64,000 bases of DNA from contig JAXMOL010000038.1 in the NCBI GenBank assembly GCA_034669905.1, forward strand, positions 1 through 64,000, read 5' to 3'. The DNA is from Candidatus Hydrogenedentota bacterium (GTDB lineage: Bacteria > Hydrogenedentota > Hydrogenedentia > Hydrogenedentales > JAEUWI01). Each line of letters begins with the position of its first letter. Position 1 is the first letter of the stretch. This document shows positions 1-64,000 of this stretch, piece by piece. A program made the translations under genes and the position numbers. The notes under the pieces are model-generated. The model saw only the letters and a program-made list of their open reading frames with translations. It was not told the DNA's origin and searched no databases.

Positions 1-120
1 CCGCCGCCGCCGAAGCCGCCGCTGCCGCCGCCGCCGAAGCCGCCGCTGCCGCCGCCGCCGAAGCCGCCGCTGCCGCCGCCGCCGAAGCCGCCGCTGCTGC
101 CACCGCCGAAGCCACCGCTG
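1..120 (-). repeat. 24-bp coding tandem repeat encoding (GSGGFGGG)n
   Basis: GAA triplets at 12, 36, 60, 84 and 108 give a period of 24; at least 5 copies, running off the window edge. Confidence 0.9.
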
Positions 121-1544
121 CCACCGCTGTTACCGCCACCAAATCCGCCCTGGCCACCGCCACCCTGGCTGCTCAGACCGCCGCCACCGAGGGAGCCGAG
201 TACGATTTTGAAAAGGGTCTCGGCGCCTGCGTTGCGCAATTCGTAGTAACGGGTTTCTACATCTTCAAAGGATTCCCGCTGAATAATCGTCGGCTTACTG
301 ATAAAAAGAAAGCCCGGTTCAATCGAGTAGGAAAGCCCCAGGGGACGGAGAATCGCCTTCAAGGCGTCGCCCAGTTCGGCATCCTTCAGATTGATGTAGG
401 GAATCATGCCGTCGCTCTTGGCACCATAGAAGTCGTTGACCGATTCAATGTTGAACTGGCTCTGACCCTGTCCAAGTGCACCACCACCAAAGGCACCGCC
501 GCCCAGACGCAATCCACGTCCATCGTCCTCATCGTCGTCACGACGACTGCCGGCACTACGACGTTGGGTCTGGCGCGGGAACGCACCGGGAGCTGCCCCA
601 AAGGCACCGGGGGCGCCGGGAGGGCCACCGAAAGCACCGGGAGCACCGGTGGTCGTCACGGCTTCCCGTTCGGGCTCGACCGCACGTTTGTCCAGGACGA
701 CGTTGATGTCAAAGCTGTCCTGAATGAATTCCGTGACGTCTTTGATGTGAATATCTTCGAATTCGATATTGACCGGGGAAAGGAGCACTTTCTCGATTTC
801 AGTGATTTCGCGCTCTTCTTCGTAGGTTTCTTCAATCTCGGGTACGCGGAAGACATACTGCTTAATACCCGTTGCGTCGGCACCTTCGGGCAGCTGCTTG
901 GACTGCTCAATGTAGCGACGGATTAATTCGCTGTCCTGCTCCACCTGACGAAGTTCATCCGTCATGGCTTCCTGGCTCTGACCCAGGCTCGCCTTGTGCA
1001 GGCCTTCTTTGGCCTCCATGTTATCGGGGTCAAGCTGGAGAACGTGCTTGTAGATCTCGACCGACTGGGTATAGTAGTGGTTTTCGAGATAGAGCTTGGC
1101 ATACTTCAGGTGTTCTTTCACCCGAAGCTGTTTGAGCTCTTCCGGAGAGAGGGAAGGAGTCTCTCCGCCGGCACCGATGGATTCCGGATCATAGGTTTCA
1201 AACACCGGAACCGAGCCAGGCTCGGAACCCACGGACTCCATCATGATCTTAGCGGCGCACTTCTCCAGGAACTGCTTTGCTTCTTCGTATTCCGGATTCA
1301 GTGCCAGCGCACGATTAAACTCCGTTTGCGCCTCGCGATAGCGATCATTCTTATAGAATGACACGCCTTTCCGATACGCTTCCTCCGCCGGTGTGGCGGC
1401 CTGAGCCAGAATAATACGCGAGTCGTTCGCTGCTTCTGTCGATTGACTGGGCTGTGACCCATGAGCAACCAGTGGCAGGATCAGCACCATGGATGACAGC
1501 ATCCAACGCCCTGCGTTGGCGCGCCGCAAATAGCCGTTCTTCAT
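1..1544 (-). CDS. Secretin N-terminal portion (PilQ/GspD-like), truncated at the window edge
   Basis: Not in the ORF track (no stop in the window). ATG at 1544 with AAGGAAG upstream and a signal-peptide-like start. Partial manual translation shows secretin N-domain-like segments (PVNIEFEDIHIKDVTEFIQDSFDINVVLD; INLKDAELGDALKAILRPLGLSYSIEPGFLFIS; ETRYYEL), then a Gly-rich tract. It occupies the pilQ position after pilMN/O/P-like genes. The beta-barrel is not visible. Confidence 0.72.
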   Translation of the reverse strand, partial: MKNGYLRRANAGRWMLSSMVLILPLVAHGSQPSQSTEAANDSRIILAQAATPAEEAYRKGVSFYKNDRYREAQTEFNRALALNPEYEEAKQFLEKCAAKIMMESVGSEPGSVPVFETYDPESIGAGGETPSLSPEELKQLRVKEHLKYAKLYLENHYYTQSVEIYKHVLQLDPDNMEAKEGLHKASLGQSQEAMTDELRQVEQDSELIRRYIEQSKQLPEGADATGIKQYVFRVPEIEETYEEEREITEIEKVLLSPVNIEFEDIHIKDVTEFIQDSFDINVVLDKRAVEPEREAVTTTGAPGAFGGPPGAPGAFGAAPGAFPRQTQRRSAGSRRDDDEDDGRGLRLGGGAFGGGALGQGQSQFNIESVNDFYGAKSDGMIPYINLKDAELGDALKAILRPLGLSYSIEPGFLFISKPTIIQRESFEDVETRYYELRNAGAETLFKIVLGSLGGGGLSSQGGGGQGGFGGGNSGGSGGFGGGSSGGFGGGGSGGFGGGGSGGFGGGGSGGFGGG

Positions 1545-1611
1545 TACCTTGTCTTCCTTCCGCTTTTTCTCAGCACTATACCGTAATGCGCTAATTTGTC
1601 GCAAGCACTGG

Positions 1612-2097
1612 TTACTTTTCGACACTGAGGACAACTGTCTTTCCAAAACGTTCTGCAAACACGGTTGCCGTCTGGCCAACCGGATCAATTTTTTGTAGTT
1701 CAAACTCTTCAAAGCTGTCGCCCTCGTCGTACCACTTGGACGACTTCGTCTTCAGGCGGGCGCGCCATTGCCCCGGTGCTCCCTCCTTGATAGCCAATAG
1801 TTTGATGCCGGCCTCCTCGCCGGTAAGTCTTCCCCGCGGATCGATTTCGGCATCGGAATAGTATGAAAAGGGGTTGCGCTGCGTCAGGGTCCGATAGGAA
1901 CCCGGCACATCCACCAACCGTGGCTCAGGCAGTTTGGCCACCGGCACCTCTCCCGGGCGCGTCGGCAGAACCGGATCCACCTGATCAGGAACAAAAATCT
2001 TGTAGACGTTGAACGCCAGAAAGCCCAGCAAGATCACGAGCACAATGCGCTCCTTGAAGAGCCAGAGCTTCTTAAAAAATTTCAGGATCTTATCCAA
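1612..2097 (-). CDS. PilP/GspC-HR-like bitopic membrane protein
   Basis: 161 aa: N-terminal TM, Pro-rich linker, RNPF motif and small beta domain (IKLLAI...WYDEGDSF). Lies between the pilO-like and secretin genes. Confidence 0.6.
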   Translation of the reverse strand: MDKILKFFKKLWLFKERIVLVILLGFLAFNVYKIFVPDQVDPVLPTRPGEVPVAKLPEPRLVDVPGSYRTLTQRNPFSYYSDAEIDPRGRLTGEEAGIKLLAIKEGAPGQWRARLKTKSSKWYDEGDSFEEFELQKIDPVGQTATVFAERFGKTVVLSVEK

Positions 2098-2154
2098 TGG
2101 TCACACCTGTTTTCGTAGGTTCAACATCACTAGGGGCCGACACGTGCGAACGCA

Positions 2155-3153
2155 TCAATTCGTATACAATACGGTGCGTTTGAACCATTTCCACGCCTTT
2201 CCAAAGGCGCCTGGCTCTTCCATCACCACCTCATCATCAATGGTGCTAAGACCGGGCCGCGCATTCAGGCCCGTGCTGCTGAAGGCCGTCTCGTAGCCCG
2301 CACCCGCGCTGCCACCACCGGCAGTTCCCGCCGGGTCAAAACCTTCTTCCTGCTTCGTACGCAGTAAATACATGTCCACCTGAAGTTGGGGCTCATACTG
2401 GGCAAGGATGTAGGGGTGGGACAGGCGCATCCCCTGAACACTGTAATACGTATCGGCCTGGCGCAGCGTCTCCAGAAACTCAACCAGATCCTTCGTCTCC
2501 ATTCGGAACGAGAGCTTCACGCGCGTATAGTCCACGCCCTTACCGATAAAACCAGAGTTACCCAGCTCTTCAATGCCGACCTGGTAAATACCCAGGGCGT
2601 TGGCATTCATCAACATCTCAATTGCTGAAATACCAAATTCCAGGCGCTCCAGCTGCTGATTCACCAACTCCGCATCAACATCCATTCCCTGCCACTGCTC
2701 GGAATAGGCCACTCCCAACATGGACTGCACCGTGCTTGGAAAGCCCTGGGGCATATTCTGATAGACGAGGGGACCATATTTCTTTTGGGCCTTCTCCCAC
2801 AGCTCCGTCACCATCTTGCGGCTCTCATCACCATACCAGAACTGGAGGATGAACACATCTTCCGGAGGTTTTTCGTGAATGCGCCAGTCGTTGTCCGTAA
2901 AAAACGAGACACGCTGTGCGATGGCCTCACGCCAGGCCTCCACTTTCCCGTTGTGATCCGTGATCACATCCGCGGGGGAAGCGTTGCCAAAAGTCGTTTT
3001 CAGCTTGGCTTCCGTGGCCTGCAGCGACGTGAGCAGCGCCTGGTGCTGCGCATAGCGCTCCAGCTTGGCGGCGAAATAGAATTGATACACGGCAAACACA
3101 CCGGCAAATAAGGCCAGCAAGGCGCCTATGTAGATTACGCGTTCTTTAGTCAT
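2155..3153 (-). CDS. PilO-like alignment-complex protein
   Basis: Start reassigned to MTKERVIYIG (3153), overlapping the upstream stop. N-terminal TM, coiled coil and ferredoxin-like end (VKLSFRMETKDLVEFLETLRQ). Confidence 0.65.
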   Translation of the reverse strand: MTKERVIYIGALLALFAGVFAVYQFYFAAKLERYAQHQALLTSLQATEAKLKTTFGNASPADVITDHNGKVEAWREAIAQRVSFFTDNDWRIHEKPPEDVFILQFWYGDESRKMVTELWEKAQKKYGPLVYQNMPQGFPSTVQSMLGVAYSEQWQGMDVDAELVNQQLERLEFGISAIEMLMNANALGIYQVGIEELGNSGFIGKGVDYTRVKLSFRMETKDLVEFLETLRQADTYYSVQGMRLSHPYILAQYEPQLQVDMYLLRTKQEEGFDPAGTAGGGSAGAGYETAFSSTGLNARPGLSTIDDEVVMEEPGAFGKAWKWFKRTVLYTN

Positions 3154-5371
3154 CGTCTCTCCCTCTGCGGCGGCGGCTGCGACGGTCATCATCATCGTCG
3201 ACACTGGCGCGGGTAGGCGTCGGTGCGACCGCAGCTTTGGGTTTCGCCTCGTAGAACGGGCCATCAAATTCGATGTTCACCACGAAGGAATACACACTGT
3301 TTTCCTCCGTCGGTGTATAGCCAGCGGTACGCGCACCAAAGCCACCCCCAGCATCCGTCCAGGCCTCGTTCAAGATGGAACGATCCACCCGCAATACACT
3401 CGCTTCGCTGAAATGAACTTCCTTCGCACGAAGCGGATCGTTGCTCGCCTGGGTCCGTTCCAATTCCTTCAGCCGCTCCACAAAGTCCTGCACAATGGCA
3501 CCCGACTTGGCGAAGCCTATCACCCGAAGGCCATTGGGCCGGGGAAAGCTGTCCTGGTCCGCATTCAGACCACCTCCCCGACGGCTTCCGCTACGACGTC
3601 GACCGCGACCCCGGTCATCTTCATCCTCGTCGTCACGCATGCCACCGAGCGACAGGGAGCCGGAGCCAAAATTGCTCCCCGTTCCGGAGAGCGAGGGAAA
3701 TCCGGTACTCTTGACCGTGTCCTGGATTTCGGCCGGACCGGCAGCACCCGGAGCACCGCCCGGCAAGCCAATACCCTGATTAAAATTCATACCACCAAAC
3801 AGACCGCCCCGGGGCTCATCATCTCCACCTCCGCGGCGAACGGGAGCTCCGGCACCGCCCTGAGGGGCGATTTCGCCAATGGTGGTGGTCTCAATGGCAC
3901 TAATCCACATCTTCGCAGGCCGCGCATCATTGACAAACGCAAGCTCTTCCAGCCAGAACTGGCGGAATCTCCGCTCGTTGCTCAGGGCCTCGACCTTATT
4001 TTCCAAGCCATTGATGATTCCATTGACCTTCTGGAACTCGCGCAGCTGGGTGGACGCCGGCAAATCGGGACTGTCCATCCGCACTGCCATGGCCAGTTCC
4101 GGGTCATATTGGCGTATCTCTTCCTGTACCCGCTTGATATCGGCCAGGACCCGCTTATCTTCTTCCGCTTTCTGCGGGATAATACAGGCCATCGTCAGGG
4201 CGAGGGAGGCAATCGAAAGGCCCCAGTAAAAGGCGGCTTCCCGGCGGCGCGTGGCCTCCAGGACCCGTGGGGGAATGAGGTTAATTTCGATGGCCACCTG
4301 CTGCTGACAGCGCAGGGCCATGCCCAGTGCCACGCAGGCCTGCTCCGGCTGGTCGCTGACCTGCTGTCCGCCAGGCGCTACCGCCAGACCCGCCAGGGGC
4401 TGGGCTATCCGCACTTCCAGGCCCAATTGGCGCTGCATGTAGGGGATAATATTGCGCAGACAGGCACCACCACCACAGAGGATGACGCGGTTGACCTGAC
4501 CACCACCCGGGAGGGAACGGAAATAGGCAAAGGAACGAACGATTTCGGAAACCATCCGCTGGAGCACGTTGCCGATGATTTCGCCCCCCTGACCATCGGT
4601 CTGGGGGTCACCGGTGGGCGCAAAGCCCCGCTCCCGTTTGATGCGCTCGGCATCTGAGAAATTCTGCTTGAAGGCCGACCCGATGGCGAGCGTAATGTCA
4701 TTGCCGCCAATGTTCAGCGGACGCGTGAAGCGAAACTGCCCCTCGCGCTCAATCACGATGTCGGTCGTCGCGGCACCCATATCAATAAGGGCCACGCATT
4801 CACCGGAATCACCAAACTCGCCCGTGTGCTTGAGCCAGTTATAGGCCGCCAGGGGGTTAACGTCCGCCACGTCGATCGTGCGGCGCGACGATTGCAACAC
4901 CTCAACCAGCTTGTCCACCACGTCCACTTTGATGGCCGCCATCATGACATCGTAGCCGCCCGCTTCCGTGCGACCAAGAATCTGATAGTCCATCGCAATC
5001 TGATCCAGCGAGAAGGGAATCTGCTGCTGAATCTCGTAGCGCACAATCTGGCTGACTTTATATTCCGGCACCGGGGGTAAGGCACGGCTGCGGGTAAAGA
5101 CAGATTGACCCGGAACGCCAAATATCGCCTTACGCGTCCGAACCTTGGATTCCTTTAGGAGATCCGCCAGGGCCTTTTCACGTATAGCTTTGCGCTCCGA
5201 CTCATCCAATGCAGGATCGGAGTTAAATTCCCGCTGGTAATACTTTACCAGCTGGTGACCTGTCTTGGTCGGTGCCAGTTCCGCCAAGCGAATGGCGCTC
5301 GCACCAATATCCAAGACCAGTCGTTTTTTAGGTCCGCCAGTCATTCCAGCCATCGTATACTTTGTTCCCAT
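3146..5371 (-). CDS. pilM: Fused PilM-PilN type IV pilus assembly protein
   Basis: Actin-like PilM domain (LDIGASAIRLAEL, LIDMGAATTDI, IGGNDIT, ILCGGGA), followed in frame by the PilN INLIP motif, TM, coiled coil and PilN-like domain. Confidence 0.9.
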   Translation of the reverse strand: MGTKYTMAGMTGGPKKRLVLDIGASAIRLAELAPTKTGHQLVKYYQREFNSDPALDESERKAIREKALADLLKESKVRTRKAIFGVPGQSVFTRSRALPPVPEYKVSQIVRYEIQQQIPFSLDQIAMDYQILGRTEAGGYDVMMAAIKVDVVDKLVEVLQSSRRTIDVADVNPLAAYNWLKHTGEFGDSGECVALIDMGAATTDIVIEREGQFRFTRPLNIGGNDITLAIGSAFKQNFSDAERIKRERGFAPTGDPQTDGQGGEIIGNVLQRMVSEIVRSFAYFRSLPGGGQVNRVILCGGGACLRNIIPYMQRQLGLEVRIAQPLAGLAVAPGGQQVSDQPEQACVALGMALRCQQQVAIEINLIPPRVLEATRRREAAFYWGLSIASLALTMACIIPQKAEEDKRVLADIKRVQEEIRQYDPELAMAVRMDSPDLPASTQLREFQKVNGIINGLENKVEALSNERRFRQFWLEELAFVNDARPAKMWISAIETTTIGEIAPQGGAGAPVRRGGGDDEPRGGLFGGMNFNQGIGLPGGAPGAAGPAEIQDTVKSTGFPSLSGTGSNFGSGSLSLGGMRDDEDEDDRGRGRRRSGSRRGGGLNADQDSFPRPNGLRVIGFAKSGAIVQDFVERLKELERTQASNDPLRAKEVHFSEASVLRVDRSILNEAWTDAGGGFGARTAGYTPTEENSVYSFVVNIEFDGPFYEAKPKAAVAPTPTRASVDDDDDRRSRRRRGRDDD

Positions 5372-5501
5372 ACCCCCTCAGACGCAGATAGCTTTGCCGG
5401 ACGACAAAGCCCTGTTTCCACGCTGAATTGGTCCGTTACGTTGCGAAGGTAAATAGTGTTAATATGCCTATTTCCCGATATAGCGTAAACCCTTGTGCGT
5501 T

Positions 5502-5530
5502 ATTGTAGTATACACTTAAATTCTTGTCAA
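5502..5530 (-). promoter_or_regulatory. Sigma-70-type promoter for the pilMN-O-P-secretin genes
   Basis: Minus strand TTGACA-17 nt-TACAAT, about 130 bp upstream of pilM. Confidence 0.75.
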
Positions 5531-5557
5531 GGTTCTGTTCCAGTTGACAAGAATTTA
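5517..5557. repeat. Perfect 14-bp inverted repeat overlapping the -35 box
   Basis: TAAATTCTTGTCAA-N13-TTGACAAGAATTTA. Confidence 0.85.
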
Positions 5558-5570
5558 CCCCTCCCAACCC

Positions 5571-6980
5571 TTAGCGCACATCCCGTGCACAGCGGAAACC
5601 GTAGTCATTTCGTCCGGCAGATACCCGATCATAGTGGCGCTTGGCCGTCCGTACATCAAAGCGACCCGAGCGGAAACTACCCCCCCGAAGCACCCGAAAC
5701 ACTTGACCATAGTCTTTTGTCACCACTTTATTGCCCTCATAGGCCTGATACCAGTCCTGAGTCCATTCATAGACGTTGCCTGCCATGTCTACACACCCAT
5801 AGGGGGACAGACCCTCAATATAGGCACCCCGCTCGGCGGGCGCGTTTTCGTCGGCATCCTCCGAATTACACAAGGCCGGGTCATAGGTGTTGCCCCAGGG
5901 AAACTCCAATCCCTGGCTCCCCCGTGCAGCCTTCTCCCACTCCATCTCCGTCGGCAACCGTTTCCCAACCGCCTGCGCATAGTCCACTGCCTGCGTCCAA
6001 GTCACCCCCACGACCGGATAATTATCCCAGCCACTGGGAAACTCATGCGCTGCAAAGACTTCCTTAAATTCTGCGTTAGTAACCTCGTATTTGTCAATGT
6101 AAAAAGCGGGGAGGGTAATCTCGACCTCGGGCTGCTCATCCGGAGCACGCTTTGACCCCCGTATAAAGGGGCCTTCGGGCACGAATACCATACCGGCCGG
6201 CACGTCGCCCGCCTTCATCTCCAGGGCCAATCGGAGGGACTCATTGGGAGCCAGGGTGATTTTTTCGCCCGTCATGATGTGTCCCCGGGTGTGGACATCG
6301 ACAATATAGTTCCCGGGCAGCAGCGTAAATTCGGTCGGTGTCAGCTTCGCCTGCTTCGCGCCGTTGAGCCAGATATCGGCCCCCGTCGGGCGCGAGGTCA
6401 CCAGCAGTTTCGCTTCTTGGGGTTTCAGGGCCACCGTCGTGTTCAGGCCATATTGGTGGTCGGCCTTCACGTCAATCACATCCGATTTATACGCATAAAA
6501 GTCGTCCAGCCGCACCTCATACTGGTGCTCCCCGATGCGCACCGGGTGTTTCTGCACCGGCGTTTTCCCGATTCGGGTCTCCCCGTCGAGGATCACATCG
6601 GCACCGGGCGGCGTCGAGGTCACGGTCAGATAGCCCACCAGGGGTTCCATTTCGATCACAAACGACTGGGGCGGGCCCTCTTCAATGCGGATGACATCTT
6701 CCGTATCGCGGTAGTTTTCCTGCTTCAGCAAGACATCCAGCGATCCGGGGGGCAGACCACGGAGGGTCGCCGGGGTGGTTTTTTCAATACCGCCCGGCAA
6801 AAGGAGGGTCGCACCCGATTCGGGCGCGCTGTCGATGGTCACCACCGTCTCCGGCACCGGGTCGGCACAACCGCCAAGCCAGGCCAGAACAAGCAGCGGA
6901 CAGCAAAGGAGACGCGCACAGCGGGCCCCTGGGCCCACGTACCTGCCTCGGTCTCCCTTCGACACCTCAAGCCCCGGCAT
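5571..6980 (-). CDS. PEGA-domain plus FGE-sulfatase (C-lectin fold) probable lipoprotein
   Basis: ATG at 6980 with a GGAG RBS; lipobox-like LGGC; PEGA repeats (VTSTPPGADV, VTSRPTGADI); FGE motifs (IDKYEVTN, RLPTEMEWEKAARG, DMAGNVYEW, RGGSF, GFRC). Lacks the catalytic Cys pair of true FGE. Confidence 0.88.
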   Translation of the reverse strand: MPGLEVSKGDRGRYVGPGARCARLLCCPLLVLAWLGGCADPVPETVVTIDSAPESGATLLLPGGIEKTTPATLRGLPPGSLDVLLKQENYRDTEDVIRIEEGPPQSFVIEMEPLVGYLTVTSTPPGADVILDGETRIGKTPVQKHPVRIGEHQYEVRLDDFYAYKSDVIDVKADHQYGLNTTVALKPQEAKLLVTSRPTGADIWLNGAKQAKLTPTEFTLLPGNYIVDVHTRGHIMTGEKITLAPNESLRLALEMKAGDVPAGMVFVPEGPFIRGSKRAPDEQPEVEITLPAFYIDKYEVTNAEFKEVFAAHEFPSGWDNYPVVGVTWTQAVDYAQAVGKRLPTEMEWEKAARGSQGLEFPWGNTYDPALCNSEDADENAPAERGAYIEGLSPYGCVDMAGNVYEWTQDWYQAYEGNKVVTKDYGQVFRVLRGGSFRSGRFDVRTAKRHYDRVSAGRNDYGFRCARDVR

Positions 6981-7108
6981 GTCAGCGACTCCAATTCTAC
7001 TGCCTCCCAGGCAGGGTTTCCGCACGTGCCCAATCCCCGTCACGTGCAACGGCCCTCGCGTTATAGCGGATTCATTATAGACAAACGGGGTGAAAATTAC
7101 ATCCCCCC

Positions 7109-10100
7109 CTATTCTCGTTTAAAGATCTTGATGGCCTGCTCAGGCGCTTTGCTGCCGCCGTCGCCGGCCGTGACCGTAAACTCCACCGTCGCCGGCGTCT
7201 GATCAAAGGCGTAGATCGGGTCACCCAGGCCATCAAAGGTCGGGTTGCCGAAATCATCCACCACGTGCACCCCGGCGGAAACGCGCAGGACATATTTCAC
7301 GTCCCGCCGCCGGAAGCCGGGCTCCGCATCGGGATCACCGTCATCGCCCAGCCGATCCTGCTCAGGACCGGCACCGCCATAACAGTCCGCCTGGCCCAGA
7401 TTCAGGAAGGCCACGGGCGTGGAGGGCAAGGAGAACAAATCCTCCGGAATCGTGAGCACATGCTCGGTAGCAGATGCATTAGGAGCCGTGATGCCCTGGG
7501 CCACCTGACGCCCGTCTTCCAGCAATTCAAACCAGACCTGCGGCAAGTTGCCCGCATCACCACTGGGCAGGCCCAGGCTGATCGTAAAGCGCCCCTCTAC
7601 CCGCTGACAGAATTCTTCCGGCAGGGGAATCCGGGAGACCGCACCAAAAATGCGCTCATCCCCATCCACGGTATTGTTCGCGCCACCGGCCGTGTTGTTA
7701 TGCCAGAACAAGGGCTCCACCCGGGTATCCAGACCCAGCGATGCACTCACACCGGGGTTAATCCACCGGTTGTAGGCGACCTCCACCCCCGTCGCGAAGT
7801 CATACAAGTCGTCTACACTTGCCAAATTACCCGGCCCCGGCACGAATTGCTGCACGTTACCGGCTTCGTCGTACCCATAGACGGCCAGGAGGAATTCATC
7901 CCCGGCACCACCGGCATTGTTGATAAGGTCCCGCAGGGTCGCGGTGTCGTTAAAGTAGGTGGACAAACTGATGGTCGCATCGCGCAGGGGATTCAACCAG
8001 TTACTCCAGCCATCGGCGGAGCCATACGCACCCCCCGTCGCCGCGTCACTGGTCACATCAATCCAGGGCGTGGCCGCCACCCCGGGGGTCTGGGCCCGGT
8101 AGATGCGCCAACGGCCCGCGGGCGGACAGGGCAAGGGATCCGCCGGAGTTTGACCGCCACCGGACCGTTCTATGCCCCAGGTAAAGCGGGGCTCCGTGGT
8201 TTCGCGGCCGGAAGGACCACTCTTAATGCGGGCGAGAGCCCCGGGCGTAAGCGGGGGAGAACCTGCACCAAACTCATAGGCCGGGAACCACCACATGTGC
8301 AGGGGCTTGAGGGCAATATAGGCATCGCCCGAGGGATCCAGCGTGGCTTCGTTGCCCGCCCGATCCGTCACCCGGATATTGGCTACGGTGTGCCATTGCT
8401 GCAAGGGCCTTGTCGTATTGAAGGTGAGGCCACTGAAGGCCCAATCCACCACCAACTCGGTGCCCGTGGGGTTGGTATAGGTCACATCCAGCCCCACGCC
8501 GACCGCGCTGAATTCACTATTTTCCGACGCGTTGTTGCCCCACCAGGCCAGGCCGGGATAGTTTTCAAACTCGCGATACAACACATCATCATTGGCCGGA
8601 CCCGTCGTCGATCGCGTAATCGGCATGTTGTTGGTCTCAAAGCCGGAACCCGTATCCTGGAAGGTCACCCGCACCGTGTAGGACAGCCCCCCCGACAGCG
8701 CACTGAAGAAGATATTGGGATCCCCCGCCGTGCCATTGAGGTGGCCCGCACTGGCACCCACATCGCCCAGAAGCGCACCGGCACCCCACGCGGTGGCCGG
8801 GAACACGGCCGCACCCGACGGCGCGGGCCCGTCAAGCCCTTCCCCGTCGGCGGCCGGCGCAAGGTATTGGTCGGCCAGCAGGTCAAAGTCCGTCACGATA
8901 GTCGGCGGGAAGGTATCCAGACCAAAAGTCCGGCTTCCACCAAAGGGCACCGTCTCGGAAACGCCGCCCGTCGGCGTACCGTGCAAGGTAGGCACGTTGG
9001 GCGCGACCCCGCCACTGGTATCGAGGTAGAGCAGATAGTCGGTCTGATAATTGGCGGGCACACCTCCCCCAGAGGGGAAGGCCGTCATAAATTCATCGAG
9101 ATCAATCGGGATATCGAGATAGCCGTAGTTGCTGTCGATTCCACTCACCGTAATCAGATAGGGCCCCAGGAATTCAGACGTCACCGGCGTGCCCACCATC
9201 TCGATGAACATGACGGCACCCGCAAGGCTCACCCCGTCGGTGATCACTTCTACCGTGATGACCCCTTCGCCCACATAGGCGCGGTATTCATTCAGCTGGT
9301 AGACATAGCATTCCTTCCAGCCCGGCGTACCACCGCCATAGGCGGCCACTTCATCGGCACCCACGGTGAGATCGCCCGGATCCCGGGCAAGGTCCGTAAA
9401 GTCGCGGGCCGGTGACGGTGTCACCAGGGTCGCAGCTGCACCCGTGGTCTGCTGCTGTCCGGGCACGAACTCACCGGGAAAGCCCGCAGGCTCAAAGTCG
9501 GTCGCCGGATCCAAAACGACGCTGATAGGATTGGCATCCGTCACGCCTGCTGGCGCGGCCAGGGGATTTCCGGCCGCATCGGTGACCCAGTCCCCATCGA
9601 TGGCCAACGTCGTAGCCGTGCCCGACAGGCCGTTGGTGCCATCGTCACTGTCGTGAATAACCGTCGCCTCCACCTGGGCCAGGCCCGCCACGGCATTGAC
9701 CCCGAAACTGCCGTTGCTTAAGAGGGTGCACTGAATAATATCGAGGGAGCCGCCAATATCCAGCTTGGTGGCTTCTGCGCCACAGTTGGTAATAATCGAA
9801 GATTCCAACCGGACCTGGTTCACATCGACGCAGTCCACCCCGATGCCGCTGATATCTTTCACGAGACAACGTTCCATGGTGAACGAGGCATCGGCCATCA
9901 CCAGGACGCCCGTCGAGCCATCGGCAATCGTGAAGCCCTCGGCGTTGAATTCCACGCCCGTGTCGACCGTAATCACCGGACCACCGGCAAAGGCCACTTC
10001 AATGGTGTCGGGATTCACCTGGCTGGTACCGCGAATCGTCAGGCCATCGCGCGCCGCGTCTACCACCAGTCCGGCGGCCAGCGTGTAGGTGGCCGGCCCA

Positions 10101-10279
10101 TCCAGGATAATCGTATCATCCCCCGTGGCGGCCGCGAAGGCACTTTCCACATCGGTGTAGGTACAGGTGGCGCACACCTCCAGCACGACTGCCTGGGTGG
10201 GTGCGGCCATGAAGACCAGGGCCGCCAGCAGCACACCCGTCCATACACCTGCCTTCAAACGCTGATTCATACTGCACAT
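7109..10279 (-). CDS. Large secreted protein with N-terminal right-handed beta-helix
   Basis: 1056 aa; GGAGG RBS; signal peptide ending TQA; CTYTDVESAFAAA..DTIIL cap followed by parallel beta-helix-like repeats. The remainder is acidic and unrecognised. Confidence 0.7.
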   Translation of the reverse strand: MCSMNQRLKAGVWTGVLLAALVFMAAPTQAVVLEVCATCTYTDVESAFAAATGDDTIILDGPATYTLAAGLVVDAARDGLTIRGTSQVNPDTIEVAFAGGPVITVDTGVEFNAEGFTIADGSTGVLVMADASFTMERCLVKDISGIGVDCVDVNQVRLESSIITNCGAEATKLDIGGSLDIIQCTLLSNGSFGVNAVAGLAQVEATVIHDSDDGTNGLSGTATTLAIDGDWVTDAAGNPLAAPAGVTDANPISVVLDPATDFEPAGFPGEFVPGQQQTTGAAATLVTPSPARDFTDLARDPGDLTVGADEVAAYGGGTPGWKECYVYQLNEYRAYVGEGVITVEVITDGVSLAGAVMFIEMVGTPVTSEFLGPYLITVSGIDSNYGYLDIPIDLDEFMTAFPSGGGVPANYQTDYLLYLDTSGGVAPNVPTLHGTPTGGVSETVPFGGSRTFGLDTFPPTIVTDFDLLADQYLAPAADGEGLDGPAPSGAAVFPATAWGAGALLGDVGASAGHLNGTAGDPNIFFSALSGGLSYTVRVTFQDTGSGFETNNMPITRSTTGPANDDVLYREFENYPGLAWWGNNASENSEFSAVGVGLDVTYTNPTGTELVVDWAFSGLTFNTTRPLQQWHTVANIRVTDRAGNEATLDPSGDAYIALKPLHMWWFPAYEFGAGSPPLTPGALARIKSGPSGRETTEPRFTWGIERSGGGQTPADPLPCPPAGRWRIYRAQTPGVAATPWIDVTSDAATGGAYGSADGWSNWLNPLRDATISLSTYFNDTATLRDLINNAGGAGDEFLLAVYGYDEAGNVQQFVPGPGNLASVDDLYDFATGVEVAYNRWINPGVSASLGLDTRVEPLFWHNNTAGGANNTVDGDERIFGAVSRIPLPEEFCQRVEGRFTISLGLPSGDAGNLPQVWFELLEDGRQVAQGITAPNASATEHVLTIPEDLFSLPSTPVAFLNLGQADCYGGAGPEQDRLGDDGDPDAEPGFRRRDVKYVLRVSAGVHVVDDFGNPTFDGLGDPIYAFDQTPATVEFTVTAGDGGSKAPEQAIKIFKRE

Positions 10280-10400
10280 CCTACCAACCTCCTTCGACGC
10301 AACATCCGGCCCAAGCCCGCGGCGTCATTTCCGGGGTATTCTGTTTACAAGTCACGGCGAAAAACGACGCCCGGTGACCTGCGTGAAAGCTATCGATAAC

Positions 10401-10430
10401 GGGGCAAGGCACCACACAGTGCCTTGCCCC
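10401..10430. terminator. 12-bp perfect hairpin downstream of the giant PilX/GspK-like gene
   Basis: GGGGCAAGGCAC-N6-GTGCCTTGCCCC with no clear U-tract; it may be a stabiliser or REP-derived. Confidence 0.5.
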
Positions 10431-10487
10431 CTCGTCTTCAATTATTGCGGCACCACCACCAACACCGACCCACCCGGGGGTCCGGTC

Positions 10488-13400
10488 CTACTCGCCACCG
10501 TCCGATTCGTCGGAAGGCGTACGGCGTTCATAGATGGCCGTGGCCTTCGTGGCCGACGTCGTCACAAACTCGTCGGGATCGCGGTAATTCACGATGCCGT
10601 CTTCGTTCCGGTCGATGCCATAGCCCGACTCCACGGTCATGATGATTTCATACACATCCGAACGGGTCGTCACCAGGTTGCCCAGGCGGCGGAAACGCTC
10701 ATAGGTCTCGTCGAACCGTTTCGACGGATCGGATTCGTTGCTCAACGGGTAAATGGCCGCATTCTCAATACCCGCCGGGGTATCGGCCGTGCCACCACTG
10801 GCATAACTCGGCAGGTCGGAACGGCTCGCCCCATAGTTGAAATCGAAGGCGCTCGTGTCCAACACCAGGTCACCCACGCTTTCGTAATAGCGCCCGTCGG
10901 CATGCTCCCGGCGGCCCGTCATCAACATGGCGTTCATCCGGAAGGTCGCGTCGCTATGGCGATCCACCAGCGGCACCCCGTCGTTGACCAACAGGTCGTA
11001 GTCCGGATTAAACACATCGGCCGTCCGCAGATTCCGTTCCGGCGGCGTCGCAGGGGTCCACGCGTTGTACAGTGCCAACGGAGGCGACCAGCTGCCATCC
11101 GCGGGGAAACTGCCACTGGAGTCGTCCAGGTCCATAAGGTCCACGGGGTCGGCCGGGCTAATGGACCCCGCCAGGGGACCGGCACCCGCTACTGAGGGCA
11201 CCACGGTGCGGGCCACATCGACCACGCCCGGAAGGGCCATCAGGGTACTCACGTATTCGTGAATGGAGTTGTCGGCCTTGGGCACCACACGGCTCTCGGC
11301 CGTGTTGACGTTGAGCCGGCCCGCCGTCCGTTTGCGGGGGGCCAACACCACGTGGGTGATGGCGCCTACCTGGGCCTCGGTGCCCACGTTGCGCACCCGC
11401 AGCGCCAGGAAGTTGTCCGTCACCCGCACAATCTGGGGACGCCAGCCACCGGCCGCATTGTTGCCATAGAAGATATAGCCGTCATCGTCGGCCTTGTAGA
11501 CGATGGTGGGATTCCAGTCATCGGGGTGAATCAGACCACCTGGCTTCACCGAGGGGTCGGCCACGGTGGAGGCCAGCGGCGCACGGCCCCGGGCTTCTGT
11601 CGGGTCGGTGATCACGTCAATCGCATAGGTCGGGTCAAATTCCTGGCCCTGGGCATAGAAGGGGTTGTCGTTGGTGGGGTCGCGGCGCAAGAGGGAGGCC
11701 GTCACCGGATACATCTTCACCCCTGTGCCATCGGCCAAGGTGTAAGTTGTATTGTTATTATCATCTAAGTCGTCCCAATTCAACAAATTTGCTTCATTCT
11801 TGGCGCTCAGGTTCCAGGCGGCTACGCCATTCGCGGAGGCGCTCGCCGCTTCTTCAATACGACGGGACATTTCGGGCACAAAGGTACCCACGTAGACGAC
11901 ATACTCGCCGTTTTCCAGGCCGTCGGCCCCATCCCAAATCCACAGCCCCTCCGCAGGCTGCACGCCGGCACGATTCTGACTCACATACATGGCCGTGCGC
12001 TGTTCCAGGGTCCAGCGATCTCTCGCCTCGGTCGCCGCCAGGTTGTAGTAGGCCCCGGCGTTGGTCTGCATGTAGTCGATGTTAAAGAGATAGTGACGGG
12101 GCACCAGCTCATTGATGTTCGTGCCGTCAATGTAGCCCGGGTAATTGGGCAGAAAGTCCAGGCTCGAACGCGCCACACCATCGTCGGGCAATTCAAAGAG
12201 GAAGAAGGGCGCCCAGGTCGCCGGCGCCCAGAGATCGTCCGGGTCGCCACTGTTGGGGTTGTCCACCCAGTTCAGAATGTCCCCGTTGATGGCGTTACCC
12301 GGCGCAAGCTCGGGACGAATCGGGTGGAACTCGGCCTGGCCCACCGTCAGGCGAACCGGGTCCAGCGCCATGCTGTTCACCGCTTCCCGCAGCAGGTTGC
12401 CCGTACCACCGATATCCATGTAATCCTGACCCAACGTCGCACTGCGCAGGGCAATATCCTGGATGGCCGACAAGCCATCTGCCGTGCCGCCATCGGCCTG
12501 AAGACCCATGTTCAGCATGGTCATATCCCGCAGGAAGGGATCCCCGACAGCGGCCGTGTTGACCGCATCGTGGAGATACATCTGGTGGGGCACCCGCATC
12601 AAGTCGCCGGGGCTCTGGAAAGGCGCATTGGCCACCAGGGCCTTGTAGTGATTCCAAGACTGGTTCTGCAGGGTCTTGTTGGTCGTATCCGCCGGATACA
12701 CACCATCTTCGTGGGTTCGGAAGTAATTCAGGGCATTGGGGAACTGCACACCCACAAGACCCGGTGTCGGCGCACTGTAAGGGTCGATATCCGAGGGGTT
12801 TTGACTCATCCGCGCAGCCGTATTCATCCGCAGCGGCGAGCCGAACATAGCGTGCCCGAAGAGCCGCTGTTGGCGCGGTGTATTCAAACGGAGACGCAGG
12901 TCCACACGGGAAGCGGCCGACAGGACCACCGGCGCGCCGATGACATCCGATTCCAATTCGGCCTCGAAAAAGCTCAGGCTGTCGGACCAGTCGTCGTAGT
13001 TACCATCCGTCGCCTGCCAGCGGTTTTCCGTACCGAAACGGTCGCCGTTGTAAGCGGGGTGCTTACGCTCGAGACTCCGATAGAAATCCAGTGCCATGTG
13101 GTCCGGTGCCCAGAAGGACGGATAATTCGGATTGAGACCGAAAGCAGTAGGCACGATGTCGTCGATGGTGCGGTTGATGACATCAAACTCGCGATAGGTC
13201 ACCCGGTCCACCACGTCACTACTGGAGGCCGGCCCCTCATAAAGAGAGACGATGACGTTGTCGCCCGGATACCAACGCCGCTCGACGAAAGCTTTCCAGT
13301 CAATCGGGTCAAAGTTAGAACCTACATACTCATCACCTGCAGGCAACGTCGCCGTATCAAAATTACTCCACAGCCCACTAAGATCAAGCGCACCCGTATC

Positions 13401-16400
13401 GATAGCAATGGGAGAGTTTTCTGAACCGTCTTGAAAGACTAGAAAATCACCCGGAAATGGTTGGGGCGTCCCGTCATAGTTTCGGTAGTTGTCATCGGTG
13501 GGATAGTTATTCCGGTTGTTCTGGAACTGCATGGGAATTAACGCATCGGTAAAGTAACCCGCCGCAACACCGCGCCCTTCGTCCACGCCTTCACTCTGCC
13601 GGGGATCGACACCATCTCCGATCCCACCAGCCGGTATGCCAGAGAGATCCCCCGGCACTCCGTGGGGGTCGTTCGCATTCGCCAACGTCGGCTTGGCTTC
13701 TCCCCGCTCGTCGATATACCCATCGAGATCATTATCGATCATATCCCGATCCAATACGCCAGGGACATAGTAGGGATCATCAAAGGCATCGGCGTCGGCG
13801 ACCGTGTCGGGCCGAAATTCCACGTAGCCCCCGTCACCGTCGTTGTCCACCCCATCATGTTCGGGATAGTTGGGCAGAACCCCACCGCGCAACACAAAGG
13901 CCGCTACGTCGTCAACGGTATCCATGTCGTCAAGGGTTCGCGGAATCGGTGCCGACGAGTAGGGGTTGTCGCTGGTGACCACGGAGCTGGGCGACAGCTG
14001 GATAATCCGGTCCCACGGCAGGTTGGTCGTACTGATGAGACTGGAGAACTCCTTCGAACTCGCCACGTTGCCTTCCACCGTAACGGCATCGGTGTCGGGC
14101 GTGTCGGGGTCGCTGTCCAGCGCATAGATGAAGGAGCTCACCCCATCGCCATCCCGGTCCACGTAGTCATACATGCCCCGACTGGCATCGTCCTGGCGGA
14201 AGAAGACATCGCCCGTAATATCAAAGAAATCGGCTACAAAGCCCGGGCTCTCGTCCCGGAAGACCGTGGGTACGGTGGCCTTGCCCGATACAAAGTCCAC
14301 CAGCGGGCCATAGTCAATTTCGCTATCCGCCAGCGCAATACCGTTGTCAAAAATGCGGCTGGCGCCACCGCCATCGCGGAAGTAATCAAACTTGTTGAAG
14401 GCCAGCAGCACCATGCCACCGGGGGCAATCTCCGTACCGTAGGGCACGGTCCAACGGCTCTTGAAGGGGTCCGTCGGCACACTGGGCTTGTCGGGGATAC
14501 CCACTTCCAACTCCCAGCCACCAATGTTCACGGCATCGTTGGACACGTTCACCAGTTCCACCCATTCGTGGTCGGGCTCCTGGCTGAAATCGAGAGAGTC
14601 TATCTGTAACAGCCCCGGATCGGTAGTCATGCGAAATGCAATATAGAGGTCGTCGGTCGTCGTAACCGCGACGGTAAAGGTCTGTGAGACACCAATTCCG
14701 GGCTGGCCCAGGCGCGTATCAGGACCAAGTGGTAACAGCGCATCGAAAATACCGCCATCGGAAAAGTAGTCGTCGGTGCTTGGATCCACGTCGTCGGTGC
14801 CGCTGAGGAAAACGGAACCGTTCGGCGCGCCAACCACGTTATTGGAAAAATGGGTGGTAGGAACCGTGGCAAAGCCAACACCGGGCAAATCGCTGATAAT
14901 ATCGTTGCCCGCCCCTGCTGTGTCGTACTTGATAGCGTATTCTAAAACGGGCAACGTAGCACCCGCAGCTTCGATATTGATATTGGCCGTTAGATAATAA
15001 CGCCCCTCGGGGAGGCCTGGCGGAGGAAATCCGGGAAGAGTCTCAGATGCACGGATCCGAAATTGGATAACCTCGTCCACCGTAGTCGTTTCCAACACGG
15101 AGCCATTGCCGAGGGTCGTGGTCGTCGTATTTAACGCCCAAGCTGCGGACGGATTACCAAACTCATCCGACTGCTTACGGGTAACTTCGAATGCGGGCAA
15201 TTCTGGATAGCCCGCCTGGGGATCATAGTTTGCCAGATTGGGATCACCGTCCATGGGGTCCGAAGCATCCCTGGCCACCGCAGGCGGCACCGCCTCCGCT
15301 TCCACACGGCGCACGGGGCGCACCATCAATTCGTTGATGCGGATGGCCTCGTTACCGGAAACCGTGTAGCTGATTTTCCGCTGCTCGGGGATACCATTGA
15401 ATCCGTTTACACCGGCAATGAAGGTCCACCAGTCATCCTGGAATTCCAGGGTGCGGTTAATATCCATGGCATCCCGGAGGTGGGCCTGAAGGGCTTCCAG
15501 GGGGAACAATTCCGTTTCCGGAATCCGCTCCCGGAGCCCCAGGCTCAGGGGGAAGTCATCATAATTGGACTGGCGGAGCACATCCTGGCGCTCGGTGGTG
15601 AGCACGGAACGGCCATGGCCCCGGTCCCGGTTGTCCACAATATCCACGGCGGCCTGCATCGCCTGGAGAACCCCATCGGCGGGCAGCAGCCCCACATTGG
15701 GCGTAGCCGTACCACCAATATCCTGCCACATCAGCCCGTTACCGAGCCCGATGTTGGAACGAATATGCACATCACCCTGGAGCAAGCCCCCGGCGAAGAA
15801 ACGGGCCGCGTTGGTGGCCCCACCAAAGGCATCATCCCGCACGGTGGTCACTTCGTAGGAATTGGTCAGCAACAGGTTTGCGGCAATCTGCTGGGGCGTG
15901 GCGAAGTTGTAGTCGAGCTTGTTAATGGCCCGGATGCCGCCATTGCCCGCCACGAAATTGGCGTTTCGGTCGGTGCTGTAGGCCGTGATGCTGTTGCGCA
16001 TATAGCCATAGGTGGTATCGGCAATACCGTTCACCTCGAGGAGCTCCAGGGTATCCCGGAGTTGGAGGTCGCCCAATTCCCCGCGCTCGTTGAGGATGGC
16101 ATTGTTATCGTTATCGGTGCCATCCACAAAGCCCGAAATATTATAGGGGTTGCGGTCTTCGGCCATCAGGTTGGGCAGGGGCCGGTAACGCTGCAGTTCG
16201 CTCGGGTCATCGAGTCCTTCCCAGGCGCCCAGCTCGGCGTAGTAGGCATCAAAGAGGGGGTCGTCAAGAGGCGGGAGACGCAGGCCTTCGTCCACCAGGC
16301 CGTCGCCGTCGTTGTCCCGGCCATCGAGGGCGGCCAACAGGATATTCCCATTGTCATCCACCCGGCCATAACCCGGGTAGGCCACATCTTCGGCGTAGGT

Positions 16401-18314
16401 GAGCGCCAGGAGGCTATCGTCCTGGGGATAGCCGGTGAGTTTTTGGGCCATGTCGTCGGCCGTGACCACACCGATATCCGGGAGGATGCGGGTTTCCAAC
16501 TCGGCCGTGGTGATGCCATCCCCCAGGGAACGCTGACGGCCCACGAGGGGTTCGTAGGTATGGGCACCGGCCACATTCATGTTGAGCTTGCTGGATTCAT
16601 CGCGCACCGTAATGGCCGCACGACCGGCCAACTCGCACACCGGCTCACCCGAGTGGGTGATGCGGATAAAGGGCCGGATGTTGTTGAAGTTGAAGGTGTC
16701 CACGGTGGTGGGGCTCGTGGCGAAATCGCTGCTCACCGGGTTCATCGTAAGGGAGCCCGGGCCACCGAAGACCGTATCCACGTTGATGTCTTCGTAGGCT
16801 TTCAGGAAGGCCGTTCCGAAGAGATCGAGGTCATTGGCGAACCAGTTGCCCACATGGAGCCAGCCACCACTGTAATAACCCGCCGCCGCGCCACTGTTGG
16901 CCCTATTGGACTCCAGCGAACGAATGATGGGGTCACCGGCATTAAAGGGCGGGATTGCGGCCGGATAGACCACGCCCGTATCTTCAAAGCCCGTCAGGCC
17001 AAAGGGCGGGTAACCGGGCAGGGTGTTGGGGCCCACATAGGCATAGACGTGAAAGTCATTGGCCAGCATGTCGTAGTCGTTGTCAATAACGTCCACGTTG
17101 GCTGACGTCAGCGTTATCGGAGGCAACACGTTGCCGTCCCTGTCGGTAATATTGACAATGATATTGGTCGGTAACGTAACCGTCAGGGGCACCAGATTGC
17201 CCGTCGTGCCATCAGGTACCAAATCGGGCACGATGCCGTCGGCATTCAAATCTACAGGAATTGTCAGGCCGGGCAACGAGGTCGTGAGGAAATAGTCTTG
17301 CTCATCCAACTCATCGACCGCACCATCACCATCGTTGTCGAGGCCATCGGTGCCCCCGAAATAGACGAAGGATGCCGTCTCTAATCCATCGGCCTCCGCT
17401 TCGTCGATCAGACCGTCAAGATCATTGTCGGTAAAATCGTCGTCGACACGGTTGGTTGTACCATCGTCAAGAAAGTCGCCACCGCTGAAATACCGGTCCC
17501 GCGCGATGGGAATCCAGATGGCGTCGCGCAATCCGTCGCCGTCGTTGTCCACATCCGTCCAGGTGTTTATCCATTCCAGGGGGTAGCGTTCCTCGGTGAA
17601 GCCGTCGGTGGCAGAGACCCCATAGAAGGCGGGTGTCACAAACAGGGGCGTTTCGTTGCCGGGGGGGACATCGTAGCGCGCGGCAATGTCAAAGGCCCGG
17701 CCATTGAAAGCGGTTCCGTTCCGAAAGGTGGTGAAATTGACAAATCCGGTAGCATCGGTATAGAAATCCAAGCTGGTGACATCGCCGAAGCCAGCGGGCG
17801 CCCCATACACGTAATTCCTGTTGTTTTCGAAACGGGGGTAGTAGAGCCATTCCTTGGAAAGGGGCCCGCTGTAGAGCTGTTCGCGGTAGGTGTCACCTGT
17901 TACGTTGGTAAGTTCAAAATAGGGCATGTCGGCCAGATCCACAAGGGGAATGCCACCACTCTGGAGGGGCAGGGCGTTCACCCCATCGGGCTTCCACAGG
18001 GCCCACTCTTTACCCACGGCCCAACTGCCGTTGAACTTGGTAAAGAGGGCGTGGTCGAGGGAAGTGGCCTCGGGGTGAAGGGAGAAATTCAGGTTGATTT
18101 CCGCCATGGCCAGGGCCAGGGCCGAATCCACGAGCAAATCGGCCTGCACGCGGTTTTTCACGTTGGTGGCGTTTTCCACTTCCTGGCGACTGATGGCATA
18201 GAAGGTCAGGGCGACGGCCAGCAGGATCGTCATAATGGCAATGGCGATCACGAGCGCCGCACCGCGCTCTGGATTTCGGCGGCCACCGGTTACACGCTGT
18301 TTCCTGTTGTTCAT
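10488..18314 (-). CDS. Giant PilX/GspK-like minor pilin (2608 aa) with Ca-binding motifs and a lamin-tail-like domain
   Basis: Start MNNRKQ (18314). Prepilin-like RG/AALVIAIAIMTILLAVAL lacks Glu5, as in PilX/GspK. GspK-like motifs DESSKLNMN, GRLNVNTA and TTRSDVYEI; many DNDxDG motifs; LTD-like IRINELM and EWVELVN..NIGGWEL. Confidence 0.8.
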   Translation of the reverse strand: MNNRKQRVTGGRRNPERGAALVIAIAIMTILLAVALTFYAISRQEVENATNVKNRVQADLLVDSALALAMAEINLNFSLHPEATSLDHALFTKFNGSWAVGKEWALWKPDGVNALPLQSGGIPLVDLADMPYFELTNVTGDTYREQLYSGPLSKEWLYYPRFENNRNYVYGAPAGFGDVTSLDFYTDATGFVNFTTFRNGTAFNGRAFDIAARYDVPPGNETPLFVTPAFYGVSATDGFTEERYPLEWINTWTDVDNDGDGLRDAIWIPIARDRYFSGGDFLDDGTTNRVDDDFTDNDLDGLIDEAEADGLETASFVYFGGTDGLDNDGDGAVDELDEQDYFLTTSLPGLTIPVDLNADGIVPDLVPDGTTGNLVPLTVTLPTNIIVNITDRDGNVLPPITLTSANVDVIDNDYDMLANDFHVYAYVGPNTLPGYPPFGLTGFEDTGVVYPAAIPPFNAGDPIIRSLESNRANSGAAAGYYSGGWLHVGNWFANDLDLFGTAFLKAYEDINVDTVFGGPGSLTMNPVSSDFATSPTTVDTFNFNNIRPFIRITHSGEPVCELAGRAAITVRDESSKLNMNVAGAHTYEPLVGRQRSLGDGITTAELETRILPDIGVVTADDMAQKLTGYPQDDSLLALTYAEDVAYPGYGRVDDNGNILLAALDGRDNDGDGLVDEGLRLPPLDDPLFDAYYAELGAWEGLDDPSELQRYRPLPNLMAEDRNPYNISGFVDGTDNDNNAILNERGELGDLQLRDTLELLEVNGIADTTYGYMRNSITAYSTDRNANFVAGNGGIRAINKLDYNFATPQQIAANLLLTNSYEVTTVRDDAFGGATNAARFFAGGLLQGDVHIRSNIGLGNGLMWQDIGGTATPNVGLLPADGVLQAMQAAVDIVDNRDRGHGRSVLTTERQDVLRQSNYDDFPLSLGLRERIPETELFPLEALQAHLRDAMDINRTLEFQDDWWTFIAGVNGFNGIPEQRKISYTVSGNEAIRINELMVRPVRRVEAEAVPPAVARDASDPMDGDPNLANYDPQAGYPELPAFEVTRKQSDEFGNPSAAWALNTTTTTLGNGSVLETTTVDEVIQFRIRASETLPGFPPPGLPEGRYYLTANINIEAAGATLPVLEYAIKYDTAGAGNDIISDLPGVGFATVPTTHFSNNVVGAPNGSVFLSGTDDVDPSTDDYFSDGGIFDALLPLGPDTRLGQPGIGVSQTFTVAVTTTDDLYIAFRMTTDPGLLQIDSLDFSQEPDHEWVELVNVSNDAVNIGGWELEVGIPDKPSVPTDPFKSRWTVPYGTEIAPGGMVLLAFNKFDYFRDGGGASRIFDNGIALADSEIDYGPLVDFVSGKATVPTVFRDESPGFVADFFDITGDVFFRQDDASRGMYDYVDRDGDGVSSFIYALDSDPDTPDTDAVTVEGNVASSKEFSSLISTTNLPWDRIIQLSPSSVVTSDNPYSSAPIPRTLDDMDTVDDVAAFVLRGGVLPNYPEHDGVDNDGDGGYVEFRPDTVADADAFDDPYYVPGVLDRDMIDNDLDGYIDERGEAKPTLANANDPHGVPGDLSGIPAGGIGDGVDPRQSEGVDEGRGVAAGYFTDALIPMQFQNNRNNYPTDDNYRNYDGTPQPFPGDFLVFQDGSENSPIAIDTGALDLSGLWSNFDTATLPAGDEYVGSNFDPIDWKAFVERRWYPGDNVIVSLYEGPASSSDVVDRVTYREFDVINRTIDDIVPTAFGLNPNYPSFWAPDHMALDFYRSLERKHPAYNGDRFGTENRWQATDGNYDDWSDSLSFFEAELESDVIGAPVVLSAASRVDLRLRLNTPRQQRLFGHAMFGSPLRMNTAARMSQNPSDIDPYSAPTPGLVGVQFPNALNYFRTHEDGVYPADTTNKTLQNQSWNHYKALVANAPFQSPGDLMRVPHQMYLHDAVNTAAVGDPFLRDMTMLNMGLQADGGTADGLSAIQDIALRSATLGQDYMDIGGTGNLLREAVNSMALDPVRLTVGQAEFHPIRPELAPGNAINGDILNWVDNPNSGDPDDLWAPATWAPFFLFELPDDGVARSSLDFLPNYPGYIDGTNINELVPRHYLFNIDYMQTNAGAYYNLAATEARDRWTLEQRTAMYVSQNRAGVQPAEGLWIWDGADGLENGEYVVYVGTFVPEMSRRIEEAASASANGVAAWNLSAKNEANLLNWDDLDDNNNTTYTLADGTGVKMYPVTASLLRRDPTNDNPFYAQGQEFDPTYAIDVITDPTEARGRAPLASTVADPSVKPGGLIHPDDWNPTIVYKADDDGYIFYGNNAAGGWRPQIVRVTDNFLALRVRNVGTEAQVGAITHVVLAPRKRTAGRLNVNTAESRVVPKADNSIHEYVSTLMALPGVVDVARTVVPSVAGAGPLAGSISPADPVDLMDLDDSSGSFPADGSWSPPLALYNAWTPATPPERNLRTADVFNPDYDLLVNDGVPLVDRHSDATFRMNAMLMTGRREHADGRYYESVGDLVLDTSAFDFNYGASRSDLPSYASGGTADTPAGIENAAIYPLSNESDPSKRFDETYERFRRLGNLVTTRSDVYEIIMTVESGYGIDRNEDGIVNYRDPDEFVTTSATKATAIYERRTPSDESDGGE

Positions 18315-18478
18315 TGCTACTTCACCTTTAGCTGGCCGCGATCCGTGCGGCCCCTTCCCAAGACGGGAACCCGAACCCACTGTTCGGACTCCAACCGCGC
18401 GCGGGATCCATCCCGCCCGTATCTTGCTCTCTCCTGGTCCTGCGACCGGTGTCTGTGCCGGTTACCGAGGCACATACA

Positions 18479-20098
18479 CTACATGGCCTGACCGGGGCTC
18501 TTTGCAATTACCGTGCTCGGAATGCGGCCCGTGGCCGCCGGCACCTGAATACCCTGTACAAAGCGACGGCGGAACACCGGCGCACCCGGACGGGTCTGGG
18601 AACGGGTCACCCACAGCTCCGGCGTGACCACCTTGGGCAGGCGGGGCAAGAGGGGCGATCCCAAATTGGCGCGGGAACTCCGCGTGGCGGAAAGCTGATT
18701 CTCCGCCAGCGTATTGTCCGCATCCACCACCAGATTGTTGGCCACGTTGGCCGTCTTCAACATGGTGGGGATATTGGGGATGAAATAATCCACCACACCG
18801 TCATTATCCGTATCCACCGAGCCATCGAGGCTGTCGGGATGGGCGAGGTTTTCGAGGGCATTGAAATAATAGACCGAGCCGTGCGCGCCGTCGCTGTAGG
18901 AAAACTTCACGCCGGCATCCAGCGCGTCCAACGCGTAGCCGTCATAGCGTATTGGGTCCCCGTCACCATCCAGGATCATGGCACGCGCGATAATGCCATC
19001 GGCCACCACAAATTCATTTACCACCCGGCGATTGGTCGTGTTGGGCAGTCCATAACCCTCGTCATACCAGAAGCCCAGGTGCCCGTCGTCGGGGATATAG
19101 TTCGGGTGGGTCGATGCCAGCGTGGGTGTGGCGGCGCTGGCGGGCACCAGTTCTTGAACGTCCATGTGTTCACCACCCAGCATGCGCAACCAGAACTCAC
19201 GCTTCTTGGCCTGCAACATGGTGTCGAAGGCGTCACGCCCGAGGACGCGCAGGAAGAGTCGGTCGTTGGTCACCGGGTGCCACCAGCCGTTGTTAATCTT
19301 GATGTTGTCATACACATTGCGGAGATCGTCGGAGGGATCGTTAAAGGGCGTGGGGTCCAGGGCCTCCAGCAAAAACTTGAGCTGATTGTAGGTGTCGTCC
19401 CCGAAGGTTCCCGTGACCGCATCCAGAAGGGGGTTGATGGGGTCCACATAGGGCCAGGCCAGATCCACCCCGGTGGCCACGGTCATGTCGAAGGTTTCCA
19501 GATCGCTGAACTGGGTTTCTTCGTAGCGGATCAGACTTTCCGTCTCAATAAAAACATCAAAGGGAACGAGATCGGTGTCGTCGGCCGGAATCCCATAAAC
19601 CGCGGCCAGTTCGGCCAGGGCGGCATTCGCATAGGCGGTGGCAGCATCGCCCACGAGCCCCTCATCTTCCCAGGCGATACGGCGGAACTGGCGCTCCACG
19701 TTGTCCGTCACGAATTTCCATTGCTCCGTAAGCGTCGTCGTGGAACCGGGCTTGCCCGCTTCCTTGTGAAAGGCGTAACTCACCCGACCCAGCACACCGC
19801 CGTCCAGGGCGCCCACAAACATAAAGCTGTCGGGACGGCCATAGAAGTTGTAGACATCGCCGAACTCTTCGGAGACAAAGGCGCTGCTCAAATCGCGGTC
19901 GATGGTGGTCATGGCAGCCCGGGCATTTTCGAAGGCGTCAATGCTGGCATAGCCCTGCCGCGCACTGCTGACGGCCGAGTTAAACATGACGGCCAGACCA
20001 CTCATCAGGATGAGGAAGAGGGCCATGGCGACCATCAGCTCCGTAAGGGAAAAACCCCGGGTGCCTCGGCGATCGATTGTCGGTACGGTGCGCTCCAT
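18479..20098 (-). CDS. PilW/GspJ-like minor pilin (539 aa)
   Basis: RG/FSLTELMVAM prepilin motif, then ARAAMTTIDRDL typical of J/W subunits. Start MERTV with RBS. Confidence 0.82.
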   Translation of the reverse strand: MERTVPTIDRRGTRGFSLTELMVAMALFLILMSGLAVMFNSAVSSARQGYASIDAFENARAAMTTIDRDLSSAFVSEEFGDVYNFYGRPDSFMFVGALDGGVLGRVSYAFHKEAGKPGSTTTLTEQWKFVTDNVERQFRRIAWEDEGLVGDAATAYANAALAELAAVYGIPADDTDLVPFDVFIETESLIRYEETQFSDLETFDMTVATGVDLAWPYVDPINPLLDAVTGTFGDDTYNQLKFLLEALDPTPFNDPSDDLRNVYDNIKINNGWWHPVTNDRLFLRVLGRDAFDTMLQAKKREFWLRMLGGEHMDVQELVPASAATPTLASTHPNYIPDDGHLGFWYDEGYGLPNTTNRRVVNEFVVADGIIARAMILDGDGDPIRYDGYALDALDAGVKFSYSDGAHGSVYYFNALENLAHPDSLDGSVDTDNDGVVDYFIPNIPTMLKTANVANNLVVDADNTLAENQLSATRSSRANLGSPLLPRLPKVVTPELWVTRSQTRPGAPVFRRRFVQGIQVPAATGRIPSTVIAKSPGQAM

Positions 20099-20111
20099 AC
20101 AACTGCCCTTC

Positions 20112-20504
20112 CTATTGTTGGGTAACATAGGTTACGAAGCGTTCGCGCCGCCCGTCGAACATCTCTACATTATAGGTGACCCGATAAAGGTCCACATCAC
20201 TGCTGATGCGCTTGACCGAGCTGGTCCAGGATTTATACAGCCCATAGGTACCTGCCGCGGCGTCCAGGTTGTGGTAGGCATTGGCGGCAGCCCATTCGTT
20301 GAGTAAGGGGCCCACGCCACCCGCCCGCAGCTTGCCCAGCTCGGTCTTGGCGAGGAAGGCCACCTGCTGCCGTTCGGCGGCAAGGCGGGATTGCTGGATG
20401 GCCACGGGGAACAGTCTCATAATCGCGATGATGGCCACCGCAAGAATGGTGAGGGCCACCATCACTTCAACCAGTGTAAAGCCGTGTTGCTTGTTCTTCG
20501 TCAT
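20112..20504 (-). CDS. PilV/GspI-like minor pilin (130 aa)
   Basis: Start MTKNKQHG/FTLVEVMVAL with a GAGG RBS; small size and position fit. Confidence 0.85.
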   Translation of the reverse strand: MTKNKQHGFTLVEVMVALTILAVAIIAIMRLFPVAIQQSRLAAERQQVAFLAKTELGKLRAGGVGPLLNEWAAANAYHNLDAAAGTYGLYKSWTSSVKRISSDVDLYRVTYNVEMFDGRRERFVTYVTQQ

Positions 20505-20517
20505 AGCCAATACCTCG

Positions 20518-21450
20518 CTAGAAATTCTTGGGAACTTCTGTCCGTCCGGTGGACTTGAATACGTGAATCTTGCGATACAACATGTTGGAGGAGCCATCGG
20601 GATTGATGAGTCGCTCCGCCTCGGGATCCACCAGGCGATCGCCCGCATCCCGACTCGCCATGGGCGCTATGTAAATACTGAAACGCTCGCCGTTACTCGC
20701 CGCGAGACGACCCGACGGCTTGAATACATGGGCGGCAAAGTTTTCGGCCACAAAGCCCGTGGTGCCGTTGGCATAGTCAGCAAAGCTCAGGGGATCCAGG
20801 CCGGTGGGGATGCCCAGCGCGGCCGTGATGCGGCTCAGGCCCATTTCGCGCACAAAGTTCTCGGTCGCATCGTTCCGATAGTTGGAGCGCCCCAGTTCCA
20901 GGTAGAAATTCGCCGGAACCAGCGGGTCGCCGCCCGAGGGGAGTTCGGGATTCATCAGCAGGATAGACATGTCCTGCGGCAATTTCGTGAAGGTGCCGGC
21001 GGACGTGGGAATGGGCACATAGTGCTCGCTCAGTCTGCCCGTCGTGGTCGGCAATTGATACATAATGGCCGCCGCTTCAATCTGTCGTATGGGGTTACCC
21101 GAGACGCTGTCGACGATAGGGTTGGCGACGGCCACCGCCGGGTCAGCCCCGTCTTCGTCGGACGGCTCACCAGCGGGCGTCGAATCGACAAGCGTTGCCT
21201 CGTTTTCGGACCAGTTGTCCATGGAATACACCACCGCCGTATTCACGTTGTAGGTCGTGGCGTAGATCTGCGCGGCACGGAGCATGCCCGACACTTCCTG
21301 TACGGAACGTCGGAACTCGTCGCGGGAGAAAGCACCCAGCTTCGCCAGACCCGGAATGGCAACAGCGGTCAGCAGCACAATAATACCGAGGACAACCATC
21401 AATTCGACCAGCGTAAATCCCCGCTGATATCGGTCGGATTCTTGTCTCAT
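20518..21450 (-). CDS. FimU/GspH-like minor pilin (310 aa)
   Basis: RG/FTLVELMVV prepilin motif, LRAAQIYA helix and C-terminal VFKPSG and STGR motifs typical of H-type subunits. Confidence 0.82.
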   Translation of the reverse strand: MRQESDRYQRGFTLVELMVVLGIIVLLTAVAIPGLAKLGAFSRDEFRRSVQEVSGMLRAAQIYATTYNVNTAVVYSMDNWSENEATLVDSTPAGEPSDEDGADPAVAVANPIVDSVSGNPIRQIEAAAIMYQLPTTTGRLSEHYVPIPTSAGTFTKLPQDMSILLMNPELPSGGDPLVPANFYLELGRSNYRNDATENFVREMGLSRITAALGIPTGLDPLSFADYANGTTGFVAENFAAHVFKPSGRLAASNGERFSIYIAPMASRDAGDRLVDPEAERLINPDGSSNMLYRKIHVFKSTGRTEVPKNF

Positions 21451-21494
21451 CGTAGGTACTCCTTGCTTCTCGCGTGTCCCGCGCTACACAACAG

Positions 21495-21528
21495 CGCCCC
21501 GACGCCGCCCACGGGCGGCGACGGGGCG
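21495..21528 (-). terminator. GC-rich hairpin immediately after the major pilin gene
   Basis: CGCCCCG-A-CGCCGCCC-AC-GGGCGGCG-A-CGGGGCG, 7 nt after the stop; weak U-tail. Confidence 0.65.
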
Positions 21529-21535
21529 GAAGTCA

Positions 21536-22408
21536 TTAGTTGTAGAACTTCATGAACGTCTGTCCACGATCCCAATTGTTGATGTCGTCACCACCACCCA
21601 TGAGTTCGGGTTCCTGCCCTTGATCATAGTGGCCGGTGCCCGTCATGAAATCGTACCCGGTATCGTGGTAGAGATCGCCGTCATAGCGGGCCTGACCGGA
21701 AATCAAGTTCTCGCCGTTGGACCAGATAAACACGTCCGTTTCCCGGGGGGCCGGGGCACCGATTGAGGGCAGGGTCACGCTGGTCTCCGGATCGATGAGG
21801 CCCGAGGGGAAATTGTCCCCCAGCGACGTTACACCCAGGGTGAACACGTCTTCTGAAGCGCCCAGCACGGTATCGCCGGGCAGCACCTCAGCCGCATCTT
21901 CCGGGGGACTATAGATTCGAAAGGGAACCGGGCCGTCACTGGCGCGCCAGGGGCCGGGATAGATATTGTAGAGGTTGCCCCACGGGTCAAAGGACAGTTC
22001 GCTCATGTAGGAGGTGCCCAGATTACGGACCACGTCGGCATTGTAGTAGGGCTCGAGGGCCACATCACCCAGCACCGCACGCCCCTTACGCAAAATGGCG
22101 TAGGTAGCGAAGGTGTACTCCGCGATGGCGTCTTCAAACTGGTCTGCGGTCCAATCCTTCATTTCCGTTCCGCCCACGGCGGTTTCTATCGCGCTGGTAC
22201 TGATAATATCCTTCAGGCTACTGCGCCCCGCATCCGATAGCAGCTTGGTAATGGCCAGTTCGATGTTGCTGATTTCCGCCTGGGCCCGCACTGCCCGGCC
22301 TTTTCGAATCCATTTCTGCACATTGGGTATTGCGATGGCGGCGAGGATGGAGATGATTGCCATCACCACCAACAACTCTACGAGGGTGAAACCGTGCTTC
22401 TTGCGCAT
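21536..22408 (-). CDS. Probable major pilin, GspG-like and unusually long (290 aa)
   Basis: GGAGG RBS; HG/FTLVELLVVM; GspG-type DPWGNLY, WSNGEN and DDINNW motifs; no cysteines. Confidence 0.8.
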   Translation of the reverse strand: MRKKHGFTLVELLVVMAIISILAAIAIPNVQKWIRKGRAVRAQAEISNIELAITKLLSDAGRSSLKDIISTSAIETAVGGTEMKDWTADQFEDAIAEYTFATYAILRKGRAVLGDVALEPYYNADVVRNLGTSYMSELSFDPWGNLYNIYPGPWRASDGPVPFRIYSPPEDAAEVLPGDTVLGASEDVFTLGVTSLGDNFPSGLIDPETSVTLPSIGAPAPRETDVFIWSNGENLISGQARYDGDLYHDTGYDFMTGTGHYDQGQEPELMGGGDDINNWDRGQTFMKFYN

Positions 22409-22485
22409 GTTAATTCCTCCTGCGCGGACGCGCTGTCCGCGATACGTCACAAAGTGTAGGGCGTGGCCCGCAGCGGGCCCTTCGC

Positions 22486-23721
22486 CTAATTGTTAATCTG
22501 GTCGCCCAGGGTGAAGATGGGCAGGTACAACGACACCACGATAAAACCGATGATGCCACCCAGCACCACGATAATCATGGGCTCCATCAGGGTCAGCATG
22601 GCCTCGACGGCCACTTCCACTTCCTGGTCATAAATATCGGCCACCTTGTTCAGCATGGAATCGAGCTGACCGGTCTCTTCACCCACGTCAATCATGTTGA
22701 CCACCATGGGGGGGAATACTTTGGTCTCATCCAACGGCGCGGCGATGGTGTCGCCTTCCTTAATGCTGTCGTGCACCTTGTCTACCGCATCCTGAATCAC
22801 GCTGTTACCGATGGTTTCCCGGGTAATCTTCAGGGCCTGAAGAATCGGCACACCGGAAGAAATCAGCGTACCCAGGGTACGGGCGAATCGGGCCACACCA
22901 ATCTTGGTGACCAGGTCGCCCACCAGGGGCATCTTCAGGCTGACCACATCCACGATGCGCTGCACGAAACGGAATTTCATGGAAAGTTTCAGGGCGATGA
23001 TACTGGAGTTAATTACCAGCAGGATCATCCACCACTTGTACACCATGAAATCACCGCACGCGATGAGGAACCGGGTCGGTGCCGGCAGTTCGCCGCCCAT
23101 CTCGCTGAAAATCTCGTCGAAAACGGGCACCACCTTCACCAGCAGGAAGGACACAATCGCCGCCGCAATCAGCAACACGGCAATGGGGTACACCATGGCA
23201 CCCTTCACGCGCCGCTTCAGGGCTTCGCGCCGTTCCATGAAGGTGGCCAGACGCTGCAGCACCACTTCCAACATACCACCGACTTCACCGGCCTTCACCA
23301 TGTTCACGAAAAGGCGGTCAAACTGCTTGGGGTGTTTGGCCAGGGCTTCCGAGAAAGTCGCACCGGTCTGAATATCGGTGGCGCATTCCTTGAGAATGTC
23401 CCGGAGCTTACAGGGTTTGAGCTGGGCAATCAGCACGTTAATACTACGCAGCAGCGGCAGACCGGCGTCGATCAGGGTGGAAAGCTGACGGGTCATCGTC
23501 ACGATTTCCTTGGTCTTCACGCCACCGAAATAAAGCTCGTCGATGCCCTTTTTCTCTTTGCGCGCACGTTTCTCGTCGCGCTTCGACGCTTCACGCACCG
23601 TCGTCGGGTAAAGCCCCAGCGTCCGCACGTCGTTAATGGCCAGTGCTTTACTGTCGGAATTCACCACACCAGTGACGGTCTGGCCTTCCTTGTTGGTGGC
23701 CTTATAGAAATACTTGGGCAT
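22486..23721 (-). CDS. pilC: Type IV pilus platform protein PilC
   Basis: T2SSF-family motifs RQLSTLIDAGLPL, AGEVGGML, GEETGQLD and EP..I; next to pilB/pilT. Confidence 0.93.
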   Translation of the reverse strand: MPKYFYKATNKEGQTVTGVVNSDSKALAINDVRTLGLYPTTVREASKRDEKRARKEKKGIDELYFGGVKTKEIVTMTRQLSTLIDAGLPLLRSINVLIAQLKPCKLRDILKECATDIQTGATFSEALAKHPKQFDRLFVNMVKAGEVGGMLEVVLQRLATFMERREALKRRVKGAMVYPIAVLLIAAAIVSFLLVKVVPVFDEIFSEMGGELPAPTRFLIACGDFMVYKWWMILLVINSSIIALKLSMKFRFVQRIVDVVSLKMPLVGDLVTKIGVARFARTLGTLISSGVPILQALKITRETIGNSVIQDAVDKVHDSIKEGDTIAAPLDETKVFPPMVVNMIDVGEETGQLDSMLNKVADIYDQEVEVAVEAMLTLMEPMIIVVLGGIIGFIVVSLYLPIFTLGDQINN

Positions 23722-23736
23722 GACTTGGTTCCTTCA

Positions 23737-25482
23737 TCAGTCTTCGTAAAGGTCCGTGTGATAAAGCACTTCTTCCGCGGTCGTCACGCCCTGGACGGCC
23801 TTCAACAGACCGGCTTCACGCAGGGTGATCATGCCGAGATACTTCCGGCAATAGCGCCGCAACTGAATCGACGTCGCACTTTCCAGGATCAAATCCCGGA
23901 TACCTTCATCCACCGTCACCATTTCGTAGAGACCGGTACGGCCCGAGTAGCCCGTAAATTCACAGCTCTCGCACCCGTTGGCCTTCACCAGCTGAAGCTT
24001 GGGATCATTGCGCCACGCCGGGGGCAACCCGAGGGCTTCCATCTCTTCTTCGTCCGGTTTGTAGGTTTCTTTACAGAAACGGCAGACCTTACGGCACAGC
24101 CGCTGGGCCAATACCGCTTCCAGGGAGGCCGCAATCAGGAAGGGTTCCACGTCCATATCCAGCAGACGGGTGATCGTTTCCGGAGCACTGTTCGTGTGCA
24201 GCGTGCTCAGCACCAGGTGACCGGTGAGGGAGGCTTCCACCGCGATCTGGGCGGTCTCCAGGTCACGAATCTCACCGACCATCACGATGTCCGGGTCCTG
24301 ACGCAGGATAGAGCGCAGACAGCGGGCAAAGGTCAGGCCCACGTCGTCGTTCACATTACACTGGATCAACTGGTCAATCTGGAATTCGACGGGATCCTCG
24401 GTGGTAATGATTTTTACACCGGGTTCGTTGAGCAGGTTCAGACAGCCATAGAGGGTCGTCGTCTTACCCGAACCCGTAGGCCCCGTCACCAACATGATGC
24501 CGTTGGGTTTGCGAATTACGTTGTCGATGGAATCAAAGACGTCCTGGGGGAAGCCCAGGGCAATCAGATCGTGTTTCACCGCGTTCCGGTCAAGAATACG
24601 CATCACCACGCTCTCGCCGTGGAGCACCGGCAGGGTCGATACACGAATGTCGATAATCGTGTCGCCCACCTTCAATTCAATACGGTTATCCTGGGGCATG
24701 CGCCGCTCACTGATATCCATATTGGAGATAACCTTGATACGCGAGGTCAACGCAATGGCCAGGTGCCGCGCCGGACTCACAATCTCCTGGAGAATACCGT
24801 CCACACGGATGCGGATACGGAAATCTTCTTCATAGATTTCAAAGTGAATATCCGAGGCACGCTTCTGCACCGCCTCCAGGAACACGAGGTTGACGATCTT
24901 GATGACTTCCGGCTGCTGCGCCAGTTCCACCAGGTTGTCGACGTCACCCGTTACCTGCTGGAGCCCCATCTCCTCCATCGAAAGTTCGCTCGTGCCCACC
25001 CGCTCTTGCAGGTCCACGAGCATTTCGTGGATCGAATCCCCCTCGAAACTGTAATTGGACTTCCACGCCGTCGCCACATCAAGCTCGTTGCTGACCGCAC
25101 CCTGCACCAGGAGGCCCGTGATCTGTTGCAGATCATCGAGCACCTGAATGTTGAGCGGGTCGGCCATGGCCACGATGAGCTTTTCATCGGTCTTGCGGAT
25201 GGGAATGACGCTGTAAAACTTCGCCACGTCCGCAGTCAGCGTGCGGATCGTTTCTTCCGGTATCTTCAGCTTGGACAGATCGACACGCTCCATGCCCGAC
25301 TGGACACCGAGTGACTCGATAATATCCTGCTCTTCGCAGAGGCCCATGGTCACCAGCACACGGCCGAGCATGTCGCCCGTCAACCGTTGCCGTTGCAGGG
25401 CCTCGTCCAATTGCAGGGGACTGATAACACCCTGTTCGACGAGGATGTCACCCAGTTGCTTTTCGCGTGATCCAAGAGCCAT
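23737..25482 (-). CDS. pilB: PilB-family extension ATPase (second copy)
   Basis: MshEN-like N-terminus, ASDIHFE, GPTGSGKT, EDPVE, LRQDPD, GEIRD, TLHTN and tetra-Cys motif. Confidence 0.92.
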   Translation of the reverse strand: MALGSREKQLGDILVEQGVISPLQLDEALQRQRLTGDMLGRVLVTMGLCEEQDIIESLGVQSGMERVDLSKLKIPEETIRTLTADVAKFYSVIPIRKTDEKLIVAMADPLNIQVLDDLQQITGLLVQGAVSNELDVATAWKSNYSFEGDSIHEMLVDLQERVGTSELSMEEMGLQQVTGDVDNLVELAQQPEVIKIVNLVFLEAVQKRASDIHFEIYEEDFRIRIRVDGILQEIVSPARHLAIALTSRIKVISNMDISERRMPQDNRIELKVGDTIIDIRVSTLPVLHGESVVMRILDRNAVKHDLIALGFPQDVFDSIDNVIRKPNGIMLVTGPTGSGKTTTLYGCLNLLNEPGVKIITTEDPVEFQIDQLIQCNVNDDVGLTFARCLRSILRQDPDIVMVGEIRDLETAQIAVEASLTGHLVLSTLHTNSAPETITRLLDMDVEPFLIAASLEAVLAQRLCRKVCRFCKETYKPDEEEMEALGLPPAWRNDPKLQLVKANGCESCEFTGYSGRTGLYEMVTVDEGIRDLILESATSIQLRRYCRKYLGMITLREAGLLKAVQGVTTAEEVLYHTDLYED

Positions 25483-25488
25483 AAGCGT

Positions 25489-26592
<1,104 letters not shown>

Positions 26593-26625
26593 GAAATATA
26601 TCTCCCAAGCTTGGCCTCGTCAATC

Positions 26626-28461
26626 TCAACTACGAACCAGTTTTTCCAGGGGTTCGTCCACACGGGTGCGGCGGTTTACTTCTTCCACCGTGGTGATACC
26701 GTTCAACGCCTTCTGGAAGGCATCTTCACGCATGGTCACCATACCCTCTTCACGGGACGCACGCTTAATGGCCATGGACGACTCTTTCGCCATGAGCATC
26801 TCGCGGATACGGTCCGAAGTAATCAGCAATTCATAGGCACCCAGTCGGCCGGCGTGCCCGGTACCGTTGCAGTTGTCGCAGCCGGCCCCGTGGTAAAATT
26901 CCGAGTTCTCCATGTCCACCGGAATGCCCAGCCGCTCGATCTCCCGGGCTTCCGGCACGTAGGTCTCTTTGCAGTTCGTGCAAATCGTCCGCACCAGGCG
27001 CTGCGCCAGAATGGCGCGCACACCGGAGGCCACCAGGAAGGGCTTGATGCCAATATCCACCAGACGGGTGAAGGAACTGGCCGTATCGTTGGTGTGGAGG
27101 GTACTGAATACCAGGTGACCCGTCAGGGCCGCCTTAATGGCGATTTCCGCCGTCTCCGCATCACGAATTTCACCGACCATCACGATGTTCGGGTCCTGAC
27201 GCATAATGGCACGCAGGGCCCGGTTGAAATCGAACTTGATCTCGTGGTTGATCTGCACCTGGTTGATACCGGCCAACTGATATTCGACCGGGTCCTCAAC
27301 GGTGATGATCTTCGTATCGGGCTTGTTCAGCGTGTGGAGCGACGCATAGAGGGAGGTCGTCTTACCCGAACCCGTGGGCCCCGTCACCAGGATAACCCCG
27401 GTGCTCAGTCCCATCAGCTTTTCCCAGGCACGCTGGTGCTCCGGACAAAAGCCCAACTGCCCCAGGCCCAGCAACAGACCGCTCTTGTCGAGAATACGCA
27501 TTACGATACTCTCGCCAAAGTAGGCCGGCAGGGCGCTGACACGCAAATCCACCACCTTCCCGCTCATGGTCATCTTAATACGACCATCCTGGGGAACGCG
27601 GCGCTCGGTAATATCCATACCCGACATGATCTTCAGGCGGGAAATGATAGAGGCCTGGGCCCGCTTCGGCGGCGGGGGCATCAATTGCATGACGCCATCC
27701 ACGCGATAACGGACCTTGACGTCGGTCTTGGAGGGCTCCACGTGAATATCACTGGCCCGCAGACGGAAGGCTTCGAGAATCAGCTGATTCACATAGCGCA
27801 TGACGGGACTGTCGTCGTCGTCGTCATCTCCGTCTTCTCCGGCAAGCGCGCCGGCATCCATCGCATCAATGCTGATACTGCTCAGGCTGATGTCGCTCTG
27901 GCTCATGCTGCCCAGACTGCTCATGGAAGAGTCGAGGGAGCTCAGGTTGGACATGGTACTGAGGGTGCTCATGCTGCTCGCCGAACTCACGGAAGACAAC
28001 ATGGTCTCTACCGATTGGTCCTGCAGGCCATAGCACTTGTTCAGCGCCACCGACACCTCTTCGCCCGTGGCCAGGACCGGCTCTACATTGCGGTCAAGCA
28101 GGCGGCGGAGGTTATCGAGGTTGTTGATGTTGGTCGGGTCGGCCGTGGCGATAACGATGGTATTGCCCCGCTCCTCAATGGGAACCACCCGATACAGGGT
28201 CGCAATACTGCCGTCGATCAGGCCCCGGATACGTTCCGGGATCTCCCGATCACTCAGCTTGACGATGGGAATCCCCAGTTGATCAGCCAGGCCTTCCGTA
28301 ATATGGTGCTTGCTGATGTAGTTCAGGCGTACCAGGATCTCACCGATCTTGCGGTGAGCCATCGTGGTCTGCTGTTTGTGGATGGCCTCATCAAGCTGTT
28401 GTTGCTTGATGACACCTTTCTCCACCAGACGCTGCCCGAACAGCGTGTACGTGGTTTGCAT
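26626..28461 (-). CDS. pilB: PilB-family extension ATPase (first copy) with a Ser-rich linker
   Basis: All secretion-ATPase motifs plus tetra-Cys; Ser/Met and poly-Asp linker between N1 and N2. Confidence 0.92.
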   Translation of the reverse strand: MQTTYTLFGQRLVEKGVIKQQQLDEAIHKQQTTMAHRKIGEILVRLNYISKHHITEGLADQLGIPIVKLSDREIPERIRGLIDGSIATLYRVVPIEERGNTIVIATADPTNINNLDNLRRLLDRNVEPVLATGEEVSVALNKCYGLQDQSVETMLSSVSSASSMSTLSTMSNLSSLDSSMSSLGSMSQSDISLSSISIDAMDAGALAGEDGDDDDDDSPVMRYVNQLILEAFRLRASDIHVEPSKTDVKVRYRVDGVMQLMPPPPKRAQASIISRLKIMSGMDITERRVPQDGRIKMTMSGKVVDLRVSALPAYFGESIVMRILDKSGLLLGLGQLGFCPEHQRAWEKLMGLSTGVILVTGPTGSGKTTSLYASLHTLNKPDTKIITVEDPVEYQLAGINQVQINHEIKFDFNRALRAIMRQDPNIVMVGEIRDAETAEIAIKAALTGHLVFSTLHTNDTASSFTRLVDIGIKPFLVASGVRAILAQRLVRTICTNCKETYVPEAREIERLGIPVDMENSEFYHGAGCDNCNGTGHAGRLGAYELLITSDRIREMLMAKESSMAIKRASREEGMVTMREDAFQKALNGITTVEEVNRRTRVDEPLEKLVRS

Positions 28462-28491
28462 AGGGACACCTCTCGCTTATCACACACCGTA

Positions 28492-28520
28492 ACTGTACCA
28501 AAGAAGGGGCAGATTGTCAA
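28492..28520 (-). promoter_or_regulatory. Sigma-70-type promoter for the pilB-pilT operon
   Basis: Minus strand TTGACA-17 nt-TACAGT with extended -10 TG, 30 bp upstream of the ATG. Confidence 0.72.
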
Positions 28521-28690
28521 TGTAAATACTGAGAGTAATTACTGATATATCTGGACTTACGAACAGTTTTGTCAAGTAATTACCTGCTCTGAAACGCCGT
28601 TTCGGTCCGCGAAGCAACCCCGTCCCTCGCTCCGCATCCATGCAGGCCCCAGGACTGCAAAAGCACGACTCTACATTGTAATCAGGCCTC

Positions 28691-28719
28691 ATTGTCACTG
28701 ATTCGCCCCGTAATGTCAA
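28691..28719 (-). promoter_or_regulatory. Possible second, distal sigma-70-type promoter
   Basis: Minus strand TTGACA-17 nt-GACAAT. Confidence 0.4.
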
Positions 28720-28796
28720 CCGTTGATTCTTGACAAACACCGGCCAACCGGAAGAGTAGACCCGATATTCCCGAGTGGAACCCCGAAAAAGCGGGA

Positions 28797-29327
28797 CTAA
28801 ACCTTCACGCTGACGAAGGTGATTTCACAGCGCAACCCCCGATCGCGCACGGCAGGCTCCATCTCCATCTGGTAAATGGTCACCAGGTTGTTGCTGCTGC
28901 GAATCTTGTAGAGCAGCTCCACCACCTCCTCCAGAGATACCCCCGTCAACTCCAACTCCACCATGGGATGGCGGGGCCATTGCTTGCGGTTCCGGGCGGA
29001 CTGGTCATCCCCCAGTTTCGCACGCTCGCTCAGCCCGGCGTCGCTCACCATACCGTTGATAAAGGGAAAGAGGCTGAAGCTGGCGCCCCGGGCGTTGAGC
29101 TGGGTCAAGAGCTGTTGCTGACTCAGCACCCGCTCTTCTTCGGCCAGCTTATCCACCTGGACCAGTTGGAGCTCCTGCTGCTTCTGGGCGAGCTGGCTCT
29201 TGGCCGCCTTATATTTCTTGCCCCAGCTATTGGGCACGTAATAGGCCATGAAGAGGGCCAATACGCAAAAGAGGGCGGCGAATAGGACCGTACCCTTCTC
29301 GCGCTTATCGAGTTCATTCGCTCCCAT
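28797..29327 (-). CDS. gspM: T2SS GspM-like protein
   Basis: LDKREK + TM + coiled coil + ferredoxin-like domain (VELELTGVSLEEVVELLYKI); follows gspL; ATG at 29327 with a GAGGAGG RBS. Confidence 0.78.
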   Translation of the reverse strand: MGANELDKREKGTVLFAALFCVLALFMAYYVPNSWGKKYKAAKSQLAQKQQELQLVQVDKLAEEERVLSQQQLLTQLNARGASFSLFPFINGMVSDAGLSERAKLGDDQSARNRKQWPRHPMVELELTGVSLEEVVELLYKIRSSNNLVTIYQMEMEPAVRDRGLRCEITFVSVKV

Positions 29328-30771
29328 CGTCACCCTCCTCCGTAATGCGGTGTACCCGTATCGTAAAGGTCACCCGGCTACCTTCGGCTTCCTGACGCAG
29401 GTTCGGGTCCACCCGAAACAAGGTCGATTGTTCCAGCTCCGTCATCACCTGCCCCACGTGCTCGGCCTTGTCGGTCGAGCCGTAAATGGTGATCCAGCCA
29501 CTCCGGGCTCCCGGGGGCGACACGTCAATGCGCGTAATCAATACCTTCGACTCGGGCATGCGGCGGGCAATGTCTTCCAGCACATCCAGCATGGGCGGAT
29601 CGCGAAAAAAGTCCGCGTTCACATCCTGCCCGAGCCCCTGGGCCTCCAGGGCACCAATCTCCGCGTTTACCGCATCGATATCGGCCTGAATCCGGGCCAC
29701 CTGCTCTTTATAGTAGCTGGTGCCAATGTAGTAGTAACCGCCCCAGAGGAGCAAGGCCACCAGCGCCATGGCCGCGGCGTAGACCAGATGGGGTGCCACC
29801 GCACGGGCCACGCTCGCCTGACTGGCACCGCCTTCTTCAAAGTTCAGGGCATAGCCCCCACCGGCACCGGCAAAAGCGGCCCCAACCACCGGCTCCCAGC
29901 AGTTGGCCCCCTGGGAAATGTCTTCCCGGGCCAGCACCCCTTCGCCCCCTTTGAAATCACGGAGGAGGCAGCGGGACGTGACCGGCAGGCGCACCGCCGT
30001 GGAGAGACCATCCTGCTCGGAAGGGGACAAATCAATTCCGGTCACTTCGATGCCATCAATTTCACCGCCACCACGCCATTTGGTCAAAAAGGCCCGAAGG
30101 GTATTCTGAATTTCCCGGCCCACCCGCTCGGGGTTTTCGATAAGGGCACCGCCTGTCATGGGGAGATTCCGGAAATAGGCCAGATGGCCATTAAACAAGA
30201 CCACGAGGCTGCTGGTCTGCTGGCGGATATGCAATACCGCCTCCAGCCCCTTGGACGCCTTGCGGCCCGACTGCCAGAGTCCCGTGAGGGCGATGGCATC
30301 CAGGTTCACCGCTTCAATGTCGATGCCCGCTTCGTCCAGTATGGCCCGCTGCTCTTCGAGGTGACTCCGACGCACGCCCACGGCGAGCACTTCCGTCTCC
30401 CCGTCCACTTCCGCGACCAGGTTAAAATCCAGGAGCAATTCTTCGATGGGAAAGGCCAGGTGGGGCTCGAGCTCAAAGCGCGCCGCCGCCATTACCCGCT
30501 TCTTCCCGCGAATCGGAATCGTAATGGAGCGCACGATGCTGTGACTGCTGCTCGCGCACAGCACAAAGGACACGGGCGGATGCTTCAAGGCGTCCACCGC
30601 CTCACCCACGGCCAGTACCAGCGCCGGGATGCGGTCCTCCTCTTCGGCGTACGCCGCCGTCCGCGACTGCACCTCCAACACCGTGGGCGATTTCCCCCCG
30701 GTCTTCACCACCGCCACGCGGACTTCGTCACCGACGAATTCGATGGCACCAATTTTTGCACTCAATAGCAT
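29314..30771 (-). CDS. gspL: T2SS GspL-like protein
   Basis: Cytoplasmic actin-like domain (FELEPHLAFPIEE), one TM and a PilN-like periplasmic domain; between gspK and gspM. Confidence 0.8.
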   Translation of the reverse strand: MLLSAKIGAIEFVGDEVRVAVVKTGGKSPTVLEVQSRTAAYAEEEDRIPALVLAVGEAVDALKHPPVSFVLCASSSHSIVRSITIPIRGKKRVMAAARFELEPHLAFPIEELLLDFNLVAEVDGETEVLAVGVRRSHLEEQRAILDEAGIDIEAVNLDAIALTGLWQSGRKASKGLEAVLHIRQQTSSLVVLFNGHLAYFRNLPMTGGALIENPERVGREIQNTLRAFLTKWRGGGEIDGIEVTGIDLSPSEQDGLSTAVRLPVTSRCLLRDFKGGEGVLAREDISQGANCWEPVVGAAFAGAGGGYALNFEEGGASQASVARAVAPHLVYAAAMALVALLLWGGYYYIGTSYYKEQVARIQADIDAVNAEIGALEAQGLGQDVNADFFRDPPMLDVLEDIARRMPESKVLITRIDVSPPGARSGWITIYGSTDKAEHVGQVMTELEQSTLFRVDPNLRQEAEGSRVTFTIRVHRITEEGDDGSE

Positions 30772-30819
30772 TGACTGCTGTACCTTTCAAAAGAGCTTGC
30801 CAAAACAGAACCAATCCCC

Positions 30820-30846
30820 GTCATTCCCGCGAAGGCGGGAATCCAG
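30820..30846. repeat. dRS3-like/REP palindrome
   Basis: GTCATTCCCGCGAAGGCGGGAATCCAG (ATTCCC-N8-GGGAAT); identical copy at 36921-36947. Confidence 0.85.
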
Positions 30847-30903
30847 AACGCGACCAAGGAACTGTCATTTCAAGCGATTCACTATCGCCCCACATAAAGG
30901 GAC

Positions 30904-32169
30904 CTATTGTATAACTTTCCATTCCAGAATGCGATAGAACTCTTCCGGCACCGGAATCTGCACCGACTCTACACTGGGGTCCTGACCCGACTGCACGATG
31001 GGCCACTCATAGAGATTGTCGTCCTGGGGCACCCGAAACACATAGGCTTCGTTCCGCACCATGATGTCATCCAGCAAGGCGTCGCCCTGTATCCGGAAAA
31101 TATGACTGTAGACCGTAAACATTTTCTTCAACGCCGTGTCCTGCTGATTCTGCTGGAGATTGGGGTCCGGGTCGATATTGTTCCCCCGGCTATCCGTGTC
31201 CTCCACCACGTCGGCCTGGGCCGCCGGCGTCACGTAGGCACTCAAATCGCCTACCTGCGCAAAGGGCTGCCCCGCCTCCACATCGAGCACCACCAACAAG
31301 ATGTCTTCCACCAACACCTCCTCCGCCAGGGGGCCTACATCCGTGTTGGCAATCCACCCCTCGCGCATGGCCTCGAGCACCTCACTGATGCCCGTATCGT
31401 AATCCACGTGCACCGTGTTGGGGTTGATCCGTCCCAGCCAGTCGCCGTGGACCGTCAGGTACTCCGAGAGGGGCAGCTGGATGGGCTCCACGTTCTGTTT
31501 CCCGAAGTAGAGGTCGGGTGTCATGCCCTTGATGAGCAGAAGCTCATCGATGGAATCCATGGGACCATTCTTACAGGGATAGGGCGTCTCGGCCTTCTGA
31601 TAGAATTCGCTCTCCGCCCCATCACCATCCACTTCGTCGTCCTCATCGATCCAATCGCGGATGGAATCCACCAGGGCTTCCGCGTTCACGCTCTCGTCAC
31701 GCTGCTGGAAGAAATAGACCAGGGCTTCCCAGATATGCTCCCGCAACTGGGGCTCGCCCCCACCATCGTAGTAGACCAGGGCGTTCAGATTAATCTTGCC
31801 GAACTCATCGCTGATGGTCGTCCGCATGACCGCGTCATTCAACGGGTCGAAGGTACTCGGCTGGGCCCAGGCACTCAGGCGGCTGTCCGACGGCGTGGTC
31901 GAACCATCGGCCACGGCCAGCTCGGTCTCCAGCCGGTCGGTCTCTAAGATAGCGATGCCATTGTAGATAGCCGAGCGGGCCGCCAGCCGGGCCTGGTATT
32001 CGTTGCCACTGTTGAGGGCATAGGCCGACTCCACCTGGGCCTCATAGGAAAACTCCACCACCAGCACCGTCAGCAGCACCACAAAGAGCAGCGTCAGGAT
32101 AAGCGCCACCCCATCGTTGCGTTGGTTCATGGGCCGCTTCCGCGGGTTTTTCACGTTGGCCCGACTCAT
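30904..32169 (-). CDS. gspK: T2SS minor pseudopilin GspK
   Basis: G/VALILTL lacking Glu5; DEFGKINLN, IRDWIDEDD, KNGPMDSIDELLLIKGMT, GRINPNT. Confidence 0.93.
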   Translation of the reverse strand: MSRANVKNPRKRPMNQRNDGVALILTLLFVVLLTVLVVEFSYEAQVESAYALNSGNEYQARLAARSAIYNGIAILETDRLETELAVADGSTTPSDSRLSAWAQPSTFDPLNDAVMRTTISDEFGKINLNALVYYDGGGEPQLREHIWEALVYFFQQRDESVNAEALVDSIRDWIDEDDEVDGDGAESEFYQKAETPYPCKNGPMDSIDELLLIKGMTPDLYFGKQNVEPIQLPLSEYLTVHGDWLGRINPNTVHVDYDTGISEVLEAMREGWIANTDVGPLAEEVLVEDILLVVLDVEAGQPFAQVGDLSAYVTPAAQADVVEDTDSRGNNIDPDPNLQQNQQDTALKKMFTVYSHIFRIQGDALLDDIMVRNEAYVFRVPQDDNLYEWPIVQSGQDPSVESVQIPVPEEFYRILEWKVIQ

Positions 32170-33011
32170 GACTCATCCTCGAAAATATTGGATCCACCAT
32201 CCACGGTTTCGGTCTGGCGGCGGTGATTCGGATCGATGAAGTCCGGCGAGATGACCCCCGCCCCCGTGGGCAACACAATCGTAAAGCCCACGTCGGGTTC
32301 CTCTTCCGTACCCACGCCATCCGCCAAATCCACCCGCAGCTGTTCTTCGGTCTTGGCCAGATTGATGCTCACCTTGATGGCCCAGGGCAGAAAGCCGAGC
32401 TCGTCGGAGTTCCAGTCTTCGACCCAATCCTCCGCGGTGCCGTCATAGTATTCAAAGTTCAACGAGCGAATGGGAATCTCCCGCTGCCAGAGCCCTTCCG
32501 CTTCCTCGTCGGCCTCAAAGAATTCCTCGTCGCCGTCTTCCCCCAACACGAGGGGACGTTCCGTGATGAACAAGGTCACCGACGGCTTCTCTTCCGTCTC
32601 GTCGGCCCCAAAGGTCTGAAAACCGCTCTCTTCCGAAAAACTCGGGTCGTCGATAAGGTACTCCACCTGCTTCACAATCCCCGGAAGGGAGCGCGCGCCA
32701 CTCGTGGGCAGGGAGGTGACAAAAGTCAGGCTGTCCGCCGGACCATAGGCACCGGATTCATCTTCGCCAATAAGGGCATACTCTCCCCGCACCTGGGCAT
32801 GGATGGCGCTGAGATGGTTGATAAAATGTTCGCGCAGGTAGCGCTGGATACGCATGGCCTCCGTGGTGGACCGGGCAATCTCAGCGGTATTGACCACCGA
32901 AACGAAACAGGTGTAGAGGGCCCCCACCAGGATGACGAGCACCGCCATGGCCACCATCATCTCGATCATGGTAAACCCACTGTTACGCTGTTGGGCAAGG
33001 CGCCTCATCAC
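32166..33011 (-). CDS. gspJ: T2SS minor pseudopilin GspJ
   Basis: G/FTMIEMMVA; FEYYDG..WVEDW..LPWAIKVSI; translationally coupled to gspI and gspK. Confidence 0.85.
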   Translation of the reverse strand: MMRRLAQQRNSGFTMIEMMVAMAVLVILVGALYTCFVSVVNTAEIARSTTEAMRIQRYLREHFINHLSAIHAQVRGEYALIGEDESGAYGPADSLTFVTSLPTSGARSLPGIVKQVEYLIDDPSFSEESGFQTFGADETEEKPSVTLFITERPLVLGEDGDEEFFEADEEAEGLWQREIPIRSLNFEYYDGTAEDWVEDWNSDELGFLPWAIKVSINLAKTEEQLRVDLADGVGTEEEPDVGFTIVLPTGAGVISPDFIDPNHRRQTETVDGGSNIFEDES

Positions 33012-33430
33012 ACGCCCCCTTCAATCACTTCATTGCTGCTGATGTGAAACACGTAAAAGCTCAGTGTCTGATCTTCCCCATCGGGATTCCGCAGGGTCAC
33101 TTCCACCTGATAAAAGGGGATGGGCGTCTCTTCCGTGCCGCCGAGGGGCGCGCCCTGGTAGGACCAGGTATAGCCTGCGAAACGGCCTTCGAATTCGCCC
33201 GAGCCCGTCAACTCGCCAATCAGCACGCCGAACTCGGCCTCGCCCACGGCCCGCTCCAGCAGTTGGCTCTCCACCACCGAGGCATTCATGGCTTCAAAAA
33301 GGCGCAAGGCCCCATGGTGGGTGCTCAACAGAATAAACAGGGCGCTACCGAGAATGGCCACGGCGGCCAACACCTCGACGAGGGTGAATCCCCCACGCCG
33401 TTCCTTTTCGCGATACGGACGGACACTCAT
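33008..33430 (-). CDS. gspI: T2SS minor pseudopilin GspI
   Basis: G/FTLVEVLAA; 140 aa; position in operon. Confidence 0.85.
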   Translation of the reverse strand: MSVRPYREKERRGGFTLVEVLAAVAILGSALFILLSTHHGALRLFEAMNASVVESQLLERAVGEAEFGVLIGELTGSGEFEGRFAGYTWSYQGAPLGGTEETPIPFYQVEVTLRNPDGEDQTLSFYVFHISSNEVIEGGV

Positions 33431-34302
33431 AGGTCGCTCACCCGACCAAGATAGACGGTGGCACGATTGGAAATCGGATCCCAGAGCACCGTAAAGGCTT
33501 CGCCTTCTTCGTTCTCGAGGTAGAGAATAACTTTCTGGGTCAGGCCCAGGACCGAAAACTCGACTTCCGGGACACCCCGGGAGTGGTACTCGCCATCAAT
33601 CTCAACCCCCGTAATCTCGACCGCACCCCGCAATCGGGTACGCCGTAAAATGGGGTCCGCCAGCTCTTCTTCCACCGGCTCTTCTTCATCCAGGTCAAAA
33701 ATTTCTTCGTCGCCGAAAATATTGGCCACATCATCCAACAGACTCTCATCGTGCTTCACATTCTCCGCACGAATCTCGAGGGCCTCACGGGCAAAGGCAT
33801 TGAACTTGTCGTCCATCTGGTAGCCCGCCAACTCGGAATCAAAGGCCCCGCCATCCCCCCCCAGAATCCCGGAGAGATCGTCACCCCCTAAAAATTTTTC
33901 CTGCAGATCCGCCGGCGAACGGATCCCCATCTCGCGGAGCTGGGAAAGCTTGGCCAACTGGTCCGGCTCGCCCTCCGCCGCCAGGGCTTCCGCCTCTTCC
34001 TGCTCGGGGAGAATCCAATGGACCGCATAGATTTCCTGGGCCTTAAGATCGATACGCACCACCACCCGGTCGCGCAGCAAGGCCGCATGGGCCATGGCAC
34101 CCTGGCCAAAACCCGCTACCCGCCGCGCACTGCCTTCCAATTCACTGAAGGCAATCACCGGCAAAAGACGCGGTACCGCAATGGCCGCCACAACACCCAG
34201 GAGGAAGACCACAATGGCCAACTCGATGAGCGTGAACCCGGCACGAGCCCCTATCGGCCCTGAAGAAACAGGACGTAAGGACCGACGACTGTTTCGCCCC
34301 AT
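33427..34302 (-). CDS. gspH: T2SS minor pseudopilin GspH
   Basis: Start reassigned to MGRNSRR (34302); AG/FTLIELAIV motif. The upstream part of the 539-aa ORF is repeat sequence. Confidence 0.8.
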   Translation of the reverse strand: MGRNSRRSLRPVSSGPIGARAGFTLIELAIVVFLLGVVAAIAVPRLLPVIAFSELEGSARRVAGFGQGAMAHAALLRDRVVVRIDLKAQEIYAVHWILPEQEEAEALAAEGEPDQLAKLSQLREMGIRSPADLQEKFLGGDDLSGILGGDGGAFDSELAGYQMDDKFNAFAREALEIRAENVKHDESLLDDVANIFGDEEIFDLDEEEPVEEELADPILRRTRLRGAVEITGVEIDGEYHSRGVPEVEFSVLGLTQKVILYLENEEGEAFTVLWDPISNRATVYLGRVSDL

Positions 34303-34314
34303 CCGGAATAGTTG

Positions 34315-35088
34315 AACCACGAATGAACACGAATATACACGAATTTTTTTTATGCCGGACAAAGCGACGCAGCACAAACGCCAAACACCCGCGAACAAAT
34401 TCCGCCCCAGAGGGGCGACAGCATTCAACCCGAAACTCACATTCAGCCCCGGAGGCGCGACAACAATCGACTCGGTGTCCACATTCAGCCCCGGAGGGGC
34501 GTCAGCCTGTAGCCTGGGGTGGAGCGAGGAACGAGCGGAACCCCAGGATCGAAGCCCTCTCCCCCCCCACGAACCCGCGGAGCGGGTGACAGCACGCCAA
34601 CCCGACCGCCACGGCCCACATGCGACGCCACCACGCAACGGCAGGGGGCTGTCCACATTCCGCCCCGAAGGGGCACAACAGTTCAAAAGCCCAGGGCAAC
34701 GCCCTGGGTAAACACGCCGCAAAAAAGCACCCAGCCCTGAAAGGGCGACGCAGCAAGAACGCCAAACACCGCTGCGACCATAACGCCTCAGCGGGACAAC
34801 ACCACACGGCTCACCCCCACCATTCAGCCCCGGAGGGGCGTCAGCCTGTAGCCTGGGGTGGAGCGAGGTCGGAGACGCGCCGTGGCGGGGACGAGCGAAA
34901 CCCCAGGATCGAAGCCCCCTCCCCCCCCACGAACCCGCGGAGCGGGTGACAGCACACCAACCCGACCGCCACGGCCCACGCGCAGCGCCACCACGCAACA
35001 CACGATCACACCAGGGAAGCAACAGATCATAGATTCGACTCAACATCCATCACTCCCTTCGTGTTCTTCGATACTTCGTGGTAAAAAA
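34315..35088. repeat. Composite REP-like mosaic element between gspG and gspH
   Basis: Two near-identical direct copies (34482-34639 and 34821-34999), several GCCCC-loop-GGGGC hairpins and AGCCCAGGGCAACGCCCTGGG, bounded by inverted CACGAA / TTCGTG triplet arrays. Confidence 0.85.
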
Positions 35089-35125
35089 CGGCCGGCTCAT
35101 TTCACCGCAACGCGCAACCGTCCCG

Positions 35126-35551
35126 CTAGTCCGCGCTCATGTCATCGCTGCGAATATCGGCATCCACATCATCCCCACCGGGCGCACCATCGGCACCCAA
35201 CGAAATAATCACGTACTTCCGGGAATTCTCCAACTGATACTGGAAGGGATTGCCCCAGGGGTCCAGGGGCACCTTGCTCTCCGTCAAAAACGAATCGCCC
35301 GACGGCGGACTCACCAACGCATCGAGGCTGTCCGGAAATTTCTTAAACTTGAGCTTGTAGGCCACCAGCGCCTGGTCGAAGCTCTTAATCTGGGTCTTCG
35401 CCGCCGCCACGTTGCCTTCATCGGCCGCGTTCAGCACGTTGAAACCCACGATAGCCGCCAAGACCGCCAGAATGGAGATCACCACCATCAATTCAATCAG
35501 GGTAAAGCCGCCGTTGGCCCGCGCGACCCGTCGCATCTGTTTCGTTTTCAT
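35126..35551 (-). CDS. gspG: T2SS major pseudopilin GspG
   Basis: G/FTLIELMVV, DPWGNPFQY, SLGADG..GG...DADI; 141 aa. Confidence 0.95.
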   Translation of the reverse strand: MKTKQMRRVARANGGFTLIELMVVISILAVLAAIVGFNVLNAADEGNVAAAKTQIKSFDQALVAYKLKFKKFPDSLDALVSPPSGDSFLTESKVPLDPWGNPFQYQLENSRKYVIISLGADGAPGGDDVDADIRSDDMSAD

Positions 35552-35566
35552 GACCGTTGTCCTCCG

Positions 35567-36793
35567 TTATAGATTTTGGCTCATATTCAATATGGGCAGC
35601 AGAATGGAAATCACCAGGAAGCCAACAAAGACACCCATCACAATAATGATCACCGGCTCGATAAGCCCGACAATGGCCTCAATCGTGAGGCGCACGTCAT
35701 CGTCGTACGTATCCGCCACCTTAATCAGCATATCCTCAATTTCACCACTCTTCTGTCCCAGCTCCACCATGTGAATCATCATGGAGGGAAAAAGGCCGGT
35801 CTCGCGCAACGGCTGGGCCAAATCACGACCCCGCCGCACCCCCGCCTTCACCTCGTCCATGTGTTCCTTAAAATAGGCATTCTCTAATACCGAGTTTACC
35901 ACCTCCAGCGCCGGCAGCATGGTCAGTCCACTTTGGAGCATGGTGCCCATAGTCCGGGCAAATCGCGCACACACCAACTTGAGGTGCAGGCCGCCGTAAA
36001 GGGGAAAACGCAGCTTGAGCCGGTCCCATTTGACCCGTCCCTCCGGCCGGGAAATCCACCACCGCCACAGCGAGAAGGCACCGACGATCACACCCACAAT
36101 GAGCCACCAATAGGTACCCAGAAAGTGACTCGACGCAATAAGAATTTCCGTCGGCTTAGGCAGCTCGGCCTCTTGCCGTTCAAAGATGAGGGTAATACGG
36201 GGAACGATGAACATCATCAGAAAGATGACCACCGCCACGGCGAAGAGTCCCATGAAGACCGGATAGGCCAGGCTTGAGGTCAGCTGGGCTTTCAGTTTGG
36301 CCTGATGCTCCTGGATATCGGCCAGGCGAAAGAGCACCTCTTCCAGGGTGCCACTCACTTCACCGGCACGCACCATATTGACGTAGAGGTTGTTAAACAG
36401 CCGCGGATGCTTCGCCAACGCGTCACCCAGCGTCGCGCCGCTGTTGACACTGTCACGAATGTCGTAGAGGGCCGCCTGGAGCCGCTGCTTGCTGGTCTGC
36501 TCCTGCATGGCACCCAGGGCATCCACCAGGGGCATCCCCGCACGCAGCAACACACCAAACTGGCGCGTAAGCATGGCCAAATCCCGCGCGGACACCCGGC
36601 CACCACCGCCGCCTTTGGGACCATCGCCCCCTTTGGTGGAGGCGGAGAGGGCCTTGCTCTCTTCGATGTCGGTGGGAAAGAGCCCCTGGTCGCGCAGCTT
36701 CTGGCGGGCCTGTGCCGCACCTTCCGCATCGATCACGCCCTTTGAATTCTTGCCCGTCGCTTTGACTATCGCTTTGTATTCATAGACCGCCAT
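35567..36793 (-). CDS. gspF: T2SS platform protein GspF
   Basis: T2SSF-family motifs; between gspE and gspG. Confidence 0.93.
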   Translation of the reverse strand: MAVYEYKAIVKATGKNSKGVIDAEGAAQARQKLRDQGLFPTDIEESKALSASTKGGDGPKGGGGGRVSARDLAMLTRQFGVLLRAGMPLVDALGAMQEQTSKQRLQAALYDIRDSVNSGATLGDALAKHPRLFNNLYVNMVRAGEVSGTLEEVLFRLADIQEHQAKLKAQLTSSLAYPVFMGLFAVAVVIFLMMFIVPRITLIFERQEAELPKPTEILIASSHFLGTYWWLIVGVIVGAFSLWRWWISRPEGRVKWDRLKLRFPLYGGLHLKLVCARFARTMGTMLQSGLTMLPALEVVNSVLENAYFKEHMDEVKAGVRRGRDLAQPLRETGLFPSMMIHMVELGQKSGEIEDMLIKVADTYDDDVRLTIEAIVGLIEPVIIIVMGVFVGFLVISILLPILNMSQNL

Positions 36794-36857
36794 AGGACGT
36801 CCTGGCTTCCTTCATAGTTTATTCAACGCACCGCCTGACAGGAGGACCCACGGCGAG

Positions 36858-36947
36858 ACATTCCCGCAAAGGTCGAAGACTTCGCGAAAGGCGAGCGGGA
36901 ATCCAGCAACTGCTCAACCCGTCATTCCCGCGAAGGCGGGAATCCAG
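36858..36947. repeat. Two tandem dRS3-like/REP palindromes, one with an expanded loop
   Basis: CATTCCCGC-long loop-GCGGGAATCCAG (36858-36906) and GTCATTCCCGCGAAGGCGGGAATCCAG (36921-36947). Confidence 0.82.
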
Positions 36948-36994
36948 TGGCATCCATCCGGGACCTTCCGGCCCCCGAAAGGAACGCCACCCGC

Positions 36995-38728
36995 TCAGTC
37001 CATGATTTCCTCTTCCATATCGTTGCGCGTCACCCGCAAAATCTCTTCCGCTGAAGTGAGCCCCAACATGGCGCGGTTGGCGCCATCTTCACGCAAGGTC
37101 CGCATACCAAATTTGCGGGCTTCCCGCTTGATCTGGTTGGAGTCCACCCCCTGCAGCGCCATCTCCTGGATGCGGGGCGTCATAATGAGCAACTCAAAAA
37201 TACCCGTACGACCACGGTAACCCCGGTCAGAGCAATCCTTACAGCCCACCGCATGGTAGAGCACCCGCTTCTCCGGATCGGTGGGCGCTTCCACACCCAA
37301 CTCCTGATAGGTCTCCAGGTCCGCCGTGTAGGCCTCTTTGCAGGAGTCGCAAATTCGACGCACCAGGCGCTGGGCCTGAATGGCAATCGTGGACGACGTG
37401 ACCAGGAAGGGCTCAATCCCCATATTGACCAGACGGGTAATGGCACCCGCGCTGTCGTTGGTGTGGAGCGTGGAAAACACCAGGTGACCCGTGAGGGACG
37501 CCTGCACCGCCATCTCCGCCGTCTCCATATCCCGAATTTCACCAATCAGAATAATGTCCGGGTCCTGACGCAAGATACTGCGCAGCCCTGCGGCGAAGGT
37601 AAGGCCAATCTTGGGCGCCACCTGAATCTGACCGATGCCTTCCAACTGGTATTCGATGGGGTCTTCCACCGTAATAATGTTTTTGTCGGGTGAGTTCACC
37701 TTTTGCAGGGCCGCATAGAGGGTCGTTGATTTACCCGAACCCGTGGGCCCCGTCACGAGCATGATGCCGTGGGAACTCTGGATTATGCGGTCCAGCTGGG
37801 AGTTGTCCCGCTGCTCCATGCCGAGCTGCTCCAGGCTGAAGAGGAAGCTTCCCTTCTCCAGAATACGCATCACCACCCGCTCGCCGTGGGCAACGGGAAT
37901 AATCGATACACGAATATCGATTTCCTTACCGCTCAGCCGAATCTTGATACGACCATCCTGGGGCAGCCGGTGCTCGGCGATGTTCAGGTCGGCCATGATC
38001 TTCACGCGGGAAATCACTGCCGCCTGTTGACCCCGGGGCACGGAAAACTTTTCATAGAGCACGCCGTCAATACGGTAGCGTACGCGAACCTCTTTCTCGA
38101 AGGGTTCAATGTGAATATCCGACGCCCGGTCTTTCACGCCCCCCGTAATCACCAGGTTGATCAACTTGATGATGGGCGCTTCATTCGCCAGATCGAGAAG
38201 GTCCCGCTCGGAATTCAGCGCGTCGAGGGACTTGTAATCATCGCCCTCGGACATCGTAATGCTGTCGATCATGTCGGCAGCATTTTCGGTCTGCTGCTCG
38301 AAGTAGCTGTCGATAATCTGCTGAATCGCCGCCTTCGTACACAGTACGGGCGACACATCCCCATCGAGCAAGAGACGGAGATCATCGAGCGGCAACAGAT
38401 TGACCGGGTCGTTCACCGCCACCAGGTAGCCGTTGCCGTTCTTCTTCACCGGCACCATGTGGTACTCGCGAATAAACGAAATGGGCACCTTCGTGGTCAG
38501 CGACGAATCCACCTCATCCACGATGCCGGGCTCAAAGGGCACATGGTACTGCGCACTCAATGCGCCCAGCACCTGTTCCTCATCCACATAGCCCAGATCC
38601 AGCAACAGATCGGCCACGGCCTTGGGCCGGATCTTCTGTAACTCGAAGGCTTCTTCGACTTGCTCGGCGTGCACCGATCCCTGTTCAACCAGAATGGCGC
38701 ACAATTCCTCGTCGTGACCGCTGCTCAT
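36995..38728 (-). CDS. gspE: T2SS ATPase GspE
   Basis: EAPIIKLIN, ASDIHIEP, RLPQDGR, GPTGSGKST, LRQDPD, tetra-Cys; operon context. Confidence 0.94.
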   Translation of the reverse strand: MSSGHDEELCAILVEQGSVHAEQVEEAFELQKIRPKAVADLLLDLGYVDEEQVLGALSAQYHVPFEPGIVDEVDSSLTTKVPISFIREYHMVPVKKNGNGYLVAVNDPVNLLPLDDLRLLLDGDVSPVLCTKAAIQQIIDSYFEQQTENAADMIDSITMSEGDDYKSLDALNSERDLLDLANEAPIIKLINLVITGGVKDRASDIHIEPFEKEVRVRYRIDGVLYEKFSVPRGQQAAVISRVKIMADLNIAEHRLPQDGRIKIRLSGKEIDIRVSIIPVAHGERVVMRILEKGSFLFSLEQLGMEQRDNSQLDRIIQSSHGIMLVTGPTGSGKSTTLYAALQKVNSPDKNIITVEDPIEYQLEGIGQIQVAPKIGLTFAAGLRSILRQDPDIILIGEIRDMETAEMAVQASLTGHLVFSTLHTNDSAGAITRLVNMGIEPFLVTSSTIAIQAQRLVRRICDSCKEAYTADLETYQELGVEAPTDPEKRVLYHAVGCKDCSDRGYRGRTGIFELLIMTPRIQEMALQGVDSNQIKREARKFGMRTLREDGANRAMLGLTSAEEILRVTRNDMEEEIMD

Positions 38729-38731
38729 GAA

Positions 38732-41344
38732 CTACCTCTTGATGTCGCCGCGGCGAAAATTGCTGGATGCCGTCGAACCGGTGTCGCGCCCCGTTATCGC
38801 CGCCGACTCTTCGAAGGTGGGACGGTGGGTCTTACGCCGCTGCCGTTTCTTTTTCACGCGCTGGAAAAATCCCTGGTCGAAGAGCTCGTCGAGATTGGTG
38901 TCGTGGTATTCGTTGAGCTTGTGGAGCGTCAAGCGCTCCATGTCGACGCTCTCTTTGACGATGTGGGGCGTAATCAGCACCACCAGGTTGCTCTTCTGCC
39001 GCGTGTTCCCCTTGGAGCGGAACAGGGCACCCAGGACCGGGATATCGCCCAACACGGGCGCCTGGTTGCGGGTGCGGTTCGTCGAATCGCGAATCAACCC
39101 CGCCAGCACGGCCGTAGACCCATCTTTCACCAACACCTTATTGGCAAATTCCGATTTGTTAGTCGTCGGACCCACCAGGTCCACGTTACCCACGTTGGCA
39201 TCGGCCTCGGCGATATCGGAAACTTCGATGGAAACTTCCAGCAACACGTTGTCGCCTTCACTAATCTGAGGCGTTACCGTGAGCTTCACACCCACGTCTT
39301 CACGCTGAATCCGCGTGGTGCCGAAGGAGGTCGAGGTCACCTGACCATCCGCATTGGTCGCCGGACGGGAACTACCCGTAATAAAGGGCACTTCCTTACC
39401 TACCGTAATCGAGGACTCTTCGTTATCGATGGTGGTCAGGCTGGGCTGAGAAAGCACCTCAAGGTCGGAGATGGTCTCCAGCGCCTGAAAGAGCACCGGC
39501 ACAAAGGGTATATCCACCGATTGTCCGCCCACTTCAATGGAGAGGGAATCATAGACACCGGCGGACAGGCCACCGCCCGAGCCCAGGCCGAGTACATCGG
39601 TGGCCAGGCTCGTGCCACCCGCCAACACCGTGGCCAGGTCCGCAACGGGAAGGAGTCCGGTAGCCGTCATGCCGAAACCATCTTCACCGCCTACACCCGC
39701 AGCGTTTACCGTGAGGCTGTAGTCGTCGTTGAGCGACACATCCATCACGCTGGCCTTCACATAGACCTGACGCTGGGGCACATCAAGACGGGCGATAAAA
39801 GCCTCGAGCAATTTGTAATCCTGGGGCGAGGCCACAATCAGCAGGGAGTTGGTCTGGTCATAACGGGCCACCTGCACCTGCTGGTCGAAAATCTGCACCT
39901 CGGCCGATTGGGTGGCACCGCCACCACCACCGGGGGCCGCTGCATTGCCGCCGGCCGAAGCCTGACGTCGGGGCGCCGTGCCCAGGAGGGGCTGGAGAGC
40001 CTGCTCCATCAGCTCGGCGTCGGCATTCAGCAATTCATAGATGTGCATGTTGTTGCGTTCGTAGGGCGTCGGGGAATCGAGGCGCACCACCAGGTCGCGC
40101 ACCTGCTCCATCATGCCGTCGGTCGCCACCACGATGAGCGCGTTAAGCCGCTCGTCGGGCACCATGCGCAAGACTTCCTCGTTGGACCCAATCACTTCAG
40201 AGGTATTGGCGCCCGGAACGGTCCGCGTCGTGGGACGGGTCGGACGCGTGGTGGGGCGCACCGTCGTGGTCCGGCTGGAGGTACGACCGGCCGTGCCGCC
40301 ATCTTCCGGTGCAAGGAGCACTTGCTCCAATTGGGTGGCGATGACGTCGGCCCGGGTGTACTCAAGGGTGAAAATTTCCATCCCCGTGTCGTTGCCCGGA
40401 ATATCCGCCAGGTCGATAAAGCGCAACATCCGGCGCAGGCCGTTGGCCGTGTCGGTAATAATCAGGGTGCCGGTGGGCAGGTAGCTGTCGATCTTCGCCG
40501 ATTTACTGCCGAGCTGCTGCAGGGCCGTCGCGATCTCGGAAGGGTCCGCATATTTGATCGGCACGATGTGGGTCGAGAAGGTATCGAACTTGTCGGGCGG
40601 CAGGGTCTCGTAGTTTCCACCAATAACCAGGTCGGTCTTGTCTGGCTTCACATCGCCTGAAGGAATAACCTGAATCATGTGGCCGTCCAGGTTTTCCACC
40701 AGGGAGAAGCCACGAGTCTGCAGTACCGACTCCAGGACTTCGTAGGCCATTTCGGGTGGAAACTTATCGTGGGTGATAATCGTCACCGTCTCCGCCCCGA
40801 TATCGGGGTCCACGTCGAAGTTCTTGCCGGTGAGCTTGGCGATGTGTTCGATCACCTCAATAAGCGGCTGATCGTTAAAATTGAACATCACGTCTTCGCC
40901 GGGCGTTTCACCCAGGGGAATGCGGCTGGCACCTTCGGCGCTACTCAGCTTGGCGCCACCACCAGGTTGGGGCGCGGCAGGGCGGGCCGGGGGGGGCACG
41001 GCCGTCGGACGGGCAATACGGGGACGGGTCGTGCGGGTGCCACTGCTTGGCGGCGCAGGGGGGGCAGGCGTGCCGGGCTTCCGGGTCGCCGTGCCACTGC
41101 TCGGGCGGGCCGGTGCGGGTTCGGGTTCAGGCTCCTCCATCTCCTCCTCCACATACTCCTCTTCCTCAACGATGTCTTCCGCTTCTTCTTCGACCAGCTC
41201 CTCTTCCACCACGGCCTCATCTTGCGCGTAGGCGGTGGGCGCAAGGGATAGCAATTCCAGCGCGACAAGGAATGCGGCGCAACACGCGATACAATGCTTC
41301 AGCACGGTCTGTCCTTCCGAAAGTGTTCGGCGGGCCCTGTCCAT
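38732..41344 (-). CDS. gspD: T2SS secretin GspD
   Basis: Signal peptide, acidic/Pro linker, N0-N3 domains, LDVPQRQV, VLSQPSLTTIDNEESSITVG, PVLGDIPVLGALFRS, LITPHIV. Confidence 0.95.
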   Translation of the reverse strand: MDRARRTLSEGQTVLKHCIACCAAFLVALELLSLAPTAYAQDEAVVEEELVEEEAEDIVEEEEYVEEEMEEPEPEPAPARPSSGTATRKPGTPAPPAPPSSGTRTTRPRIARPTAVPPPARPAAPQPGGGAKLSSAEGASRIPLGETPGEDVMFNFNDQPLIEVIEHIAKLTGKNFDVDPDIGAETVTIITHDKFPPEMAYEVLESVLQTRGFSLVENLDGHMIQVIPSGDVKPDKTDLVIGGNYETLPPDKFDTFSTHIVPIKYADPSEIATALQQLGSKSAKIDSYLPTGTLIITDTANGLRRMLRFIDLADIPGNDTGMEIFTLEYTRADVIATQLEQVLLAPEDGGTAGRTSSRTTTVRPTTRPTRPTTRTVPGANTSEVIGSNEEVLRMVPDERLNALIVVATDGMMEQVRDLVVRLDSPTPYERNNMHIYELLNADAELMEQALQPLLGTAPRRQASAGGNAAAPGGGGGATQSAEVQIFDQQVQVARYDQTNSLLIVASPQDYKLLEAFIARLDVPQRQVYVKASVMDVSLNDDYSLTVNAAGVGGEDGFGMTATGLLPVADLATVLAGGTSLATDVLGLGSGGGLSAGVYDSLSIEVGGQSVDIPFVPVLFQALETISDLEVLSQPSLTTIDNEESSITVGKEVPFITGSSRPATNADGQVTSTSFGTTRIQREDVGVKLTVTPQISEGDNVLLEVSIEVSDIAEADANVGNVDLVGPTTNKSEFANKVLVKDGSTAVLAGLIRDSTNRTRNQAPVLGDIPVLGALFRSKGNTRQKSNLVVLITPHIVKESVDMERLTLHKLNEYHDTNLDELFDQGFFQRVKKKRQRRKTHRPTFEESAAITGRDTGSTASSNFRRGDIKR

Positions 41345-41358
41345 CAGGGTCCCGTAGA

Positions 41359-42282
41359 TTACTTTAAGTTGTAGGTAATGTTTTCAACCCGTCCGTTACG
41401 GAGAATTCCGATTCGGAAGGAGTTTACGTTCTGGTATTTCTGCACCATCTCAAGAATCTTTTGCTCGCTGTCGATCTTCTCATTGTTGACCGTCTGTAGC
41501 ACGTCCCCATTCTCGAGACCGAGCTTCTTTGCCAACGGCACGTCAGAGATATCGGCCGCCGTGATACCCGCGACGCGCCCACTGGAATCGCGGTAGAGCT
41601 CGGGCTTGACCTTGGTCACCAGGTCCACATAATTGACCTGGAGTTCCTGGATAAACTCATTCTTGTCCAGCTCGACGCGGGTCGCTACCTGGGCCGTTGG
41701 GCGTGAGGGCCGGTTAGACGCCGAAGCAGAGGGCGCATTGCCCGCCTCTTTGTCTTCGTCCATGCTCAAGCGCTCCAAGGTGGGCGGATTCTTCAACCCA
41801 TTCTTGAGCACGACCCAGCGGGGGTGCACCTCTTCCAGGGTCACACTCGGAACCACCGTATCGCCCACGAAGAAGAGCTGGCTGCCCGTCTTGCGGCTCG
41901 CATCTTCGATACTGGCGGAGGCATACACACTCTTTGCCGAAAGACTCGTGGTGCCCCACAGCGTAAGATTCAGCGTGGTCTCGATCACCTCATTGTCGGG
42001 CTCGGGCGGCGGGGGCGGTGCCGCGGGCACTTTGTCGGGATCGAATCGCCCGGCTTCCCCAAAGAGCCCATTACTCTTGATGCTGTCGTAATCTTTGCGG
42101 TCTCGCAATGCCACTATCAGGGGCGGTGCGGCCCGTAAGGCTTCCGTATCGTTTGGACTGGCGGACACCACCGGGGCTTCGAATAATTGCATCACGACCA
42201 TCCCGCCGGTGAGCACGATCAGGCCAAAAAGGACCAGATAGAGCACCAGGAAACTTTGTCGTATGATGAGACCACGTACCAT
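41359..42282 (-). CDS. gspC: T2SS GspC with PDZ domain
   Basis: TM, HR domain (LTLWGT...FFVGD) and C-terminal PDZ (KLGLENGDVLQTVN...ILRNG). Confidence 0.9.
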   Translation of the reverse strand: MVRGLIIRQSFLVLYLVLFGLIVLTGGMVVMQLFEAPVVSASPNDTEALRAAPPLIVALRDRKDYDSIKSNGLFGEAGRFDPDKVPAAPPPPPEPDNEVIETTLNLTLWGTTSLSAKSVYASASIEDASRKTGSQLFFVGDTVVPSVTLEEVHPRWVVLKNGLKNPPTLERLSMDEDKEAGNAPSASASNRPSRPTAQVATRVELDKNEFIQELQVNYVDLVTKVKPELYRDSSGRVAGITAADISDVPLAKKLGLENGDVLQTVNNEKIDSEQKILEMVQKYQNVNSFRIGILRNGRVENITYNLK

Positions 42283-42583
42283 TTTTACCTCATATCCCTG
42301 GGGGGCATTCTATCGATTGGTGAATCCAATGTTCCGTCGCACAGGGCGTTCCGACCCTGGGGCCCGCCGTTTTGCCAGTGGTGCAACGTGTTGCAATCAC
42401 TCAAGTAACGCCCGGTCTTCCAAGCAGGTTGACACGGACACGCCCCGTTGGCCTCTCCACGCCGTGCACCCCGGATGTCCACGGACCCAGGCCCGAGCCG
42501 CTAGTGTATCCCATTGCTTTTGGAAATCGCAACGGATGGGAGGCCAGGGTGGCCACACCACGGTCCCATCGGCCCGAGACCGT

Positions 42584-42620
42584 AAAAAGCGCGCACCCCC
42601 TAGAAATTGGGGATGCGCGC
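42584..42620 (-). terminator. Rho-independent terminator after the metalloprotease gene
   Basis: Minus strand GCGCGCATCCCC-loop-GGGGTGCGCGC followed by TTTTT, 28 nt past the stop. Confidence 0.8.
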
Positions 42621-42648
42621 AAATAATCTACCACAGGTAGGTGAAAAA

Positions 42649-45039
42649 CTAGTCCTCTTCCGCGGCGGCCTGATCCTGGGCGATGGCCCGCAGCTCCGCC
42701 ATGTAGTCCGTCAGGGACATGGAAGCGGGAACTTCCGCACCCTCGGGAAGGGACTTCGCAATCCGGCTCTGAAGGTCCGCCGGTATGGCAACCGTATCTT
42801 CTTCGGACGCCGATTTCGCGTTGGAGACGCTGACCTTACCGCCCTGACCGTTGTAGACCCGATAGCCGAATCCGTCCACGTATTCGAGGTGAACGACAAC
42901 CGTTTCGCCCTGCGAAAACTTCGCCAGGTCCGTCACTTCGGAAACCAGGCCACCCACGCGCCCGCCAAGCTGCGTCAGCGTAATGGTGGACTGCTTGTTT
43001 AACGTACCTTTAGCCCGATCGCTGATTTCAATGACCACGTCGGTGTAAATCTCTGAAGCGGTGGTCGCTTGCCGCGAAACCACGGAAGTGACTGTACCCG
43101 ATACGATATCGGTCGAATTGGCAACCAGATCTTCCGTCGTCTGGAACAGCAACAGGGCCTGGGCAGGAATGCCAAACAGCAAACCACCCACGATCGCGAG
43201 CGCTGCGACGGCCCGCGCCACCCGACGGCGACGTCGGATTACCCACGCCCCCGCCAGTAACGCACCGGCCAGGACCAGCACATGGTCAAGACACCAGTAC
43301 ACCGCCACTACGAAGGCCGCCGTCAGGCTGTACGCCGTCGAATTGCCGAGCATATAGCGGGCGAGGGTCGGAGAAATTCGGTAATACGTATCCACTACAA
43401 AGCTTCCCAAGGCGGACTCCATCAGGATTCTGTCGCGAATGGAACGGACGGAGTTGGCACCCGTCACCACGCCGGCCACACCGCCCATGTCCGCTCCAGC
43501 CTTCACGCCGGACACGACATTAAAGATACACACATCGTTGGGGTCACCAAACATAGGCCCGTCGCCCACAATGGACGAAATCGTGCGCTCCGTCTCCTTG
43601 CTGATCAGGGTCCCGCGCTGAAAATCCCAAACGAAGGGCGTTCCAGCATCCTTGTTGGAAATATCGATAATATTGTCCACCTCGTGAAGCACTTCCGACG
43701 TAAACACGTTGTTGAACGCGGCCGTCGGGGGGAGGATGGAGTCCAGGATATCCGGATTCTGCTGGGCTTCCGGCGGCGCCTGGCGATCATAACCCGTGAA
43801 GTTCAGCGGATTGCTCGAGAACGTATAGTCCGCGTTGAACACGCCCGACTCCGTTTCCATCTGCTTCCAGATGTAGGGCAGTTCAAAACGACCTTCCCGT
43901 TCGGGATAGAGATCGCTGTTCACATAGAGCGCACTCAGCGTGCTGAAAACCGCGACGCGAGGCGTCGTTTCGTCATTATCCACATCTGCCCAGGCTACGA
44001 TGTGTGCTCCCGGGATAGGCGCGGAGGGTAGAGCCGTACCTGGATTCGTACGCGTGCGCACTTCACCGGTCAGATTGAAAAAGAGGTCCTGGCTACCACG
44101 GGGATAGAGCCACGCCATACCCGATATATCATCGGGCGCCAGGTCAGCACCGCCGCCCTGGCGGGTTCCGTTGCCATCAATCACGTCAAAGAGAAAGGGA
44201 TACATGGTCGGCGTGACACCGATGCGACGACTTACCCCTGCGATGGAGTGACTGAGTACCTGACTCTCCACGAGACCCTCAATACTGGTCGGGTCACCAG
44301 GGACAGCCAGATCAGGGGCCAGGTTATTCAGCGCCGTATGGGTCAGACCATAGAAGTGCCCGATCTCGTGCACCAGCGTGGTCAGCAGATCCGATTGGGG
44401 CGCCTCGCCAGCCGCGGCGGGCCGGGTCATGGCACCATTGATAATGATGTCATTGTCGAGGATCGTACCGGAACTGACCAATACGAGATCCGTACCGGAC
44501 TGAATGGTGGACTCATCGATTGCCCAGAAGAAGCGATTGACACCCGCTACGCCATTGGCCAGATCGGGCACGATGATCGGATCTGGCACGACGTCTTCGT
44601 CGGCTTCGCCGTCACCGTCCAGATCCTGCGTGGTCGTAACCTGGATGGCAATCACATTGAGCGTATCAAACTCATCCTGCCCCGTAAAGATGGGATCCTG
44701 GATCATGCCAACCACCCGGGTGGAGGCATAGGATTGGGGAATGCGTTCCCAGACTGCCAGGGCTTCCTCGACGATGGCGATTTCTGCATCGTTGAATCCG
44801 CTCTTACCATCTTCAATATAGACGGGAATACCTTCGTCCTCGCCAACCTCTCCGTCATTGTTGGTGTCGAAGAAGCTACGATTGTACTGCTTGTAGCGCA
44901 ATACGCCCGTCGCATCGTAGGCACCGATGGGGAAAAATGCCCATGTGGTCGGTGCCAATACTACGCCGCAACAAAGTATTGCCAGTCCTAGTTTCCGTGT
45001 ACGTGATGTCACGAATCCGCTTCCTTTCATACCGGGCAC
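42649..45039 (-). CDS. Matrixin-like metzincin protease with a CFI-box-like anchor and an extra C-terminal domain
   Basis: Signal peptide; HEIGHFYGLTH (HExxHxxGxxH) and Met-turn PTMYP; CIF...RSIRDRIL....GSFVVDTYYRISP; TM segments. Start could be 45030. Confidence 0.85.
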   Translation of the reverse strand: MPGMKGSGFVTSRTRKLGLAILCCGVVLAPTTWAFFPIGAYDATGVLRYKQYNRSFFDTNNDGEVGEDEGIPVYIEDGKSGFNDAEIAIVEEALAVWERIPQSYASTRVVGMIQDPIFTGQDEFDTLNVIAIQVTTTQDLDGDGEADEDVVPDPIIVPDLANGVAGVNRFFWAIDESTIQSGTDLVLVSSGTILDNDIIINGAMTRPAAAGEAPQSDLLTTLVHEIGHFYGLTHTALNNLAPDLAVPGDPTSIEGLVESQVLSHSIAGVSRRIGVTPTMYPFLFDVIDGNGTRQGGGADLAPDDISGMAWLYPRGSQDLFFNLTGEVRTRTNPGTALPSAPIPGAHIVAWADVDNDETTPRVAVFSTLSALYVNSDLYPEREGRFELPYIWKQMETESGVFNADYTFSSNPLNFTGYDRQAPPEAQQNPDILDSILPPTAAFNNVFTSEVLHEVDNIIDISNKDAGTPFVWDFQRGTLISKETERTISSIVGDGPMFGDPNDVCIFNVVSGVKAGADMGGVAGVVTGANSVRSIRDRILMESALGSFVVDTYYRISPTLARYMLGNSTAYSLTAAFVVAVYWCLDHVLVLAGALLAGAWVIRRRRRVARAVAALAIVGGLLFGIPAQALLLFQTTEDLVANSTDIVSGTVTSVVSRQATTASEIYTDVVIEISDRAKGTLNKQSTITLTQLGGRVGGLVSEVTDLAKFSQGETVVVHLEYVDGFGYRVYNGQGGKVSVSNAKSASEEDTVAIPADLQSRIAKSLPEGAEVPASMSLTDYMAELRAIAQDQAAAEED

Positions 45040-45110
45040 GCGCTCGTCGGAGTGACCAGCTACATGCTTCGTTACTATCTACTCATTCTATACGCGGCCC
45101 GGTTTCAAGC

Positions 45111-48100
45111 TTAGTGGGCTGTTCCTGCATGCTTACGTTTCAATCCAATCAGCAACCCGCCGACTGCCAGAAGCAGTACTACCAGGTCACCCATCGGCAT
45201 GGAGCCACCGCCCGCTTCACCACTGCAACTCGCCGGATACTTCGGCGGGTCAGCCTGACTTACATATTCGAAGCCGTTGATCTTCAGATCTTGCGTGCCG
45301 TTGTTCTTGTTGCGCACGGTTACGTTGAGCATACCCACCTGCGAGAAGCCACCGGTCGGGAACTTGACCATCAACTTGGTGCCGGAACTCGCATCCGCTT
45401 CGACTTCGTAGACCTCTACGAGCGTCTCACCGAAGTAGACTTCCGCACTCGCCGCTGTTGGCAGGTTCTCACCGATGAGGCTCACCGGGAAGTCCGATTT
45501 CTCGGCCCGGGCTGGCGACACCCGCGTGATCTTCGGCGCCACATCACCCGTCGAATTGGCCAGGGTGAAGAGGTTCGTGCGACTGGCTTCTTTGCCCGTC
45601 GACGGATTCCGCACGATGAGCACGATGGGCAACTGGGGCGATGCACCACTGGTGGTGGAGATGGTGATGGAGATAGCCGTGTCCGTGGCCTCTGTCACCG
45701 TCACATCATAGCCACTCAGCACCACTTCCGGACTCGTGCCGAAGCCGCGGCCGAAGAGGACGAAGCTGAAGGGATTCGTATCCAGCGTCTGGGCCGGCAA
45801 TTCGGTCGAAGAGGCCGACTCAATCACCACCGAGGTGGGACCCACCGGGATATCCCGACCTGTAATCAGGCCTGAACGTTTTTTCTGGGCCGAATGCGTA
45901 CGCACCCAGTTGTAACCACTCGAGTCCGTCTTGGCACCGGGGCGGTCACCGTCCATGAAGTAGCGCACGGGCGCGTCTTTGTAGAAGGTAATGAAACCAA
46001 CGCCACGGTTACCCCACGGGAATTCCTGGAACTTCTTATAGTCTTCCCGTGCCGGCCCATCGATATTGATGAAGGTGTGCGGGTCCGGTTCCGTCGGGGT
46101 ATTCGGACCCCAGGACACAATGCCCATACGGAAGTTGTCGCCTTCCCGCATTTCTTCGGAGGCGCGAACCACCACGAAGAAGTCCGGTCCGGCATTGGCA
46201 CCTTCCCACGATTCCGGTACCCACTGGCGATAGCGCGGCTGCGTCGCGGGATCATCTCCCTCGAAGTCCGTACCCGGCGAGGACAGGACAAATTTGACCT
46301 GCGGCGCATCGCCAGACACACCACTCAGACGTGGCGCACTATCCAGTTGGAGCGGAATATCGATACCCGCATCAAAGTGTCCATTCCGGTTTTCCGGATG
46401 GAAGTCATTATCGCGGTAGAGGGCGACACCGCTGAGACGCTGATCCCGCTTGAGCGGAAGCAGGTCCGTCACGATGTCAAAGTCAGCCGCGTTGGCTTCG
46501 TTATAGAATTCCACCACGAGCTGCTCAAGGAAGGTCGGGTTCTGCACGATCTTCCAGGCACCGTCCCGTGGCGTACCACTCAACAGGGTCAACGCCGTGG
46601 CACTGTTCCCCGTGATTTCATAGGTTTCATAACCGGAGTCCACCAGCCAATCGCCTGCGAAGTCATCGGCGGTCCAGCCAGCGCCTGCCACCGTGAAGGT
46701 GAGCTCCGTACCCTGGCCACTGGTACCCTCGGCCCGCACCGCATCGGCGATGTTGGTCGAGACATCCAGGCCAAGGGCCGCAACGGCTGGTCCATTGATG
46801 TCAATCGTGGCCGTCTGACTGATCAGGTCCTGAATAATCAACGGCGTGTTCATCGTGAGCACATCATGCCCATAGAAACTATGCACCGCGGATTCTTCCG
46901 GGTTCGCTTTCGTCAACGCACCGGCACTCGCCAGGCCCGTCGGCACGAAACGGATACCCGCGTCCTGTTGACCCTCTACCCGCGAGGGCAGTGAGGCCGG
47001 AACGACAACCCGAATCTGTTCCTGCGCGCTGGCGTTCGGCGAGACCTTAACCGTTACGAAGAGGTCATTACCGGGCTGGGGCGAATCCAGATCCAGCGTC
47101 TTCTGGCCCACCTGTCCGGCAGACGATGCCGTGAGCAGCTTCTTGCTCGCCAAGGTGAAGTCGATACCCGGGAATTCTTCCACCGCGATATCCAGCACGC
47201 TGGAGTCCGTGTCCGTACCGGTGACGAAGAATTCGGTCGCTGCGCGCAGCCCGTCCGTATTCGGGATGGTACTGCCGCTGCGAATGTACTCTTCTTTCAA
47301 ACGATGACGCAGACCCGAACCGGCACTGGCCGGCTCAGCCAGGAAGTCAAAGAGGTCGAAGACGATGACGTTCTGGTGATTCGGGTTACGGGCCTCATAG
47401 GCCGGGAACCAGGTCGTCGCCACCCAGTCGGAGAACTGACGCGCCAGATCGGCCTCTGCGTCCGTAATCTGTCCGGGCGGAAGGGGCGGTGCCGTCACCA
47501 CCACAAACAGGGTGTCTGCGTTGGCTTCGAAAATCGCCTCCAGCGGCTCGTAGACATCCCCTTCACCATTGGTGTAGATGCTGCCACTGCCCGCACCATC
47601 GGGATGCTGGAACACGGCCTTGTAGTTCTCAAAGGTCTGCTCTTCACTGAACGGCTCACCCGGGGTCGAACCCGGACCGCTCAGGATATTACTGAAGGCA
47701 TCGCTGTTGAACATGATAATCCGGTTTTCACCGTCCGCGGTATCGTGGTCCTCGATACCCGAGTAGTAGTCGTTGAACCACAGCAGCCAGTGACGCATGT
47801 CTGTGAAGTTACCGGGCGTAGGCGCAAGGGAATCGGGGCGATTCGAATCCGCCGATACGTCGGTCAGCTCACGGATGTCATTCCGTTCGTCAATATACTC
47901 TTTCTCCAGCAGGGCGTCGCTGAGACCGCTGGTCAGCCAGTTGCTGCCCATGCTGTGGTGGATGTACAGGAAGTCATCCGACGTGGTGCTGCTGCTGCCG
48001 CCACCGCCGGTGCTGCCACCGCCGGTTCCAGAGCCCGTACCACCGTTGGATTGGCCTTCGCAAATGAACAGACGCAGTACGGACAGCGAGGTGCCGTCGG

Positions 48101-51100
48101 AATCGTTGTGCGGCACCGGCCACAGGTTGCTCAGACGAAGCTGGAGCACCCAGGCGCGGTCATTGTTGTCAATGAGGCCGTCGCCATCCATGTCATCGGG
48201 GGCACCGTCACCGTCCAGGTCAATGTATTCCGGAGCCGTTGCCCACTTGGCATTGCTCAGCGGAACCACCCGATCCTGGTTCGAGAAGGTTTCACCCGAT
48301 TCTGCGTAGCCGTTGAAGTCACCTTCATTCAGGAAGATACCCGATGTGAAGATGCCACCACCGTCTTCGCCTTCGCCGTCTTCCCAGAGGAGGACGCCGG
48401 AATCGAGGTCGATACCGGCTCCATCCAGGGGATAGAGGTCGCTCGGGTCAAAGTCCGGACCCCAGAAGGCCAGGTTGATCTCGGAGATATAGGTTTCGGC
48501 CGATTCATTCACGACCACATCACCGGTACCGACGGCATTGATGCCGAGGACGGGAACGTGGTTGTTGTTGATATCCGTACGCTGATGAAGCAGACGGGCA
48601 CCCGCATTTTCCGCGCTCCAGTCGCTCAGGCGCGGGTACTGACCCGGCAGCAGCGCGAAGGACCAGGTGTCGAAGGTCGGCAGCGCAGGCTGGGCCGGCA
48701 ACTGGGCAATCGCATTGGAGCGCAGGGCGTCGTCAGGACTTCCCGTACCGAAGGGTACGGTTTCCAGCGGGAACTGGAAGTCCAGGGCGTTGCCTTCGGT
48801 TTGGATAATCTCTTGTTCTCCAGCGATATTCAGCTGGATATTAAAGACCACATCAGTCGCATCGACTTCCACACCATGGTGGTTGAGGAAGCGCACCTGC
48901 TGAATGCCGAAGGGATCCATCCAACGGTCGAAGAAGGTCTGATTCGTACCCTGGCTGGAGAAGCCGTAACAGATGCTGCTTCCAAACGGAATACCGAAGA
49001 AGAGGTCGGAGACCTTTCCGTACTCGGAGTTCGTTCCATAGGTCAGGTTCAGATCGTGGACTTCAAGTCCCACGCGCAAGGGCTTGGCGCTCTTGGCGTT
49101 CATGGTGCGTTCATTCCACCAGGGCTCATCCGAGCCCCAACGGGGATCATCCTGCCAGGTGGCAAACTCGGTACCATTGTCCGAGAAGGACGGACCATAG
49201 GGCGGAATCATGCTGTTGACATAGATACCCCCTTCGAAGGACTCCGTCGCCAGGTCGAAACGGCGGGGCTCGATGAAGGCACGGAAGTCCGCACCCGGCT
49301 GAATGCCCTGGCCATCGGCGATACCCTGCGATACGTCCTTGAAGCCGCTGTCCGTACGGACCACGACAAAGAAGTCGGGGCTGATGCTCGTGGTGACAAA
49401 GTCGTCGTCACCAACCACCCCGTCGGTGGCAAAGGTTTCGTCGGGCGTCGGTTCGAGCAGCCCTTCGAAGTCTTCCCCTTCCAGGCGGTTCAGGCCGAAG
49501 TTCAGACTGATCTTCCACCACGGATCACCACCTCCCGGCGGGAAGGCAATGTATTCCCACTGGAGATCATGGTCGAACAGGGGCTCGAGCGGATAGTCGC
49601 CATTGAAGACCACCCCATTACCATCGGCATTGGGCGTGGGCGGATCAAAGACGCCGTTGTTGTTCTCGTCGGTCCAGACCCAGGCACCGTTGAAGGTGTA
49701 GTCGGGAGAGCGGGCGATGAGGTCCGAGTCCCCTTCGAGGATAACCCGGTTGGTCACAAAGCCGTTCATACCACTGCGGGGATCGAAACCACCGTTACCG
49801 GGCGTACCAAAGGGATCGCCACCCACATCCGTGAGGATGAGGTTCAACTGCTGAAGCGCTGGCGGTTCATCCTGGGCCCAGATACGGAGTCCATCCACTT
49901 GCGAATCGAAGAAGTCGAAGTGTTCGGTCGCCGTACCGTGCAGGTTGATGTTGATGACATTGACCCACTCTTCCACCGCTATCAGGCGACGCATCTGAAG
50001 CGTTTCACCGCCGAGGATGCTCAGGAGTTTGGTGGGCGAATTCCAACGGGGGCGCGTGAACTCCGCCGTCGGCACATGGAAGAAGTACGGGTGATCCCAG
50101 GAATTGATGTTGGGGATCAGGTTCTCGCCATCATTTCCACCCCGGGCATCGAAGACGCCGAAGCTGGAGGAATAGCTCACCTCATCATCCAGAATCTCAC
50201 CACCAGGGAAGTCGGGCGAGTAGCTGTCAAGCGGCGCGCCGTCATCCGCCGTCGGGAAGGTACCGTCGGCATCCGGAATAATCATCCGGGCACCCAGCAT
50301 CGTGGTCGCCAGCGTGAGCTGGGAGCGCCAGGTGGCAGAGGTGCGCACGGCAATAATATAGGAGTTGCCGTCGATGGTGTTGTCACCGTCCGGACCCGCA
50401 GGCACAAGTACCTCGGGATCTTCCGGCGTACCTTCACCCACGAAGTTTACGGTGTAGGTCAGGTTACCACCGGCGCCGTCCAGGGTGGCAATGCCACCGC
50501 CAACTGCATCCCAGGTGGCCAGCAGGAAGTCGTGACCGACGTCCAACTTGTTGTTGTCTTCTTCATCACTCGAGTAGTTCTCGAAGAAGATACCAAACTC
50601 CAGGAGGTCCGACACTTCCGGGCCACCTGCGTTGATGTAGTTGAGATCCGCGGAGTCTTTCGGATTGCCGTGAATCTGGTAAACGAGGGTCTCCAGGATA
50701 CGGGCAGCCGGTTCTTCCGGATTGGTCGCCATCACGATATTCAGCAGGGGCACCCAGTCATTCAGGGGCACCAACGCTTCGGTGTCGGCGATAAGATTCG
50801 TGGCCGTAAGGTCGACCGTGGGCTCATCGGTTTCACCTTCGCCCTCGCCTTCACCTTCGCCTTCCCCTTCTCCCTCGCCTTCGCCCTCACCTTCACCCGC
50901 GCAGCCGGCACCTGTACAGGGGCGAACCGTGATGTAGTCGGTGAGTTCAATGGTGCGAATAACCTCTTCTTCCGTCACACGGTTCTGGAAGGTCACCTGC
51001 AGGCTGACGGTAAAGAAGCCTTCCGTCAGATAGCGGTGCGAGGGGTTCTGCAGGTCCGATACGGTGCCGTCCCCGAAATTCCACGCATAGGCGATGGCAT

Positions 51101-54100
51101 CATGGTCCGGTCCAGACGCGCTCAAGTCCGTGAACTGCACGGTCAGGCCGTCGGGCAAGGACCCTTCGGTATCCGGCGTAAGCGCACCGTCTGTAGGCGT
51201 ACCCACGAAATCGGCGTACGGCAGTTCCACGATCTCGATGATGTCGACTTTGGTAACAGTGTCCTCTACTCCGTTGCCGTCGGTCACCGTAACGGAGACG
51301 TCATAGGTGCCTTCGTTATCGTAGACGTGGGTATATTCATAGCAGGTAACACCGGGATTCTCCGGGTCGGCGGGCAACGGGGTCGGGTCCAGATCGTCTT
51401 CGGTCTGGCCGTCGCCGAAGTTCCAGACGACACGGGTCACCGTACCGGTGGTGATCAGCTTGAAGGTCACCGGCTCGCCCACAGACTGCCGGTTGCGATC
51501 CAGCTCGAAGTCGATTTCGGGCGCGGCGGTGGCGGTGACCACACCGGTCCGTCCGGCGACATTCGGGTTGGTACGAATCCAGTGACGAACGTTCTTGTCG
51601 TCCTGGCTGTGATCCAGTTCCATGGTCGGAATGGAACGACGCTTGTCTTTGTCGTAGGTCCAGTACCGTACTTCGGGCGCTTCCTTGAAGAAGGAAATGA
51701 ATCCAAGGCCACGGGCACCCCACGGGTATTCGGAGAAGATGTCGAATTCATCCTCGCGCTGGCCCGTGTTACCGCCCAGATCCGGGGAGAAGTTATCCGG
51801 GTCGGGTTCGGACGGCGTATTCGGACCCCAGGACACGATGGCCGCAGAGAAGTCATCTCCCAGCGCCATGTTGCGGGAAGTTCGGACCACCACGAAGAAG
51901 TCCGATCCGAATTCGGGATCGTTGTTCGCCAGGCCGAAGGTCTGGGGAATAACCTGGCGCAAGCGGGGCTGACTACCATAGGGCACCGAGTCGCGACCGG
52001 TCGAATCATCCGTACCGGGGGAGGAGAAGACAAACTTCACCTGGCGTTCCGGCTCACCAATGGCGCCGATAAACTTGGGCTCATCATCGAGCGTAATCGG
52101 CAAATCGATGTATTCCATTTCACCCGTGGTCTCATTCAAGACCGGCGGATCAAACTTGCCGTTGGTGTTGTTCGGGTGCAGATCGTTATCCCGATAGAGG
52201 GATACGCCACTGAGAATGCCATTGGCCGGATCTTCGTGCTGCAGGGGCAAGAGGTCCCGCTGCATATCGAAGTTGCCGTCCACCCCTTCGTCGTAAAATT
52301 CGACGATGACCTGTTCGAGGAAGATGGGATTGCGTACAACCTGCCAGGGGCTGCCGTCGGCCGGAGCACCGGCACGCAGTTGCAGCGTGGACCCGTTAAC
52401 GCCCACGATCTCATAGGCCTCAATCCGGTCGGGGGCCGTAACACCATCGTTGTCGGCATCGGGATCTTCATACCGCGCGATGAGCCAGTCACCGATGTTG
52501 CTCGCATCCCAGGTGGCGCCGGTCGTGGTGAAGGAGGAGGCACCTGCCGTACCCGTCGTGCCTTCACCCAGCAGGTTCGCACCGCGGTTGGCCGACGCGT
52601 CGATACCCAGCAGGGCTCCGGGAGGACTACCCGGCTCCACGGAAGTGGGGAAGCTACTGGCTACGGCGTCGCTATTGATATCTTCGCTGATGATGCGCGC
52701 AGGGACGTCGATGGCCAGCATGTCGTGGCCATAGAAGTCGCCCAGCGTACCTTCATCGGGGTTCACTTTTTCAAAGACGTCGCCAACCGGATAGGTCCGG
52801 GGAGACACTTCGATACCCGCGATCTGTTCCGACGTGGGTGTCCGATTGGGCAGACGGGACGGGATAACCATACGGAACTCTTCGAAAGATCCGATGGTTT
52901 CCGAGGTCCGAATGACGACAAAGAGGTCATCACCCTGGTTACCGCCGGCGGCCAGGGCTTTGGCGCTCTTGGCGACCAGTCCGTCGGTCGTTTCCGTACC
53001 CAAATCGATGAGGGTCGGGGTTGCGGTCCAGAAGCTCGGCCACTCGCCAACCGCCGCAGCCGATTTGGCGCCGGGGTTCGTGCCGTTTGAGCCACCGCTC
53101 CGGATATCGGACTGGGGCACATTCCACTGGTCGGCCAGTTCGAAGGTCAAGACCCAGGCGCGATCCGAAAGCCCATCAAATCGGGCCTGCTCTTCTGCGG
53201 TCAGCGTGGCCGCGAAGGCGTCGACTTCAGCCTGGTTGTACTGGTCGCCGGTAAATACGATGCCGTCGCCACTCAAATCGTCGGCGGCAAATTGGCCCGT
53301 ATCCGGATCCAGACGTCCATAGAGATTGACCGGCTCGGATTCGGTGCGCCAGTTCAGGCTACCCGGTTCTACAGGCACAATACGGTCACGGAAGACCGGG
53401 GTAACCGTCGTGTCGTGAATGATGGGCCCTTCAAAGACGCCCGTGCCGTTTGTATCTTCGTAGATCAACACACCCGAAGAGAAGAGCTCACCGTCTTCAT
53501 CCAGTTTCGCCAGGTCAGAGCGGGTAAATTCCGGACCCCAGAGGGCCACGGTAATGCTGTTAACCGAAATATTCGGATTGCTGTTGACCACCTGGTCATC
53601 GGCACCAATGAGGTTGATACCCAGCATGGCCGTGGGCTTGGACGCGAAGGCAGCATACTGCTTCAACAGTCGGGCCGCACGACGTCCCTGCTCTTCCACC
53701 GGCACGTTCGCAGCCAGACCGGCGGGCCAGTTGCTTACGCGGGGATATTCGCCATTGACCATCGTGTCGCTCACGATCAGCCAGCGACCGCGCTGCACCC
53801 GCTGGTTCGGCACCACGCCTTCCGGGTGATTCGGCAGGTTCAACTCACCACCGGCGCTCAGGAAACGATCGAGATAGAGGCGGTGACCATTGGCAATCGT
53901 CAGCGCATTACCCGTGTTGGACAGGATGCGGTTACGGGAACCGTTCTCGTCCACGAGCCACATACCGGCCACATCACCAATAGCACCATACTGCGCATCA
54001 TTGGCTTCGAAGATGTACACGTCGTCCGAGTAGGTAAATTCGCTCTGCGACGTCGTCGGATGGTGGAATGACTCGTTGGCCATGGCCCCTTCGGACGCCA

Positions 54101-57100
54101 GGTAGACTTCACCGGAGTTACCGGCATTGATCAGGCCGTCCGTGAAGGCGGGCCAGGTATCGTAACGCGGCAGCGTCGGCTGTTCCGGCGGATTCGGGAA
54201 GAAGACCGAGCGCGGATCGTTCAGCTGCGCATCGATAGCATCGGCGCTGAGCTTAAAGGGCACCGTCTCGAAGGAATACTGGATAGACGTCAGGTTATCG
54301 TCGGTCAGGACACCCTGTCCACCTTCGTTGTGTCCGCTGATGGTATAACCGTCCGTTTGATCCCGAATACCACCTGGATTGTGGAAGTTGAAGAAGCGGG
54401 ATTCCATGATGCCGCGGTTATAGAAACCACCGGCCTCAAAGAGATTGACAGCGTTGCCGTCATTCATTTCCGCCAGCGCCGGGTCCAGCCAGAGACTGTC
54501 GATGGAGCGGTAAGAACTGGAGGACGCCGTAACGAACCAACTGAAGCCAAAGGTCTGGGGCGTCAGAGGCGTCGCTTCGAGACCCTTGGGACTCTGGCCC
54601 ACGGTAATGAAGGTCTCTTTCCCGTAGAGGTTGTTGGTGGCGTAGGTCAGGACCAGATCGTGCACTTCGAAGCCAGAACGAATCGGCTTCACCGTGTTGC
54701 GGTTGGTGTAGCGCTCGGGCCACCACGGATCCGTCGGATAAGCCTCATCGATCGCCGGACAGGGGAATTCTGTCGGCAGACAGATGTAGTCAAGGCGAAT
54801 ATCGTCCTGGGGACCCACGCCGGGATTCTCGACCACATTGCGGGGATTGATCACGCTGCCAGAGGCTCGGCCCTGCACGTTCAACTGGTTGTTGAACCAG
54901 ATACCACCATCCCAATGACCGGGAAGGGAGGGCGCGCTGCTCGAGGAGCCGGGGCGACCGGGGTTCCACCGGCGTGGCTCCACAAAGGCCCGCATATCGG
55001 CACCCAGGGCCAGGCCCGTGCCATCGCCATTCAGGCCAGAGATATCACCGAAGCCACTATCAGCACGCACCGTGACAAAATAGTCGGCGCGGGGACTGCG
55101 CGGGCCACCACCAAAGTTATAAGGATCGGGCACCAACTCCATGGCACCCGTGGGCGTATCGCCTGGATTTCTACGCCGACCGCCATCGAAACGCATTTTG
55201 ATTTTCCACCAGGGGTCACCACCACCGGGCGGGAAGGGAATATACTCCCACTCCAGAAGACCTGCTTCGACGAAATCTTCCCCATCCAACGAATCAAAGA
55301 ACTCTGGATTCATGGGATAATCGCCGCCGCTGAAGCTTACACCGGGGCTGCCATTCTGGGGCACATCAAAGAAGGAGCTGTTGTTCGTATCGTGATAGAG
55401 CCACGTTCCATTAAAGGCGTAGTTGGTACTGAAGGCTACGTTGGCGTTGTTTGGATGGCCTTCGTAGGTAAAGGTATCGAAGCCTTCCGTGGGATCAAGG
55501 CCACCGTTACCGGGAGGACCGAACGGATCGGCACCGATATCGGTGAAGATCATATTGACTTCATAAGGCTGTGCAGACGCATCTGCGCCGGCAGCTACAC
55601 CAAAGAAGGCGCCGTGGGCATCGATGGACAGCACATCCACCCAGGTCTCAACCGCGAAGAGGTTGCGCAGACTGATAAACTCACCAGATACGGCGTTGAT
55701 CAGGGTATCGCCCAGATCCCAACGGGGACGAATGTGCTCACCCAGGGGTGTGTACATCTCCACCGAATGGTTCACCCGGTTGTAGTTGGCATCACCGGCA
55801 CTTCCGCGGGGGAAGGTGCCCGGCTCCCAACCAGAGGGATCCCACACGGAGAAGCTGGAGGAGTAGCCCGTTTCGCCATTCAGCACTTCGCCCTCGAAGA
55901 AATTCGGGCTGTAGGAGTCCAGCAATTCGCCTTCAGGTGTAAAGGGAATGGGGCCCACTTCACGGCCTTCGTCGTAGGCCGTGTTCGTGGTATAGGGCTG
56001 CATGCGGGCGCCTGTAACAATAACGCCGAGGTGCTGGGAAGATTCCCACGTATTCGAGAGGCGCACCATAACAAAGTAACCCGGGCCACCTTCGCCACGG
56101 GAAAGAATCCATTCATTAAAGGGAAACTTCGGGTTCCGCCCATCTACCAGGGTAAAATCCGAGAAGGGTTCGTTGGGATCAAAATTGGGGTCGTTGGGAT
56201 CAAAGGTAAAGTTCAGATCGTAGACGCCGTCATTGATGTTGTAGATGCGGCCGTTGGGACCCGCAATCTGAGTGCCCCCACTCGGGCCGCCCGCACGTTG
56301 GGGCATTTCATAGGGAAAACCGTGGGCGTCAAATGTTAACGAAGGCACGCTCGGATCATAGCGGGTGCCCGTGTCATAGCCATCCCAGACACCGTCTGGC
56401 CCATCCTCACCAAAGTCACGGATAATAGCGAATTCCAGGAAGTTATCTTCCCGCGGGGCCGCACCCTGGGCATAGCCCGGGTCACTGGGATGGTTGGCTC
56501 CCGTGATGCGGAATTGCAGATTCGTGAGGGTACGGGGCGCTACGTCATCGCCGTAGGACATGGTGAAGCTAAACAGGGGCACCCAGTCATTCAAGGGCAC
56601 CAGTCCTGCCATGTTGGCCTGACCGATCATATCTTCCGCGGTGAAGTCGGCCGAAGGCGGCGTATCCCCACCCGAGGTAACCAGAAGCTGTCCCACCTGC
56701 TGAGGCGATGCCGGGCAAAAAGTCAGCGAACCATCGGGCTCCAGAAAGGCCAACTGCATCAGGACATCGTAAACCCCTTCCGCCAACGGGTTGGGGTTGC
56801 CCAGATCGCCCGAGGTCACGATGGACCCATTGGTCGCCTCGACACCGCGCTGCTCATTGTAGAGCACTTCAAACTCACCCATATCATCGGGTTCCGTCTG
56901 AATTACCCAACGAATCGCCACGGGCTCCTGCTGGCCATTGAGGTTGGACGTGTTGGTAATACGCGTGACGTGGGGCGCGGGACCAACGGGCATATCAATG
57001 GCCACGCTCAGATCGACGTTATTGCAGTTGACCTGCTTGTCGCTTCCTGTGGCCCCGAAGGAAGTGAACTCAGCCAGCGCCAAATCGGTCGCCGTGCTCG

Positions 57101-57428
57101 CAAGTTGGATCTCGGGCGTGTTCGAATCCACCATTTCCGTCGAGTCCACTTGCACGCTGATGTTCGGCACGCGTGCATCGCGGAGTTCTGGCTGAATGGG
57201 ATGAATCGTCAGGACCGGGGCTTCCGCCGTGGCGTCTGCCACCGTCGCAGGTGGTGGCGTCACGTCTGAAACGACCACTGGAATCGCGGGTTGCGCGGTC
57301 TCCACAGGCGTCGAATCGGTCGTCGCTGCCGCTACGGCATGGGGTGCGTGGTTATTCCACGCCATGGCCCCAGATACAATAAGACCCACGAGGGTTAAGC
57401 CTGCCAAGGCGCCGTGCTTCTTGCTCAC
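45111..57428 (-). CDS. Giant (4105 aa) surface protein with PKD and IPT/TIG-like domains and a C-terminal sorting signal
   Basis: GTG start with GGAGGAG RBS; signal peptide; two PKD domains (WNFGDG); two large internal repeats; C-terminal SC..GGG-TM-KRKH. Confidence 0.88.
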   Translation of the reverse strand: MSKKHGALAGLTLVGLIVSGAMAWNNHAPHAVAAATTDSTPVETAQPAIPVVVSDVTPPPATVADATAEAPVLTIHPIQPELRDARVPNISVQVDSTEMVDSNTPEIQLASTATDLALAEFTSFGATGSDKQVNCNNVDLSVAIDMPVGPAPHVTRITNTSNLNGQQEPVAIRWVIQTEPDDMGEFEVLYNEQRGVEATNGSIVTSGDLGNPNPLAEGVYDVLMQLAFLEPDGSLTFCPASPQQVGQLLVTSGGDTPPSADFTAEDMIGQANMAGLVPLNDWVPLFSFTMSYGDDVAPRTLTNLQFRITGANHPSDPGYAQGAAPREDNFLEFAIIRDFGEDGPDGVWDGYDTGTRYDPSVPSLTFDAHGFPYEMPQRAGGPSGGTQIAGPNGRIYNINDGVYDLNFTFDPNDPNFDPNEPFSDFTLVDGRNPKFPFNEWILSRGEGGPGYFVMVRLSNTWESSQHLGVIVTGARMQPYTTNTAYDEGREVGPIPFTPEGELLDSYSPNFFEGEVLNGETGYSSSFSVWDPSGWEPGTFPRGSAGDANYNRVNHSVEMYTPLGEHIRPRWDLGDTLINAVSGEFISLRNLFAVETWVDVLSIDAHGAFFGVAAGADASAQPYEVNMIFTDIGADPFGPPGNGGLDPTEGFDTFTYEGHPNNANVAFSTNYAFNGTWLYHDTNNSSFFDVPQNGSPGVSFSGGDYPMNPEFFDSLDGEDFVEAGLLEWEYIPFPPGGGDPWWKIKMRFDGGRRRNPGDTPTGAMELVPDPYNFGGGPRSPRADYFVTVRADSGFGDISGLNGDGTGLALGADMRAFVEPRRWNPGRPGSSSSAPSLPGHWDGGIWFNNQLNVQGRASGSVINPRNVVENPGVGPQDDIRLDYICLPTEFPCPAIDEAYPTDPWWPERYTNRNTVKPIRSGFEVHDLVLTYATNNLYGKETFITVGQSPKGLEATPLTPQTFGFSWFVTASSSSYRSIDSLWLDPALAEMNDGNAVNLFEAGGFYNRGIMESRFFNFHNPGGIRDQTDGYTISGHNEGGQGVLTDDNLTSIQYSFETVPFKLSADAIDAQLNDPRSVFFPNPPEQPTLPRYDTWPAFTDGLINAGNSGEVYLASEGAMANESFHHPTTSQSEFTYSDDVYIFEANDAQYGAIGDVAGMWLVDENGSRNRILSNTGNALTIANGHRLYLDRFLSAGGELNLPNHPEGVVPNQRVQRGRWLIVSDTMVNGEYPRVSNWPAGLAANVPVEEQGRRAARLLKQYAAFASKPTAMLGINLIGADDQVVNSNPNISVNSITVALWGPEFTRSDLAKLDEDGELFSSGVLIYEDTNGTGVFEGPIIHDTTVTPVFRDRIVPVEPGSLNWRTESEPVNLYGRLDPDTGQFAADDLSGDGIVFTGDQYNQAEVDAFAATLTAEEQARFDGLSDRAWVLTFELADQWNVPQSDIRSGGSNGTNPGAKSAAAVGEWPSFWTATPTLIDLGTETTDGLVAKSAKALAAGGNQGDDLFVVIRTSETIGSFEEFRMVIPSRLPNRTPTSEQIAGIEVSPRTYPVGDVFEKVNPDEGTLGDFYGHDMLAIDVPARIISEDINSDAVASSFPTSVEPGSPPGALLGIDASANRGANLLGEGTTGTAGASSFTTTGATWDASNIGDWLIARYEDPDADNDGVTAPDRIEAYEIVGVNGSTLQLRAGAPADGSPWQVVRNPIFLEQVIVEFYDEGVDGNFDMQRDLLPLQHEDPANGILSGVSLYRDNDLHPNNTNGKFDPPVLNETTGEMEYIDLPITLDDEPKFIGAIGEPERQVKFVFSSPGTDDSTGRDSVPYGSQPRLRQVIPQTFGLANNDPEFGSDFFVVVRTSRNMALGDDFSAAIVSWGPNTPSEPDPDNFSPDLGGNTGQREDEFDIFSEYPWGARGLGFISFFKEAPEVRYWTYDKDKRRSIPTMELDHSQDDKNVRHWIRTNPNVAGRTGVVTATAAPEIDFELDRNRQSVGEPVTFKLITTGTVTRVVWNFGDGQTEDDLDPTPLPADPENPGVTCYEYTHVYDNEGTYDVSVTVTDGNGVEDTVTKVDIIEIVELPYADFVGTPTDGALTPDTEGSLPDGLTVQFTDLSASGPDHDAIAYAWNFGDGTVSDLQNPSHRYLTEGFFTVSLQVTFQNRVTEEEVIRTIELTDYITVRPCTGAGCAGEGEGEGEGEGEGEGEGEGEGETDEPTVDLTATNLIADTEALVPLNDWVPLLNIVMATNPEEPAARILETLVYQIHGNPKDSADLNYINAGGPEVSDLLEFGIFFENYSSDEEDNNKLDVGHDFLLATWDAVGGGIATLDGAGGNLTYTVNFVGEGTPEDPEVLVPAGPDGDNTIDGNSYIIAVRTSATWRSQLTLATTMLGARMIIPDADGTFPTADDGAPLDSYSPDFPGGEILDDEVSYSSSFGVFDARGGNDGENLIPNINSWDHPYFFHVPTAEFTRPRWNSPTKLLSILGGETLQMRRLIAVEEWVNVININLHGTATEHFDFFDSQVDGLRIWAQDEPPALQQLNLILTDVGGDPFGTPGNGGFDPRSGMNGFVTNRVILEGDSDLIARSPDYTFNGAWVWTDENNNGVFDPPTPNADGNGVVFNGDYPLEPLFDHDLQWEYIAFPPGGGDPWWKISLNFGLNRLEGEDFEGLLEPTPDETFATDGVVGDDDFVTTSISPDFFVVVRTDSGFKDVSQGIADGQGIQPGADFRAFIEPRRFDLATESFEGGIYVNSMIPPYGPSFSDNGTEFATWQDDPRWGSDEPWWNERTMNAKSAKPLRVGLEVHDLNLTYGTNSEYGKVSDLFFGIPFGSSICYGFSSQGTNQTFFDRWMDPFGIQQVRFLNHHGVEVDATDVVFNIQLNIAGEQEIIQTEGNALDFQFPLETVPFGTGSPDDALRSNAIAQLPAQPALPTFDTWSFALLPGQYPRLSDWSAENAGARLLHQRTDINNNHVPVLGINAVGTGDVVVNESAETYISEINLAFWGPDFDPSDLYPLDGAGIDLDSGVLLWEDGEGEDGGGIFTSGIFLNEGDFNGYAESGETFSNQDRVVPLSNAKWATAPEYIDLDGDGAPDDMDGDGLIDNNDRAWVLQLRLSNLWPVPHNDSDGTSLSVLRLFICEGQSNGGTGSGTGGGSTGGGGSSSTTSDDFLYIHHSMGSNWLTSGLSDALLEKEYIDERNDIRELTDVSADSNRPDSLAPTPGNFTDMRHWLLWFNDYYSGIEDHDTADGENRIIMFNSDAFSNILSGPGSTPGEPFSEEQTFENYKAVFQHPDGAGSGSIYTNGEGDVYEPLEAIFEANADTLFVVVTAPPLPPGQITDAEADLARQFSDWVATTWFPAYEARNPNHQNVIVFDLFDFLAEPASAGSGLRHRLKEEYIRSGSTIPNTDGLRAATEFFVTGTDTDSSVLDIAVEEFPGIDFTLASKKLLTASSAGQVGQKTLDLDSPQPGNDLFVTVKVSPNASAQEQIRVVVPASLPSRVEGQQDAGIRFVPTGLASAGALTKANPEESAVHSFYGHDVLTMNTPLIIQDLISQTATIDINGPAVAALGLDVSTNIADAVRAEGTSGQGTELTFTVAGAGWTADDFAGDWLVDSGYETYEITGNSATALTLLSGTPRDGAWKIVQNPTFLEQLVVEFYNEANAADFDIVTDLLPLKRDQRLSGVALYRDNDFHPENRNGHFDAGIDIPLQLDSAPRLSGVSGDAPQVKFVLSSPGTDFEGDDPATQPRYRQWVPESWEGANAGPDFFVVVRASEEMREGDNFRMGIVSWGPNTPTEPDPHTFINIDGPAREDYKKFQEFPWGNRGVGFITFYKDAPVRYFMDGDRPGAKTDSSGYNWVRTHSAQKKRSGLITGRDIPVGPTSVVIESASSTELPAQTLDTNPFSFVLFGRGFGTSPEVVLSGYDVTVTEATDTAISITISTTSGASPQLPIVLIVRNPSTGKEASRTNLFTLANSTGDVAPKITRVSPARAEKSDFPVSLIGENLPTAASAEVYFGETLVEVYEVEADASSGTKLMVKFPTGGFSQVGMLNVTVRNKNNGTQDLKINGFEYVSQADPPKYPASCSGEAGGGSMPMGDLVVLLLAVGGLLIGLKRKHAGTAH
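50832..50897 (-). repeat. (Gly-Glu)x11 coding hexamer repeat
   Basis: Eleven 6-nt units with synonymous variation, between the PKD pair and the second large repeat. Confidence 0.9.
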
Positions 57429-57680
57429 GTTAGAACTCTCCTCCGGCGGAAAAATAAGACATCCCTCTGCCGCGTGGTGCGACAGGGGTGTTACAGTGCT
57501 TGTTTATAAACGGTTTCACCTGCATTCTGCAACACTACGACGAAAACCTGGCCCGTCCATACGGACAACGCTCCCAGCCGCTCCCGTTACCGCCCCCGGA
57601 GTCCAAAGACACCCCGACCGACAGCAACAATACTTCAAAGGTTGCAAAACCATAAAAATCCCCAATTTGTTGTCCCGTTG

Positions 57681-57709
57681 TTTATAGCATAGCCCAGCGA
57701 ACGTGTCAA
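57681..57709 (-). promoter_or_regulatory. Sigma-70-type promoter for the giant surface protein gene
   Basis: Minus strand TTGACA-17 nt-TATAAA with extended -10 TG; implies a leader of about 245 nt. Confidence 0.72.
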
Positions 57710-57798
57710 TAGTAAAACTTGACGCAATTCCCGATGCCATCGGAAGTTAGGGCCACTCCCGACCCCTCTTCCTCGCTAGAATTCTTGCTTTTTGTCAA

Positions 57799-59658
57799 CT
57801 AATTACCCTCGCCGGCCGCCCCGGGCTTCTTCCGAATGCCACTCACCGACGCCTGCACCGTCTCCACAAAGGCCTGCTTAATCAGGAACACACCGTCCCG
57901 GGTCGCGCTCCGTGCAAAGCGTTCCTGGTCCAGCCCCGGCACCACCGCGCCCACCTCCAGCGGCCCGAAAGTCTCGGGCGGCGAATCCACTTCCAGGGGC
58001 GACAAGGTCACACGGAAGCTAAAGCGAGGCGCTTCAAAACCATACTCTTCCACCGCCGCCGGGTTCTCTTCTTCCGTTCCACTCGCCCGAAGACGCGAGA
58101 CGGCGGTCAATAGATTTTCGGCGTCCCGTTGGTTGGGCATGAAGTAACCCTCGGGTGAAGTCACCAGCCAGCGGTTGTGCTCCTTCTCCAACACGTAGTC
58201 GATCCCGTCGAAGTGGAAGTCCATCTTAACCGCTCGGAGGGCATCAAAGCGAAGTAATGCCCGATCACGGAAGGCCTGGGCCGTGGTCAGCAGAAATTGA
58301 AGGTGCTCCTGGGGCACGGAGGCCACCTCACCGGCATCGGTCAGAACATAGTAATGCCCTTCCACTTCGGCCGCCGGGCCAATCCGCAATTCGACCGGCT
58401 CCCCTTCGCCTTCCAGGGTTATGCGGAAGGTCGCCTCCGGTGTATCCAGTCCATATTCCGCCGGGCCACCGGGGTAGAAGCGGGTTCCTTCGATGGTCTT
58501 CAAGGCGCTGATAAACTGGCTCACAAAAAACGGATCCGTGTCGTCCAGGGGGGGCTCCGTCATGGTCCATTCCCCGTTTTCGCCCAACTCCAACGTGTAG
58601 CTGTCTTCACCCGCGATGCGTTCCAGACGGACGGGACCCTGCACGCGCGTGAGGATGCGCCGCTCGCGGAAGGAGTTCGTTGTGCGGGGAAAGAGCGTAA
58701 GAATGTGGCCATCCATCAGAAAAACCGAGGCATCCCCTTCCTTACGCACATACACCCCACCCTTATCCGCATCCGTATTGACGTCGCCAAAATAAAAGGT
58801 CTGGGGATAACCTTCCGCATTGTCCACCACGGTAATCCGCTGGCGCGGGGGCTCCAGGCCAAAATCCGCAAAGGATTCGGGAGCGTCAATATGTGCCCGG
58901 CCGCGGGCCGTTTGAATTTCCGTCACGAGGGCATCCACCGCCCCCTGATTCGCCGCCACATTCACCGGCTCCAATTGGACCCAGGGACTCTCCCCGTCGG
59001 CCCGCTCCAACACGACCACGGCAGATTCCTCGCCCACGGGCGGAGGGTTTTCCATCGATGCCGCCTCTTCCGGAGACAAGTAGCGGGCGAATTCCAGATG
59101 CACGATGGGCGCTTCGCGGTTTTCCACCACAAAACTATCGCGCAGCAGATCCAGCGAGCGGTCCAGGGCGAAGACCGCGTCTTTGTCCGCCAGAAAGACC
59201 CCTCCGTCATCCAGCCGTGCGTAGCGCAGCGTCTGGGTGGGCTCCAGATAGCCAAAGCGTAGGGTGTGGGTGTCTCCCCCCACTTCCGCGCGCACGACCA
59301 GGCGGGGCACTTCCAGGCCATAGGCGTCATCGTCCAGGGCACCGTCCGGCAGGGAGCGCTGATTCTTCAGGTTGGCCAGCGCTTCCGCCACACTATTCCA
59401 CAGTGGGTGGTAGGGCCGAATCGTGGGATTGGGCTCCACGATTTCCCAGTGGCTGTCATCCTGGCGCACCCCTACGGTAGCTGGCTGATCCAGCTGCTGT
59501 ATCTCCAGCTTACGCACGTCTTCCGGCGCGAAACGGAACACCGCCTTCTCCGCCTCCAGCATGGCATCGCTCTGGCGACTCAACAACTGCTGGCCAAAAT
59601 ACAACAGCACGAGCAACAGCAGCGCCGCACCCAGTTGAACGGTCTGACGAAACTTCAT
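57799..59658 (-). CDS. DUF4340-type repeat protein
   Basis: N-terminal TM and three repeats with YGLEVP / FGLEPP / YGLDTP / YGFEAP-type motifs; ATGA-coupled to the GldG-like gene. Confidence 0.82.
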   Translation of the reverse strand: MKFRQTVQLGAALLLLVLLYFGQQLLSRQSDAMLEAEKAVFRFAPEDVRKLEIQQLDQPATVGVRQDDSHWEIVEPNPTIRPYHPLWNSVAEALANLKNQRSLPDGALDDDAYGLEVPRLVVRAEVGGDTHTLRFGYLEPTQTLRYARLDDGGVFLADKDAVFALDRSLDLLRDSFVVENREAPIVHLEFARYLSPEEAASMENPPPVGEESAVVVLERADGESPWVQLEPVNVAANQGAVDALVTEIQTARGRAHIDAPESFADFGLEPPRQRITVVDNAEGYPQTFYFGDVNTDADKGGVYVRKEGDASVFLMDGHILTLFPRTTNSFRERRILTRVQGPVRLERIAGEDSYTLELGENGEWTMTEPPLDDTDPFFVSQFISALKTIEGTRFYPGGPAEYGLDTPEATFRITLEGEGEPVELRIGPAAEVEGHYYVLTDAGEVASVPQEHLQFLLTTAQAFRDRALLRFDALRAVKMDFHFDGIDYVLEKEHNRWLVTSPEGYFMPNQRDAENLLTAVSRLRASGTEEENPAAVEEYGFEAPRFSFRVTLSPLEVDSPPETFGPLEVGAVVPGLDQERFARSATRDGVFLIKQAFVETVQASVSGIRKKPGAAGEGN

Positions 59659-61334
59659 CGGTATTTTCTCCGCAGTACATACACCACCAACCCGGCGGCA
59701 ACCACCAATTGCAGGGTCAGCAAGGTGCTTACCCACACGATGGCCCGCTCTTCGCCCTGGGAAAGCACGAGGGGGGGATCGGTCTTGCCCGAGGGGCGGA
59801 TGGCAATCAGATCCTGCCGCTCACCCAACCAGGCCACCGAGTTCAAAAGGAAATTCAGGTGCCCCGGCAGTTCGGCCGAGAGCAATTGGCCGTTGGAGGC
59901 AAAGTCGGAATCGCCCATGACAATAATACGCGACACAACAGGCTGACCCGTTTCATCCACCGTGTCCGTCTGGCGGACGGCAGCCACCCCAAGCGAGATG
60001 GGACCGGCCTTTTCTTCCGTGTGCTGAACAGCTTCACCCTTCTCCTGCAAGGCATCCAGGTCGGTCTCCGCCCAGTAGTTCGGCGTACTCCGCAGGAGCT
60101 CCGTCACCACCACATTCTCGGGCACTTTCGGGGCCCGCGAAACGGAGCGCACGGTCTGGAGCAACATGATGCTGTCAAAGGCCTGGGTAATGCCATGCTC
60201 CTTGTGGAAGGAGCCATTGTATTCCATAAACCCTTCGTCCACCTTGGCAAAAGGCCCGTCGTCATTACGCAATTCCACCTGCCAGATGCGCTTCTGGTCT
60301 TTCGTGATAACCATGTCGCTGCCCACCACGATGCCAAAGCGCTCCTCAAGCCAAGGCCGCAGTTGCTCGCTTTGCCCGGCGGCGGTATTCACCGATTTCC
60401 ACGGCTCCAGCAGCAGCAACAGACGGCCGCCCCGCTCCAGATAGGCATCGATGGCCTTGAGCTCCTGGGCATGAAGGTCGCCCAGTGGATTGTTAATCAC
60501 GAGAATATCGCAGTCCTGCGGCACTTCCGGATCGCTGATCTTGATGGCAATCCGTTCCAGAATATAGGACTCACCCGCCAGCAGGTTGGCCAGCGCCGAT
60601 CCCCCGCTCTGGGGATCATCATTGGTCACATCCCGCTCCTGGTGCCCCGTAAGGAAGCAGACTTTCGGCTCCCGATCACGGAGCACATTGATCAGCGCGT
60701 TGGTGAAGTCCCGCTCTTCCAGACGGGGACTCGCCCCCGACAGGGTAATGACGCGCTGACGATTGCCCGCCCGAATCACTACCGTGCCCTGGGTGGAAAC
60801 CCGGGTGAGATTCATGGCTTCCAGGCGGTGCATTTCCACCTGGGGATCCAACACTTCCACCTTCAGTAATCCGGTGTAGCCCTGGCACTGCTCCAGAAAA
60901 CGCAGGGTTTTGTCCTGCGCAATCCAGACCAATTCATCGTCTACCCGCAGGAAGAGGCAGAAGACCTCCACTTCCTGGCTCATACTCTGAAGCACCTGCA
61001 CCGTCTGGGGCGCCAGCTTGCGACGCCCTTCCTGGGTCAGATCCCAGGACGCGTTCCAACTGCCCATAAACACATAGAGCACCATGCAGATGCCCAGGAA
61101 AAAGAGGGTGGACAGGGCCGCATTGACGCCACCGGCCGCCCAGCCTTCCCAGCCGGCACTGCCGGCCAGTCCAAATACCACCATGATGACCCACAACACA
61201 CCGAGCACCGCCCCCACCAGGAGCAGCCCCCAGGCCAGGGACATCAGGCCCGCGGCCTGCCAGACCAGCAGGTTCACGGCCACAGCCACAGCTACCAGGG
61301 CCAAAAGACCCGTAATCAATCGAAGCGTTTGCAC
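59655..61334 (-). CDS. GldG-like ABC transporter auxiliary component
   Basis: WDLTQEG..LAPQT, FLTGHQE, YLERGGRLL, GDSDFASN, NSVAWL; N- and C-terminal TMs. Confidence 0.88.
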   Translation of the reverse strand: MQTLRLITGLLALVAVAVAVNLLVWQAAGLMSLAWGLLLVGAVLGVLWVIMVVFGLAGSAGWEGWAAGGVNAALSTLFFLGICMVLYVFMGSWNASWDLTQEGRRKLAPQTVQVLQSMSQEVEVFCLFLRVDDELVWIAQDKTLRFLEQCQGYTGLLKVEVLDPQVEMHRLEAMNLTRVSTQGTVVIRAGNRQRVITLSGASPRLEERDFTNALINVLRDREPKVCFLTGHQERDVTNDDPQSGGSALANLLAGESYILERIAIKISDPEVPQDCDILVINNPLGDLHAQELKAIDAYLERGGRLLLLLEPWKSVNTAAGQSEQLRPWLEERFGIVVGSDMVITKDQKRIWQVELRNDDGPFAKVDEGFMEYNGSFHKEHGITQAFDSIMLLQTVRSVSRAPKVPENVVVTELLRSTPNYWAETDLDALQEKGEAVQHTEEKAGPISLGVAAVRQTDTVDETGQPVVSRIIVMGDSDFASNGQLLSAELPGHLNFLLNSVAWLGERQDLIAIRPSGKTDPPLVLSQGEERAIVWVSTLLTLQLVVAAGLVVYVLRRKYR

Positions 61335-61338
61335 GAAG

Positions 61339-62169
61339 CTAGCCCCTCCAATTCCGACTTTCCAACGCGCGGAAGGTCAGGAAAATAAAAAATGCACTGA
61401 AGAGCACGTAATACGCAATATCCACCGGCTGCACAATACCCAGCGCCATTTCACGGGCGTGGGCATCAATCGGCAATTCCACAATCAGACCCCGCACGAG
61501 GGTGTAAAAGAAACCAATCACGGAGCGCAGGGTACCCGGCCAGCCCTCGGGGGCCGGATTGGCCTCGGGCATATCCTCGCCCAGGTTACCCAGAATAAAC
61601 AGAATGAGGGTCACCCCAAAGGTCACCGTGCCCGACATGATCTGGGTCTTCGTCACCGAAGAAACGAAAAGGCCCAGACTGATACAGGAGGCCCCCATGA
61701 GGAAGACGGTCAACAAGCCGAATAGCAGCACCGGCGGCTCCACGCGGACAAAGTAGCCCATAATAAAGAGGTTAACCACCACCACCAACAACATGGTGCC
61801 CAACATCCCCAGGGCGGCCAGGAACTTACCAAAAATAATCTCCCGGTCACGGAGCGGTTGGGTCAGCAAGAACTCGATGGTACCCCGGTTGCGCTCCTCG
61901 GCCAGCAAACGCATGGTGATGAGGGGCGTCAAAAACATGATCAGCGTGCCGCAAAAGACCAGATAGGGACTCAGGAAGGTCTCTTCAAAGTCCGGCACCG
62001 CCGTATAGGAGTACAGACTGGGGTTTTGCGTAATATCGGCATGGGTAATAAAGGAAATCGAAAACGACATGCCCGCGATGATGGCCACCATGCCCACCAC
62101 CACGTAACCAATCGGTGTCAGAAAATAGGCTTTGAATTCCCGCTTACAAACGGCCCAGGTACTGCTCAT
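61339..62169 (-). CDS. ABC-2 type permease (GldF-like)
   Basis: REFKAYFLTPIGY, ITMRLLAEERNRGTIEFLLTQP, GKFLA; multiple TMs. Confidence 0.92.
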   Translation of the reverse strand: MSSTWAVCKREFKAYFLTPIGYVVVGMVAIIAGMSFSISFITHADITQNPSLYSYTAVPDFEETFLSPYLVFCGTLIMFLTPLITMRLLAEERNRGTIEFLLTQPLRDREIIFGKFLAALGMLGTMLLVVVVNLFIMGYFVRVEPPVLLFGLLTVFLMGASCISLGLFVSSVTKTQIMSGTVTFGVTLILFILGNLGEDMPEANPAPEGWPGTLRSVIGFFYTLVRGLIVELPIDAHAREMALGIVQPVDIAYYVLFSAFFIFLTFRALESRNWRG

Positions 62170-62921
62170 GCCGTCGCCCCTTTCTTGCCCGTCGCACGAT
62201 CCACACGATCACTGGATACGACGCGCATGAATATTTCTTCCAGACTCTCGCCGCCTCCGCCTTTGGTCAGATTCTCCATCTTATCCTCTGCCACGATGCG
62301 GCCATGGTGAATAATGATGGCCCGTTCGCACAGCATGGCCACTTCCGGCAGGATATGGGTACTGATCAAGACGGTGTGCTTATCCCGCAGCCCCTTGATC
62401 ATCTGGCGAATCTCCACAATCTGGGCCGGATCCAGACCCACCGTGGGCTCATCCAGAATCAGCACCGGCGGACTGCCGATGAGGGCCTGTGCCAGTCCGA
62501 CCCGCTGCTTATACCCCTTTGAAAGATTCGCAATCAGGCGGTTGGCCATATGGCTGAGGCCGCAACGCTCCAGGGCCTCGCCCACTTCCGTGCGCCGCTT
62601 GGCCCGCGGAACCCCTTTGAGTTCCGCCACATAGCGCAAGAAGCTCGTCACCACCATCTCTTCGTAGAGGGGCACCCGCTCGGGCAAATAGCCAATGCGA
62701 CGCTTCACCTCCAAAGGATTCTGGTGCACCTCATATCCGGCAATGCGCGCCTCCCCTCGGGTGGCCGGCGCGAAAGCGGTCAAGATCCGCATCGTCGTGC
62801 TCTTGCCGGCCCCGTTGGGTCCCAGAAAGCCCACAATCTCGCCCTGGGCCACCTGAAACGAGAGGTCCTCCACCGCGGCGATGGGTCCGTAGTATTTCGT
62901 CAGACCTTCAACTGCAATCAT
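62166..62921 (-). CDS. ABC transporter ATP-binding protein (GldA-like)
   Basis: GPNGAGKST, LSKGYKQRVGLA, LILDEPTVGLDP, STH. Confidence 0.95.
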   Translation of the reverse strand: MIAVEGLTKYYGPIAAVEDLSFQVAQGEIVGFLGPNGAGKSTTMRILTAFAPATRGEARIAGYEVHQNPLEVKRRIGYLPERVPLYEEMVVTSFLRYVAELKGVPRAKRRTEVGEALERCGLSHMANRLIANLSKGYKQRVGLAQALIGSPPVLILDEPTVGLDPAQIVEIRQMIKGLRDKHTVLISTHILPEVAMLCERAIIIHHGRIVAEDKMENLTKGGGGESLEEIFMRVVSSDRVDRATGKKGATA

Positions 62922-63170
62922 GTTAGATCTCCGTCAAAATGACAAGAAACGGCCCATTTACGAAGTGTAAATAATATTACAACGACCAATAACCCGTTCA
63001 AAATATAAAGTAATAATGTATATGCACGGCATATTCCGCCGCTGGAAAGGGCAATATCTGCCGCTTCTATTGCACCATTATGGAACCATCCAATCCCCCG
63101 GAGGGGGGACGGGCTACTAAGTGTATGTATCCGCAAGGATTTAAATCAACTCTTCGGGGCATCGGCGTAT

Positions 63171-63185
63171 TGGCACGGTTAATGC
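63171..63185 (+). promoter_or_regulatory. Sigma-54 (-24/-12) promoter
   Basis: TGGCACGGTTAATGC with GG-N10-GC spacing, 45 bp upstream of the ATG at 63230. Confidence 0.72.
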
Positions 63186-63229
63186 GTATATCAATCCGCA
63201 TGATGAATGTGCAGAAAGGCAGGCACGAT

Positions 63230-63427
63230 ATGGTAGTTCAGTGTTGTGTATGTAAAAAAATCCGGGAAAATGGCGCGTGGGTCAGGCCTGCGAATCCGAT
63301 CCTCGACAGCAATTCCACCAGTCACGGGTATTGCCCCCATTGCGCGGACACCGCATTTCGCGAGGTAAGAGAGTACCATCGCCACAATCTTCGGGGCCTT
63401 CAGACGGCCAGCGCGACCACCCCATAA
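63230..63427 (+). CDS. Small Cys-rich (zinc-ribbon-like) protein, 65 aa
   Basis: MVVQCCVCKKIR....W...SHGYCPHC, resembling the CxxCKKIR...SHGxCPxC module seen at the end of signalling proteins; purine-rich RBS. Confidence 0.75.
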   Translation: MVVQCCVCKKIRENGAWVRPANPILDSNSTSHGYCPHCADTAFREVREYHRHNLRGLQTASATTP

Positions 63428-63457
63428 TCCGCGCGTATCACATAACAACGACACCTT

Positions 63458-64000
63458 CTAGCGGTCCAGTTCCTGGACCGCTTCTTCGTAGTAACGATGA
63501 AAGGGGGTCGGAAGTTGATAGCCGTCAAGGGTTTTTATACATTTTTCTTGCGGGACACTGTTATACGTGTTCCAAAATAGCACCTGCTTGTCCCGCAATC
63601 GGTCATTAGCGCCGTCATCCAGCAGGCAGTCAAAGGCTTTTCCCGTATACGTACCTTCCAGCGACAGCCCCGCCTGCGTATCCGCAGTGGCCACCGCCGC
63701 CATCCCGGATTCGGTAAAACGCCCATAATGGGGCCCGAGATAGCCATCCCGCAGACAAAACCGGGTTTCGGGAAAACTCAGCGCCGGAAACTCAGGCTCC
63801 GCCTTTCGTAACAACGCCACGGTACGCCTGTAAAGCATCCGGGCCTTCTTCACGCTTGTGAAGGGGGGCGCGGTCACCCGAACGGCCATCACGACCGTGT
63901 CCAATCCCGCCAACTGCAGTCCGATCAACAAGCCCACACAGGTGCCCATGGTGCCCGAAGCCACATAGATCCGGTCCGGTTCGGGTAGTAATCCCTCGGC
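63458..64000 (-). CDS. D-cysteine desulfhydrase / ACC deaminase family PLP enzyme, C-terminal part
   Basis: YVASGTMGT, GYLGPHYG, LEGTYTGKA and VLFWNTY; the ORF continues beyond the window. Confidence 0.85.
   Translation of the reverse strand, partial: AEGLLPEPDRIYVASGTMGTCVGLLIGLQLAGLDTVVMAVRVTAPPFTSVKKARMLYRRTVALLRKAEPEFPALSFPETRFCLRDGYLGPHYGRFTESGMAAVATADTQAGLSLEGTYTGKAFDCLLDDGANDRLRDKQVLFWNTYNSVPQEKCIKTLDGYQLPTPFHRYYEEAVQELDR

Follow-up and report, generated by a model that had tools for sequence, protein, structure and literature searches.

All genes of the cluster lie on the minus strand of the window (the whole 64,000-nt stretch of DNA that was analysed), at the coordinates given in an earlier note on this DNA. 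The inventory drawn up there (two PilBs, PilT, PilC, PilM-N, O/P genes and a secretin) is confirmed by both genes and motifs, with only the N-terminal half of the secretin falling inside the window. No prepilin peptidase is encoded within the locus. The features are the following.

3..1544, minus strand: secretin N-terminal half, with TPR, a weak STN-like match and a Gly-rich linker.
1612..2097, minus strand: PilP/GspC-slot protein, 161 aa, named by position; conserved, with an N-terminal membrane anchor, a Pro-rich linker and no family match.
2155..3153, minus strand: PilO-slot membrane protein, 332 aa, named by position; conserved, no family match.
3146..5371, minus strand: PilM-PilN fusion, Amuc_1101-like, 741 aa (NF045709, E 1e-76; TIGR01175 above cut-off).
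5571..7049, minus strand: PEGA and FGE-sulfatase-like protein, probable lipoprotein (PF08308, PF03781), a slot it also occupies in 14 of 20 relatives.
7109..10279, minus strand: secreted partner, 1056 aa, with a signal-peptide-like N-terminus, a beta-helix, three predicted Ig/FN3 domains and the tail EQAIKIFKRE.
10488..18314, minus strand: giant K/PilX-slot tip pilin, 2608 aa, with GspK motifs around large inserts, no Glu5 and no terminal beta-strand.
18479..20098, minus strand: J/PilW-slot minor pilin, 539 aa (PF07963; weak TIGR02599 and TIGR01711 matches).
20112..20504, minus strand: I/PilV-slot minor pilin, 130 aa (TIGR02523, PilV, is the best model, with E 2e-8 but a score under cut-off).
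20518..21450, minus strand: H-slot minor pilin, 310 aa (PF07963; position conserved).
21536..22408, minus strand: G, probable major pilin with an enlarged GspG fold, 290 aa (284 mature), from a structure model and phylum homologs.
22486..23721, minus strand: PilC platform, 411 aa (PF00482).
23737..25482, minus strand: PilB2, second extension ATPase, 581 aa (MshEN and T2SSE domains).
25489..26592, minus strand: PilT, retraction ATPase, 367 aa (TIGR01420, 461 bits against a cut-off of 319).
26626..28461, minus strand: PilB1, extension ATPase, 611 aa (MshEN and T2SSE, the ATPase domain).
28492..28719, minus strand: two sigma70-like sites, each with a perfect TTGACA, between gspM and pilB1, a possible own promoter.
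28797..42282, minus strand: a separate, complete canonical T2SS, gspC-D-E-F-G-H-I-J-K-L-M (PF11356, PF21305/PF03958/PF00263, PF00437, PF00482, PF08334, PF21687).

PilB1 and PilB2 each possess Walker A and B and two CxxC motifs, and share 46% identity across the ATPase domain. The best model for both is TIGR02538 (612 and 603 bits, under its cut-off of 676), while TIGR02533 (GspE) scores 584 and 567 bits; PilT carries the motif AIQNLIRE. In quick trees that sampled the best 80 of at least 601 matches to this PilT and included few proteobacterial references, PilT, PilC and both PilBs group with proteins of Planctomycetota and Verrucomicrobiota, whose loci have the same layout. PilT forms a clade with PVC PilT (SH-aLRT 100) and falls among the PilT sequences of the tree, apart from PilU-like paralogs. 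PilC joins PVC PilC (98) inside T4aP PilC (97), PilB1 groups with the upstream PilBs of PVC loci (91), and both PilBs are placed with PilBs (89). None of the alternatives for PilC could be rejected by AU tests, neither a placement with GspF (p 0.24) nor one with the second PilC of the genome and its relatives (p 0.09).

Gene order points in the same direction. The arrangement pilB-pilT-pilB is present in 29 of 40 PVC-dominated loci versus none of 38 other loci, and the same layout with a giant K (1283–2134 aa) is found in Planctomycetota and Verrucomicrobiota with no T2SS linkage. Trees and shared loci thus agree with the view that the filament is distinct, as the system forms a lineage of its own with relatives in PVC bacteria. 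Within Ca. Hydrogenedentota, homologs of G were detected in 124 of 135 genomes. Synteny in related genomes, which had been suggested as a check, is well preserved: the order pilB1>pilT>pilB2>pilC>G>H>I>J>K>partner is kept in 19 of 20 relatives, and in the remaining one the contig ends early (in one of the 20, G001, the H, J and partner genes fall under the BLAST cut-off). The pilT gene is inside the operon in all 20 relatives, and pilM-N>O>P>secretin follows the K-partner part in 15. A literature search, chiefly outside subscription journals and confined to main texts, found no description of this operon.

The five pilins have exactly the sizes reported previously (290, 310, 130, 539 and 2608 aa) when translated from ATG starts with a Shine-Dalgarno-like sequence. 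The GspG motifs proposed for the major subunit are also present in G, as DPWG, W-S-x-G and GGGDDINNW. The structural model of G (pLDDT 84.9) matches EpsG (4lw9; Z 7.8, rmsd 3.0, 113 aligned residues) and PulG (5wda; Z 6.6), versus Z of 3.3 or less for the compared T4aP pilins; a Foldseek search with this model returned nothing at E≤0.001. After removal of the first 30 residues, the G profile still matches GspG (E 6e-6 and 3e-4) and no PilA. The GspG profile, in turn, matches the operon pilins of Verrucomicrobiota (E 5e-8 to 8e-6). Pairwise hhalign aligned only the helix stretch of G with GspG (prob 93) and nothing with PilA; against PDB sequences, the G profile hit the shared N-terminal helix and nothing else, and PF08334 did not match G. 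Taken together, the model and profiles predict that G is closest in fold to T2SS EpsG/PulG, a middling match with surface inserts, and that the major pilin of the operon is not of the PilA type. The co-occurrence of a PilT-containing T4aP-type motor with a GspG-fold major pilin and a GspK-type tip pilin, central to the earlier note, is therefore supported by predicted fold and profiles.

The argument for a T2SS-like pilin set from the order G-H-I-J-K does not hold, because HIJK is common to T4aP and T2SS (PMC13533445 and PMC10191384).

Could the motor instead build an ordinary T4aP shaft, with only the tip being unusual? The genome encodes, outside the cluster, four near-identical (98–100%) 136-aa PilA-like pilins and three paralogs, and small PilA-like pilins are present in 93 of 94 phylum genomes. 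If the motor polymerised these, G would serve only as an adaptor or as a minor pilin within a dedicated priming complex. This would fit the absence of a terminator between G and H that might suggest higher expression of G, and there is a cyanobacterial precedent of different minor-pilin sets on one shared machine, described in PMC13759059. A canonical PilA and PilY1 serving this motor from elsewhere had been named as an outcome that would count against a distinct filament. The small pilins do exist, but the same genome has a second, conventional-type T4aP set, pilB-pilT (contig C3), pilC (C23) and pilM...pilQ (C19), that could use them. The PilT of this set groups with Myxococcota, Nitrospirota and Acidobacteriota PilT (SH-aLRT 99), as does the PilC of the set with proteins of those phyla (81). 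The set is the natural user of the small pilins. Moreover, G keeps Glu5 and its gene directly follows pilC, the major-pilin slot as in gspF-gspG. We therefore consider a PilA-type shaft unlikely and return to G as the shaft subunit.

The K subunit does contain the reported GspK motifs: DESSKLN (residue 593), LNVNTA (2355) and TTRSDVYEI...AIYER (2571–2619), with residues counted from the GTG at 18380. Its inserts show a weak lamin-tail match and eight DxDxDG-like loops, and a protein-atlas look-up of an insert gave a weak lead only (0.82, LTD/T2SSK/HHH cluster). Across the clusters K ranges from 1809 to 3332 aa, and its C-terminal profile, which had no significant match among PDB sequences, is present in 80 of 94 genomes that are ≥90% complete. 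None of 33 giant K proteins has a hydrophobic terminal strand, and 17 of them end no more than one residue from YER; in the comparison set, the strand is present in 10/10 Hydrogenedentota T2SS GspK proteins and 5/5 giant K proteins of Planctomycetota. In the comparison of K tails, homology between A3 and A8 has prob 93 and E 3e-7.

Two genes conserved inside the cluster, 7109..10279 and 5571..7049, were left out of the earlier note. The first of them encodes the secreted partner, the last 480 residues of which are predicted to form beta-sandwiches. Its conserved end consists of a QP[IV]K-x-F-x-RE tail after the three predicted Ig/FN3 domains. Among 150 partner homologs, a QP[IV][KR] tail was found in 92 under a strict and in 122 under a loose definition, compared with 0 and 41 among 1196 long control ORFs; beyond QP[IV]K the tails are variable, with F at position 6 in only 32%. 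The partner profile is present in 88 of 94 genomes ≥90% complete, and the gene is downstream of K in 59 of 59 cases with both on one contig, one of which (G041) spans an assembly gap. That gap, a run of N, accounts for an apparent K-partner fusion in G041, which was dropped as Rosetta-stone evidence. A HMMER scan for partner homologs yielded 275 clusters; a word-index search for longer homologs found none, and the profile had no significant match among PDB sequences. PF05567 (PilY1) has no matches in the genome, and the control was equally silent in all 14 genomes.

Since K lacks its terminal strand and is followed by a tailed, secreted non-pilin protein, the proposal that the tip function is built into the minor pilins is incomplete. 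By analogy, the partner is likely a PilY1/MshQ-like strand donor and a candidate tip adhesin. In MSHA, donation of a strand by a non-PilY1 protein, from MshQ to MshP, has been modelled (PMC13533445); as here, a large non-PilY1 gene directly follows that of the K homolog and is the proposed donor of the last strand. However, the motor of our cluster groups with PVC proteins, and the likeness is one of gene position and proposed role.

The remaining envelope genes recall those of the Akkermansia MUL2 locus (Amuc_1098-1102), where two small genes and a secretin with TPR likewise come after a fused PilM-N. On TIGR01175, which has a cut-off of 133 bits, the PilM-N fusion reaches 157 bits, and it matches PF11104 with E 1e-42. 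NF045709 is its best NCBIfam match, although at 259 bits it is far below the equivalog cut-off of 650, as are the proteins of five PVC genomes, and the full secretin of a relative reaches 132 of 750 bits on NF042912. A further difference is that motor, pilins and envelope genes are here in one cluster. We infer that MUL2 is the best functional analog. PilN, PilO and PilP are assigned from position and topology, with no family matches. Profiles of the O- and P-slot proteins had no significant match among PDB sequences, and the P-slot profile compared with the GspC of the window, taken as a single sequence, gave a probability of 2%.

The C-terminal half of the secretin, with the secretin domain, lies at the end of contig C14 (144022-145524) and shares 78% identity with the complete secretin of G068, a relative; the assembly break inside the gene falls in a Gly-rich repeat. 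Two other candidates for the missing half were set aside: C5:151474 resembles the N-terminal part but has no secretin domain, and C8:2810 is a different secretin. The full secretin of the relative scores 139 bits on GspD, 137 on PilQ and 132 on Amuc_1098, all under cut-off, and the secretin tree did not resolve its placement.

Taken as a whole, these data make it reasonably likely that the conserved operon builds a retractable type IV filament of the Hydrogenedentota-PVC lineage, with an enlarged GspG-fold shaft and a tip made of H, I, J, the giant K and the partner. The pairing of a retraction motor with a T2SS-fold main subunit and a giant tip subunit would make it a little-studied kind of retractable fibre. 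The intact PilB1, PilB2, PilT, PilC, PilM-N and secretin genes, kept in conserved order, would provide the machine parts, and G, with its predicted EpsG/PulG fold and surface inserts, the shaft. As K ends at or just after the 'YER' strand and the partner in a conserved tail, that tail may complete the beta-sheet of K in trans, license I-J-K assembly and anchor the partner under load, by analogy with PilK-PilC/PilY1 and MshP-MshQ. The PilBs, working on PilC, would then push the fibre out through the secretin, while retraction by PilT would bring any polymer, particles or cells attached to it up to the surface. We judge the cluster to be a T4aP variant that would serve polymer or particle capture. 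One difficulty for this explanation is the passage through the secretin of K and the partner, of about 280 and 110 kDa.

In an alternative view, no long surface pilus would be made, and a short periplasmic GspG-type endopilus would cycle through the secretin as a retractile piston, exporting the partner or importing polymers. The GspG-fold major pilin, the GspK-type K, the very large tip and a P-slot protein whose sequence has a GspC-like membrane anchor, not a lipoprotein signal, are all consistent with such a device. So are the 48 H-X9-DG pilins of the genome (the one checked being PF07596) and the requirement of Akkermansia MUL2 genes for mucin uptake, as summarised in PMC13174399. On the other hand, a complete export T2SS adjoins the cluster, strand addition holds a partner on the tip while the T2SS lets its cargo go (PMC13533445), and PilM-N, PilT and MshEN-bearing PilB are T4aP traits. 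We regard a piston as improbable and continue to favor the retractable filament.

The adjoining T2SS, just upstream of the pilus cluster, is absent from the earlier note. The idea that its pseudopilin genes were recently duplicated and captured by a T4aP motor is highly improbable: the operons do lie side by side in this genome and in 13 of 20 relatives, and the AU test left PilC with GspF unrejected, but G/H/I/J/K show no BLAST similarity to the window's own GspG/H/I/J/K at E≤1e-5, the giant-K layout of Planctomycetota and Verrucomicrobiota has no adjoining T2SS, and PilT, PilC and PilB group with PVC orthologs. Because the layout is common to those phyla and a separate T2SS lies alongside, the system is probably not a hybrid in the sense of a recent chimera. 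Membership in the Verru_Chthon family likewise did not withstand the model cut-offs. The Verru_Chthon cassette (TIGR02596, 02598, 02599, 02600) also has four minor pilins, a giant member in the K slot and hosts related to PVC bacteria, but the matches of H, I and J are N-terminal only and sub-threshold (21.7 of 70, 25.5 of 51.4 and 27.5 of 256.5 bits), and TIGR02600 has no match to the giant K at E≤0.01. Of the earlier interpretation, the T4aP-type motor with a GspG-fold pilin is supported, and a hybrid of recent origin, the order argument and Verru_Chthon membership are not.

The cluster shares with T4aP the extension and retraction ATPases, platform, PilM, secretin and four core minor pilins, and also the large secreted gene after K, here with a candidate donor tail. 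It differs in that two PilBs flank PilT, PilM is fused to PilN, the major pilin is predicted to be GspG-like and is twice the usual size, K is 1809–3332 aa long, and the conserved C-terminal region of the partner is predicted to form Ig/FN3 domains, not a PilC/PilY1 beta-propeller. A beta-propeller tip adhesin of this type is usual, but not universal, in T4aP. With T2SS (EpsG 4lw9, PulG 5wda, GspK 3ci0) it shares the predicted major-pilin fold, GspK-type motifs and lack of Glu5 in K, and the position of G directly after the platform gene. In contrast to T2SS, it has PilT, a PilM-N fusion instead of GspL/M, and no GspD-type N0 domain (PF21305 matches only the neighboring GspD); moreover, GspK provides its terminal strand in cis, whereas the K of the cluster is devoid of it (0/33 versus 10/10 same-phylum GspK). 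In cyanobacterial PilX and Thermus ComZ, the K subunit is also enlarged by inserted domains and proposed to be a cap or adhesin; according to PMC13759059, these are 460–770 aa in mature form (Synechocystis) and proposed to replace PilY1, whereas the 2608-aa K appears to need a partner.

A bolder reading, which we put forward tentatively and consider rather doubtful, is that this is an ancient, unrecognised filament subtype of Hydrogenedentota and PVC bacteria: a PilT-retracted T2SS-fold fibre with two extension motors and a giant GspK cap. In Hydrogenedentota, the last strand would have moved to a novel family of Ig/FN3 adhesins with an assembly-licensing role, and the fibre, with dozens of DUF1559-type pilins, would draw in polymers and be the machine behind PVC pilus-linked glycan uptake. 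T2SS is thought to have derived from T4aP through loss of PilT (PMC10191384). A lineage that has PilT and PilM, yet a GspG-fold major pilin and a GspK-type tip, may show what a relative of the T4aP-T2SS transition looks like. With it, one can ask directly if pilins of the GspG type natively form long retractable fibres. The K of Planctomycetota, with its last strand in cis, and that of Hydrogenedentota, with the strand missing and a tail on the next gene, together put the strand-licensing model (PMC13533445) to a natural test in which the donor is not PilY1. The same layout may exist in cultured Planctomycetota and Verrucomicrobiota; if so, the system would be tractable and could bear on attachment to and uptake of complex glycans.

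Finally, sigma70-like sites over the whole region number 9, against 8.2 by chance. Since this count is close to chance, only the position of the two sites in the gspM-pilB1 gap is suggestive.

All pilus genes of the window are on the minus strand, directly downstream of a complete T2SS.

Gene clusters of the window (coordinates, strand, content)
42282-28797 (-), complete ordinary T2SS, gspC to gspM, directly upstream of the pilus operon
from 28461 down (-), pilus operon: pilB1, pilT, pilB2, pilC, five pilin genes (G, H, I, J, K), secreted 1056-aa protein, PEGA + FGE-sulfatase-like, PilM-N fusion, PilO slot, PilP slot, secretin N-half

The gene set recognized in the earlier note was borne out: the genes were found, the pilins, counted from ATG starts, are 290, 310, 130, 539 and 2608 aa long, and the Walker motifs of PilB1, PilB2 and PilT are intact. 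MshEN and zinc motifs are also present in both PilBs, as is an AIQNLIRE motif in PilT. The last gene encodes the secretin N-half and runs off the contig; the missing secretin domain (PF00263, E 7e-36) was located at the end of another contig, C14, with 78% identity to the complete secretin of a relative. The split falls within a Gly-rich repeat. Genome completeness is 95.7%. A stand-alone secreted protein (C5:151474-152544) resembles the secretin STN and Gly-rich linker (57% over 76 aa) and has no secretin domain. Our literature search did not find a description of this operon; the words 'Planctomycetes' and 'Verrucomicrobia' are absent from the main text of PMC6668835, whose supplements may classify such systems.

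Since a complete T2SS, passed over in the earlier note, lies next door, with a GspG of 141 aa (PF08334) and a GspK of 421 aa (PF21687), the pilus operon is no substitute for an absent one. The 336-nt gap between the gspM side of the T2SS and pilB1 contains two TTGACA-type sites; such sites are no commoner in the region than chance predicts. The listed GspH ORF (33427-35046, -) has a GC-rich repetitive 5' extension and shows its prepilin motif only from about residue 268, which puts the real start codon further downstream. Between gspC and the gene for a secreted-looking 4105-aa protein (45111-57428, -) is encoded a 796-aa protein (42649-45039, -) with a zinc-metalloprotease-like motif, HEIGHFYGLTH, and no Pfam match. 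The 4105-aa protein, possibly a T2SS substrate or a surface protein, is internally duplicated, carries an EG repeat and two PKD domains, and ends in a hydrophobic, sorting-like tail. Upstream of its gene, the ABC transporter, ABC_transp_aux (PF09822) and DUF4340 genes (57799-62921, -) are what we take to be a Gld-like set.

The affinities of the motor were assessed in quick trees of sequences chosen by similarity to the operon PilT. PilT, which is 84% identical to that of the nearest named locus (Candidatus Hydrogenedentota), clusters with PVC PilT (SH-aLRT 100), and PilC groups with PVC PilC (98) inside T4aP PilC (97), apart from GspF. Both PilBs group with PVC PilBs (88), apart from GspE, and PilB1 pairs with the upstream PVC copy (91). 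AU tests on PilC rejected neither its grouping with GspF (p 0.24) nor that with the genome's other PilC group (p 0.09), and the secretin tree placed the operon secretin without resolution.

The operon appears to work like a T4aP, but its probable major pilin is, by its predicted fold, not of PilA type; from the T2SS it is set apart by having PilT and by lacking GspL/M and the cis strand. A T2SS-like major pilin had been proposed, and at the level of predicted fold the likeness is real. The model of G, the probable major pilin (pLDDT 84.9), matched Vibrio EpsG with Z 7.8 (rmsd 3.0, 113 of 119 residues) and PulG with Z 6.6, compared with 4.8 and 3.8 for T4bP pilins and at most 3.3 for T4aP pilins; a Foldseek search with the model returned no significant match. 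Without the common N-terminal 30 residues, the G profile matched GspG proteins, with no PilA-like pilin among the matches, and a GspG profile matched Verrucomicrobiota operon pilins. The invariant residues of G include DPW and DD-x-x-N motifs, both also present in the GspG sequences compared. Two other points of the earlier note found no support. The H-I-J-K order, taken there as a T2SS mark, occurs in both T4aP and T2SS according to PMC10191384 and PMC13533445, and T2SS-like minor pilins are already known in T4P (PMC5131608). Verru_Chthon models matched N-termini only, below the cut-off. Outside the operon, the genome encodes an orphan G paralog (C8:8300-9382; 39% identity), in which a search found no prepilin cleavage motif, and a G fragment (C65:29053-29268).

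The giant K lacks Glu5, has acidic DxDxDG-like loops, and its GspK-type motifs are split by inserts of ~480 and ~1700 aa; lamin-tail models match weakly here and in 4 of 9 relatives. As described in PMC13533445, the K sheet receives its final strand either in cis, from GspK itself, or in trans, from the C-terminal ~10 residues of PilC/PilY1; trans supply is modeled likewise for MshQ. Of 33 giant K proteins from Hydrogenedentota, not one has a hydrophobic strand following the 'YER' strand; 17 of them end within one residue of 'YER' and the remainder have short, mostly polar tails. Such a terminal strand is present in 10 of 10 T2SS GspK proteins of the phylum (mostly F/Y-R-I/V-L-D/E-W). Five of five Planctomycetota giant K proteins, whose C-terminus is homologous to that of the Hydrogenedentota ones (prob 93, E 3e-7), also have a terminal strand, e.g. 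EEPRVLLFKE. Elsewhere in the genome, two tandem I-J-K-like triplets (C8:68365-74765) include K-like proteins of ~600 aa that end in 'WREL' and apparently carry their own last strand.

The secreted protein encoded after K (10279-7109, -), likewise passed over in the earlier note, has a signal-peptide-like N-terminus and a variable N-terminal part. Among 25 scanned homologs, 10 have a beta-helix in this part, 6 have TIG and none has a catalytic domain. Its conserved C-terminal region is predicted to form three Ig/FN3 sandwiches (pLDDT 73) followed by a free tail. The tail motif QP[IV][KR] occurs in 92 of the top 150 homologs, or 122 on a loose match, and in 0 of 1196 long genome ORFs used as a control (41 loosely). 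The family comprises 275 clusters and is present, nearly always in single copy, in 88 of 94 phylum genomes; in all 59 cases with both genes on one contig it is downstream of K. The missing final strand of K together with the conserved tail leads us to infer that this partner probably donates the last strand of K and would be a PilY1 analog with a different fold.

Assembly would begin with the partner tail joining K, after which I-J and H would be added to give the tip complex. G subunits would be added by PilB1 and PilB2 acting on PilC, the connection to the secretin would run through PilM-N, O and P, and PilT would perform retraction. We consider such a machine, a retractile filament of G tipped by K and its partner, probable. 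As its most likely job we propose, only tentatively, that the two large tip proteins capture polymers, particles or cells and that the filament then retracts. A functional analog is Akkermansia MUL2 (PilM-type amuc_1101 and neighbors), which has been tied to attachment and to the uptake of mucin (PMC13174399); the best match of the operon PilM-N is the Akkermansia PilM-N model (Amuc_1101-like), with a score far below the model cut-off. The large tip size would also suit a possible alternative, a short endopilus that retracts and serves export or import.

Type IV systems abound in the genome, which encodes 8 PilB/GspE and 10 PilT-family ATPases and has 78 prepilin-motif matches. Among its pilins are four near-identical, unlinked 136-aa PilA-like proteins (98-100% identity; C16:126229, C2:213597, C55:32555, C6:189207). 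Homologs of these occur in 93 of 94 phylum genomes and are multi-copy in many relatives. That they serve the operon motor is possible but less likely, as a second pilB-pilT, pilC, pilM...pilQ set, of Myxococcota/Nitrospirota/Acidobacteriota affinity, is a more natural machine for them. Four relatives (G082:C4, G003:C285, G006:C49, G011:C251) have ORFs of 858-2227 aa in which the globular domain of the small PilA-like pilins is repeated two or three times. The 48 dispersed prepilins of ~275-355 aa with an H-X9-DG motif and near-identical N-termini form a PVC-like expansion; the one tested is DUF1559.

Returning to the proposed filament of G, homologs of this pilin are present in 124 of 135 phylum genomes and 84 of 86 high-quality ones. 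Among 20 relatives with a G homolog, picked to have long contigs and to span the families, the order from pilB1 through pilT, pilB2, pilC and G-H-I-J-K to the partner is kept in 19, counting G001, where three genes are below the BLAST cut-off; in the exception, the contig stops after J. The pilM-N, O, P and secretin block comes next in 15, and gspL/M precede the operon in 13. K ranges from 1809 to 3332 aa and the partner from 898 to 2627 aa in Hydrogenedentota. The pilB-pilT-pilB arrangement occurs in 29 of 40 PVC-dominated loci (three with non-PVC record titles) versus 0 of 38 loci of other phyla. Nine PVC loci were extended downstream: in eight, enlarged pilins precede a single ORF in the K slot that is 1283 aa or longer (range 1283-2134 aa, with one ending at a contig edge), and in the ninth this ORF is split in two. 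The K slot of an Armatimonadota locus encodes a 923-aa protein. An Amuc_1101-like PilM-N gene was found elsewhere in the genome for all five PVC genomes searched. In two Verrucomicrobiota loci (L123:9074-16129 and L127 from 10903), secreted proteins of very large size (2352 and 3494 aa) are encoded after the giant K, the former with subtilase, PPC and P-domains.
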